Assembly (NCBI GenBank): GCA_003971905.1
Contig: RSEE01000017.1
Span: forward strand, 434,001-498,000
Source of the DNA: Moniliella sp. 'wahieum'
Lineage: Eukaryota
Direction: 5' to 3'
DNA: 64,000 nucleotides
Each line of letters starts with the position of its first letter. The stretch's first letter is position 1. The position numbers and the translations under genes are program-made. Positions 1 to 64,000 of this stretch are shown piece by piece. The notes beneath the pieces are model-generated. The model did not search any database, had not been told where the DNA came from, and was given only the letters and a program-made list of their open reading frames with translations.

Positions 1-425
1 GAGCGAGTAGACAAACAGAAGCGACGAGGCACCAGCGGCACCACCCGAGGCAATGTTGGCACTGAGCTTCTTGACGTAGGGGGCATCCTTGGGCACCTTG
101 AACAGGGCCTTGAAGTAGTCCTTGAAGGCAAAGTTAAGAGCCTGGGTGGGGAAGTAACGGATGACGTTGGCCGTGTTGCCACGCCAGAAGGAGACAAGGC
201 CCTCCGACTTGTAGGTGCGAGTGAAGGTGTCGCCGAGACCGCTGTAGGGCGGTCAAGACGGCCTTGCTTGATCATCTCATCCTGGTTCTGGATGAGAAGC
301 TTGACACGCTCGATGGGGGCAGCCGCCGTCTTGGAGACAGCGGCCGAGATGCCACCCATCATAAAGTCGGTGAAGAAGGACGAGGCCGTCTTGGGCTTTT
401 GCGCGGGATCGACAACGGCACCCAT
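1..425 (-). CDS. AAC: Mitochondrial ADP/ATP carrier, 5' part (runs off the window start)
   Basis: Manual translation from ATG at 425: [61 protein letters not shown]...[28 protein letters not shown], the canonical AAC N-terminal repeat. One 1-nt deletion near 250. Missed by the ORF track. Confidence 0.96.
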
Positions 426-1655
426 GGTGAAGGAGGAGTTGTTGGTGGGAAAGAGAAGGAGCTGCTGCAGCTCCGTTCGTGCTTGTGCAGAGGGTAGATA
501 GCAGCAGCCCCGCAGCAACACAGGCGCGGCGCCGGGAAGGCTGCGCCGACGGGATGACAGCACGAGGGCAGTGAGGTGCATGCTGTTTGCCACGCAAGCT
601 GGCGCCGTGCGGGCGGGATTCCAGCTGTTGCTGTGCTGTCAAAGGTTTTTGAAATCAACGGCGGCATAGGGCGACCGGTGAGCGGTGGCCGCCACCCGTG
701 AAGCGATGACGATGCCGCGGGACGAGTGGCAGGCGGCGATAGCGCAACCATCGATAGCGCAAGCGCAGTGCAGCTTACGGCGCCGTGTTTGGGGCTACCG
801 GGTACCGGTTGCCGGCTGCCCGTTCCGTTACATGGGTTAGCACCTCCTCCTTGGAACCATAATATGCCAACTCGATGAAGCTCCGGTACCTCATGAATCA
901 TCCCGAGGCCTGAGGACCAAAGGCTCACCCGCATGGCGAAGAATGACGCCAGAGTACCATCAACAAACAGTTCATCTCGCACCAGAGTATTCTCACCACC
1001 TCGGCTGCTGCGCTTCCGTACGATCATCTCTCGACTGTACAGTTCCAAGCCCCCTTTGAAGGAACCATTTCGTGTGGCCTGAGCAGATGCACAGAGCGGG
1101 GATCGCTTTCCGACATGCGACGGCCCCTAAGGCCTAAGGCCTAATTGGCGTACGCGGTGGCTCCATCATGCATCACCGCACCCAGACAAGGCGAAAGCAG
1201 GTTGAAAAGACTAGTGGCCTCAAAAGCGACAAACGCATGCAGCAAAAGAACCCCCCCTGTATTGGTGACTGCTGATGACATAGGATCTAGGGAGAAGGGC
1301 CACACGACGGTGCAGGCGGAGGGCCTAAGCATAGTGCATGTCTTCATTACATGGATTTTGAGACCAACGATGACATATACCTTGCTGGAGTCGTTTGTAT
1401 TAGCGCCATCAAAACTACGGAGCATGGAGTCATGGGGTGATACACGCGGCGCAGGCGCCAACAGAATCGATTACGATTGCAACAAGGTGTGAGCATCCGT
1501 GGGGTAAACATGGAAGAAATCTGAGCCATGGCAAGAGAACGTTTCAGCCAAACGAAACATATCTTTTTGGTAGACCACCACGTCGCGGGGAGGGTGGAGG
1601 TCAAATGTGAGTGAGCGAAAAAAGGGAAATATGGGAAAATGATAGACTGCCCACA

Positions 1656-3712
1656 TTACTCCTTCTTCTCGGTGCTTTCGCTAGCCTGCTGCTGGCTCCG
1701 CGTTGCGCTTCTCGTAGATCTGCTTGAAGAGGCCGAGCGACGCCTGCTGGGTCTCGTTGATCTGTTCCCGCACCTGGTCCGGGGTGATGTCCGAGTCACC
1801 ATTTTGGGCCTTGGCTGCCAGCTCCTCCGTCTTCTTGATAAGCTCGTTGAGCTTGTCCTTCTCCTCCTGAGGCAGCTGGTCGGCGAACTCGCCAAGAGCC
1901 TTGGAGGTCTCGGCGCACACACCCTGGGCGCGGTTCGCCTCCTCGATCAACTCCTTGCGCGCCTTGTCGGCTTCGGCGTGCTTCTCGGCATCCTGAACCA
2001 TGTTCTCAATTTCAGAGTCCGACAGACCCGAAGAAGCAGCCACGGTAATGTTGGCGTCCTTGCCGGTAGCCTTGTCCTTGGCGCTGACGGAGAGGATACC
2101 GTCGGCGTCAATGTCAAAGGTCACCTCGATTTGAGGCACACCACGGGGCGCGGGCGGGAGCCCACCAAGGTTGAAGTTGCCCAGGAGCTTGTTGTCCTTG
2201 ACGAGTTCACGCTCGCCTTGGTACACCTGGATCTCCACCGCCGTCTGACCATCGGCGGCAGTCGAGAACGTCTGCGACTTCTTGGTCGGGATCGTGGTGT
2301 TGCGGTTGATCAGACGGGTGAAGACGCCACCAAGAGTGTTGATACCGAGCGACAGAGGGGTCACGTCGAGGAGGAGAATGTCGGTCACTTGGCCGGAAAG
2401 CACACCACCCTGGATCGAAGCGCCAATGGCAACAGCCTCGTCGGGGTTGACGCCCTTGCTCGGGTCACGCTTGAAAATGTCCTTGACGGTAGAAAGAACC
2501 TTGGGCATACGGCTCATACCACCGACCATGATGACGGCGTCAATGTCAGAAGGCTTGGCGCCAGCGTCGGCGAGGGCCTTCTTGCAAGGCTCGATGCGCT
2601 CGACCACTTGCCAACCAGCACCTCGAGTTGGGTGCGGGTGAGCTTCTGGTTGATGTGCTTGGGGCCACTGGCGTCGGCAGTAATGTAGGGAAGCGAGATC
2701 TCGGTCGACGGTGCCGACGAAAGCTCAATCTTGGCCTTCTCGGCAGCCTCGCGGATACGCTGGATGGCCATGCGGTCGCCCGACAGGTCAATGCCGACTC
2801 CTTCTGGAATTCCTGGACAAGGTGCTCAACAAGCACAATGTCAAAGTCCTCACCACCCAGGTGGGTGTCACCGTTGGTCGACTTGACCTCAAACACGCCG
2901 TTTTGCATCTCGAGAATCGACACGTCAAACGTACCGCCACCCAAGTCAAACACAGCAATCGTCGCCGCTTCGTTCTTGTCAAGACCGTAGGCGAGGGCAG
3001 CGGCAGTAGGTTCGTTAATCACACGCAGCACGTCGAGGCCGGCAATGGTACCAGCGTCCTTGGTGGCCTGACGCTGCGAGTCATTGAAGTAGGCAGGGAC
3101 AGTAATGACAGCGTGCTTGACGGGCTTGCCGAGGTAGGCAGCGGCAGTCTCCCGCAGCTTACCAACAACAAACGCACCAATTTGCTGGGGCGAGTAGTTC
3201 TGGCCGCGTACCTCGAGCCAGGCGTCGCCGTTGGAGTGGGCGACAATCTTGTAGGACGTTCTTAATGTCCTTCTGCACCTCGCGTCCTTGAACTTGCGGC
3301 CAATCAAACGCTTGGTGGCAAACAGAGTAGCCTCGGGGTTCACGACGGCCTGGCGCTTGGCGGGCACACCGACCAGGCGCTCGTTGTTCTTGGTAAAGGC
3401 AACGACCGAAGGCGTGGTACGGCCACCCTCCTCGTTCTCAATCACCCGGGCTTGCTGGCCTTCCATATGGAGACGCACGAGTTGGTAGCTGCATAGAAAC
3501 GGTTAATATCGGCAACAAAATGGGAGAACACGGGGGATACGCACTGCCAAGGTCGATACCAATGACGGGGCCGTTGACCTTGCTGCCCGTCGAGTTGAAG
3601 CGGACAGCGCCCATGCGGGCGGCGTTGAAGGCGGTGGCGGCCGGCCCGCCGAGCGAGAGGCGAGCAGGCGAGCCGAGGGGAGCGCAGCCTGGCGGAGCGT
3701 ACGGGCAAGCAT
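1656..3712 (-). CDS. SSC1: Mitochondrial Hsp70 chaperone
   Basis: Arg/Ala-rich presequence [21 protein letters not shown], then [14 protein letters not shown] across a GTGCGT...GCAG intron (~3489-3544), [65 protein letters not shown]. Several indel frameshifts. Stop at 1656 or 1681 depending on an indel. Confidence 0.96.
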
Positions 3713-4169
3713 GGCGGTGGTGGGGAGGGAGAAAGCGCAAGTTGCCGCTTCCAGTTTCCAGCTTCAGCTTCAATGAACTCCAAGCATGAACAGAAGGAAC
3801 AAGCGGAGGGAAAGAGTGGACACTGCTCCTGTGCTTCTGTGCGGGGTGCCACCGAAGGCAGCAGAACACACCAGACCCAGCGACACCGAATCAGGCACGG
3901 CGGCAGTCTCACGGACGCCCATTAGCCTGGCCATGCGTTGCCGCCATATTGTTCGGTGCAATCTGACATCGCTGCCATGACTGGCGGGGACTTTGCCGCT
4001 GCCAGGCGGGGGCGTTGGGCGGAATGTTGGTTCCGCCATCGGTGCAGGCAAGAGTACCTGGTGAATATTTTTTTTTTCGGCCGAGGTGGTCACGCAGGAG
4101 GCGAAAGCCACTCGCAAACAAGCGTTTGTGTATTGGGCCTCTGCCACCGTCAACTTGGGTTCCCCCATC

Positions 4170-5650
4170 ATGGTCGCTTCTTCGGTGCGCAAGTCAACTG
4201 GCGCCCGCCGCCAAGAGCGGCTCGCGCAAGACCAAGTCTTCTTGGCGCAAAAACATTGACCTCACTGAGGTCGAGGCCCAACTGGAAGCCTCTCGTGCCG
4301 CCGAAGGCGGTGGGGAGGCCATGTACTCCATCGACACCCAGGGTGACACCGGTCTTCGTCCCAAGGGGCCCCGCCCACTCAAGTCGCTCGAAATCCTGCA
4401 GAACAAGTCATCTGTTCCCGCTGTCACGCACCTGCGAGGTCGGAGAAACGTGGTGAGCTCAACGGACGATGCGGAGGCAGTAGCCCGTTTGCGCCGGGCG
4501 GGCGTGCCCGCCAAAAAAGTGCGCGACCGTCTGCGTCGTGCGGCGGGGGAAAGTCGTGACCGATGCCATGGGTGGGATCAACAAGGCGGACCAGGACAAG
4601 CTGCAGGATTACAGCGGGGTGGGCCAGGTGGCCAATCGGGACTTGTGGGCGGACGAAGAGGAGGGCCGAGTGAGCCTGCTCCAGCCAACTATGATCCCGA
4701 GTGGGTTAAGGACCCACGGGATAAGAAGCCCAAGCCTCCCAAGTCGCTTTCTGTCGCTATGGAAGACATGCGTTCGGCTTTGGGCAAGGCGCCTAAGGCG
4801 AATGCGGCCCACGAGCAAGTGGCTTTGGCGCGCAAGTTGGCTGCCGTGCCGCTGCCCCACCCCGGCATGTCGTACAACCCTGAGGCTGAGATCCACGAGG
4901 AACTCATGAAGAGAGCATTCGATGTCGAGATGGCGCAGCCCAAGAGGAGGACGCGAACGACAAGGTTCGCGCCCTGTGGGAAAGATGAGTGCGGCGGAGA
5001 AGGCGGATGTGCTCGCCAGCAATGGCGCCTCTGCTACTTCCTACCGCGGCATGCAGATTGATGTGCCCTCCGAGGCGTCCGAGTCTGAATCTGAAGCGGA
5101 GGCGGAATCTGATATGGATCATGAGGTGGCCCTGCTGCGGGAACAGCAGCGGCAAAAAGCCATCAACGGAAAACGCAAGACTACGGCTCAGCGTCACCGT
5201 CATGCTCGAGCGCGGGCTCAGATGCTGCGGCACTCGTCCTCCAAGGCGTACAACCGCTACATGTCGGAAATGCCAGGCAAATTGCGCGCGACACTTGCTT
5301 TGGATGCAGCATCGCGAGCACGTCTGCAGGCGGCCCAGCGCCGGCGCGACGCCAAGCTCGCAATTTTGACCAAGACGGGGATGAAGGGGCAAAAGGTTGG
5401 AGGCCAAAGGTTGTCTCTCACTATGGGGCAAGGGCACGAGAGTGTTCAGCTGCCTGAGCACCTGTCGGAAAACTTGCGCGCCATGAAGACAGAGGGCAAC
5501 CTCTTCCGTGAACGCTTCCAGTCGCTACAAACCCGTGCTCTTACCGAGCCCAAGCGGACGATTTCGGATCGTGAGGCCAAGAAGGCAAGGGACTCACGCA
5601 AGAACTCTTGGAAGGAGGTTGAGCGGTTTGCCTTCAAAAACTTCAAGTAA
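4170..5650 (+). CDS. NOP53: Ribosome biogenesis protein Nop53/GLTSCR2
   Basis: SRKTKSSWRKNID at the N-terminus, PHPGMSYNP..H..L, and C-terminal VQLPEHLSENLRAMKTEGNLFRERFQSLQTRALTEP...FKNFK*. These match Nop53 family motifs. Joined across frameshifts. Confidence 0.9.
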
Positions 5651-6068
5651 TCGTATCGGCATGTATCTTTCTGTCCACTTGCATTCATCTCATTTACAGA
5701 GGTTAAAGCTGGGACGAAGGGGCGCTGCGGTTAACCGTCCTTCTCATGCAGTGGGCCTTGTTCATGCACCGAACCAATTAGGAAACCTATAGAATCTGGC
5801 ACGTTTTGGCAATGGTACTATAGGTTGGGGTGTCGAAGAGCAAGCGATTGAGACAGGATTGGGCATCCAAACCAATTTACTAGGCCTCAACTAGGTCAGG
5901 AAGGGAAGAGGGACAGAAAAAAAGATGTGTCCGAAAGGAAATGTACATGCATCAGAAATAACGAGGGAACGGAGGGCGTCAAGTCCGTAACAGAGCCAGG
6001 GGGGATGACATTAAAAGAACCACAGATGAAAAGCCTTGCCACTAGAGGCACGAGGGGAGGAAACAGAA

Positions 6069-9000
6069 CTACTTGACCTCCAAATCGCCAAAGACGTGCT
6101 CCACGTGGGCCATTCGGCTGCAGCCTCTTCGTGAGCATTGAAGCGCACGGCACCCACCTTCTCGCGAGTGGTCCAATACGTGGGAACATCGCGCACCAGA
6201 CCGTCAGAAAGGCCATCAGGCTTGTCGCCTCCCTCTGTCGGGACAGTGCGAAGAGCGAGGGCATCGTAAGGCTCTTTGTGGGGCGCCCACAGAGTGTCTT
6301 TCGAGTCGGGATCGATGGTACGGGCAAACCAGCGTGGCTTGTGCTCGGGCAACTCTCCTGCCTCCCGCTTCCGCCGGGTTGCCCGTTGCAGCTCCTCAAG
6401 CTGAATCTTGAGCGTGTTGGCCTCTTCGAATCGGCCCGTCTCAAATGCGCGCAGATCAGGCCGCAGACGACAATCAGTGGGGGGCAACCAAAGATGAGCC
6501 CCTTGGGTAGGTCGTTTAATGTAATCGCAAACGGCGGCAAGTTCTGGAAAAATCGTCAGAACAGAAAAGAATAGAGCAAGGCAAGGAGGACAATAGGAGA
6601 GCACATACAAAGGGAGCTGGTGGCTTTTCACTGTTCTTCCACAGTAGAAGGTACTTGGCCTTTTCCTCGGGCTTAGTCCCAATGGGAGCTGAGTTTCGAA
6701 CCGCGTGGTCGGGGTTGAGTTCACCTTGATCCGTACCAATTCGCCGGGCAACCAGTTGAGAGTTCCACCTCCCAGCAATCTCCCAACGAAGGTTCCCTTG
6801 CGCATCGTACACGGCACCTTTGATACCATACGCGTCCTTGGAGCGCCATCCACGCTGCTTGAACGTGAGTACACACCGGTCGCCCGTTGCGTGGTTGGTC
6901 ACCTCCATATCGCCAAAGTGATCAATGGTAGTCTGCCCAATGAGGAAGCCACTGACACAGTGGTTACCTTGTTCCACGTATAGTGCTCAAAGTATTTGGG
7001 TGGCTCGTTGGCGATGAATCCGGGTTGCGGCTGGACGGAGGATAACTTGTCCTTGCTCCACGATGCCTCGGCCCACTCCCGTGGCACCTTGAGGTTAGCG
7101 TGCGCAACCCCCGTCGGGCGAATCTCGAACGTCCTACCCAGGAACTTGGACTTGGCGTCTACGCAGCCAAAGTACTGCCACCCAGGCGACTCGGCAAAGC
7201 AAGCTGAAATCGGCGGGTGATGAGAGACTTGTTCGCTCAAGTAGCGGTACTCCTTACTAGGAGAGATGTACTCGAACGTCTCCCCAACATGGGGTTGAAC
7301 GGTTTGGCGATCCGGCCAATGGTGGACGAGTAGTTGGACATGGCGAACGCCGCGACATATGCGATCCGCTTGGTTGAGTCTTCGGAGCGGACGCAGCGTC
7401 GAGACACTCACTGAATTCCATATCTTCCGCCATCCGTGGAGCATCGAGGTGGGTTCGTTGAATGAGACGGGGAAGGAGATCTTGGTCAAGTCCTTGCCAA
7501 TGTTGTTCTTTAGCACACCCCAGAGCGAGATGGAGGGCCGCACGTCTTGTCCAATGGGCATCTTGTGGCGAACGTGTTCGTATGGCTTAATTCCCTCCAT
7601 GTGGATCAGACCAGAGTCGATCTTCTGCAATTGCGACGGCGGTTCGGTGAGTTGAGACTCGACTGTCACATTCGTCAACGTGCCCCGCTCTACAGCATCG
7701 TAAAACTCATCCTCCGAGTCCGATGCCTCCTCGGTCTCAGCTTGCTGCATTGCCGAAGCCTGTGTCTGCAGGCCCTGCAATACCAACGACAGCGCGTGCG
7801 GGTTGAGCATCTGCATGCTCCAGAGAGGCTCTGGGCGTATCATGCGTACCCGCAGGAGTCGAAATGTCCTCAGACCTCGAGAGAGCACTAGAGGGGACCG
7901 GGGTACGGTTGGCAGCTGGTTGCGCAGCTCCCTGATTGTCCGGCGTTTTTGAGCAGTCATCCGTCAAGCGTGCAAGGTCCTGCTCCATACCCTCATACTG
8001 CTTCGCCAGAGCCTGAAGGTTGTCCTCCCACAACAGCTTGGCTGAAATCTCTTGCGTATAGCGGCGGCGGAGGTAGGCTTCCCTTCTCTCGACACCGACT
8101 GATATTGGGCCAGTAGGTCGACGATCGTAGCCAGGTCGTCCCGTAGAGCCAAACGAGTAGAGAGGGTATCAACAGGCCCACCATCCGACACCAATCCACC
8201 GTCCGAGTCGTGCAAGACTTCCGTTCCATTCGCACAGCGATCCACCATGAGCTCGGACAGGGCCTTGGCCAGCTCCGCCCGGGTGGTGAGCGCATTGGAT
8301 AGCAAGCTGTACTCGTTGTCCAATGGCAAGCCAGAAAGTACCTCCTTGGGTTACTTGTGGTGGACTTGCCATACATCGCCTGTCATGGTGCTCCCATGAT
8401 CCTCCTCACAGAGGAACGACCCATCATCCATCTCACCGTACGTGTGCGGAGACGTCCTGTCCGTACCCGTGTATGATACAGCAGAGTTTTCGTACTTCGA
8501 GGTAGGCGTAGCGGCCCGTGTCGCCTTGTCACCCTTGCCACCTTCGCCAGATACCGATGTAAGCGAGGTGACCGGAATAGGAGAGGAGATGCGGCTCGGG
8601 GGTTTGACCCGGCTGGTGATACTATTGGCCATACGGGACAAACGTTGCCCGTCGTTGAAGCCGGACGCTTGGGAAGAGGCACTGGGAACTTCCTGAAGCT
8701 TAGAGCCCCCATCTCCATCCACTAATGGCTGAGACGCCCCCCTGGCTGTAGGCAGCACAGGCGTTCGCGAACGATATTGAATCGACCAATCGTCTGCCCC
8801 GCTCGCCACCTGTGCAACCCGCGGCTTGGGAGCTACGATACGAGGGCTGGTGGCAGCCGCTGAGTTAGTGGTTGCCGAGGTGGGCGATGTGAAGGGATGC
8901 ATGCTGGACGATGCGGAACTTCACTGCGCTGGAAATGAGGGTTGGACATGGAAGTTGGGATGATACCAGTGCCCCGGAGGAGGATTCGTGATGATCGCGA

Positions 9001-10430
9001 AAGTAGGCTTGGGTCTGGAGCAAAAGCTCGACCCAACGGGCTCGTTCGGCCGGGTGGGACCCGCGGAGAAAAAGCTTGGAATCGACACGCCCTTCTTACC
9101 TGGCTCGGACAGAACTTCAAACCGCAACGCATCGGACGAGTCCGCCTTGATTGTGGCGTACTGAAGGTTAATCGAGCCGCGAACCTGGCGGCCTTGGTCC
9201 GATGGGGAATGGTAGTAGGACAAAATACCGTTCTCAAGCACAAACCAGCGGGGTTTGTACCGTTCCGCCATGTTGGTCCACTTTCCCAACCATCCCTTGA
9301 AAACAGGCGGTTTAACCCCCCGAGCGAGTTCCCAGTTTGGAGCAGGCCCGGGTTGGTGTTGCCCAGTGCCGCAGGAGGGCTCGGAGACGCTCATCCTTCG
9401 TGGCATCCAGGCATGGCCGACCGTTCCGATCGCCAGCAAAGACATCAGCCCCCTTTGTAGCTGCGAGCTCAATCATGGCCGTATCATTGTAGCGAACCGC
9501 CGCATGAAGTAAGGTGCCGCCCGTCTCTGGCGAGGGCGCGTTGAGATCAATTGCGCGATAGCGGTTGAGCAAGAGAGATCGGTCACCTGACGAGCACCGC
9601 GCTCGCGCGACTTCTCGTACGTGACGAGCGCACGGATATAGGAAGCGTTGAGCTCGGCACGCGACACTTGGAACAGACTTGCGATCGCAGGGTTGGCGGC
9701 GACCTCCATGGGCTCTTGGCCCTGAAAGTTGCGGATCAAATCGTCAATGTCTTTGCGTTCGAGCAGTTCTTTGATGGCGTCTGCGCGGCCGCAGATGCTG
9801 GCAAGGTGGAGAGGGGTGTTGCCATGCTGGATTTCGCGGGCGTTGACGTCGAGATCTTGGTACATCAGGATGCGTGCGATCGTGGAGGCCTCGGCACAAC
9901 GCATGGCAAGGTGGAGGGGCGAGGTGAGCTCGGTGACTTCGGGGGTGGGGGACGTGCTGGTGGAATCGGAAGAGGGGGATGCGATATTGGTACTGGTAGA
10001 ACTAGCGGTGCTGTTGCGTTTGCGGGTGCTGCGCGTAATTTTGCGCGCGCGGAGGAGGAAAGGTTCGAGGGCTTCGGGGTCGCCGGTGCGGAGAGCGTCG
10101 AGCAGCTTGAATGAGTAGAGTGTGTCGTTGACGCTTAGGCTCTGGGCGCGCGAAGGGGCAGCATCAGGCGCAGTGTCCTGCGGAGGGGCGGCGGCGGCAG
10201 GTGCAGATGCATCCGCCTCGACTGCCTGCGGGTGGTGGGGGACGCTGGTGCTGGGGTGGCTGTCGGCGATGGTGTCGAGCGTGCCCTGGCGGGTGGCGCG
10301 GCGGCGCATCTTGTTGTACATGGCAGATAGGGTGGTGGTGGAGGCGCGGGGGTGGTGGCGAGGGCGGCCCGGTGGAGAGGTGCTCGCGCGGGCGATGGGT
10401 GATGCTCGGCCCAGCGGCATCCATCGATGC
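6069..10430 (-). CDS. Oxysterol-binding protein homolog with ankyrin repeats, PH domain and ORD (Osh1/Osh2 type)
   Basis: Ankyrin repeats ([31 protein letters not shown]), PH ([29 protein letters not shown]), FFAT-like [12 protein letters not shown] signature [36 protein letters not shown]. Stop at 6069 (...HVFGDLEVK*). Start uncertain (10321-10549). Confidence 0.92.
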
Positions 10431-11510
10431 TGCTGGCTCTGCCGCCGTGGGTGGTGCATGCGCCGATGCGATGATGTCATCAGGCCATCCCCAATCCCCA
10501 GAGTGCAATCACGATCACTAACAATGCGCCTCACCCGTCGCAGCCCCACCCATGCCGTCGTGCCTGGCAGATTCCATTCAGCGCATCCAGCGCTTAGCGC
10601 TTAGACTCAGCCTCAGCCGCTCAGCCGCTCAGCCTGTGAGCTACCAGGGAGGCATCACCCAATCAACCACAGTCCAAAGCGTCTGCCGCGCACCGCACTG
10701 GCCTGCAGCCTAAGCGACCAGCATGCTCGATACTCCCACCTGCTCCTCCCCACGGCGTTGCACCTAGCGGTGACCGGTGACCGGTGACAGCCCCAGTGCC
10801 CTGGCACTAGCCCTGCCGCAGCACAGAGCATATGGCAGGCCTGGTGTCTGGGATCTGGCAGGCGGGGTTCGATGCAGGAGTTTTTTTCTTTTTCAAACAA
10901 AGGACAAGCGTTGCCTCCATGGACCGAATCTTGGCCAGTGTTTAGGTAGCGATTAGCCGATTAGCCCGGTCCGACCAGCGACCCTGTGGCCACGGACATC
11001 GTGCCTCGAGTAGCCCAAGCGCTAGTGTCTCGACGTCATTTCAACTTTCACCTTTCAATTCGACCAACGTTCGTTGAGCAACGTTGTGTGTTGAACTTTC
11101 AGTTGAACGTGATTGATACATTGTCTCCGAGTCCAAGCATGTCCAAGCCCACCAAAGCCAGGTGGCCAGTTCTAGTCGACGCAATCTCGCCATTCCCCCC
11201 TTGACATGAAAACTGGAGAGCTATTCGCCTAAGCCCAGCCCATTTGGCTTCACTAATCATTCAAGCCAAGTATGGAATGGAAACGCAAACGAGAAGGCTG
11301 AAACCGTCCATGTGGTACCGCAGGGGAAGGGAGGGTGTGGTCCTTGAGAGTTGTGCAGGGAAAAACAACAGGTCGAAAAATAGTCCGTCCCGATGCTAAC
11401 AGTGGCGGCAAGGTCAAAAGGCAAGAGGGTGTATAGGGTCAACAACAGGGGCGCGCGGGGCCATCCAGTGGTTGAGCTGTAAGAGTAACTAGAGCTGGAT
11501 CCCATGTTGC

Positions 11511-12160
11511 TCAAGCCTTTGGCGGTGCGCGTATCCTGGGGGATAGCCTTGAGGCGCACCATAAGGGCCTCCTGGCCTCCATATCCCCCAGCCCCGGCTA
11601 CAGGCGGGACAAAAGAGCCATCAGCATCGCCGCGCCACTGGCAGATGCCGCAGACCCAAATGTCGTGTGACTTGAATGGCTGCAAATAGAGTAAACCCAC
11701 TTGGTTTTAGCCCTCGCGCTTTTCAAAAGATGGGCAGGACGTACGATCAAAGGCCCCAGCAAAGAGAGAACCATCGACGGGGCGCGCGCCGAAACCACCT
11801 GGGCATTGTGGCAAGGGGCTGAACGTGAGAGAGAGAGGCATGTCAGTATGGCGCGCGCAAGGGCAGACGAATATGGGACAGGTAGTTGGAGGATGGGGAG
11901 GAGACGGACCAGACTACGAGCAGGCGGGGGGAAAAGAAGGGTTAGCAAAGGCAATGGAATGCTGGAAGAGGCCAACGTACCATGCGGCGTTGTGTCTGTC
12001 GTGAGGTGCTCGTCGCAGCCAAAAATGTCGGAATACCTGCCAACAAGAACGGCCAACAGGCAAGCGACATACATCATGCATCACAGCGTTAGTACGGCAT
12101 AAGTGCCTTCAGGAAGCTGGGAGAGGTCGTTCCTTGGTACGCACAGAAAAAGATGTCCAT
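11511..12160 (-). CDS. Small 5-exon zinc-ribbon protein with a Gly/Tyr/Pro-rich tail (zinc_ribbon_15-like fungal family)
   Basis: ATG at 12160 gives MDIFF, intron (GTGCGT..CTAAC..GCAG), CIP.FGCDEHLTTDTTP, intron, C..CHNAQVVSARA..WFSL, intron, PFKSHDIWVCGICQW, intron, GGPYGAPQGYPPGY. Two CxxC pairs. Exon boundaries approximate because of indels. Confidence 0.7.
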
Positions 12161-12530
12161 TTTGGTGGTTCTGGTGGTGGTTCTGGTGGTGGTGGAAAGA
12201 GTCTCGCAGTCTAACCAGAAAAACAACAGCGTGGCTGCGTTGGCAGCGACCATAGGATCGTCTACCACAGTGGGCGCGCACCAGTGGAATGGAGGGCGGT
12301 AGTGCAGTGCCGTCGGTGATTATCGAGATATCGACTGCTCGAAGTGGCTGTGTGGCTGTGCGGCGTAGCGAGTCGGAGAACACGAGGGCATTCGCTTGCT
12401 CGCTGCGCCGCACCACGCACTGGCCCTGTCTCCCATCGGCAAGCCTTCCATCTGGGAGCGCCCTCGGTCCAAGCAGCGTACATTGAACGTTCAACCATTG
12501 AACGCCCTTGCACGAGCATGCCCGCTTCTC

Positions 12531-12643
12531 ACGTGACCAGTGACTAGTGACCTGTCCGGGCGTGACGGTGACACGGTGACACGTGACGAGCGTGACTAGT
12601 GACTAGTGACTAGCTAGTGACTAGAGTGACTAGTGACTGACCA
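12531..12643. repeat. Degenerate tandem array of (AGTGACT) with CGTGACG/GTGAC variants
   Basis: Read directly: ...cgtgact agtgact agtgact agct agtgact ag agtgact agtgact ga; more than 10 GTGAC cores in about 110 bp. Confidence 0.9.
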
Positions 12644-12939
12644 GCATCCTCCTAGTCCAAACGCTCCCGCTGCCATCGACTCGGAGATGTCCAATCCACT
12701 CCATCTTTCCATCTGCGAGCTGCATGGGTTTGTAACAATACAGCCGTCGGTCCTGACATGTGACAGGGGTCCCACCACTAGATAATGCAGCCCCTCCAGG
12801 AATACACAATGAGCGAGATTCTTTCCGGGATCGTCCGCGTCCAGACGCATGGCACTGAACCAACGCCAACGACAAGAGGACAGTCCCGAGTCCAATGAAA
12901 TCGGAGGTGCGAGCGGGCTGGTGCCGGACGGCATGACCA

Positions 12940-15076
12940 CTAGAGTTCCTGTTGAGAAGGCATCGGTACATCCTCTGTCGCAGCAGCGGTGGACGCATCA
13001 ACAGACCTTCTGGGCCGGTGCCCCGAAAGGTTGCGCGCCAGGCGTTCCAAGTCTTCGGAGGATTGCCCTGGCGCAGCGTCCTCGTCGATCATCGCTCCTT
13101 GATCATCGAAATTGTTGACTCGATCGACCGCCGCCGGTTGGATGGGGAGGACATGGTCGTACCCAGCGAGAAGACCGAGAGTGGCGATGGGCCCCCGGCG
13201 GGCGGAACGATGTCTTTTGCCACTCAAGTTGGCCTTGCCGCCCGCATTGGCGAACGAGGCAAAGGGGCTGGTTTGGCAGGCGTGCTCTCGGCCCCAGTCA
13301 TGCCTGAAGCGAAGTGACGGGGGAGGAAGGCGTGGACGAGCCGGTGGGAGATTGCGTCAAGACACTTCCTTCGGCCGACTCGATCCCCATCATCGCCTCG
13401 GGCGAGTTGGCATCAATCAGGTCGGGAGGCAAACGCTCGTTCTCAATGTCCACCTTGCGAGCGTCGTCGAAGCCGTGGATGTTGTCCTTGACCTCTTCGG
13501 CACCAAGGACAGGCTGTCGTACGGCAAACTTGTCTCGCCCGCCGCCGAGCGAAGTTCCGAGGACCGCTCTGTCTCTTCACGCAACAGGGAGAAGACACGA
13601 GACATACGGCCGACAGAGAGAATCTTGTTCTTGATTGCCACCCGGCGCTCGCCATTCTCATCAATGAAGGATTCTTCATCGTCCACCTCCACATCTTCAT
13701 CGCTCGCTGGCACGCCCTCCCCGCCCTCGTGCTCAGACACAAGATCTTCCTCGTCCTCCTCTTCCAGTTCCTCCTTGGAGCAAATGTTGAGGAGAGAAAT
13801 GAGCATGTCAGTGATCTTTTCACCGACAAAAGGGAGGGACCAGGTAAAGACATCCATAAAGTTGGGAAGCCAGTAAGGATGGGGGGACGCATTGAACTGG
13901 CGAATGTTCATGACGTTGTTGTCATACTTGAGCACAGCCGCCTTGTTGTTGTACACATCAAGATAGTTGGGAGCCGAAAAGATGGTCATGACTGAGGGGA
14001 AACCAGTGGTCTTGTTTTGCGATACATGCGGTAGCCGGCGTCCTGCGCCTCGTGAGCCCGAATGACAGACAGAAGGTTGTTGCGCTCAAGGAACTGGCAG
14101 GTGGCGGCATAGGTGAAAAAGTAACTACAGCCGCGGACGTGGTTGTGAAGGAAGAGGTCGTTGGTCTTTTCTGACCAAAATCCTCGCATGGATCCGCCCA
14201 AAGAGGTCACACATCAGTCCATGCGTCGGGTTCGCGGAAGCGGTTCAAATCGCGCAGGTCGTCCAGAGTTTGCAGTTCGGGAGAGAGACCCCATGAATGC
14301 AAAGGAATTGCTTGTTCATCAGAGCGCCAAGGGGAAGAGTGCAGAACGATTCCATGCACTCGTCGTAGATGTGTTCTGAGTACTTATGTTTACCTATGAA
14401 GGGAAGAGGCCCATGAGGCAAAGACAGGACAGTCAGCAGCAGGATTCAAAGCAGGGCTAAAGGAGTGCGACATACACTCGAGTTTGAAGGTGAAGTAGTC
14501 GGTCAAGTGGCGGCACTCGTGGTTCCCGCGCAAGAGGAGAACCGATTCGGGGTAGCACATCTTGAGGGCCCACAAGTACAATACACACTCGATGGAGAAG
14601 TAGCCGCGGTCGACATAGTCGCCCAAGAACAGATACCTCGTCTCGGCGGGATTGCCCCCCACCTCAAAGAGCTTCATCAGGTCGTAATACTGCCCATGAA
14701 TATCCCCGCAGACCGTGATAGGCGCGTCGACTTCGAGAAGGTTGGGTTCGGTGCGGAGACCTTGGTAGCACCATGGATGATGAAAAGAGCCTGCTCGTCC
14801 GAAAGACGGCCTTCGCGGTAGAGGTGGTTTTTGAGAAAGGCCAGGTCGGGCTTGTGTGCTCGGGGTCGGCATAAAACTGCTCGTCGGTAGGAAGATGAAA
14901 TGCGGGGGCCTGGACATCCTTGATAACGCGCTCTTGGGTGGAGACTTCGGTGCCATCGTCCAGGGTATGGACAGTGAAGTCATCTCGGGCTTGGGCAGCT
15001 CGCTCTTGCGCTGGATCTCGTCGAGGGCAGCGTGGAGATGCTCCTTGTGGGCCTGGGCCGAGGGGGTCGAGGCCAT
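12940..15076 (-). CDS. CNA1: Calcineurin catalytic subunit A (PP2B)
   Basis: [44 protein letters not shown], CnB-binding [23 protein letters not shown], CaM-binding [21 protein letters not shown], autoinhibitory D.ENERLPP. Intron 14394-14475. Confidence 0.96.
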
Positions 15077-15771
15077 GGCGACAGAGATGGGTAAGCGGAG
15101 GGCGGGTGTGGGGGTGCTAGGTGGTGGGGGTGGTGGTCGTCGCTGGTGGTGTTGGTAACGCCAGCTGCCGCCCAGCCCAGCCCAGCCCAGCCCAGCCGCA
15201 GCGTGTGCAAGCTCCGAGGCAGTGCGGCCGGCCAAGAACAGCAGGCGAAGGGCGCGTGGAGCAGCAGGCGGGGGCGGCCGCGACGGCTCAGTGGCCCCGT
15301 GCCGTGCCGTGCGGCCCGCATATCCCCCCTGCGGTCTTGTGCCCCTGCTTCGGGCTGCCACGCCCGACTGGCCGGATGCCTGTGGAATAACGCGCGGATT
15401 TGTCCTGGCGGATAGGGTTCCCTCCAGCTGTTCGGCCTCTGGGGACGTGGCGTGTGGGCGGGGGGGGGGCGGGCGGCCCGGCAGTGCCGACGCGCCGACG
15501 CAGACAAGACGCCGCCGCAACCACGGCGCCGCCCGGGTCGGTGACACACCACCGCTGAGGCTCAGCGCTCATGCACTCCTGCACTCCTGTCGCCCTACGC
15601 GCTGCCCAGGCTCACACGACTCCGGCTGCCACGTCCCCACTCTCCACCCTCGCCCATCCACCCACAATCAGCCACCTATGTATCCATCCATCCACCCAAT
15701 GCCCCAGCGGCCCGCCCGCGCATACCTTGCCCAACGCATAACAATCAGCCCCCCCGGCCACCTCCCCCTGG

Positions 15772-16864
15772 CTAGTCTGGCCCGAGCACGTACAATAGGC
15801 ACCGCCGGATCCCAAGGCCCTGCCAGGCTCTGCCGGCTGGCTTGAGCCCAGTGCAGCCACAGCGGTCCGGCCCCCGTCACGAGCAGAAGCAGCACGCCGT
15901 GCAGCGCCAACACTACCCGCAGCGCAGGGGTCGCAGCTGGGTCAACGAGTAGCCATGCAGCAGCGTGCCCACCACCAGCGTCACACCAAACAGCCCAACC
16001 GACGCAGCAGCACCAGCGCCCTTCGCTCCCGCTCCCGTGCTGCGCTGCCTCGCGTCTGCGTAGATAGGTACCGCACCATCCGTGACCGTCCTGCCGGCAC
16101 AAGGGCAAAGAGGAAGAGACTGGTGAACAGGAGGGCAAAAACGCCTGCCTCAGACCGTAGGCGGGAAGCAAGGACCACACTCGCAGACATGGCCGCGCTC
16201 AAGGATATGTGCGATGGCAGCGAACCATCGCCACTGTCGCGCGATCCAGCCACAATGTATTTGACCCCTGCCTCGGGCGAGGGCGCATCGCCGCCCCGCC
16301 TGTGCGGCCGAATGGGCATCAAGGTAGGTCCCGAAAGACGGTATTCGGCGGCAGCCAGATGGAGGGCAAGAGACCGCCGGATAATCCCCAGATCGAGTCG
16401 CTTGTCGTTGAGGCGGTCATGGTGCGCATGAGTGGCGAGAGAGCGTAGAGCACGAGACAGAGTAGCAGAAAAGAGAGACCGTCTGAGCTCGCTCCTCCGA
16501 CGGACCATCGGCACGGGGTTTGGGCTGAGCGATGGCGCGAGTGGGAGACAGCTGGGATGACTGCAGCGCCTCACACACGGCCCACCCCATGACAGTGAGA
16601 AACGCGATGGCCAAGGACACGAGCGGTGGGTGCCACACCCGTGCTTGCAGGCGGAGGAAAACGGCAACAAATACCAGGATGATGTTGAGTTGTGTGCCGA
16701 GGGGAAGGGCAGCAGGACGAGCTGGGCAAGGCCCCGGCGGGGCGGAGGCGGGGCTCTGAGGGAGGCAAGAAATGACGGGGGCGTGTAGTTATCGGCGTAG
16801 GGTTGACGCTGCCAAAGGATGCGGCGCCATGGCGGCAGCGGCCCCCTGCCGCCGGGACCGGCAT
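15772..16864 (-). CDS. GPI2: GPI-GlcNAc transferase subunit Gpi2/PIG-C
   Basis: WRRILWQRQPYADNYTPPSFL at the N-terminus, ISLSAAMSASVVLASRL, and C-terminal GPWDPAVP, all characteristic of GPI2. Ends approximate. Confidence 0.88.
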
Positions 16865-17088
16865 CGACTAGGCAGGCTGTGGTGATGCAAAAGGGAGGCG
16901 GAGCGTGGACGGCTGGTGGCCTCGGTGCTAACGCAGATGGACTGATTGACTGGTCACAGTCGTCTGTCCTTGCTGTGGGCACTACCTGACGCGGAATCAA
17001 CACTATTTTGCCAAGCGGTGTGGAGCCGCAGGGCGGAATGAGGCCCTTTGCTGCACCAGCTGGATAAGCCAGCCGTCCGCTGTCATAA

Positions 17089-17183
17089 GGCAATGTGCCC
17101 GAGCGGTTAAGGGGATTGATTAGAATTGCATTCTAACCATCAATTAGGCTCTGCCTGCACAGGTTCGAATCCTGTCATTGTCG
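17089..17183 (+). tRNA. tRNA-Ser(AGA) with 13-nt intron
   Basis: Acceptor GGCAATG/CATTGTC, anticodon arm ATTGA-TT AGA A[TTGCATTCTAACC]A-TCAAT, long variable arm, T arm ACAGG TTCGAAT CCTGT, followed by a T7 Pol III terminator. Confidence 0.93.
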
Positions 17184-17534
17184 TTTTTTTGTCGGAAGTA
17201 TCTTGCTTCGGAGCTGGACAACCGCACCAACTTCGCCATTGTTGAAGAGGCCATTGCGTGTTACGCTGGATCCAGGCGTTGAATACCTTCGCCCATTGGC
17301 CTGTGCCTGACCATGCCGGTGCGCTTCACCTTAAGGTTAACACGTAACATGTTAACACGCGATCGTATCCCATTCACATAACGTAAGATTGACGCACTGG
17401 CCACGCTGGAAAGCGTTTCCACCCTCCAAATTGAGCCGCCGTAGCAGTTTGAACAGATCGCTCTCTCTCTCTCTCTCTTTGCAACCACCACGCGACGCGC
17501 TATCTGTACTGAGGACCTCACTCGAGCAAGCACC

Positions 17535-20174
17535 ATGTCGTTCGATCCGGAGAATGTGTTCAAGGCGCTCACATTTGAGGACAAGTGTTCCTCGTAGCCG
17601 GGGTTGACATGTGGAGAACGTATGCAAAGGGGGAAGCGCACTTGCCCTATATTAAGTTGTCCGATGGCCCTGTCGGAGCCCGTGGCGGCGGCGGGTTGAT
17701 GGACTCGGTTCCAGCCGCCCTCTTCCCCTCTGCCAGTGCGCTAGGGGCTACCTTTGATCGTGCTCATGCGTTTACGATGGGGCAGTGGATCGCCCAGGAC
17801 GGACGGTCCAAAGCGGCGCACGTCATTCTCGGCCCCACCATCAATATGGTTCGCGATCCTCGCAATGGCGTACGTTCGAGACTTTTCAGAGGATCCACTG
17901 TTGTGTGGAACGTTTGGCCGGGCGCTTGGGTGCGTGGCTGCCAGTCGACGGGTGTGGGCGCCTGTTTGAAGCATTTCGTCGCCAACGAGACGGAGACTGC
18001 GCGTCGCATCTCCTCCTCCAATGTGGATGAAGTTGTGCTGCGGGAGATCTACCTTAAGCCGTTTCAGATTGCCTTCGGGACGTGGCTCGCGCCATTGGAG
18101 CAAAGGGAGAGGAGAAAGCTGCTCCTTTCAATGGCCAGAGCGCGGCGTTCATGACGGCCTACAATCGGGTGAACAGGGTGAGTGCATCGAGCACTACGGC
18201 TGTGGCAGGATGTGGTTCGCTCCGAATGGGGTACGAGGGGCTGTCATGTCCGATTGGTTTGCTCTGCATGATCATGCACTCAAGACGACCGATTTGGAGA
18301 TGCCTGGTCCCTCCATTTTCCGCAAGCCAGAGACAGTCAAGGCCCTCATTGAGAAGGGGGAAATTACTCAAGACGACCTTGATGCACGGTCAAACGCGTG
18401 CTGCAGCTCATCAAACGAGTGGAGCCGCTTGGGCTGCTTACGTCTGTGGACGAAGAGAATGAGTCTTCGGTGCGTAGCAAGGAACTTTCCAGCGCGATTC
18501 GCACCATTGGCGCCGAAGCAGCCGTGCTGCTAAAAACGATGGCATCTTGCCCCTCGCTTCAGGAGCACATGCCCCCAAGAAGGTTGCGCTTGTTGGTGCC
18601 CCTGCCATCGCTGCCAAAGCGTTTCAATCGGGTGGGGGCAGTGCCAATCTGACCTCGCAGTACCTGTCTCCACCCATTGATGCCCTCAAAGAAGGTCTCG
18701 GTTCGTCCGAGTTTACCTACCACGAGGGTGTGCCCATGTGGGAATTTCCTCCTAGTCCTCCCAATGGTCCGGTGAAACTAGAGTTTTTCAATGGCAAAGC
18801 AGAAAGGGGATGTCACATGCTTTGCCACGCTGGAAAGGATGCGCTCGAGTGGGGAAGAGCATGACCCCGCTCCCGTCCGGAGCTGAAGTCGGGAACTGGT
18901 TTGTGCGTCTGACCACAACCCTTTCCCCGCCATCCGAAGGAAAGCACAAGCTGGCGATTGTGGGGCTGGGAACGGTTTCTGTCCAGGTTGCCGGGGAGGA
19001 AACCTGGACTGAGACGTTTGAGAAGGATGTGGCTATGGTTGCTGTCAATCCCCCAACGGTGGAAGAGCAGGGCATACTCTTCTCCAATCAGCCGAAAGAG
19101 GTGACAGTGGAGTACCGTCCTCCTGACCGCTATTCGGACGACAAGGGGCTTGATGAATGGCGCGCAATGCTCACTATTCCATCTTCTTGTCTGGCTGGAT
19201 TGAAGATCAGGACGAGCAGATCCCCATCGACGAGGCGGCCAAGGCAGCGGCTGAGGCTGATCTGGGTGTCTCTCCTCCATATCAAGCGCCCATACAGCCA
19301 TTTTGAGAAGCTAACACGTTTTAACAGCCATTGTTTTGTTGGAACGGGATCGAGCTTCGAGGGGGAGGAGAACGATCGTCAATGTTGACGCTGCCCAAGA
19401 ACCAAGACAAACTTGTCGCCCACGTCCTTCAGCATCAGCCTCAAAGTGGTGGTGAGCGTTACCGGGGCAGCAGTCGAGATGCCTTGGTTCTCTTCTGCCG
19501 CGGCCGTGGTACAAACCTGGTTTGGCGGACAAGAGTCCGGGGCTGCGATTGCCGATGTTCTGCTTGCACGCGGGGACGCCCCAGCGTCGGGAGGATGCCC
19601 AGTACATGGCCCATTAAAACTCGCGACCTTCCGACAGCCGCAAGCGCTCGTCTCTTCCCAGGCGTGAAAGAGGAGGAGGATCCCGTGGGCCCAAATGTTA
19701 CTACGATGAAGGTGTCAAGATTGGAGCAGCGCATTTTGAAAGTACGCAACTGAAACCGCTGGCATGGTTTGGACAAGGCCTCGGCGGATACACAACGTTC
19801 TCCTACACGTTGTTGGGGATCCAAGGTACACTCTCCGGCCCGAGTTCGACAGTGGAAGTGAAAGTGGAGGTCACCAACACGGGCTCACGTTCGGGCAAAG
19901 GAGTAGTGCAGCTCTACGTTCTCAACGTGGGTGGGCGCGCCCGGAAACTTGCTGCGTTCGAGGCGGTGCGTCTTCCGCAAGGCGAGGCGAAGCAGGTCAC
20001 GATCGATCTAGACCAAGAGGCGTCTCGTGGGTGGGAGGCGAGGATGGCCACTGGTCGGTCGAGGCTGGAGATACGAGGTTGTCCTGGCCTTGTCGTCCAA
20101 CCCCAAGGATGAGCTGGCCCGAGGGAGATCCAGGTGAGCCAGACATGGGCATGGAAGGGACTGGGCCGGTCTAG
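17535..20174 (+). CDS. GH3 beta-glucosidase with PA14-like insert and Fn3-like C-terminus, no evident signal peptide
   Basis: IKLSDGPVGARG, LGPTINMVRDPRNG, CLKHFVANETE, LREIYLKPF, MTAYNRVN, nucleophile motif MSDW, DLEMPGP, VTNTGSRSGKGVVQLYV. Many indels and a probable intron ~19266-19328. Confidence 0.92.
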
Positions 20175-20842
20175 GCGGGAGACGAAGAAAGCATCATACA
20201 TGTCTCCCATCCACTCGGCAATCTGATTGGGTGCAAGCGACGTGGTCGTATATGGCAGACAGAGATGATGGCGATGGGGTTAGACGGCGCAAAAGCAAGG
20301 GGGCGGGAATGGGTCCGCTATTAATGGCGGTTATTTGCTTGCACAATGTGGTTCTTGCAGCACCGCGCTTGCTCCCTACGTGCTGACATGTGGCATGCGA
20401 GATGCGATCCGGCGCATGGGACAGCGTGCGGGGCTGTGCGCTGCTGCTGCGAGCACTGGGAGTTGTGTGTAGCGCAGCGAGAGAGCAGGGGACATCAAGT
20501 TGGCAGTACTAATTGGCCGCACACTCCGTGCGTTCGCTTCCCTCCATGCATGCCCGCCGCTGCACGCCAGCCAACGCACAGCCACGCATGCGCTGGCACA
20601 CTCAACACGCTCTTCGCTCCGGGGCTCCCTGCCCGCTGCTGGTCTGCTGCTTCACCACCACCACCATCCCCCTCATCCTTCTCCACATCTCTCCCATTGC
20701 CACAACACCCCATCAACGAAATAAGCCAGTCCCCCGCTCCCATCCGCTCCCTCCCGCGCATTCGCCCGCAAGCCTCGTCCTCCTCCTCTTCCTCCTCCTC
20801 CCAAAATGCAAAACCCACTCCCGCGCACCGTCACCCGTGCAT

Positions 20843-23039
20843 ATGATCAGTGCATACAACCATCGAGTAGCGAGCCCGCTGTCTCCACCTTTGCCTCCTG
20901 CTTCTGCCCTCAAGCATCACCAATCCACCTCGTCTGCGGTGACAATGAAGAGACCTTTTGAGACAGGACGGTATCCATACGAAGCACCGTGAGCACTCTC
21001 TTCAAGCGACATTATTCCAGCAACTTTGGTCCATCTCCACCAACCCCGTTGACTCAGCCGACGTGTCCATCCATAATTTCCGCGACATCAACCAGCTGCC
21101 TGTTCCTCAAATATATGCCACGCACGCCCTTCTTTACCCCTATGACATGTTGGATGAGGAAGAGTTGGACGACGAGTGCATGAAATCCAGTATGAGCCCG
21201 ACGGCAAGGGAGGACACCGCATTGTCACCGCTGGCCCCGGGATGGACAATCCCTCCATCTGGAGCGTCAGAGCCAATCCCCGGGCCTTTATCAATGGTGG
21301 AACGGTTCTACTTTGCTCTTGTCCCTACTCGTGCTGTTTGCTGGCTACCCATCCTGTCTCACTATCGCCATCACAAAAACTCCTTCGACAATCAAGGGGG
21401 CTATGGCCTTGGGGGCAAACGCTTCCGGTCAAGTGGGCCACATTCCCGGGGTCCGCACATCACTCATTGACCCCGACACACCCCAAGATGCCTACACTCG
21501 CCTTTCTGTTGATGGTACCCGACCTTGGCCCTCGTCTTTTCCGATGAGTTTGAAACCCCAGGCCGCAGTTTTTATCCTGGTGATGAGTAAGTATCCACAT
21601 CATGCCTCCCCCACCTCTCTTTCTCAGGATATACTCAATAGACGTTATAGTTACGATGAGTGGAAATTCACTGACCTTCTTCAGTCCCTTTTGGGAAGCT
21701 GTCGATCTCCATTACTGGGCCACCAACAACTACGAATGGTACGACCCAGCTGCTGTGACGACGGTAATGGCGCGCTTCGCATTACCCTAAGCGAACCTGA
21801 GCATAATCTGAACTTTCGTGGGGCATGATTCAGTCCTGGAACAAATTTTGCTTACAGGGGGTGCGCTGGTGGCCAATGTGCGCCTTCCAGGAAAAGCCAA
21901 CGTGGCCGGTCTCTGGCCAGCAATCTGGATGATGGGGAACTTGGGGCGTGCCGGGTATGGCGCCACGTTGGAGGGTACGTGGCCCTACAGCTATGATGCA
22001 TGCGACGTGGTACCCTCCCCAACCAGACAGACCCCTTGACACTCTTTCCCGATACCTCTACCCTGGGCAATTGCGTTTACAACCGTAAACACAACAGCAA
22101 ATCCCTCTCTTATCCCCGGGCAACGATTGTCGGCTTGCACCTGTCCGGGCGAGGACCACCCCGGCCCGCAGTTTCCCAACGGCTCCTATCCGGGCCGGAT
22201 GGCTCCTGAGATTGATCTTTTCGAGGCTCAGGTGAACCAAAACGAAGGCATGACTGCTTCCCAGAGTGCTCAGTTCGCCCCATACAATGCCTACTACCGT
22301 CCCATGGCCAAGCCCGAATTGCTAAACCATCGAACCATTGTCAATTCCTATACAGGCGAGTTGACCAGCAAAGCATTTCGGGCGTTACTGCTACAGACCA
22401 GACGGGCGTGCAGTATTTGCCCGACAACCACGGGGACGTTCACCGAGTTTGCTGTCGAGTACCAGCCGGCCATGACGGATTCATCCAATGGGAGGCAAGC
22501 GGAAACCAAACTGGCGGCTCACTCCGGCCCAATTGGCACCGGATCCCATTTCGGGCATTGCCTCTCGCCCCATCTCACCAGAACCGATGAGCATCCTAGC
22601 CAACGTGGGCATCTCGGAGAACTTTGGCGCCCCTTCGTGGAACCAGCTGATTTGGCCCTCTTCAATGGAAGTGGATTGGATCCGGGTATACCAGGATCCC
22701 AGCAAGACCAACGTGGGGTGTGACCCGCCCGACTACCCCACTGCTGATTACATCAATCGTCATTTGGAAGCGTATACCAATCCCAATTATACACTCTGGG
22801 GAAACGATGTGGCGTCGGGTGGGTACGGGGCCAACTGGCCACGCAACCGGCTCAACCCGGACGGTTGCAACGTTTCGCCTTCCACCCAACCAGGAAGCCC
22901 CAGCCAGCCCATCCCCAAAGCTCCCGCATACCTTCTGCATCGATTGGCACCCACCAGCCTCAGTGCTTCATATCGTCTTGGAACAGCGGACAGCAACCAT
23001 AAACGAGTACAAACTAAAGACTATAAAGGACGACAATAA
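20843..23039 (+). CDS. KRE6: Beta-1,6-glucan synthesis-associated GH16 protein KRE6/SKN1
   Basis: Single TM helix then LIDPDTP, VFSDEF...FYPGD|DPFWEAVDLHYWATNNYEWYDP (intron 21587-21684), GLWPAIWMMGNLGRAGYGATLEGTWPYSYDACD, catalytic APEIDLFEAQ, CDPPDYPTADYINRHLEAYTNPN. Termini approximate. Confidence 0.92.
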
Positions 23040-23845
23040 AACCCCTACGTCTCGTGTCCTCTCCTCTTTTCTCTTCCTTCTCTATCCCTCAGACAGTGAC
23101 CACTGTTCTTGAGTTGCAGACAGGTAGGTGTCTGCGTGTACCTCTCTCTTTGATATGGAACTACTAGGATATTGTACCCGTTCTTCCCTCGGCTTTTTTG
23201 TCTCAGCCCTGTCTGCATATTACTGGCCGAGCCGGTGGGGGCTTGCAGCGTGATGACGGGAGCCCGAGCCATCGTTTCGGGGCACTTGGTTTCCATATTG
23301 AAGGTGAGGCCTGAGGAGGGACCATTCACAGTTGATTGAGCCTGGACACTACTGAAAGGAACGGAGCAATGGAGACGAGGTGTGAGAGAGGCCCCTTAAT
23401 TGGGACATTGGCTCGCGCGCGGCAGAGAATAACAGTGTGTGGTTGCGCTTGTGCCGGAACAACAGCAGGACTAACGGGCCTGTAGTCTGTAGTCCTAGAG
23501 GGTTGGCCGTAAGGCCGTGACCGGTGACGCATGCAACGGCCGGGCGGGTAGGACACGCCTTGCTGTCACTGGAACACTCTTCTCTCGCAGGACCACCACG
23601 GGATAATATCTAAAGCTAAAATGCACAGGAGTGAGACCTATACATACCACACCTATATATATCCCGTATCCCGCCCACTAGGATCTCATCAACCCACCAC
23701 TGTAGACGCCACTGGGCCTATAGCTCTGAAACAAGAAAACCTGAACTGATAGAATCGCAGGCCTGCTAATTATCTCGCGTTTGCTACGCAAAAAAAATGT
23801 ACTTGTTAAAATGGATATATGCATAAGTTGCTTTGGAGATAAAAT

Positions 23846-23929
23846 GGGCGGATAGCTCAGTTGGTAGAGCACGCTTCGCATGTCTATTGCTTCTGTGTGA
23901 GGTCTGGGGTTCGATTCCCTATTCGTCCA
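23846..23929 (+). tRNA. tRNA-Ala(CGC) with ~13-nt intron
   Basis: GGGCGGA/TTCGTCC acceptor with G3:U70, D arm GCTC..GAGC, TT CGC A + intron, 3' strand GTGTG, T arm TGGGG TTCGATT CCCTA, then a T-run. About 2 nt (GC) appear missing before the anticodon stem, probably an assembly deletion. Confidence 0.85.
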
Positions 23930-24059
23930 TTTTTCCTACTTGGAGATTTATTTATTGCTTTTGGTTCAATCCTTTCGTCTGTGAGGGTAGTCGTGTCTCT
24001 CCCTTTCTGAATTCATATCATTGACAGAGCTTAAGGCTAGGACAGGGGGAACGCTACGT

Positions 24060-25200
24060 CTAAACCGAATTGTTCATCTTGCGGGAGTTGTTTGAAAGTG
24101 CCACTAAGGTCAAGGAACCAGGGGGCAGGATATCAGGACCCTCCGGCTCTCGCCATCCGGTCCCGTACCCTAGGTAGCGCGTGTGGACACGGATGAACGT
24201 GGTTGACATCCGAGCGAGGAACCATTTCCACTGAGACTTGGTAGCCAACTCCTTCCACAATGCGCAAAAACTTGCCCGCTGTCTTGGTACCGTAGTATCC
24301 TCGCGTCGTCAAAACCAGGGGGAAAAACTGCTCTTGAGTGCGTCCCTGGTACTTGGCGTTCTTGTCGCATTCTGCTTGTTCAAGCAGCCGAAGCAGTTCC
24401 GTCTCCCGGCGTTCCAGAGGCGACGCAGTGCTCTTGTGCACCACCCGCCGATACGCGCTCTGCGCCTCATGCGTTCCCGTGTCGCGCAGCGTATGGTCGA
24501 CCTCCTGATTCCGGTTCCTCCCAGTGCTCCAGGCCCCATCACGCGATAGTCGGTGCGCTGCGCCCTCGGTCCGTGCCTCGTCCCATCCTCGTCCTCCACC
24601 ATAGGTTCGTTGCGGACGTGAGTGTCGGGGATGGAGCGTATGAGCTGGAGAATGGGCCCGCACTGCCTCATGCAACGCACCAAACTGGCCTGGGTGCGGG
24701 TGCAAGACATGATGTGCCAGCGCGAGGACATGACACCGCACTTGCACCTGCTGCGCGTGGTGCGACACAGCGTGCGGAGCTGGAGACCCACCTGGACCTC
24801 CTGGTCAGAGAGCTTGAGGTACGGGACGGACGGAATGGCGGAGAGCCAGTTGTGGCTCAGCGGGTTGCTGTGCTCAACCACATGGCGACCATCGACAGCG
24901 TAAGAAAAAGTACCCCCTCAACACCCAAGGGCAAGGCGCCCGTGAGGGCACATCGCCGCAAGGGAGATGAGGAGAGAAGGCCCTGCACCCCGAAGAGAGC
25001 AAAACCGACGAAAAGATTGAAGCGACTCTGCGCCCCGTAAGGAACGCAGCGGCCACCGCGCGCCAGTACCAACGACAAAGCGGGTCGGGCGTGCAATGCC
25101 GGCACATGATGGTCGAACTGAGAATGCTTGAGCTCCAGTCCTTCGCTCCCATAATATCTCGCTTGCAAAACTCGGGAAGAACAAAAAACCTGCTTTGCCC
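24060..25200 (-). mobile_element. 5'-truncated non-LTR retrotransposon fragment (CRE/Cnl1/MoTeR-like): CCHC zinc knuckle plus restriction-like endonuclease
   Basis: Stitched translation: VEHSNPLSHNWLSAIPSVPYLKLSDQEVQVGLQLRTL-CKCG..H..C-(LHEAV)-EP..RTDYRVMGPGALGGTGI.EVDHT...AECDKNAKY..FFPLVLTTRG...W..RMSTTFIR. This is the C-terminal architecture of RLE-type elements. No RT motifs seen. Confidence 0.75.
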
Positions 25201-25820
25201 ACCACAGGTGCACTTCGCGTTTTTGCTATCGTGCAGTGTATCAGCAAGTTATCACACATCTACCTGCTAGTTGACGAAGACACCACTGCATAAAGACACT
25301 TTGACGCGTTAATTGAGACGTCGGTCTTGTCACCGAGCTAAAATAAGACCCCGTGGCATGTGTTAATAGGCCCTATACGACTGCCACTGTCACTCGTTCT
25401 TGCGTTATAGTCGCATCCTCTCGATCATCATCTCCGTCATCTCTTCGTTTCCTTCCCTTCTCTGAGCTACTGTTAAAACTAGGGGGGAGGGTGCACGCAA
25501 GTCTCAAAGAAAGACGTAAGAAGTGAAGGGTAACAAAACGCTCACATAGCCTTTGGCATGAGGCACATCAGACGTAAGGTATAATTCAGGAATTTCCCCG
25601 TCTTCGTAATTGAAGGGAGCCCACACATAGATCGCAATCATCGGCACGGGCTTCTCTGGACCCCCTTTGCAAGAGGCAACACCCAAAACAAGAGGTCACA
25701 AAAAGAAGGGGCAAGAAAGAGAACAAAGTAGGGGGGGGGGGCGGATGGAATGGTATAATGACACCTCAGTGAGAGGCAAGAGAGAGAGAGAATATGCGGG
25801 AGGAACGCATTTACCGTCTC

Positions 25821-28800
25821 TCAGAGCGTGCATACTGAGCCACAATCAAACACGAGCCAGTGGGGGAAGGTGATAGGGACGGCAATCAGGGCGGCAAGCA
25901 AGCATAGCCCAAGAAGAAGAGCAGCCCGTAGCGCAACAGAATCCAGCGACGCTCCTTTCTCTGTCGAGAGAGAAAATGGGCTTGTGCAGGTCCCGGCCCG
26001 GACGAAGCCAGAAAAGCATCATTGAATGGAAGCGGTCCATGAAAGGCACGAGCATTGGAATAGCCAACACGTAAAGGATAATGTGGCATGCGGCAAGTTG
26101 TAAATTCGCAGGGAAGAAGGACAAAAATGACAGTGTTTGGCATTACTCAACAGTTAGTACTCTGTGACAAAAAGCAGGGGGGGGGGGCCTGCGTACAAGA
26201 CAAAGTCGGCCGAAAGTACTCATTCAATGATTTTGACCACAAACTCACGAAGTGGCTGGGAGAAGGCGTGAGACCCGAGACCGCGTCCGTACCAGCGTCC
26301 TGTCCACCATGCACGGTTGGTTTCGTGTGTTTCATCTCACGGGAGAGAACGAGGGCGACGAGGGCCTTCATTATGGCCCGCTGAATCGCCATGACAGCAA
26401 TTAGGCCCAGGAGGCATGCGAAGGCGACCAGCGTTCAATCACCAACAGCAGCTAAACGCACCGATCATACCCAGCACTGCAAATAGATGGGCAATGATGG
26501 CCATGACCGACCCAACCCGTCCACAGTGCTGGCTCAGTGCAGTGCCAAGAGGATGGAAATGGCAAAACAGATCAAAAGCACTGCCGCGTTGAGCGCAATG
26601 GACCAAGTGAAAGAATAGCGATCCGCACAATGGCCCCCGCGGGTGGGTCAGAAGCACGATGGAATGACTTGACAACGCATACGACCCACAAGATGACAGC
26701 CATCGCAATTGGCGAGAGGCATTCGGCAAAGATGATCGTCCTCCACCCGGCTCGGGGAACGTCGCCAGCCAGTTTTTCCGAAGGGTGTCCAAGCCTCTTT
26801 TTTGTACCCCGTCACCTTGATTCGGCTCAGACGGCAATAGCCAACCCATGAGTTGCGTGTGAGCGGGAGTTTCCGCGTGACATCCATTGCAGAAATTCGC
26901 GATAGTCCACCAAAGTCGGGGAAGGAAAACTGGTGGGGATTGAAGAGGAAGGGAGCGACACAGAGCGAGACGCATGTGATCCAAAATAGATCAAGTGGTA
27001 AAACCACACGGTAAAAGTTGCATACAGAAGCAGAAGCACCAACCTCGACCCAGAGTAGATCGACGGACCAGCAAAGCGGCTGAAGAGCAGAGCAAAACTC
27101 TGCCGACTGGTGGCAAACCCACGACCCGTGGCAATGTACCGTGCGCCCCCGAAGGTCAGGTTGGACAGGAGTGAGTTGGCGTAAATCATGGTGCTAAACA
27201 CTTCAAACACGGGGCTAAGCGAGAGGATCTGACGCGCGAGGCGGAAGACGGCCGATATGGCGCCCCGCTCGCACAGCTCCTGCATGAACAAAGGAAGAAA
27301 GGAAATGGCAAACACGAGAAAAATCGAAATGACCGTTCGTTTCAACCAAGAGAACACCGGGTTAAGGTAGTAGCATCCCGAAGTGCCAACGATGAAATTG
27401 TCGTGGGTCGTCTCACACACTTGCAGCGACGAGTTGAGGGTCCCCACAAACATAAGCGTCAGCATAAAGAGCTGCACCGACATGATGACGATCACGTTGT
27501 TTAGTTGAAACCCAGGATGTCCGTAGTAAAACGTGAGGAACCGGTCCATCGGCAATTGGGTACCCAAATAGTAGTAGTCGCGCGACAGCAGTTGTTCCCC
27601 CATTCCGTTGCCAAGTTTGGTGGTGAAGTTGAGGATTGTACCGAACCCAAGGTCGCGTCCCTTGCCGCACTGGTAGTATTCGCAGTGCTTGATCCTACCT
27701 CCTCGTGAAAAGGCCATAATCCCAGCGTAGATATCCTCGTTGAGATGAAGTCCCTTCGTGCCTTGGATACGCCCCCACGCGTGTTCATAAAGATGGCACT
27801 GAGAAAATCCGGGTGACCATAATGGAGTTTGCCGCCAATGTTGGCTAGGCCACGACCGTTGAGCGTCCCAAAGGTCTGTTCCTTTCCGGCCGCGTTATCC
27901 CCCAAGATGCCAATATTCTCCGAGAAGATGTACTCCCGAGCACCGACGATTGCCACTGGAGCCTTGCTATGCTCGTCATAGTTCTTCCCATAGGGATTGG
28001 CGTTTGAGACGGTGAACGATTCAAACTCACCGAGAACAGAGCGGATCTTGAGGCACTCCTCCAGGTAGTTGTCTTGATTGGCGTCAATGAGTTGCACATA
28101 CTCACCCCGGATAAATACCACTGCATGGTTCTGGTTGTCTGACTTGCCATCGCCCAGAATTGGATTTCCCGGTAGCTCAATGCGGAACTTAGCCCGGCGC
28201 TTTCCATTGGGAAGGATTTCCGAATGCCCATCGACCAACACCGAGAACCAGTGGGACTCGCCTCCCTGCTTCCGGGGAGGCTGCTCTTCGAGAAAGGCAA
28301 TTTGGAGGTCGGGGTAGGCGCGAAGAAGGAACTCTGAATTTTCGTGCTCTTCCTTGTTGAACTTGGCGTAGCGCTGCATGGAGACAACATACTTGAACTT
28401 GCGCCGGCCCATTCGCTCCAGCTCCCGCTCAAGCTTCTCCGGGTTGCCCCCCAACAGTTGGACCACCTCGGGGTTTTCCACCCGATACAACAGCTTTATA
28501 GCTTTGGCATAGTTCATGAAGCCCGAGACGGTGGCGATACAGAGTTTGGGCTCTAAGGGAGGCCCAAATGCGGGTGCGGAGTGGGTACTCAGGCGAAGAG
28601 GATTTGAATCCGATGAAGTTGAAGGGAAGGTCATCCGTTTTGCTCTGTTGGCTTGTATTCTCTCCCTGCTGGGCATAGGGGTCGGACGTTTTCCCCTCGG
28701 ATTCTTCGGCTAAAATACGGGTATCCTTGACAAAGTTTTCCCACTCAAGAGGGTGGAGCTCCTTAAGGTACTGATGAAGTGTCACACGTGTGTTCTGGTC

Positions 28801-31334
28801 TTCTTCCCGGATAATCTCGCGGAGCGAGAGTAGGATCTTCTCCGAGTAATGTGGTGTTAGAACTGTAAATGTAGGCATGGCGTCTACCGGAAGCGTCTCC
28901 GGTAAGTCCATCGTTAAAGACTGAGCAAAGAAGCTGATCCGCCGCTCTGCCTCCGAACCACGAGGAAAAAACTGAGACCGTGAACCTCCGCCTTTTCCTT
29001 GCATGATGAAGAACAGCGGGGCCCGTAGGATGCGTTTGGTTCCGTCGGCCGAGGCAAGTTCGTGGTAGAGCAAGTTTTGAACATGGTCAATGGAGAGTAA
29101 ATGCTCGCGATACATGGCATGACGATCGCATTCCACACCTGGGACACGAGCACCTTTGGTTTGTATTTAAAGTCCATATCATCCGTGGCCAGGAGCTTGG
29201 CGTAGATCCGTCTCGGCACACGCTGGAACATATCTCTCCAAGGGGTCCAAATCGAAATGCCGGATCGGAAGGCCCATCCAATGCTGAATGTTGTGTTCCA
29301 AATGACGTACCACAGGTATGAGTCGAGGAAGAAGAGGCACAGATCGAGGACGAACATGGCAGCCAAAGTGAACGCCGGTTGGTTTTTACACAGGTTGTGA
29401 CCAAAGTACTTGTCCTCGCAGCTTTGCACCGTCATGTTGACCATGATGGCCAGCGGGTCACGGAAGGAGAGGGTGAGGAAAAAATAGGATTCCGTCAATT
29501 TGCACCCAAAGACGAGGAACCATAATGCACAGCTAACCACGCGCGCTTCCATGGCAGCGGTGGGTATGAGGCAGTGAACGTCTGGCTGGCAAGATACTTG
29601 CGAGATCTGCTTCCCACCCGATCGCCGAACATGCGGCCGCTTGGGATGATACCAAAATGATCGTAACACATGCTGAAAAGGCAATTCCGACGTAAGCTAC
29701 AATCTGCGAGGGTGTTCCATGTGCGTTCCATCCAAAAACGTAGATCGCAGGGCACATCGATAAGCCCAACGCAAACCCAAGAAAAATGAGCCGGCGAACG
29801 AGGAGCATCAGGTTGTTCCATGTTGCGTTGAGGTACGATGCCTCTGCCAGGGTGGCGAGAATCATAATGAATGCCGATACCGAGCCACCTAGGGCTGCCG
29901 CCGACAGCTTCTGCTCAATTGTGGGAGTACCCTGAGTGTAAATCTTTGGGGCATTGGGCCTTCCGATAGGGTGAAGTCAGTACGGCATCATTCTTCCCTA
30001 ACAACCTCACACAGGAGAACTTACGCAACAAAGTACCAAAAGGAAGAAATATGGAGGATCCAAATGCGTGTTGAAGTTGACAAGGAGATGAACGATGGTG
30101 CGTTTTTTTGTAGGTCTTGACAAACACCTTGTGCCATTGAACTTGTCCAACTTCAGGAAGCGCTGGGCTGCAGGAGTGTCCACGAGTCGAGTCCCATCTT
30201 GAAGAACGATACGAGAGAGCCGTGCGGGTACAAAAGAGCTGGTTGACATCGTCATAGCCCACGATGTTCTCATGATCGCGTTCCCGCTTGACAAACTTGC
30301 CGTCCACAATTTCGAAGATCTGGTCGCGCAGGTACCGGTAAATTGGGCGGATCACAGCCCGAAGATATAGGCCCTCGGGCACTGGGTCCATTCGGTTTTG
30401 GCATTCTCTGGCGATAGTAGTCATCGGCACACTTGAAAATGAAGCAGAGACCACTCGGGTGTCAGGCGCACCTGCCCCGCTTCCCCCCAGCAGAGTAACC
30501 AAAGTGCGATTTGACGGAGACGATCGTAATCATTCATTCGGTTCATCGCGTCGCGCCACCGAATTTGGGCACTCTGCAGCGACTTGACGTTGGCGCTAAT
30601 CAATGCGCTTGTCCGGCTGATTGTCTTGCCGTCCGCGCCATGAGGGGAGCGGGCGGCCGACGGCCGACGGTGTAGGGAGGCGGCCCGTGTCGCGATACCA
30701 GGATTCTGCACTCGTCCAATGGCGTCATCGAGGTCAGCTGGGCGGCAAAGTACCACTTGCGGTAGTTGCTGTTCTCGCCTCCAATGTAGTCGGCGTGGAG
30801 GGTGGCCAACGCCATTGTGGGCGTCATTCGGCTGGCGCGGCTGTCGAGCAGAATCATCAGGTGGTCGTACATGTTACGCATCGAGTCCTTCTGGAAACCG
30901 AACTTGGCAGTGAGGTCGATGAAGATGTCTTCAATCTCTTCCTTGGATAGGGGGATTTCATGTTCGACGGCCCATGCCGGGTAAGGATCGCGCTGACGCA
31001 AAGGGGGAGCGGAGGCGCTGTTTGGGTCGGGATAGGTTGCCTGGGTGGGATCAGGCACACTGTAGCCACTGGCCGCGTAGCTAGCTACCGCGATGCTTGG
31101 TGTCCAGCGAGGGAGAAGGGCGGCCAGCACTGCTGCCAAGGTCGTAGGATATGCTGCTCGATGCCGATGTGCGGCGCTGAGATAGGAGGGGGACTTGCAG
31201 ACGGATGATGAGCAAGGAGCTCCGTGGCAGGCCCATCGGCGTTGGCTGGAAGAGCTGCTGCTGTTGTTGAGGCTGTCGATCCCAACGGCGAGGGGAGCCA
31301 CCCCGCGTGCGGAGGAGGGCGGGGCAGGGGGCAT
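25821..31334 (-). CDS. FKS1: 1,3-beta-glucan synthase catalytic subunit (GT48)
   Basis: [118 protein letters not shown]. Ends ...CGSVCTL* at 25821. Short introns near 29960-30030 and 26090-26160. Confidence 0.97.
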
Positions 31335-32168
31335 GGAGGGATCAAACACGGATGGTGGTGGGGAGGGGCGAGGAAGAGGCAGCTTATAGCAGATCTAAAA
31401 GGCAGCAGCCATATCGCCCGTCGTTTTTCTATACTATACTGTTGGGCATCAATGAGTGATCGAGCCCGTGTCGGAGAGCCAGGAGCGCACATGTGCCCCG
31501 GCGCGTCGGCTGCGTCTATTTATTGAAGACGCATGATAAGGCACACGAGAGGGGCAGTCCTGTGGCGCTTCCCCCGAGACGAGGGCTGGGACGCAGACTC
31601 GCAGCCGTCTGCCGAAAGGGTGGATGGGGCGCAATGCCAAAGGGGCTGTCGAACTGTATTCCTCGAGTATGCCTCCCCGCAGGGTGCGCAGCTGGGCGCG
31701 CGCCGCGCCCACGCAAAGAGCAGGACGCCCTGGCCGTCAGGCCTCAGGATGCATGAGTTGGCCACTGCCCTCCTGCCGCTGTGGTCCTACCAAGGGTGCA
31801 AGGGTGCAAGTTTGAAGTGCACTCGAACGTTTCAAATGCCTCGCGCCCCGAAGATCCTCCCTCCTTCCTTCGGCAGGCCGGGGCAGCACACACACGCGAG
31901 CCCGATGCTGCCTGGCCACCACAACACTCATGCTCTTCCCGCTGCCCCGGGCTGGCATGCGTGTGGCAATTGGTGGGTGGAGTGCCATGCCCCCCGCTCG
32001 CACCTCCCTCTCGACCGTGGCTCTCTGCCCCCCTGCGCCGCCCACTGCCTTCCGTTGCCCCCGTCCCATTCCAGCCGCCTGCATGCTCCTTCTTCAGCTC
32101 CCCCCCCCCGTACGTCCTCCCTCCTTCGCCTGACCCCCAGCACACCGGCCCGACCAACGAGGCCCTGG

Positions 32169-32862
32169 ATGTCTCCACCTCCTCCCGCCTCGATCAGAAG
32201 GACCCGAGAAACAGACCCCACGACGTCCAACCCCGGCGCTTCTTCTGCTCTGGCCCAAGGACAACAACAAACGGAAAAGAAAAAGAAAAAGGCTGCCAAG
32301 CCACCCGCTACATCGCTCCGCCCTCTCCCTTCCTCTATCGATCTTCGTGTGGGCAAAATTGTCGACGTCCAACGCCACCCAAACGCCGACTCACTCTACT
32401 TGGAGACGATTGACTTTGGCGAAGAAGAGCCGCGCACTGTACTCAGTGGGCTGGTCAAGTACGTCCCGATCGAAGCGCTGAAGGATCGGATGGTGGTTGG
32501 AGTTTGCAACCTCAAGCCAGTGTCGATGCGTGGGATCAAGAGTTATGGGATGCTGTTGTGTGCCAGCTCCCAAACCGGGCCGGAGGAGGGGGTAGAACCT
32601 GTCCTTCCTCCCCCAGGCTCCGTCCCTGGCGACCGGGTGTATGTCGAGGGGTACCAAGGTCCTGCCCCCCGAAGCCCAGCTCAACCCCAAAAGAAGATTT
32701 TCGAGTCGATCCAGCCCCACTATCTCACCACCAGCGATAAGATCTGCCTGGAAGGGGATTGGGCCCGACGAGGACCCAGCCAGTGCCGAGCCTACGGTTC
32801 GCATCCTCCGCAGCGACAAGGGCCTGTACACGGCCACGTTTGCTGGCGCCACCCTGTCATAA
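32169..32862 (+). CDS. Stand-alone tRNA-binding OB-fold protein (Arc1p C-domain/EMAP-II/Trbp111-like) with Lys-rich leader
   Basis: EKKKKKAAK...IDLRVGKIVDVQRHPNADSLYLETIDFGEEEPRTVLSGLVKYVP...CNLKPVSMRGIKSYGMLLCAS...PPPGSVPGDRV...LNPKKKIFESIQP. Start uncertain. Confidence 0.88.
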
Positions 32863-33265
32863 AAGCTCAAATGCCCCCCTCCCCCCTATTGACCATGTAT
32901 CGGAGTCACGATGCCGTGCTCCCCATCCGAGGTCTTGGTGTGAACTGAAGCGGCCAGCACCAAGCACAGAGGCTATAGTAGGAGGCCATAGAACTCAGAT
33001 TCAGAAGCTCAAGAATCCCAGACAGACAATCGATAATCGAGAATTGGTCAGCTGACGTCATAGACGCGAAAGCGGGCACCGAGTCGATGGCGCACGGGCC
33101 AGTTGTTGCCAGGCAGGAGTGTGAGCCAGCAAGAAGGCACCCCAGCACCCAGCACCAAGCCCGGAGAAAGCCCCGGTTCGTTCTTTCCCGCTTCTTGACC
33201 TTGCTTGTTGCCCCTCCCCCGGGTCTTGTCGTTTCTTTCCGTGCCCCCACCTTCCTCTGTACACC

Positions 33266-33697
33266 ATGTCCTGGCACGCCGAAACGGAGAGCAAGTTCCC
33301 TGGCAGCACGGCCGAAGATCTGGGTGAAACCAACCGGGGCCCGGGCGTGTCCGCCCTGAATCCGGCTGGGGTGTTTCCCGAGTCGGGCTTGACTGCCGAC
33401 CCTGAGGCGGCGGCGCGCAAGGCTCCCCATGGCGCCACGATTGCAACGGCGCTAGAGAACCCGTATGAGTTGGAACAGGTGCTGATGCGTCTGCACAGCG
33501 CGATTACGGACGCCTTGGATATTTTCCAGGCTGAAGGCCGCGAGTGAGTCGACCAACGACGGAACAAAGAAAGCGTACGTTTCGCTCCGTGCCAAATGTG
33601 CGACAGAGGAATCTAACCCCTCGACTCGCTTCCCAGACTCGATCTCTTCTCGCACTGGAAGAAGAATGTGGAAGACATCCAGTCGGGACGTCTGTAA
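33266..33697 (+). CDS. Small two-exon protein of unknown function (~112 aa)
   Basis: Clean exon 1 (MSWHAETESKF...DIFQAEGR), intron 33544-33636 (GTGAGT...CTAAC...CCCAG), in-frame exon 2 ELDLFSHWKKNVEDIQSGRL*. Confidence 0.7.
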
Positions 33698-34385
33698 TGA
33701 CGAGCGCAACGAGACGCTGCCCAAACCTCAGTCCTTGAAGCCATATCTCTATTTGCAATCTACTGTGCTGATGATTTGAACGTTGGCGCCGGGCATGGTG
33801 CGATTGCAGGCAGGCCTCTCTAGGACAGCTCTTGCCCACATGTTGTGCAATCTGAAGTGGGAGCTCCAGTGGGATCCTCATCCTAGCAGGTGAGGCTCTC
33901 GCCCTGGAGAATACCAAGTTGTTATCGCTCTGTAGGCAAAAGGGACATTGCAGGCAGCGCAGTCTGTCGATCTCGTGCATGGTACAATGGGCTGGTGAGG
34001 GTGGCATTGGAAAGGGGAACGATGTCGAAGCAAAGAACTACTAGTGGGTGTGACGAACGGGAAGGAAGCTTGCCTGGTACATGAAGGACGGGTGCTGTGG
34101 CCCCAGGCTTCCCGTCGAATCGGCCAAGCATTCAGGAAGGCGCAGGAGGCCGTGAGGAAGGAGGAGCGACGCGTAGCTCAAAAACGGCCATACGCCACCG
34201 CGCCATGCTTCTAAGCACGGTGCCACAATACAGTCGACAAGCATTGTCCAACGTTGGGGCGAGCAGGTGAAGAGGAAAATGGCAGGGAGCGACATGGGTA
34301 CAAGGCGACATGTGTTGCCCAGTCAACAGGGCAAGCCAAGGTGCCAGTTGCCCCGAGAAACTGGGAGGTGGCGCCGCGCACCATG

Positions 34386-35742
34386 TTAATCCAATGACGC
34401 GCGTAAGCTTTCGGGAGGGATGGGCTTAAAGTTGTGCACGTCGATCCCCCGCGCCCTGAGAATCGCCTCTGCATGGGCAGGGACGAGTTTGGGAATCAAG
34501 TCGGGAGAAACAGAGAGTTCCTCGCGTGTAAAGTCAAACAGCTCCGGGAACGGCCGGCCATTGGGGAGCAAGTGGGACGCTTGCCCCTCAGGCGGGGTTG
34601 GCGCAGTTCATCAAAGTATCGGTGAGCCAGCGCTTCAGTCGCGCGTCAACCGAGCGGTAGGAGTGTAGTCCAATAAATGAGAGATCAGATCAATGGCGTC
34701 GGGATCGGTGCGGGGACGGAAGACCTTGTTAAACGGATGTGGGCGAATCTGAGGGAACTTGTGCTCCATGTAATTCTTGTTCATTTGCTTGATTTGCTCT
34801 CGTGTCGGTGTGCCAAGGATCTTGATGATCTCGACCAGTTGTCAATCCCACTCTCACCTGGGAAGAAGGGGTGGCCCTGCATCAGCTCCGCCATAACACA
34901 TCCAGCCGACCAAATGTCTGTAGCAGGCGAAGGAGGTTAGCGCCCAAATAGAACAGACATGGCAGGGGACGTACCGATGCTAGTCGTGTAATTGGTAGCA
35001 CCAAAGATGAGCTCGGGAGCGCGGTAGTAGCGGGAGCAAATGTACGACACGTTGGGCTCTCCCGGTACGAGGATCTTGGCTGAGCCGAAATCACAGAGTT
35101 GAGCACGCCTGCCTGAGCATTGAGCAGTAAGTTCTGCGGCTTAATGTCCCGATGGCAAATGCCAATCGAATGAATGTAGGCCAGAGAGCGGAAGAGCTGG
35201 TACATGTAGAGTTTGATGAGGATGGGCGGCATGTTCTGCTTGGCCTTAACATAGTTGCGCAACGACCAATAAATGGTTTCGGGCACATACTCCATCACCA
35301 GATTCAAATACACTTCATCCTTCTGTCAGGGATGGAAATGAGGGTATGTGTGGAGACGGGGGGGGGTTAGGGGGGTTAGATGAACGCAACAGCAGACCAG
35401 CCAAAAACATAGCCACGAAAGTACATACCTTGCTTCCATTCGAGTAGAAAAATGCACGCAATGCACACACGTTGGGGTGGTCAATGATGCGCATGATCTG
35501 GAGCTCACGGTTCTTGAAGCGCTTGTCCTGGAGGACCTTCTTGATGGCAATCTCGTTGTGATCGTCAGGACCAGCCTTGGGCTCCATGCCAGATACTAGC
35601 TTGGCCTGGAAGACGACACCGAAGGAGCCGTTGCCGATGAGCTTGCATGAGTGGTAGCCAATCTCGGTAGGCTCACCAGACTTGCCGTCGACGCGAGGAC
35701 CTTGATGACCTCGTCAGCGGCTGGGGGCAAGACGCTGGACAT
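34386..35742 (-). CDS. GSK3: Glycogen synthase kinase 3 family Ser/Thr kinase
   Basis: [92 protein letters not shown]. Introns ~35322-35429 and ~34920-34973. Confidence 0.96.
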
Positions 35743-36594
35743 GGTGGAGGGGGGAGCACAACATATCGAGGGTGGTGGTGGAGACGAGTGACTAGTGTAG
35801 TGACGGGGCGCGGCGACAGGTTGCATGTGACCAATGACAAGTGGCAAGCGGAGGCTGGCCATTCGCGAGCTGCTGCAGGTGGCCTGCGCCGCAGTCCCTC
35901 CTGGGCTCTGTTGCGGCGTGGTGCAGCCGGTTGCCCACCAGCGCACTGGTGTTAAGTCAAGCTTCAAGCAGCCAACTATCAACGTTCACTGAACGTTCAA
36001 ACTCAGAGCCTGCAAGCTGCAAGGACGCGTTGCCTTCTGGCTGAGTCTCGAGTCTCGTACTGAGCAACTGGTTGGCACGAGCCAACGTCTGGCGAAACCC
36101 GGATCCCTCCCCCCCACTGCGCCTATGTCTGCTCTGCTCTGACGCCATGCCAGGGACTAGCTATCCTAGCCCCCTCTGGCCTCCTGCCCCCTCCTCCTGA
36201 ACAATTTGCGGGGGTTGTTGGCTTTCGGAAGCATGAATCACCCATCCCTGATGGGCTGTTCCAACAAGATGCATAAAGCTTGAAGGGCTGCCGGTTTGGT
36301 TACCCGTACGGCGAAACCCTAGAGCACGCTGGCTTGCGCGCTCACGCCGTTTGCCACCGCCTCACTACTCTCAGCCTTTCCCAGGGGTTCAAACGCGGTT
36401 ACACACAGTGTTACGCCCTACACCCTTGGCCTTACCACCCTGCCCTCGGTGGTCGTAGTCTGAGGCTCGCAGTATGTAGACACTTTCCAGAATCGGGCTA
36501 GGACGAGAGGCTCAGAGATTCGTTCAGTTTGTGGGAGCAGGTGTTGTATTTGTGAAACGAATATATGCAAGTGCAACAAATGACCCCAAAAGAA

Positions 36595-36694
36595 TGCTTC
36601 GTGCCAGGCTCGAACTGGCGACCTCAGGATGACGTGGCTTTCCACTCATACAAACGTATGAGACCTGCGCGCTAGCCAACTGCGCCAACGAAGC
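36595..36694 (-). tRNA. Elongator tRNA-Met(CAT) with 26-nt intron
   Basis: Reverse complement: GCTTCGT/ACGAAGC acceptor (G1:C72), GCGC D stem, CAGGT CT CAT A[intron]A TCCTG with U31:U39 as in eukaryotic elongator Met, T loop TTCGAGC. Confidence 0.92.
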
Positions 36695-36986
36695 TACCTG
36701 CTGGGTGAGCGGTGTGCGTAATCAGTTCCTTCGAAGAAACGCATGGTCTTGAAGCTTATCTCTCGTTCATCTCTCGGTCGACTCGGCGTAACTCAGTGTA
36801 CTCAGTTTCCCATTCAAATTGATCCTTCCCACATCCTTCCCACAATACAAACCCTGCGATGGTTTGATGATGAAGATGAATAACGAGGACAAAAAAGATG
36901 AAGGAGAGATCTTGGACCACCTGGAGCCTGGTTTTGCCCATTTGGCGGGCGGGCATCCATGTTAAGGGGGAGGGCCGAGATACATC

Positions 36987-38646
<1,660 letters not shown>

Positions 38647-41638
38647 CGTGCGTGACTTAGCACAGGCGGTGGTTGGCGGTGGAGAGAAGAGTGTTGATTG
38701 GGTGGCCCGGGCTGGGCCGAGCGGACTGTCGCAGACCGAACGGCCTGGGCCGGGCGCAGGCTCTGTCCAGCTGGCCCAGACGCTTCCGCAGGCTGGTGCG
38801 CCTACCCTGCCCTGTCTGTCTACCCCGCAGTCCAACGCAGGTACCGGGAGACACCGGAACACTCAGGAGGCTGAGGCGCTGGCGGGCGCCCACGGCACAG
38901 GCCCACTATCGCGTGGCCCTCGCCTTGGCGCCCATTCCGCCCATCGCAGATGGGCAGTGTCCGATCCCCAGCCCTAATTCCTCCCGGTCGGTTGTCCTGC
39001 CGCCTCTTGCCGCGTGCGCAGACAAGCACTCACATCTCCACGGGTGGGCACTGAATTTGAAATTGACAGGAATCCTGATTAGTTATCCAGTTGCCGGTCA
39101 CAGGAACCCTAGTGTACATTACGCGATACCAGTTACGAGGTTGCTCTTATAGCTATCCATGATGCATGACCTCCTGTGACATGCATGACATGTGATACAC
39201 GGGGTCTCGGGTGTCGCTCGCATGTGCCACATGCCTCGCGATGATATCACAGCCCGACTGACGAATCGGGGACAGAGTATATTGGGTCCACTCTTCATAC
39301 ACACCACAAACGCCAGTTGTTTTTGGCCTTGCCACTAATGCTATTCCTCCTTTCTCTCTACAACTTCACTATACAGGTATGCACCCATGCCTTTACGGGA
39401 ACATCAGACTCTGTAGCCACCGGCGTCCCTCTCACCTTGGGGCTGTGTGAGAGGCCGAGGCCATGCGACAGAGGACCGAAACACATACAGAGGGATGTGG
39501 ATGAAAGTGATCCTGAACCGGGGGGGACCAAGGAGCCGCGGCTTAGTAGTTCAACAGAGACTATACTGATTCGTTAAAAGCCTTCCGGGAGTGTGAAGGC
39601 CAAAATCCGGAAAGCTTCCTTCGAAACAGACAAAGGAACGTTTATTCTTCTCATCGCCAACAGGCTGAGTTTTACCTACCTGTTCTCGATCTGGATGTGT
39701 ACCATCAGTAGTAGTTCGCCGCATCCACGAGGAGCCTGTTGTGTCTTGGAAACAAGGAGAAACGAGGGACTTCGGAGGAGCTCATACTGACTACTTTGAT
39801 CGATTCGATCTTCCCTCTTCCCCTGCGAACGGCTGAACAAAGAGAGAGACTGGCGAGGCAAAGAAGAAAATACGAAAAGGAACCTCGCCCCGCATCACAC
39901 AGAGTGTGTTTTGGGGCACATAGCGTGTGATGATTTTCTCCGGGAGCCCCCCGAGTTCAAAAGAGTTAGTCAACAAAAGCGGGGGTTGCTGGAAATGGCA
40001 ACGTCGAAGCACGAAGCTCAAGATTACGTCTGCCCCTGTCTCTCTTCATTGTGCGCATGTGCTAAGTGCGGTTACTAGTTACTAGTTTGTCCACAGCATT
40101 TTTGCACAGGCTATACTGCACAAACGTCAAGAACTACCACACGATTGCAGTGTTTATTTGGCCACGTCGGCGTACACCTGCTCTCGCTCCTACCTCTTCC
40201 CCCCCCCCTAGTCCACTCTCTGTCGTTCACCTCGTCTGCACCTCACCCTATAATGATACTACAGACGGACACATGAGGACGTCCACACTTCCAGAGCATT
40301 TTGCCTTCTCCAATTCGGGAGAGGATGCATAGCGGCCATAGAAACTCCGACGAAGAAGCACCACTACCGCGGAGACCCATCAATTGTCTTGGATTGAGTC
40401 GTCGTAGGCCGTGAATTGAGAGCAGCCTCTAACATATGTAGCCCGCCACAAGAAGCTCCCCGACACTAGCATTCTTCTCGATGTCAACTATGAAGCTTGA
40501 AGAGGGCCATATGCTTTCATCGATGGCCATGGCCAGAACCATCAGCAAATGAAACCCACGTACACCGACCGGGAAGCTGCAGCGCACTTCATCCGTTATC
40601 ACTACTACAGGCGATGAGAGGAAGGTGGGGTGGCGTTTCATGTTACGGTGCCAGGGGTGTTTGATCTCCCCCCCTAACAGAAGTTTCTCGAGGGAAAATG
40701 GAGAAGAAAAAGGTATGGAATGATTGGCGCGTTTTGCCCTGACCAAACTGCTCGCGACGTCTCCCCATGGGCTTCTCGGCCAAGCCTTCCCTCCTCCAGA
40801 GCAGAGATATGTCAGGAAAAGGGGGGTTCGGAGTCCCAAAGACGAATACAATTGCTCACGCCACTACGTGAGCGGAGCAGCAGGGATGGCAACCATACGC
40901 CGAGCAGTACCTGCAACGGCTAGCCGGCTTGAGGCCCGAGCGCCTGATCGACGATCAGCTGGTTCGGCAGCAGTGTTCTTGGCATCATATGCGCTATCCG
41001 AACTGGGTACTGGCGGCCGGGACGGTGTGTTGCCTTGTGTTGGTAACCGAGGAAGATGTAAAACATAGCCTAAGGAATGCCGGTGCCGGTGATCGCCCGA
41101 TCGATGATACAGAACAAGCAGACGAGCGCACCCCGGAAGTCCGGGGCGTGTGATGCGTGTGACGCGCGTGATGTGTGGGGGTGGCTGGGGGAGCTGTGGC
41201 GGCACTGGTGCGGCGACAGTGGGCGAAAGGCTGAGCCTCAGCGCCTCGTCTGAGGCCGGAGCGCCTCAGCAGGGCAGGCGGGGTGAGTTTGGCGATGCTC
41301 GGACCTGCTCGACCGCCAGGCGCCAGTGCCCTGGGATGCAGGATGCCGCGCGCGCCCACCGGCCACGGCGTATTTTGACCCAGACTGTGACAGGCCACTT
41401 GGTCGATGATCTGTGCCATGTGGCATGCGAACCCATCGGCCGCTGCGCAGTGCTTATTGACTAGCGCGGTAACTGAATAGCGCGGTAACTGAATACTACA
41501 GAGCATCATGCATCCATCACCGCCGGAGACACAACAGCGTAGGCTGGCTGCCACACCAACAAACCGCCGACGCGCCGGAAGGAGCCCTCGAGGCTGTGGA
41601 CCGGTGATCTCACCTGACTACCCCTGCCGCGCGAGAGA

Positions 41639-41645
41639 TATATAA
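41639..41645 (+). promoter_or_regulatory. TATA box of the secreted-protein gene
   Basis: TATATAA about 80 bp upstream of the ATG at 41724, followed by a CT-rich leader. Confidence 0.6.
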
Positions 41646-41723
41646 GCCAACCCAAGTACCTTCATTCCCTGCTCTTTGCTCTCCATCTCACCCACAAGAC
41701 CTCTCTCTCCCACCTCTGCACCT

Positions 41724-42438
41724 ATGAAATCCACTGCCTCTGCCACCGCCCTCGTGCTGCTTGCCGCTGCCTCCGCCAGCAGCATGGTGCTTGCCGCACC
41801 TGCAGCAAACACCTTTACCTGCACCACCCAGAAGAGAGCGCCCCTGATCCTCTTCCCCACTGGCGACGAGTACAGCACGACCGACCCCCAGGTGCATGTC
41901 CACATCCATAACGGCAAGCTCTCCGCCAACGCCGCCCTCACCTCCAGCGTTTCGTTCATCTTTGAAAAGTGCCCCGAGTCGCATTACATGGGCTTTAGTG
42001 ACGACTTTAGCCGCAACGCCGGTGGCAGCATGGGCGCTCCTCTTGAAAACTGGGGGTACGTTTGGGGCATGCATGGAATCAGCGAGGGAACATGGGTTTT
42101 TGACTGACTTTTTCCTTTTTCCCCCAGACACCTCAAGCACAGTGGTACAGGCCACTGTCTTCAACACAACGACGATGACAGCTTCTCGCCTGTCGAGTGC
42201 TCTTACAGTGACGACTCGTCCCAGTTGCCCATTTGGTTCCGCTTCCAAGAGGGCGAAACCGAGGGCGTAGACTACTTCCCCTTGCGCAACACATCGAAAT
42301 TGCACTACGATGGCGACACTCCATACGCGTGGGTTGACCCTAAGCACAACAACACTGGCGTCGTACGCGTCGAGCCCATGCCCGCAAACCCCCCCTGACA
42401 ACTTACCGGCCCTGTCGGTGGGCACTCCTACCGACTAA
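41724..42438 (+). CDS. Small secreted protein with signal peptide and 4 Cys (~210 aa), unknown function
   Basis: MKSTASATALVLLAAASASSMVLAAP signal peptide, intron ~42056-42128 (GTACGT...CTGAC...CCCAG), exon 2 HLKHSGTGHCLQ...ECSYSDDSSQLPIWF...ALSVGTPTD*, with one indel near 42290. Confidence 0.8.
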
Positions 42439-42881
42439 TTTGTGCTCTCTGAACTGCGGCGTGAGCGTTCAAACTCGCTGACGAAGGCCTTTTTTGCGCG
42501 TCCCACCGTTTGCCATCTCGGTCGCTTTTCGTGAACGATCCCTCCTTTTATCTTCGCATACAAACCTCTCTCTCCTTTTTTTAGCCTCTATGTGTCGTTC
42601 AGTACTGGAGAGAGCGATGACTACTTTTTTGCTCCTCTCCTTGATCCACAGTTGTGACCTTTTTGCGACAGACGTTCACTTTACTTTCATTCAGTTTGTG
42701 GCATATGTGTCGCGGTATATAGTGGTGAATCGCCCTCTGTTTGTAGTTAAAGACCGGACAGATCTGTTGTGACCAACTGCATCGCACTGGGCACTCGAGG
42801 CGCGTAAATGGAAAGAAAGGTGAGAAAAAGGGAATGTAGGGACGAGAATGGTATTGTTGGAAACTAAAAACGTGACGCGGA

Positions 42882-44417
42882 CTAGAGGTCGGGGTACACG
42901 CCTTGGTCCTTGCGGCTTTTGGTCATGGCCGCAATGATAGCCGAGCCCACTCCGGATCCATCCTCCGCCGCCTGGCATAAAGTGATTTTGGAGCCTTTTT
43001 CTTCCCCCAAAATATCGATGAGGCCTTGAGAAATGCGGTTGGGGAAATCGGGGTACTTGGTGAACAAGCTGCCGTCCGCGCCTACGCCACATCCTTCTTC
43101 CTCATACCCCATCTTGGTTACCAAAGCGGCAATGCCACATGCCGACAGGCGCGCCGACCTGGTCGAGATGAGGGTGGCCAGGCTGCGGAAGAACTGGCGT
43201 TCAGCCAGGGTGGTTTCAAGGCCGAAAAAGTGAATGAAAAGGCCGGTGATGGTGAGCAACTCGGGGGGGGGTCGCCTCCATGAGGGAAAGGAAAGGAGTG
43301 TTAAACTCAAAGGACGATTCGATCTTGTACGTATTCTGGCCTACAAACAGCTTGCCATCATCCACCATCTCCACCATGCAGAGGCGGAAAATTTCGCCGA
43401 GGTACAAGCCCGAAATCATCTTCTCGTACACTTGTTGCGTTGGTTTGTTGGACGTCAGGTCAATCTCCACGTCGTACTTGGTGCGGGCAAGAACTTGGGT
43501 TCGTACAGTCAAAGGCACCGTACTCGCAGTTGATCGCCATATCATCCGTTACATTCACCTCGGGATGGTCCTTGGTGAACTTGGGAATTGTCCCGCACAT
43601 GCTCCATATACGCTGCGTTCACCCCCGTACACAAGATGCAAGCGATCTTCACCTTTGGATCAACATAGTGCGAGGCCATGAGTGTACCCGTTGTGTCATT
43701 GATGAGCGAGGTAAGACGGATGGGAATGTTGTACTTGGCGAGGGAGGCAGAGAACATGGCTGCCACATCATGGTTTTCCGTATTAGGATTGCCGAATCCC
43801 TTGGTCCAGCGAACCAGCTCGCCATGATCGATCCGGCTCTGCTCCATAGGGTAGGAGAACGTGAAGCCAAGGGGGATGTGCTCCTCAATGTCAAGCGATC
43901 CATCCGGCTTGCGCGGGACGGACTCATCAACAAACGTGCCTAGACATTGGGCACAAAAGTCAAGAGCTCTGAACCTTCGCAGTGCTTTTGCTCTTCGGTG
44001 ATTTTGAACTTGGATTGGGTCAGGTGGAAGGTACGGTCGCCGTGAAGCTCAATGAGGCACACCCGCAGATTGGTTCCACCTAGATCAAGAGCCAGGTACT
44101 TTCCCGTTTCGTGACCCGAGGGAAACCCAAAGACGTACGTCGCAAACATACGCACAGTCTGTTCATGCTTGTCGAGCCCGTTCTGCAAGACTTGAACAAA
44201 GTTGTGAGTAATCTCCTGCAGTTGTTCGGGCGAGACGGTGAAGAGAGCAGTGTATTTGGCCAGCATTTTGTTGAGTTCAGCCTGCCGCATTTCAGGCATC
44301 TTGCCATCGCTGCTGCTCCCACGGCGGAAGGTTACCTGTGGGCCAAGACAGGGGGTGCAGCGTTCACCTGGTCAGTTTGACTGTGGCCAGAAGAACGAAA
44401 CACACAGGCACGTACAT
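42882..44417 (-). CDS. HXK: Hexokinase
   Basis: YLALDLGGTNLRV, PLGFTFSYP, WTKGF, INDTTGT, EKMISGLYLGEI, DGSGVGSA. Start ATG at 44417 followed by a GTACGT...CACAG intron. Confidence 0.95.
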
Positions 44418-45728
44418 GGTCAAAGCTGGGCGCTCCGCTCCGCGAGAAGCGGCGTCGTGCACGATACATGGGTGCGGTCGGGTGCACTTCCTTGGCGAAG
44501 GTGGTGGCAAGGTGTGGAAAGGGCACAAGGTGAGATGGCAATGAATGGTCAGGCCCAGGAGCATGGCTCGTGCCCGTACGTACATACAGCGTGGGTCTGT
44601 GGTGTGAAATTCACTTAATTAACGTTCAGCATGCAACGTACGGATCCCCGCACAATTCCCACAACCACACCCGACCGCCAAAACGATTCAGGGGGTCGCA
44701 TGTGCCGCGCTCAGGCTGAGCGCTACTGGTAGGCGCCGACCACTTGTGTTCCGCTCCAGCCCACCCCCCTTACCGGATTTCCACAGCGTCCCTGGCCACC
44801 TGCTCGGGAGCCAAAATGGAGCCATACGTGTCGGGCATCATCATTTGTGCCGCAGCTACCGAGTATATCACGACTAAGATGGTGGTTGTGTATAATAGGT
44901 GATCCTATAGCCCTGTTAGGCTTTAGTAATAGGCCTTAGGCCTTTTAAATTTTATAGGGCTCTATCTATATGTAGTTTTATTGATGATGACTAGATTTCC
45001 ATGGCTGGTGGGAGTACTTGGGTGGCCGGTGAGGTGGGCTGGCGAGGTACTTAGCTTGGCGCTCACAGCTCACGGGTTTGTTACCAGAGGTGGTGGCTGA
45101 TGTCAAGTTCACAGGCGGGTTTGTCAAGGTCATAAGGACGGCTCGAAGGGTTATTAAAAGCCGGTTATTAGCGAGGCCGCTCGGCTGAGCCGCTGAGCCT
45201 CAGCGCTTAGGCTCACAGCAGGCTCAGCAGCTCAGCGCCTCAGCGCCCATCAGCGCTCAGTCCGATCATCGATCATCGCCGAGAGGTTAAAACTAAGGTA
45301 TTAGATGGGGATGCTTAACCGCAAAATATTAGTAGTTCACACCATTATCACCAAGAGGTCACTTCTTCGTACGCTGGATGCTTCCGACATAACTCCCCAG
45401 TCCCTCCATCCTCTCCATTACCACCACCTCACAGCAACCACACCACCACCACCACTACACCACTCTCTCCCTCGTCCTCACCTTCAACACAGCCCTGCTG
45501 TCAGCGTGTTGCCCTTATTAATATATTGGAGCGCCATCCAATCACCGCCATCGCTGCATGCTGCCATCCTCACCTTCATTCATTCATGCACACCTCCGAA
45601 CCCCGCCCCGCCCCTGCCGTAGGGTCGGGTACACCTGTGCCTCCGCGCGGTTATCGTGTCCCCGCCCCCGCCCATTGCGCCAAAATCGCCCAGCATACCT
45701 ACCCCTACGCTCCGCCACCCCTTCCCCC

Positions 45729-48700
45729 ATGCCCCATTTCAATCATTTCATGCTCAACCAACACCACCCAATTCCACGCTCATCCCAACAGCTTCACCCT
45801 CAAGCAAGCCCCCATTTCAATACCAGCCCCTCGGTCCTCTAGACACATATGCCCTTGATACCCAACCCGCTCCTGTCCTCCACCACGGTACGTATGTGTG
45901 CTCCTACAACTCTAGCATATAACCCCCCTTTTCCGCACCACTTTTACTGCAAGCTAACCCTCGGACCGTTTTCATAGCAAAATACCACCATACCCGCACC
46001 CGCACCGCCCATACCACCGAAGCCCCGAAACTCGTCCCACCTGATTCCAGCCCAGAGTCGAATTCCAAAAACTGCCTCTTCCCCATCCGCACTCTTCATA
46101 CCACACTTCGACTTGTCTAATACCACAAAACAGCAACCCCCAGCTTACTTCGGCGCTCTCCCAACGTATCCGGCGGTCCACTTCACATCTCGGTCTAAGG
46201 CTGGCCCCGCCCTGCCATCAGAGGCCGAGTGCAGTCTGCCTCTTGACGGCTATGCTGCTCGCCGTCATTGTGACCAAAATATACCTCCTGGAGTTGTTGT
46301 GCTGGAGCGGGACTCGTCCGGGCATTCTTCATTCCCTCACGCCACTCCCGCTGATGCAAACACTCAAACAGTATTGGAGCAGCAGCACCCGTTCAGCAAT
46401 CACGTTAGTCCCCCTTCACGGACTGAGCGGAAGATCCCTCCATCTCAAATGCGGGACGGGTCACGTTCAGTAATGCCCATCTTTTCACAGAAGCGCCGTT
46501 CAATCCCATGTGGTCTGCGGGTCCACGAGGCATCCGCCTCTCCACAGGAGCTAAGCCCGTCGGAAGCGATGTTGGAGGACGATTTCTTCTCCCCTTCATT
46601 CACGACAGTTTCAGAGGCTGCCATTACCGGCAATGGAAAAGTGACGGCTTCTTCGCCGTATTCTTTTTCTGAGAAGGAGGGAACACCTGCGTCTTCATAT
46701 TGCAACAGGCCATGTCATCTCCCACATGCTGCCCCATCGCCCGTTGCTTTTGATAACACAACGCATTCAGGGCTCGACACGCGAACCCTCTTCACTCCAA
46801 TCTCTACCAAAATACCCATTGTCTGTGGCGGAGAATCCCGTGAAGAAGCGCTGGAGGCTTCTCCATCGCTGGAAAGTCGTCGATTTTTCCAAAAGAAGCG
46901 CAATGCCCTTACACGTCTTCTGCATCATCGGTGACCTTATTGTCGCGCTCTGTCTTTAATGAGAGCAGAGGGGAATCCGATACCCGGCATTATCCCGAAC
47001 CTCAGTTGCAGTCCGAGCCACCAACCGATTCAGACAATGAAAATCTTGGTGAAACGGGGGTTTCTCATCGTACATCCTCAAGAATTCCAGTGCATGGGGA
47101 TACAGAAGAAGAACGGACAAGGGAAAATTCTGAGCACGACCTTGCTCCTCCTTGGAAAGAGCGTAATACCTCTCCCCTCCTCACATTGCAGCCTCGGTTT
47201 TCCGTTGCAAACAGAATATCTGATTCTCACTCTGGTTTTAGTCACTTCGCGCCGGAAAGCTTGGGATCCAGTCTGCCCGTTCACCCTTACATTGATGAAC
47301 CCAACTTGGGGGAAACCTACCTGGGCCAACCTGAACTGGATGACAGGAACTCCCCACTTTTCACCCCCCTACTGATACTAATAGCCTCTCAGGCGAAGGT
47401 GTTGCCGCAACCGTGACATCCATGGAGGCGACGTGGGATATTCTTGCCCGGATGGAGCCAGATCAACCAGGGGTGTTGATGGGCGAGTCATCAGAGAGGG
47501 AGGATGAGAACGGAGTACCTTTTAGGGTGCATGAACTCGATCTTCTTCCAGACTGTTTGGACGCTTCCCCTTCTCTGCAGCTTAAAGAGAACAAGAAGTT
47601 ATCTTTAGTGGCCTCAACGCGCACCCAGCAGCAAACGAGGTTCCGTACAAAGACGAGGGGGGAAGGATGAAAAAGCGTCCTTGTCTATCAGCAAAAGCTC
47701 AACAACCATCCCCATGGGCGCTGACACCACAGCTGTGGTTATACTTCCAAAAGCGAATGAGGCGCTGGTACCCCAAACAACCTTCTATCTCCCCCCTCCC
47801 CATACTCGTAGATGATGGGGTCATCTGGACTGAACATATGAGAATGTGGCGAAGGAAGAGGAAGGCGATGAAGCAGTCCCGCAATCACCGTTCTGGCGCC
47901 CCTGCGCTCAAAACGAACCCGGAACTGACAGGAGGGGCATGTGCGATTCTCCTGGCGCTTTCTTTGATTGCGCTGCCGGTGAGGAGAATCCCTCCTCTTC
48001 ATCTTCGAAAGGCTTCGATTTTGTGGGACGACTAATGATGGGTGAAGATCCTGCTATGCCAGACTATGAAGCGGCTCTTCATTCGCAACCTGCTTTGTCC
48101 TACAAAAAGGCCGTACAATCCAGAGGGATCGCATCGCAACCGGCCGGTAGTCAGCGAGAGAAGATACAGTGCCGCAACAAGCATTGCCAGATGCAGCCCA
48201 TCAAAGTGCAAACAAGGGACGGTGGACACTGCTGTGCGGCCGCCCAGTGTTCTAAAAGCGGGGACTCTGGTCTCAATGGATTCCGATCGTTTGAGCTTGA
48301 AGCACCCGCGCGAGTTACTGGCGCAGAGCAGCTCGGCCTTGCTTGACGGATCGGCGTCGGCGGCGACGACGATGGAAAACAGTCTCCCTCGAATGAACTT
48401 TTTTCTTGCTCATTCAACCTTTCGTCTTCTAAGATCGCCCTCACACGACGGACATCACCTATGGGGAGGGTCGAAAGCGAACTTATACCGAAAGGCTCGC
48501 CTGCAGCAGGATCGGGGTACGAGGTGAGTCTGAAGTAAGCGACGAAGGTACCGACGCGCCCATTTCTACCGAGGGGGTCACCAATTCAAGGATGACTATA
48601 CATCTGCAGAATCGAGCACATCCACTTCGTCATTATTATCATCACATCTCGGGAAGAAAGAATTATGGGCGGGTGAGGCGAAAGAGCGGTGGATGCATAA

Positions 48701-50980
48701 GGAAGGGGACGAAGAAAAGGATAATGTGCCATCGCTTCCTAAGACACTAGAACTGTTGAAAGTCCAACCGGATTATACCGAATTACTTTCCCCTCGTGAA
48801 AAAGAGCAGTCGATGGGATCGGATGAGGTCACTCATCTCCTCAATTCGATCTTGGAGGAGATGAATACCAGTGCTTCGGTGGCTGCCGTATGGAAGAAAC
48901 AACATCCCCTCGGGTCAACCAGCGAAGAATCATGCTTTTCTTTACCTGACTCAGTTTCTCACGGGAGCTTGCACATCCGTTGCAATGATCCAAGACAAAA
49001 CCAGTCGCCTTCCGTCGAGATTGAATTACCGTACGGCCCCGATCCATTCTTGGCCGTTTCTGAGGAACGAAGAGGAGAGTTGAGCATTGAGCACAGGGGA
49101 GCGGTGGGAAACAGACCTGCCACCCTTCATAAGGACACCTCCGCCTCACCAATCCCACCTTCCCTATCTCCCGGGATTGCTTATTCCACTGGGGTTTCAC
49201 TTGTGAAGGAGTCAGAGAGGGGCATGTGTTCTTCTTCAAACACGCAAGTGAGGGATGAGGAATCTTCCCTACCAGATTTGAACGTGGGTGCGAATCAGAA
49301 CGCTTGCGACCAACCTTCAGTTGGGTTAAGGCCAAACGCCTGGCGTACAACAGCATTGCTGGGTGATACCGTCTCTCAATCAAAGCAACCCGAACGTGCT
49401 TTTGGGAAAATAGAGGAGCCACCTCAGCCGAGTGGTCCCCAAAAAACTTCTCGCCTCAGCGCCAATGCTATCTTGGCCGTCCACTCATCCACCCCTCGGT
49501 CAAAGGTTGCGTTGCCCATTACTTCTAGTGATGATTCTGGTTGGCCCGGGATTGTCCCGAAAACGTTGCCTCTTGTGTGCGGCAAGGATCAGCCTCTCCC
49601 GACTCGTACTATTATGGCTGCATCAATAAGACACGAAACCCGTGGTCCATCGCCAATGGTCATTCCCAAAGATTTTCATGTGCCACAGACGCCTCAGGCG
49701 CATTTGCACATGAAACTTCTTTTTGATCTCCAGTGCTCAACACCCTCACACCCAAAGCCGCATCCTACCCGAGGAGGTCGCTCGCAAGGTGCAGGCTGCC
49801 GCAGATGGGGCGCGGCCTATGGCAGGTTGGGGAAATGCAGTACAAGGGTGGGGCCAAGGGTTCGATCCAGTGGACTTGATGCAGCGTCTTGTGCCTGTGA
49901 TGCGTGCCCAAAACCAGGGAAAGTCCCTATCTAAAGCGGCGATGCGGCGGGAACCGAATGAGTCGAAACCTATGATTTCTTTTATCGGTACCCCGTTCAC
50001 TAACAAGTTCACCGGGTCAGGGCAGAGTCTGGCACCTTACGATGCCCCGATCCCACCCCCACTTCCCGTTGCCCCTCTTTCCCGCCCTTCTGGGATGGTG
50101 GGTCCGATGTTTCCCATGGGATCCCAAGCAATGCCTTTTGGGCAGATCGCTCCGGTCTCAGTTAACTCCGAAAAAAAGCGCCAGAGTCATTCAACGGGAA
50201 CCCGACGCAGCACGCTCGGCCGTATCAGTGCGGGTATACATTGTGACCAAGCAATGCTACGTCAACCTCTACATTTATCCCGAAACGATGAATGCGCGGG
50301 ACCTTACTGTGGCCGTTATGGCCAAAGGGGCTCATGCTGGAGTGGATGATAACCTATCTGGTGGATGGTGTATGTTTGATGTGAGCGCACAGTTAGGATT
50401 GGGTACGTTACACCTTGCGTCTCGCTTCTTAATTCTTACACCTACGCTTCTGGCATATGGACACAGAACGTCCACTCCGTGAGAACGAAAATGTGGGCCA
50501 TGTTCTTTGTTGCCGTGACAACTCCAAGTCAGACTACTTTTTCCTACGTCGGACGGAGCTGTCGTCGTACCTCACATGCGCTCAGCACCGGTTGAGGCAC
50601 CCACATTGGGGGCTGGGTTCTTATGCGCGATCAGAAGAACAAGTGGACGAAGCGCTGGCTTGAGCTTCGTGATCATGCTCTGTTCCATGCCAAGAACACG
50701 AGTGGCAAGGACGAGGTCCTAGTTGGTGGGCTGCGCGAGTGGGACGTCGAGGTAATCCATGCACCTTTAGCCACCACTCTCAAGTTACCCAAAGCCTACG
50801 GGTTTGCCGTACGTAGGCAAGCTTCGCCTCGGTCCGGCTCCGACATCCATCGTTCCGTCGTCGTGTTTTCTCTTGGACCCAGCAGCTCACCGAGATTGGG
50901 TCCGCTCCATTCTCCTGGCTCGTACCTACGTTCTTAAACAGGAATTCCCTGGTCTGTTCATGGTGGAGGGGCGACGTTAA
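45729..50980 (+). CDS. Large low-complexity protein with C-terminal RA-like plus PH domain
   Basis: About 4.5 kb of S/P/E-rich coding-like sequence broken by indels, then RVYIV...GGWCMFDVSAQLGL|ERPLRENE (intron ~50403-50467) and PH-like KNKWTKRWLELRDHALFHAK...PKAYGFAV...WVRSILLARTYVLKQEFP. Start and N-terminal exon structure uncertain (intron ~45888-45978). Confidence 0.65.
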
Positions 50981-51401
50981 AATACGTCTACATAAGCATG
51001 ACGCTTGTTGGTGCCTTTCAACCTCCGGCTTTTCCTCGAAAGGTCAGGACGGTGTTGAGTGTTCTTTTAAGAAGGTTCTTGTGTGCCTGGTTCAATATGT
51101 TTCTGAAGAGTATTCTTCCCTCTGGGTTCGTTCGCACGGTTTTGGCGTTTTGGTGGGTTAGACTGTAGAGGTTGATCCCCTTCACAGGCTCCTTCGCCAT
51201 ACTATAGACGAAAAATGTCTTTTCTATTTTCCTGATATAGCCTGATGCACACTCCCACATGTCTCATTATATCCACTCGCGCTACATTTGATTTTCAGGT
51301 CGAGGAGTGGGAGTGAGATGGTTTTCGACCTGACAGACAGAGGCTGGGCTAAGGTTTCTTCCTACTTGGAGTAAAAGCTATGGCTATACACCCCTTCATA
51401 A

Positions 51402-51496
51402 GCTTCAATGGGTTAGTGGTATACTACATCGTTGCCAGACTGGTCTCGTGCCTGTGAGACGTCGATGTGACAGGGGTTCGATTCCCCTTTGAAGCA
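51402..51496 (+). tRNA. tRNA-Gly(GCC) with 24-nt intron
   Basis: GCTTCAA/TTGAAGC acceptor, CATCG TT GCC A[GACTGGTCTCGTGCCTGTGAGACG]T CGATG, T arm AGGGG TTCGATT CCCCT, T6 terminator. Confidence 0.92.
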
Positions 51497-51559
51497 TCTT
51501 TTTTGCAAGCTCACTTGAAGCATAGGTCTTCCAGAGTCCTTCCAGCTTCAGCTGCAAAG

Positions 51560-52050
51560 GCTAAACTCCCTGTGGTTTCTTTTGCTGCAGTAGCTGCAAA
51601 TGGGAACACACGCGCTATGTGCCACCAGAGAGGACCAGCGAATGTGGGAAACTTTCATTGGACTGGAAATGCATATACCTTCAATGTATAGTAGTTTTTG
51701 CTTGATGAAAAGCGACGTGTTGGTACGGGTGCGTAAGACATCCAGTGCCCTTCGATATATTGACCTTTTGCATACCTTCGTTCCATGCTTTTGCAGAGAT
51801 TGCGCTCTTCTTTCCACCTAACACGCCCACCACAGGGCTTGAAGAGAAAAGCAATTTGAAGTAAACGATATATAGTGATAGAGGACTTCCGTTTGGACTA
51901 CGGGGGAAATACACACCACGACACGCCGGATTGGTGGTAGTATTACCATAAACTCTTTCTTACTATTGTCCTGCATCAGACCCAGCAGATGGATGCAACA
52001 TCGACATGCGTTATCGTCAACATGTTTAACGTGATGTGTGCCATCAACAA
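51560..52050 (+). mobile_element. Probable highly degraded reverse-transcriptase fragment of a DIRS/Ngaro-type retrotransposon
   Basis: Across frameshifts and stops: ...NGNTRAMCH..PANVGNF, MYSSF, RRVGTGA, (D)ISSALRYI, YSDRGLPFGLR. Order and spacing resemble the DIRS/Ngaro RT motifs. YxDD not clearly retained. Confidence 0.4.
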
Positions 52051-52423
52051 TATTCAACAAGAAATGTGGGGCGTGCGAAACCACAAAGTCAAAAGCAGAG
52101 AGGCGGGACAACAGAGCAGGGGCAAGAGACCGACGACCACAGACCCACTCACACGCAGCACACTCTGTGTTGACGGGGGCTCGTAGTACATATACAAATC
52201 ATATCAACGAGGGAATAAAGCCACAAGAGTGATGGCCCACACATGATAAAATGACAGCGACGTGTGAGGTCCACAGTGTCATCGGTACGGCGACCAAAGC
52301 CGGTGGCGAACGATACAAAGAGACGGAAGAGAAGAGAGTGGGGCGAAGGGGCGAACGGAAGAAGCGTTAACGCAACCACAGTCCGCGTATAGAGATACGA
52401 GCGCGGAAGGAGATGAGGTGCGT

Positions 52424-54906
52424 CTATGTCTCGTGATGTGCTGTGCGCGCTTGTGCTCGTGACGGAGTTCCTCCTCCAACCGTTCCCCTTCACGGTCCAG
52501 ATTGTTGAGGTGCTCCTCTTGGCGGTCCAGATTGTAGAACACTGCAGAGCAGAAAGTAATTCACAGGTTAGCTTTGCTCGCATCCCCCCTCCTCCTCCTC
52601 TTCGAAAAGAAGAGAGTGCACTGTGCGTACAAAAGATGAATACAATCCCCGCTCCGCTCGAAAGGCCAGCAACAGATATAGTTCTCCACCAGCTTGGGGT
52701 CATTGCTGATGGGGGTAAATGCCTCTCCGATGGCCGAGCTGATAGCTGAGGTGAACAGTTGGATGCCCATCACAAACGACTTATCTTTTTGGGGGCCTTG
52801 GAGTAGGCATACTCAAGCGAAGGCACATTGACAAAGAGTTCCGATGTGGCAATCAGAATGTACGCCCCCGATTGTTGCCACACGGTAATCGGCACCTTTG
52901 TGTCGCACGTGGCGGCGTAGTAGCCACAGGGTGATTTCTTGTAAATGAAGTGCTGGGTCACGGCTGCGTACACCATGGCCAGAGCCGCAACTTGGTACCC
53001 GACCGCCATGCGCTGAAGTGCAGACACCCTCCATCCGCGTCGACGCAGCATGGGGTAGACGACAAAGTCCAGAATGGGGACAAGGATGATAATGGCTGTT
53101 TATTAGAGGGGGTGGGGGTGGGCTCAAATGTTAGCATACTACTCTGTCCTCTGTTGCGATAAGTACAACAAGCAAAAGAAGGAGGGTCAGGAGGAGCATA
53201 CCAATGGGGTCCAGGTTCTGGATGATACTGTTGGGCACACCGTTAAGTCGCATGGTGGCAGCCTGCGAGAGAAGGTTGGACGTCATTTGATTGTACGCCA
53301 GCTGGTAAATGGGCAAGAGACAAAACACTTGGCATGCCTTGAACGTCCGGCGCACCTCCATCACCCATATATCTTCAAATGTCATCCACTTGGGACGCGT
53401 TTCCGGGGAGAAGCGGCTGGGAAGTGCATATCCCAAAAGTCATCGGCCCTCATCTTCTTGAACATCTTGACTGGGTTCCAGCTGAAGCAGGGTTTCGTGC
53501 AGAACCACAGAATGCGGAAGGCTGACGGCATGAGCGATCCCGATGGGGGTGTCTTGATGTAGTAGTTGCGCCAGAAGTAAAGCACGGGCCCACAGATCAT
53601 AGCAAGATGGTTGGAAGGTGTACTCGAGCCAAAAGCCTACATATTCTATCAGGCAGAAACACAACCGTCAATAACGACGTTTAGTAAAGAAGGTAGGATG
53701 GGAGAAAAGGGGGACGTACTTTCAGAGTAGGCATACCAACTTGGCCGCCCAGGGCACCAATGTTGATGAACAAATAGCTGAACATAGACGGTAGATCAAT
53801 AAGTGCGCTCATATATATGTGCTATTCTCTTCCGTCAGAAAAAAGGGACGTACAAACCATGACAGGCGCGTCAGAGTCAGACTGGGGTCAATGATCACCC
53901 TCTCGTTGCTCTTCTCGAGGGTGGTGGTGTACATCTTGGTTGCCGCTACCTGTTCGGCAATGAGAGGGCTCACCTGAGAACAGAAGATGCTCAAAAGTCA
54001 GTACATGCTTTTCAATGAAATAGGACGGTAGACGAGAGCCAGAAAACGTACCGAAGACTTGAACCAACCTGTACCCCACCAAAGATAATGATAGCAATGA
54101 TGAGGCAGGCATACGACCCGTTGACGTTGTCCATAACGGAAGGGATGGCACTGACTGTGAGTCAAGTCAATGTCACGTTCCCGCCAGATTGTCCTCGGCG
54201 CTGTGATGAAAAGGAGGAGGAATGCACGTACTAATGAGAATAATGTGGCCAACGGTTGCAATGACCAGTGCAATAGCAATCGTTTTAAAACGACCCCAGT
54301 ATGAGTCGGCCAGGTAAGCACCGAGCAGAGGCATGCAGTAAACAGAAGGAGTTGAAGGTTGTAATGCCAAATGCGGCCCGCTGACCTTTGTGGAGCGCCC
54401 CCGTCACCCCATTCGAGGCTCGATTGGCACCTGTGCGGCCACCCTGACTGTAGGGAGGACGGGGTTGTTGAATAAAGTTGGTGAAGGCGTTGATGACACC
54501 AGAGTACGAGAAACGTTCTGCCAACTCACATATGGCCACTCCAAACGCACGCCAGGGAACTGGGCAGGAAGGCGACGAGAGTTTTCAGCTCGTCGATAGT
54601 GGGTAGAGTGGGTGGAGGATGGATCATAGCGGCGGGCGTCACTTCCACTAAGCTCTTCGAGCACATTGCTGTCGATCCCATCCAACTTCTTTTCGTCAAT
54701 AGGGCTGGTGCTATTAATCTCCGCCCGGAGGATATATCATCCTTGGAACCGACCGGAACCACGCTTTCTTTCTCGACACCCACGGTTTGGGATGCGCATC
54801 AGAGTAGAGCAAGAAGGGGTTAGCTCATAGGGATGCGATGTAATAACAATTCGCACACCTCTAGGTAGACGAGGAAGGAAAGAGGTCAGAGCGTACGGGC
54901 AACCAT
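52424..54906 (-). CDS. PTR2: Proton-dependent oligopeptide transporter (POT/PTR2 family)
   Basis: ELAERFSYSG, PLLGAYLADSYWGRFKTI, GTGWFKSS..SPLIAEQ, FINIGALG, YNQMTSNLLSQAATM, LEYAYSKAP. Several introns; both ends approximate (the ORF track continues to 52279). Confidence 0.92.
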
Positions 54907-55786
54907 GGTTACGACGGTTGAGCTGGGGCTGACTGGGCCAAAGGCGCTTTGTTGGGGAGTGTCCTGGGCTGGAGCTGTGAGGCTGGTGTTGGGACAGTGG
55001 CGAAGTTGTGCTAGAAGTGGTTGTCCAGCGATGAACGAAAGGGGCAGGGTGGGGCGGGACGGGACGGAAAGACTGTTGTGGCGGTTAGTTTTATACATAC
55101 ACCACAGCACAGCCATTTTCGGTACTGTGACTATATCAGTGTGGCTCCAACAATATGTGAAAGAGGACCGAGCTGGAGCATCAACGAATGATACTAGCCT
55201 GTAAAGGGCTCTTTCGTGTGCACAAAAAGGACAAGGCGCGAGCCACAACAGAGTCAAAGCTCAAGGGTCGCAGGGTCTCATAGAGAGCTCTGCATCATGC
55301 ATCAGACCTCAATATTCAATGCACTCAAACACCCTAATGCCCCAACCCCTCCTCCCATCCGGCATTTGTCAAATAGGAGGGGTGGGCAGAGAAAAGGCGT
55401 ATAGAACTCGGTAAGCACATGTCGAGGTCAGTCGACGGGGCGAAGGCGCACAGCTTATCGACACACTGATAACGTCTCAGTTACTAGTGACGACGAATAT
55501 ATAAGAGCCAATAGGCGCTCCCTGGCACTGGCGCTCTGCTTTATGGAGGGGCTCAAGCACCCAGGCACTGGGGGTCTGTATGAGCTTCAACCCCAGAAGC
55601 CCCTCTCTCCCGCTCGAGCAGGCATGTGTCCGCCCTGTCCGCCCCCCGCATTTCGATGCTATCTCAGATCTCATGCATCAGGTACTGATGCAATGCAACG
55701 CGCAAAGCTTGGCAGCGCAGGCACTTGCGCCGTGGCGCGCTTCGTTGACATTTGCCTTTGGAAAGCGGCAGCTGACTATGACTACT

Positions 55787-55814
55787 AGTGACTAGTGACT
55801 AGTGACTAGTGACT
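55787..55814. repeat. Perfect (AGTGACT)x4
   Basis: Read directly from the sequence. Confidence 0.95.
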
Positions 55815-56083
55815 GCGCCCATGTGGGGGCTGAGGCTTCACCAGGGTCACCAGGGCCCAAGATGCCTCAGGTAGGCGTTCAGGCGCTCTGGCCTCTTCAG
55901 CACTGGCAGGCCCGACATGCTGACAGCAGTGACTATATAGCCTCTGTCTATCGACCGACTAATAATATTGATGCTGAGCGTGATGGTCAATGGCGGCATG
56001 ACGCGATATGCTTGTAGCTAGAAGCTTGAATCTTGAACCTTGACTAAGTTGAGTTTGAGCGCGCGTTGAGCCTCAACGCTGAG

Positions 56084-56152
56084 CTTGAAGTGCCTTGAAG
56101 TGCCTTGAAGCTTGAAGCGCCTTGAAGCTCTTGAAGCTTGAAGCTTTTGAAG
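56084..56152. repeat. Array of seven CTTGAAG units with 0-3 nt spacers
   Basis: CTTGAAG at 56084, 56094, 56104, 56111, 56121, 56130 and 56137. Confidence 0.92.
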
Positions 56153-57269
56153 AGGTTGAATAGCTTAAAGAGACAAGCGCCGCATGAGCGAGAGGGCGGA
56201 GCACGGGAAATGCGGAGGATGAGCCAATAGTTTATCGTATACAAACGATCTACTCGATCTACGAAGTCATTAGGGCCTATAAAGGCGAAGACCTACTAGT
56301 AAGGCGTAAACGCGTAAAAGGCGTAAAAAGAGGACGCAACGTACGCTACGCCACAGTCCAGGCACACCAGGCACACGGCACGAGAGATCATCGATCACGA
56401 TCACATGTCTCACAGTATATATCTCGTCTCAATGTCACGTGTCGCGGCATGTCACCTGTCAGACGTTAGATCTTAAATCTGTCAGATCCAGAAAAGTCAC
56501 CGTGTCGGCTTCACAAGCTTCAAGCTTCAAGTTGGGGAAGGGCTGCGTTGGGGCATATGTGGGGAGACGCACTGGATAAGCGGCTGGGGCCCAGTGACGG
56601 AGTGGGAGTGGCGAGTGACGCACACACACGTTTCCCTTTTGGCGGGTTTCCCCCTCTGAACGTCTGAACGGTGACAGTGCCGTACGTAGAACACAAAGGG
56701 GCAGCAAGCTTATAGCAAGTCTGATATTGATAGCCGATAGCCGATAGTTAGTCTATTAATCGATAATCATTGATCGAGATCATTGCCATCATCGATCCAT
56801 CATTGCATCATCTCGTTCCTGATCGCATCTGCATCATCATCGACATCATCGATCAACATCGCTGGGCTACTATGGCGGATAGTAATATGTATCTCCACAC
56901 GCGGTTGTGCGACCGGCGGTGTTTCAACCGTTCAACGTACGTACGTTCAAAACGTGTCATCCGAACGTTCCTCATCAGTCACTCGGGCGCTGAGCTACTC
57001 AGGCCGAGATCTGAGTCTGAGACCTGAGAAGCTGAGGTACCATGCGATGCCGAGCCCAATACCCCATTTTTCTCATTCGCAGAAAAACCGAAAGGCAGTG
57101 GTTGACGTTGAGACGTTGAGGTAGGACCAGCACAGCCATCGAAAGGGAAAAGACAGGGACGAAACGCTTTGCCATTGGCACATTTTCATCCGCGGCGTGT
57201 GCAGCTCGGGCCACAACAGTTCAACCAAGAGGAGGTCCATGTGGGTGCTGTTGGACCGTGGCTGCTGTG

Positions 57270-58910
57270 AGTAATGGCACTATACAGTAGTAGACATTTA
57301 ATAACGATGAACATTATCCAATGAGAGGTTCTTCATCAGTAAGTCCCCTTCCCAGTGCACAACCATCTTGTTGGCATATATTACTATACTCGTATATCGT
57401 GATATGACCAACACCAAGGGGAAAATAGGGCTCTTGTTGCTGGTGGAGTGTAGCCTTGTGGTACTTGGATGACATTCTTGTCACCCGGTGTACGGTTGTA
57501 GATCATCGCTTGCTCCACAAAACAGTCGATGCAGGTCCTCATTGCCTTTCCACAGGCGCTGCCGTCGTTTTGTGCACCTATATACCTCCGCGGCGGTGCA
57601 CAACCTTGACCTTGCTCCTGTTGTTGTACCCGAGTCCGTAGGGCTGTGTGCTCTACCTTTATTCCTGATCCTCCAAACGCTTCAGGCTGCATTTCCTGGT
57701 TGACCAGGATACGCAGTGTTGCATTTCACATCTGGCGCCTTCCTCTTCGTCCTCATCCACAGGGTGCATCGAAACAACATATACCGCCAGATTGTCCGGA
57801 TGAGGTACAAGCGGAATGGATCCAGCACGACCTTATTATGGAATACCCCACACTCGCGTTGGATGCGGAGCGGGCTATGAGGCGTTAAAACGCTGAGAGT
57901 AGTCAACACTTGCATTTGCTCCAATGAGGAACGGCGCAAAATCCGGACCTGCATTTGTCAGTGAGCGTGAGGTGATGTGCCGGTATCGGGAAAGTCAAAC
58001 GTCGATGAAAACACAGCAATGTCCACCCGTGAGTTTTTGGGCCAACTACCGCTCTCTGACACTGTTGAACAGCACCTGTCAAGCTCCTCCTCACAGTGCT
58101 AGAGGGAAGGCGTTGCTTTCTTAATCTCTCTGTCGTGTGCGCATACAGGTTCATACAGGTACGTTCAACAATGGTGATAAGGGTGTCGTTAACCTCTATG
58201 GCGCTGCAGCACGACGCTCCACCGGGAGCGAAACCTATGTACGGTTAGAAGAAAGTGAGTAACCGGAAACTGATAAACCCCCACCCGCCTAGGAAAAAAG
58301 CAACATAATAGTCTTGAGGATGTGACGATGGTTGCCCTTCTTGCCTCGGAAGAGAGGTCCCCAATAACCACTGGGTTCCAAATTAACCCCATACATAGGA
58401 ACTCCACGCCAACACCTCGCCTAGCTCGCCCCCCAACTGCATGGAGTGGAACAGAGGCTACGAGAAGCCTCCTCTTATCAGTATGTGAGTACAGTTTAAG
58501 CCATTGTGTAGGGTGCGCCATCAACCTTAAGCATGTCTTCCCAGAGGTCGAGTCCCTGGTCTATGCAGGCATCCGGCAATGCTACCTGCTCCTCAGATGG
58601 ATGCAGTATCAAAGGCACACCCACAGTCTCTCTCCAATTCTCCTCGAATCCAATCCCGCTCCTGTAATAGGAGCGCACATGATGCCTGAGGCCTGACACC
58701 CGCTGACGCCGGTGTATTAATCGCCGTTTTCTGGCATAACTACTAAACAAACGAGAGGTGGTGTGCCGACCTTCTTTTCAAGAATGGGAATGTCGTCATT
58801 CCCCGTACGCCTTCAGGCACTTTCACCGTGCCCTAAAGTACTATAGATAGCATCTCCGAGTTCCCTCTGCAGTCAAAACGTTTATATTGTCACAGAGTGG
58901 GGGCCAAGAC
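57270..58910 (-). mobile_element. Degenerate non-LTR retrotransposon relic homologous to the 24060-25200 element, extending into decayed RT/thumb sequence
   Basis: Colinear matches to copy 1: PIPAHHLTLTD vs AIPSVPYLKLSD; SKCKC vs SRCKC; LIRTI vs LIRSI; PEAFGGSGIKVEHT vs PGALGGTGI.EVDHT; VHKTTAAPVERQ vs VHKSTASPLERR; KY..QEPYFPLVL vs KY..QEQFFPLVL; MSTT vs MSTT. Upstream remnants LGP...LG...AY.DDIPIL and GGGLSV. Many stops. Confidence 0.7.
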
Positions 58911-59267
58911 GAGGAAGACGAGAGTAAAGACAAGGTCAGAGAACGTAGTAATCGTTCGCGGGTAAGAAGCAAGAAGAACGAGGGCTGCATGTGGTGAAAA
59001 AAGCACAGACAACTATAGGAAAGAGAATGTGGTCGACTATAACAAAACGTTCCTCTCGGCCGGTCTCAATATACGATTGCACATCATGAAAAGATGTCTT
59101 CTTAACTACCACTGCATTACTGAACTTCGTTATTATGACACCGCAGGGGAACCCTCAGGATCATTATTCAGTGTTAGTTTTGGTATAGGAGAGAGAGACC
59201 TAGAGAAAAGAACTATTAAGCAGGTCCAGTGTACCGAATTGTTTACGAAGGTTGGCGATGTCATTCA

Positions 59268-59352
59268 GCCTTGCTATTTCAATCGGTAGAATTTGAGACT
59301 CTTACTTAGGAGGTCCATCTCACGGTTGTGGGTTCGAGTCCCACGTGGGGCG
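59268..59352 (+). tRNA. tRNA-Lys(CTT) with 12-nt intron and atypical D arm
   Basis: GCCTTGC/GTGGGGC acceptor, TGAGA CT CTT A[CTTAGGAGGTCC]A TCTCA, T arm GTGGG TTCGAGT CCCAC, T7 terminator. D stem reads TTTC/GAAT. Confidence 0.8.
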
Positions 59353-59561
59353 TTTTTTTGTTCAATTTTCCCGAACAAGATGCCACCATCGTTTGATCAG
59401 ATCGGTCCGGGGTAAGTAACCGGTCACCAGGCCTGCGGCCTTGAGGAGCCTGAGAACTCACAGCCGGAGTAGGGCGATGGCGGGCTGACCGCCGTTAGCA
59501 TCCTCAGGCCTCAGGCTGGGCCCGCTGTCGGAGGCCTCGGTTTTTTTGGTCGACCACAGCA

Positions 59562-59596
59562 AGTCACTAGTCACTGGTCACCGGTCACTAGTCATT
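59562..59596. repeat. 7-bp phased array AGTCACT AGTCACT GGTCACC GGTCACT AGTCATT
   Basis: Read directly from the sequence. Confidence 0.9.
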
Positions 59597-60184
59597 GGAA
59601 TCACTAGCCTTTTCCAACGAGTTGTTCAATGAAGCATGTGGCGAAGCAGTACAGCAGTGCCCGGGTAGTACAGCCTCGTACAGCTCGTGTAGCGCAGCGC
59701 GGTCTGTGTGACTTCTGACTTTCCGCTTCACATGTGACATGCTTTCGGCGCTGCGCGCGAGCGATTGCCGACGAGGCGTCCCCACAACGTGGTCTTCCCG
59801 CCCTGTGCACCTGACGTGCGGGCTGGCCAGCTGTTTCGTCAGACGGCCATAATGCAAAACCGGTATTCGATACCCGACAATCGAATGATCAAAATCGTCG
59901 ATAGTTGCTTGTGAGATCTGCGAGTTCCTAGTTGCGACTTGCTAGTTGCTACTCAGTAGCACTATTTGCTACTCAGTAGCACGCACCGGGGCCACCCAAT
60001 CCCGATTAATCAATTAATGCCAACCACAAACTGCGAGGCACAGCTGTGCGCACTGCGAGCCGGCCGGCACATTAACCACACCAACGTGGTTATCTTGTTC
60101 AGCCCCCTAGCACTTGCTCCTTCCAGCCATCACCCACACAGCAGCCGCGTCATCCTCTCCCTGTATATTGCCTCCGCCATCCCG

Positions 60185-60270
60185 CCATCCCCATCGCCAT
60201 CTCCATCGCCATCTCCATCGCCATCTCCATCGCCATCTCCATCCCCATCCCCATCCCCACCCCCATCGCC
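60185..60270 (+). repeat. Hexamer microsatellite (CCATCN)n with a 12-bp higher-order unit CCATCGCCATCT
   Basis: About 14 units immediately upstream of the ABC transporter ATG. Confidence 0.9.
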
Positions 60271-60310
60271 TCCTCTCCCGTCTGCCTGCTCCCTAGCCTG
60301 CTTCCAGGCT

Positions 60311-63300
60311 ATGAGGAACGTGTACATCGACGGCGTCTGCGTCGATGCCAGCCGCTGGGGGCCGGCATCCACCTGCCGCACCTTTGACTTTACGCCTGCC
60401 TTTGAGAACATTGTCCTCACCATCCTCCCGCACGCCGTTCTCATTGTCCTCCTTCTCGCCTTCCGCCTGCCCCGCATCCCACAAAACCAGCCTGCCCACT
60501 CGTTTCGCCCCCCGTGATGTTCTTGGCTACTCCCAGGCCGTTAGTGCCTGCGCGCTTGCGGTCCTGGCCACAGCCGCTCTTGCTTGCGCCTGTGCAGGGT
60601 TAGACTCGGTCCAACAGCTGGCACTTGGGGGGCGCAGTCTACTCCTCGCAGCTCAGGCCCTTGAGTTTATCGGTTCAATCGGCGTGTTTATGGCCGTGCT
60701 GGTGGAACGCAAGCGTACAAGCGGCGGCTCCTTTGTCTTGCCCTTATTCCTCCTTTCGACAATCCTGTTTGATGGTGCACGTTTGCGGACCTATTGCCAA
60801 CTTCCGGCCCATCCGGTGGCCATCCGCAGCACGGCCTATTTCGGTCTCTTTGCCGCCATGCTGGGCGTCCGCACCTTGCTCTTTTTCCTTCTCAGCACCA
60901 ACTTGGCCAGTGTTGAGCAGGATGCGTCGTTTGTCAACCGTCTTGGCTTTTTCTGGCTCATGCCCCTCATTTTTGGTGGGATGCGCCGCACGTTAACGAT
61001 CGAGCAGCTCCCATCGCTAGGTGCGCGGTACGGAACACGCCGCTTAGGGGAGCGCTTCCGCGCGGCTTACCCCTATAGCAGTATGGCTCAGGGTCGCATT
61101 CCTAAAACCGGGCTTTTCGGCGGGCTGATCCGTGCCTTTTCCTTCAACTTGGTCACGCCAATCATCCCCAAGATTGTTTCGACTGCAGTGACGCTATCCC
61201 AGCCGTATTTGATCCAGGATACTATTGTCTACATTGGAAGTTACGCTGGCATTCCAGACTATCCGCCTCAGCCAGCTAGCAAAGGGTGGTCCCTCGCTGG
61301 CGCCTATGCGCTGGTGTATACCGTCCAGGCCCTGGCCTCGTCGCAGTATATGTTGCTACTAAGCAGAACCAAGTGGTGATCAGTGGGGCCCTACTGGAGT
61401 CCTTGTATGACAAAGCGGTACGGATTGAGCTCAGCACCGCCACCGAACTCGGCTCGGCCAAGGCAATGAACATCATGTCTCAAGATGTGCGGAGAATCAT
61501 GAAGCTCATTGACCCGGTTCATGAAATTTGGTCGGCGATTGCAACTGTCGCCGTGGCGATCTACATTACATGGGATGCGCTACACACAGTGTTTGTGGTG
61601 GTGCTCTTTATGGCCTTCTTGATCCTGGTCTTGGGACCGGCATGTGCGATTCCCATGGGACCTTCGCAGGCCGCCTGGTCTGGTGCGACGGATCGTCGTG
61701 TTCGTCTAACAACATCTGTCTTTGGTTCGATAAAGGCGATCAAGATGTCAGCCTTAGAGCCGTTCTTTGTTCGCAAGATCCTTGCGTTGCGCAGGACAGA
61801 ATTGAACAACTTCCGCAAGTTTAGCACACAACTTACTGCCGTACGTTGCCTTTTCCCCTTTCTCATTTTGTAAGTAAGGCTGGCAAGAGATGATACTGAC
61901 ACCCTGCCATTACAGGTCGTTTGCTCCACTCACATTCTCGGCGGTTCTGTCCCCGTGTTTACATTTATCGCACTGGCGGCTGTGTCGCACAAATATCCCG
62001 ACTCGGTGCGCTACTCGTTTACTGCGCCCCGCGTGTTCACCGCCCTGAACGCTATCAACATTATGGTCCAACCACTTGCTGAGATCGGGCAACAGATCGG
62101 GTCACTAGTGGAGGCCTTGGCTAGCATCAAGCGGCTGGAGGAGTACCTCTTGTCGGATGAAAAGGTTGATGACGGCAATGATCTCCCATCCTCGAGTCTG
62201 GACAAGGATGGCAAGTTGGAGATTGAAAGGAATGACTCGAGCTTGTGGGACCAATCGGGATCAGAAGCCATCCCCTTGGAGGAACTACCCAAAACCCCTA
62301 ATATGGCTCCGAGTCTGACCTTGCCAACAACAGACGTGAAGGCCTCCCTATCACCTCTGGCCTCGCTCCATGTGTCGGATTCCCCTAACGAGCCGCGCTT
62401 GGTGAACGCAAGCATTGGTTGGAAGGAAGAGACGGTCCTGTCTGATGTCTCCCTCGCCCTCGTCCCAGGGTTGACGATGGTCGTCGGTCGCCTCTCAGCT
62501 GGCAAGTCGACACTCCTCAACGCCTTCTTGGGCGAGACGCGCATCCTGAGTGGCCATACCGAGCATCTACCTCGGCCAATCTCAGGGACGGAGCTGGTGG
62601 GGTATGCACCACAAGACTACTGGACGCAAGAGACCATGACCATCCGTGCTAACATCGTATTCTACAACCCACTCGGGTACGATCCAGTGTGGTATGACCA
62701 AGTTGTCGAGGCATGTGCCCTCAAACCCGACCTGGCCAAGTTTGAACTTGGAGACCAGCGTTTGGCCAAGAGTCTGAGTGGAGGGCAGAAGCAACGCATC
62801 AACCTGGCCCGCGCGGTGTATGCCCGGCAAGCATTCATGTTTATCCTTGACGATCCGCTCAGTGCCGTCGATGCAAAGACTGAGGCGCACATTTGGACGC
62901 ATTTGTTTGGCCCGAGCGGACTGCTCCAGGGCCGTCGTGTACTCCTCGCCTCCAACGCTGTCTTCCGTCTCAAAGATGCTGACCGTGTCGTTCATATTCT
63001 GCCGGGAGGGAAGGCCCTGCTACGCACCCCCAAAGAAGCATCTGCTGCTCTCGCTCACGACCTGGCACAGCAAGACGCAGCGGACACAGACACTCCTGCC
63101 GCCTTGACCGCTGGCACCGCTCCCGGAATTGTCCTGACTGTGGCAGAGGGACGCCGCAAACAGCTGCTCGAGGACGACATGCAAATTGGTCTTGGAGGGG
63201 AAGCGCAAGGTAAGGTCCAGATGGATCGTCTTGATATTCTCGAGGACATTGAAATGGACCAAGAGATGGTGGATGAAGACGAAGACCAAAACAAGATGGA

Positions 63301-64000
63301 TGAGGTATTTGAGAACCGGGTCGGCTTCTCGTCTTATTGGTTCTGGGTCACGGCAGCTGGGCCTTGGCGAGTAGCCGTTATGGTGGTCCTTCTCATTTTC
63401 ACTGCCATGTCGAACCTTGCCTACCAAATCTACATCCAGCACTGGACGGATCGGCGGGACGCGCTTGCACCTGGCACATATGGACCTATGATGGGTGGTT
63501 ACTTGGCTCTGTGGGCAAGCCTTTTCATCTTGTCGGCGATGTGCATCCAGTTTACTTTTGTCCATACCACGATCCCGGCCGGCTGGACCATCCATGAGCG
63601 CATCCTCCGCGCCGTTCTGGCTGCGCCCATGTCTTTTTTTAACGCCCGCTCTTCGGGACAAGTGGTTGCTCGACACTCGGGTGATCTCTTTATGGTTGAC
63701 ATGGAGTGGATTATGGCCCTGTTTGGATTCCTTCTTCTTGCCATCAGCCTGTTGGGAAGCTGCATCCTCATGATTGTCACAGCACCCTATACGGCTATCA
63801 CCTTTGTTGCAGCAGTGGCGATCGCGACCTTGATTCGTTGGATGTATCTTCCGAATTCGCGGCAAATGCGGCGTTTGGAGATGGCTTCTCGCTCCCCTCT
63901 TTACACCCTCTTTGGCGACTGCACCTCGGGATTGGCGGTGATTCGAGCTTTTGGGGCGGTGGAACCATTGCGAGATGATGAACACCAAGTACGCTACCAA
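60311..64000 (+). CDS. ABCC/MRP-type ABC transporter, 5' part (TMD0, TMD1, NBD1, start of TMD2; runs off the window end)
   Basis: N-terminal CVD..WGP..CRTFDFTPAFENIVL typical of fungal ABCC, FFWLMPL, ATDRRVRLT..IKAIKMSA, Walker A GRLSAGKST, signature LSGGQKQRINLARAVY, Walker B FILDDPLSAVD, TMD2 APMSFF, SRQMRRLEMASRSPLYT. Intron ~61841-61915. Confidence 0.94.

Follow-up and report, generated by a model that had tools for sequence, protein, structure and literature searches.

The window, by which we mean the whole 64-kb stretch of DNA analysed here, includes HSP70, FKS1, KRE6-like, Arc1-like, Metallophos and kinase genes, and its non-coding DNA carries short tandem arrays of heptamers that are odd palindromes of the form xyTNAy'x', where x' and y' are the complements of x and y (Table 1). 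The sites that an earlier note had listed are all present, either where it placed them or a few bases off. The 7-bp phasing that it gave them holds for most arrays, but the period is 8 for GCTCAGC (10612-10634) and GCTGAGC (45184) and 9 for TGTGACA (~39177), and the CTTGAAG spacings at 56084-56146 are mixed (7-10).

Table 1. Palindromic heptamer arrays and single insertion events in the window
Position	Feature	Remarks
1126..1144	CCTAAGG array, 2.7 units (19 bp = 7+7+5)	
1164..1175	single event CATCA-TG-CATCA	
10589..10604	GCTTAGC + original GCTTAGA	
10612..10634	GCTCAGC units, period 8 (heptamer + one base)	variant class, alone not significant
10768..10788	GGTGACC array, 3 units	
12072..12083	single event CATCA-TG-CATCA	
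12533..12640	complex GTGAC cluster, AGTGACT + CGTGACG units	exact signature at 12539, 12593, 12625
within 12533..12640	GTGAC cluster variants AGTGACT-AGCT-AGTGACT (12603), AGTCACT-CT-AGTCACT (12616)	
12754..12765	single event, mirror form, TGACA-TG-TGACA	
15560..15571	single event GCTCA-GC-GCTCA	immediately upstream of Metallophos gene start
23305..23316	single event, mirror, CCTGAGG type	downstream of KRE6-like gene
31737..31748	single event, mirror, CCTCAGG type	between FKS1 and Arc1-like genes
33028..33040	GATAATC period-7 run, 13 bp	
35957..35969	single event, mirror, CTTCAAG type	upstream of kinase gene
36791..36806	ACTCAGT-GT-ACTCAGT	period-9 variant (unit + y'x' + unit)
39158..39169	single event CATGA-TG-CATGA	
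40071..40087	AGTTACT array, 2.4 units	
40491..40502	single event, mirror, CTTGAAG type	
44930..44954	CCTTAGG x2.1, then TTTTA-AA-TTTTA	
45184..45278	GCTGAGC/GCTCAGC units, then GATCATC x2.3 (45263-45278)	first part period 8 + irregular spacing
55291..55320	CATCATG x2 + ATTCAAT single event	
55661..55673	single event TCTCA-GA-TCTCA	
55784..55814	AGTGACT x4.4	longest array
56084..56146	CTTGAAG cluster	exact doublets at 56104, 56130, plus copies 9-10 bp apart
56386..56397	single event GATCA-TC-GATCA	
56514..56531	CTTCAAG x2.6	
56757..56768	single event, mirror, GATAATC type	
57006..57029	degenerate TCTGAGA array, period 7	83% matches
58684..58696	single event CCTGA-GG-CCTGA	
59502..59516	CCTCAGG x2.1	
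59562..59594	mixed array AGTCACT AGTCACT GGTCACC GGTCACT AGTCAtt	

We confirmed that the T-N-A heptamer arrays are genuine and far above chance. The 64-kb window has 27 tandem runs that repeat exactly at period 7, are 14 bp or longer and have a primitive unit; 17 of them have an odd-palindromic rotation, compared with an expected ~11% for random heptamers. In 15 of these 17 units, positions 3 and 5 are T and A, respectively; the other two are GAGTCTC at 36043 and CCGACGG at 30654, the latter belonging to conserved coding sequence of FKS1. No palindrome excess was seen in the window at periods 5 (16/73), 6 (1/34), 8 (0/14) or 9 (0/7). The same palindrome recurred at a spacing of 7 in 15 cases, 13 of them T-N-A, against 0.26 expected under a third-order Markov model.

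The earlier note had proposed that xyTNAwz is converted into xyTNAy'x'xyTNAwz, and both this rule and the predicted enrichment of T-N-A over other palindromic cores were borne out in the window. The signature 12-mer of the product, xyTNA-y'x'-xyTNA, has 49 matches at 30 loci (0.1 matches expected), whereas the same 12-mer built on other complementary cores gave 5 (GNC), 2 (CNG) and 0 (ANT) matches, with ~0.3-0.6 expected for each. Among all runs in the window, T-N-A palindromic ones made up 22/669 and 7/204 at run lengths of 10 and 11, and 15/67 and 6/29 at lengths of 12 and 13; the onset of the excess is therefore sharp at 12, exactly the length of the product, and not at 10, 11 or 14. Of the 15 T-N-A palindromic runs that are 12 bp long, 12 lie in the predicted register (6) or its mirror (6). 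The two product forms are about equally frequent: 11 of the 30 loci show the forward form alone, 8 the mirror form alone and 11 both.

Eleven kinds of xy flank are represented at the 30 exact loci; G or C occupies the central position at 25 of these loci, and all four bases occur there. N is identical between both copies in 49/54 cases and, therefore, xyTNA has been copied directly. Plain non-palindromic 7-bp duplications with T3 and A5 were found at 0/11 loci. The 30 loci represent a trim-2/add-2 class (or, equivalently, trim-3/add-3); a smaller class of the form unit + y'x' + unit comprises 4 loci with T..A, whereas the other complementary cores yielded 1, 0 and 0. The reconstructed targets of 19 single events displayed no preference outside T-S-A. 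None of the 30 loci overlaps Pfam-matched coding sequence (13,799 bp) in the window, and the scar density is ~1 per kb of non-coding DNA. Within the mixed array at 59562, the GGTCACC unit at 59576 carries a compensatory x/x' pair, which is explained by one A>G change and then a new event that copied the changed base inverted. Slippage is disfavoured here because it would yield GGTCACT twice.

For comparison, we used 815 kb of independent fungal metagenome contigs, mostly Agaricomycete. The T-N-A signature matched 35 times in this sample versus 5.3 expected, ~15-fold thinner than in the window, while control cores were at expectation (ANT, 5 vs 5.0; CNG, 5 vs 5.7). The signature is spread across distant Basidiomycota, and one 12-mer, CATCATGCATCA, is found five times in the window and also in metagenome contigs L016 and L042. 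Some matches in these other fungi are due to chance, including one inside an FKS1 exon; another arose through substitutions without an indel. At orthologous sites in the Agaricomycete contigs, we identified lineage-specific insertions of +14 and +28 bp of the predicted form. L041 reads GGTTACC GGTTACC GGTTATG where L062 has a single GGTTATG, and at a site with one diverged copy in L040, L049 has 28 additional bases, among them CATGATG CATGATC. As the earlier note anticipated, a single-copy ancestor was found beside an expanded array. Since the insertions are lineage-specific, the arrays are mutational scars and not conserved binding sites; the compensatory change in the mixed array likewise agrees with the note's preference for scars over a transcription-factor motif or plain slippage. 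We found no earlier description in the literature of a mutational signature of 7-base palindromic scars.

With moderate confidence, we propose that the arrays are scars of one recurrent, very precise event whose putative agent is the excision of a transposon that makes 7-bp target-site duplications, or a nuclease descended from such a transposon. At xy-T-N-A-wz (N mostly G or C), this event inserts 7 bp to give xyTNA-y'x'-xyTNAwz, or the mirror xyTNAwz-z'w'-TNAwz; xyTNA is then present a second time in direct orientation, and only the outermost two bases (three counting the A) are repeated in inverted orientation. We infer a double-strand break made by two cuts staggered by 7 bp and symmetric about the central N, a geometry that would duplicate a 7-bp target site, NNTNANN. 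The ends would then go through a hairpin or fold-back stage, and opening of the hairpin 2-3 nt off its tip would produce palindromic (P-type) overhangs; the hairpin and P-nucleotide chemistry suggested in the earlier note fits the product. With a 3-nt offset, two 6-nt overhangs would be able to pair via terminal T:A and A:T, and ligation of both strands would leave a 4-nt mismatch that replication could resolve into the two mirror products. A new perfectly palindromic unit would again be a target, and each later event is predicted to add exactly one unit because the opened ends would be fully self-complementary. The likeliest agent would be a cut-and-paste DNA transposon that inserted, with 7-bp duplications, and was then excised; alternatively, a nuclease derived from such a transposon may act in open non-coding DNA.

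The search for such a transposon, a check of the kind that the earlier note had suggested, yielded no element with terminal inverted repeats and flanking 7-bp duplications in the window or the 815 kb of contigs. A single candidate was rejected, being TA-flanked and Tc1-like. No transposase domain was detected among the 110 open reading frames of the window, and four large indels between related contigs revealed no 7-bp-duplicating element. Also counting against transposon excision, the footprint spectrum is oddly uniform for end-joining repair and the scar density is high for a transposon-free window. Pairing alone does not account for the exclusive use of T..A, without C..G, G..C or A..T.

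It is possible, though doubtful, that host DNA metabolism and not a transposon is the source of the break or copying error, either through a resected 3' end that folds back (snaps back) at a double-strand break and primes synthesis before end joining, or through a brief switch of template as the quasi-self-complementary T-N-A is replicated. This would be consistent with the lack of a transposon in the window or the 815 kb of contigs, with the presence of the signature in distant Basidiomycota and with the very short (5-34 bp) inverted fold-back insertions described for yeast in the available text of PMC11724301. However, neither fold-back nor template switching explains why exactly two bases would be copied before synthesis resumes at x, and the left flank provides no microhomology for the return. 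C-N-G or G-N-C would be thermodynamically favoured, yet T-N-A alone is enriched, and the insertion size is constant at 7, whereas the yeast events in that text are variable, with microhomologies up to ~10 bp.

The arrays are non-coding and mostly upstream of genes, and some 12-mers recur (e.g. CATCATGCATCA), as expected if they were functional cis-regulatory elements that dimeric DNA-binding proteins recognise, that slippage multiplied and that selection maintained. We regard this as unlikely, because one grammar is obeyed by 11 flank pairs and all four central bases, the minimal unit is an asymmetric 12-mer and not two whole sites, the arrays are lineage-specific among related species and the compensatory unit at 59576 is unlike a slippage product; some arrays may have been co-opted secondarily as regulatory sites. 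Frameshifts are numerous in essential genes of the window (they break HSP70 and FKS1, and a 1-bp deletion is visible against a homologue), and indel errors in the assembly may have put array unit counts slightly off. Nevertheless, an assembly or base-calling artefact of an unpolished long-read assembly is extremely unlikely, since single-base indel errors degrade a pattern and cannot write exact structured repeats of 12 to 31 bp, and independent metagenome assemblies show this signature too, both present and absent at orthologous sites. The target of the PIF/Harbinger superfamily, named as a candidate in the earlier note, matches the T-N-A core. Harbinger duplications are 3 bp in the available text of PMC12730594, but footprints of a 3-bp T-W/N-A duplication are a very unlikely origin: the product requires at least 5 duplicated bases, 7 by mirror symmetry, and 3 bp cannot supply the second xy copy. 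Moreover, N is mostly G or C, not W, and the search for elements in the window and the 815 kb found none.

The canonical Tc1/mariner (Sleeping Beauty) footprint, TAC(A/T)GTA, is a 7-bp odd palindrome in which two 3' overhangs are paired by their ends and the central mismatch is resolved either way. The overhang pairing proposed for the window scars follows the same logic, but the Tc1/mariner arms derive from a TA target and the fixed ends of the transposon, whereas the window arms come from variable flanking DNA. Hairpin-prone microsatellites, e.g. CNG triplets, have odd-palindromic tandem units and either strand can self-fold. The window arrays share these properties but have period 7 and a T-N-A core, and arise and grow by an insertion rule with an inverted copy, not by slippage. 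The yeast fold-back insertions, which need Pol delta and end joining in the text available (PMC11724301), are likewise short, templated, inverted copies beside a break, end-joined in a fungus, but as described there they are variable in length and microhomology-dependent, without a fixed 7-bp gain, a T-N-A rule or a direct duplication.

In hAT, Transib, MULE and RAG systems, hairpins form on the flanking DNA and are opened by host enzymes, and end joining leaves footprints, according to the available text of PMC5499845. As in the footprints of these hairpin-forming transposons and V(D)J coding joints with their P nucleotides, the window scars would retain a target duplication, and they carry short inverted copies of the flank at a joint that end joining would close. 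In contrast, their proposed duplication is 7 bp with a T-N-A centre, one class dominates (30 loci), and they stack into tandem palindromic arrays in a window where no element was found. The one-nucleotide hairpin offset of canonical hAT elements, another candidate of the earlier note, predicts a complemented central base, which is contradicted by the identical N of the window scars (49/54); hAT7 is therefore a poor fit. Among Basidiomycota, 7-bp target-site duplications are described for Kyakuja (KDZ superfamily, Agaricomycotina) and hAT7 (Pucciniales) in the available text of PMC12730594. No copy of either was found here, and that text reports them from Agaricomycotina and Pucciniales and not from Ustilaginomycotina, which the window fungus resembles. 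Both are likened to the proposed agent by two features, the 7-bp duplication and a host in the same phylum as the window fungus, and Kyakuja, as reported there, is found in Agaricomycotina, the group in which the signature is seen in its sparser form.

Tandem arrays of palindromic heptamers were present where the earlier note had placed them, as assessed by TRF and a scan for exact runs. Exact period-7 runs of 14 bp or more numbered 27, of which 17 had an odd-palindromic rotation; in 15 of these 17, positions 3 and 5 were T and A, respectively. This palindrome excess was absent at periods 5 (16/73), 6 (1/34), 8 (0/14) and 9 (0/7). The same palindrome was repeated at a spacing of 7 in 15 cases, compared with 0.26 expected under a third-order Markov model, and the core was T-N-A in 13 of them. 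One of the two exceptions (CCGACGG at 30654) lies in conserved FKS1 coding sequence, and seven further fungal loci carried its 12-mer at the matching place in FKS1.

The earlier note had proposed that a site xyTNAwz is converted to xyTNAy'x'xyTNAwz, where y'x' is the reverse complement of xy, and run lengths bore out this formula. T-N-A palindromes were at background among period-7 runs of 10 bp (22/669) and 11 bp (7/204), rose abruptly at 12 bp (15/67) and remained high at 13 bp (6/29). Twelve of the 15 length-12 runs were in the predicted register, six as xyTNA-y'x'-xyTNA and six as its reverse complement. In agreement, a direct search for this 12-mer gave 49 matches with T-N-A (0.1 expected), compared with five for GNC, two for CNG and none for ANT, the enrichment over other complementary cores that the note had predicted. 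The twelve non-complementary cores combined gave 18 matches (∼6.6 expected). The 49 matches merged into 30 loci with eleven flank types: 11 contained only the forward form, 8 only the mirror form and 11 both, the last being arrays of at least two whole units. Short tandem duplication was also generally far above Markov expectation in the non-coding stretch 55700–57150, which holds many non-palindromic examples of period 8–11 (GGCGTAAA, CCAGGCACA, TCTGAACG, GATAGCC and GACGTTGA).

The larger ORFs of the window (G+C 50–62%) had fungal Pfam hits to FKS1 glucan synthase, KRE6, Nop53, GPI2, hexokinase, HSP70, an oxysterol-binding/PH/ankyrin protein and an ABC transporter. The best named relatives of an Arc1-like protein were all from Ustilaginomycotina (Tilletiaria, Malassezia, Meira, Exobasidium and Sporisorium; 44–71% identity). 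FKS1, HSP70 and other genes were split into overlapping frames with contiguous Pfam profile coordinates, and alignment with a homologue revealed that 1 bp is deleted and that a short segment is out of frame. The assembly is noisy and resembles unpolished long-read sequence. None of the 30 loci overlapped the 13,799 bp of Pfam-matched sequence, compared with ∼6.5 expected by random placement, and the majority lay 5' of a gene or in the spacer of a divergent gene pair. The minus-strand ORFs without Pfam hits may represent a single frameshift-broken gene of unknown function, so the 'gene-poor' region may contain more coding sequence than is apparent. Most of the five tRNA genes are long enough for an intron, and ARAGORN detected the first only.

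Positions of signature loci and other features in the window
Feature	Position	Strand	Context
Signature loci	10592/10769		Upstream of oxysterol-binding gene
Signature locus	31737		Between FKS1 and Arc1
Signature loci	44930–45278		Between hexokinase and next gene
Signature loci	55.2–59.6 kb		ORF-poor stretch holding fourteen loci
Arrays	59502–59594		150–240 bp downstream of last tRNA gene
FKS1	26442–31394		
HSP70	1684–3502		
Pfam hit, 'NAD-specific glutamate dehydrogenase'	1615–2685	+	Antisense to HSP70; looks like a known spurious antisense ORF, no real gene
ORF series without Pfam hits	51681–55260	-	
12-bp repeat CGCCATCTCCAT, ∼7 copies	60183–60270		Start of ORF leading into ABC-transporter gene; probably a coding low-complexity repeat
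tRNA gene (Rfam)	17089–17183		
tRNA gene (Rfam)	23846–23929		
tRNA gene (Rfam)	36595–36694	-	
tRNA gene (Rfam)	51402–51496		
tRNA gene (Rfam)	59268–59352		

The motif xyTNA appears twice in direct order, as expected if a target duplication persists at an empty site, and the joint carries a short inverted copy of flanking bases: at 30/30 loci, y'x' reverse-complements xy, as the rule demands. The central base was the same in both copies in 49 of 54 comparisons, complemented in two and otherwise different in three. Because the 12-mers share a register and N is mostly identical, the event must yield a direct second xyTNA plus an inverted xy; the two mirror forms together define a 7-bp frame. When joints were classified by bases trimmed and added, the trim-2/add-2 class, which is identical to trim-3/add-3 since A pairs with T, contained 30 T..A loci, where the remaining complementary cores had 0, 2 and 3. 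Plain 7-bp duplications were retained at 11 loci where the unit was already palindromic and at no non-palindromic site. A minor class with period 9 (unit, y'x', unit) comprised four T..A loci compared with 1, 0 and 0 for the other cores. The locus at 12603 reads AGTGACT-AGCT-AGTGACT. Among period-8 arrays of a heptamer plus one nucleotide, five of ∼12 loci were consistent with the rule in a one-nucleotide form, by our estimate no more than expected by chance. We reconstructed 19 single-event targets, in which T and A were fixed, the centre was G or C in 15 and no preference was seen outside the core; over all loci, N was G or C at 25/30.

The array at 59562 (AGTCACT AGTCACT GGTCACC GGTCACT AGTCAtt) bears directly on the origin of the inverted bases. 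The array derives from an original AGTCAtt through repeated events, one A>G substitution within a unit and a further event at that unit. The last event made GGTCACC (59576), with the complementary change at its far end, which is evidence for templating of the inverted bases. Slippage would instead have duplicated GGTCACT, and GGTCACC was not copied from a neighbour. Likewise, at 10589 GCTTAGC precedes the original GCTTAGA. A slippage microsatellite, which would gain or lose whole units of an existing repeat regardless of unit symmetry, is also at odds with a minimal 12-bp product from a single-copy site and a palindrome excess confined to period 7; slippage may nevertheless add to long arrays.

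We scanned metagenome contigs with the FKS1 fragment and obtained 80 fungal loci (814,738 bp), of which 54 matched named Agaricomycete FKS1 proteins at 88% identity or more. The T-N-A 12-mer occurred 35 times (5.3 expected), compared with control cores at expectation (ANT, 5 versus 5.0; CNG, 5 versus 5.7); GNC gave 14 (4.7 expected), a surplus mostly due to the FKS1 coding 12-mer. The rule is also recognisable in distant Basidiomycota, at ∼3 loci per 100 kb compared with 47 per 100 kb in the window. Some matches were not events: TTATCGATTATC lies in an FKS1 exon, and GTTCAACGTTCA, in an intron of contig locus L045, was made by substitutions without an indel. Several related Agaricomycete contigs (L041:13350–13370, L062 and L066) share an older 7-bp direct repeat (CGTGATG-like, twice) that single substitutions in one or other unit turned palindromic in different species, so some 12-mer matches arise secondarily.

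Comparison of orthologous sites revealed lineage-specific insertions of the form foreseen by the note in two pairs of Agaricomycete contigs. At a site where L062 has GGTTATG once, the closely related L041 has GGTTACC GGTTACC GGTTATG (+14 bp); this is one of seven indels of at least 5 bp in 9 kb. L049 carries +28 bp ending in CATGATG CATGATC compared with one diverged copy in L040. A further comparison, GTTCAAC GTTCACT in L040, is compatible with the rule and ambiguous. Empty sites without insertion were thus seen in relatives (L062 versus L041, L040 versus L049, in Agaricomycete contigs), and the between-species conservation of arrays that would have favoured binding sites was not observed. 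The arrays represent lineage-specific insertions of the predicted form rather than conserved sites, and they also occur in assemblies independent of that of the window. Arrays of transcription factor sites, including heat-shock or bZIP sites, are disfavoured by the eleven flank types and by the absence of arrays at relatives' orthologous sites; a telomere-like repeat reading was also rejected. Together with the evidence for templating at 59562, the lineage-specific insertions strongly support the note's interpretation of the arrays as mutational scars.

The anatomy of these products lends good support to a break-and-hairpin geometry. The second xy must come from target duplication. Because the boundaries given by the mirror products flank T-N-A at a distance of 2 nt on each side, the two cuts would lie 7 bp apart and be symmetric about N. 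At the joint, y'x'|xy forms an even palindrome; this would be the trace left on the end of the right-hand copy when a hairpin is opened or a polymerase turns around. We propose that both ends form hairpins nicked 3 nt from the tip, giving overhangs A-w-z-z'-w'-T and A-y'-x'-x-y-T. Base pairing at the overhang termini (A:T and T:A) would allow ligation of both strands, and replication of the 4-nt mismatch would then produce both mirror products. This model would account for an insertion of constant size (+7), for mirror forms being equally frequent and for the lack of plain duplications. If the unit is already a palindrome, its overhangs should match perfectly, so that arrays would gain one unit per event. 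Pairing alone does not explain the exclusivity of T..A, which suggests that the enzyme making the cut is sequence-selective and perhaps favours the flexible TG/CA step.

In hAT footprints, as described in the Hermes literature, the base adjoining the element is replaced by its complement. A hAT footprint (8-bp duplication, or 7-bp for hAT7) with its one-nucleotide offset is contradicted by a central base that was unchanged in 49/54 and complemented in two. The PIF/Harbinger candidate of the earlier note requires a 3-bp TWA duplication, and fails because at least 5 bases are duplicated (7 by symmetry) and N is G or C at 25/30 loci. Paired topoisomerase I cuts at T/N would yield no 7-bp gain. 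Fold-back inversion at breaks by the host, in which microhomology close to a broken end primes an inverted copy of variable length, is a pathway that exists in yeast, according to the available part of PMC11724301; it predicts neither a fixed insertion size nor the T-N-A rule. Here, an inverted copy is present, always of 2–3 nt with a fixed +7 gain, and reconstructed targets had no supporting microhomology beyond T..A.

Insertion and excision of an element that makes 7-bp duplications would be the most economical agent, because hairpins in flanking DNA are a known route and 7-bp-duplicating elements are reported in Basidiomycota. As described in the accessible portion of PMC5499845, hAT, Transib, MULE and RAG use such hairpins, and the part of PMC12730594 available to us reports 7-bp duplications for Kyakuja (five orders of Agaricomycotina) and hAT7 (Pucciniales). 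Figure 1 aside, the text and readable supplement of the latter give no target consensus for these families. The accessible parts of Cryptococcus transposon papers report 8-bp, 4–8-bp, 3-bp and 2-bp duplications and no footprints, and that of an Agaricus paper a 9-bp duplication. The search for terminal inverted repeat elements suggested in the note recovered none with such duplications in the window or the 815 kb of metagenome loci: the 64-kb window gave no candidate with terminal inverted repeats and 7-bp duplications, and the sole inverted-repeat candidate in the metagenome loci was Tc1-like and irrelevant. No transposase domain was found among the 110 window ORFs, none of four large indels between related contigs was an element with 7-bp duplications, and a repeat search of the window returned tRNA ends, coding repeats and the arrays, with no dispersed element. 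A less likely alternative is an unrecognised basidiomycete DNA-breaking activity (a domesticated transposase or host nuclease, rather than a by-product of a resident transposon) that would cut with a 7-nt stagger at NNT(G/C)ANN in open non-coding DNA, with hairpin-processed repair leaving palindromic heptamers. If so, the scar would be a better substrate than its parent site, making the process self-amplifying and, at ∼1 scar per kb of non-coding DNA, a main source of new promoter sequence in this Ustilaginomycotina lineage.

As 30 exact loci in 64 kb, plus degenerate copies, fit one base-level rule, a visible share of the intergenic DNA is explained. If the most economical agent, a transposon, is responsible, the scars record past mobility in genomes that seem almost transposon-free, and reveal its target and chemistry; if a host activity is responsible, it adds a new source of variation in promoters. 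Any genome can be scanned with so simple a rule, which also offers a precise readout for genetic studies of how fungi join ends and open hairpins. Full-text searches returned no description of it, although one may exist. Compared with known systems, we rate the pattern as a footprint of the transposon or P-nucleotide type, with a fixed 7-bp, T-N-A-centred and self-amplifying form.
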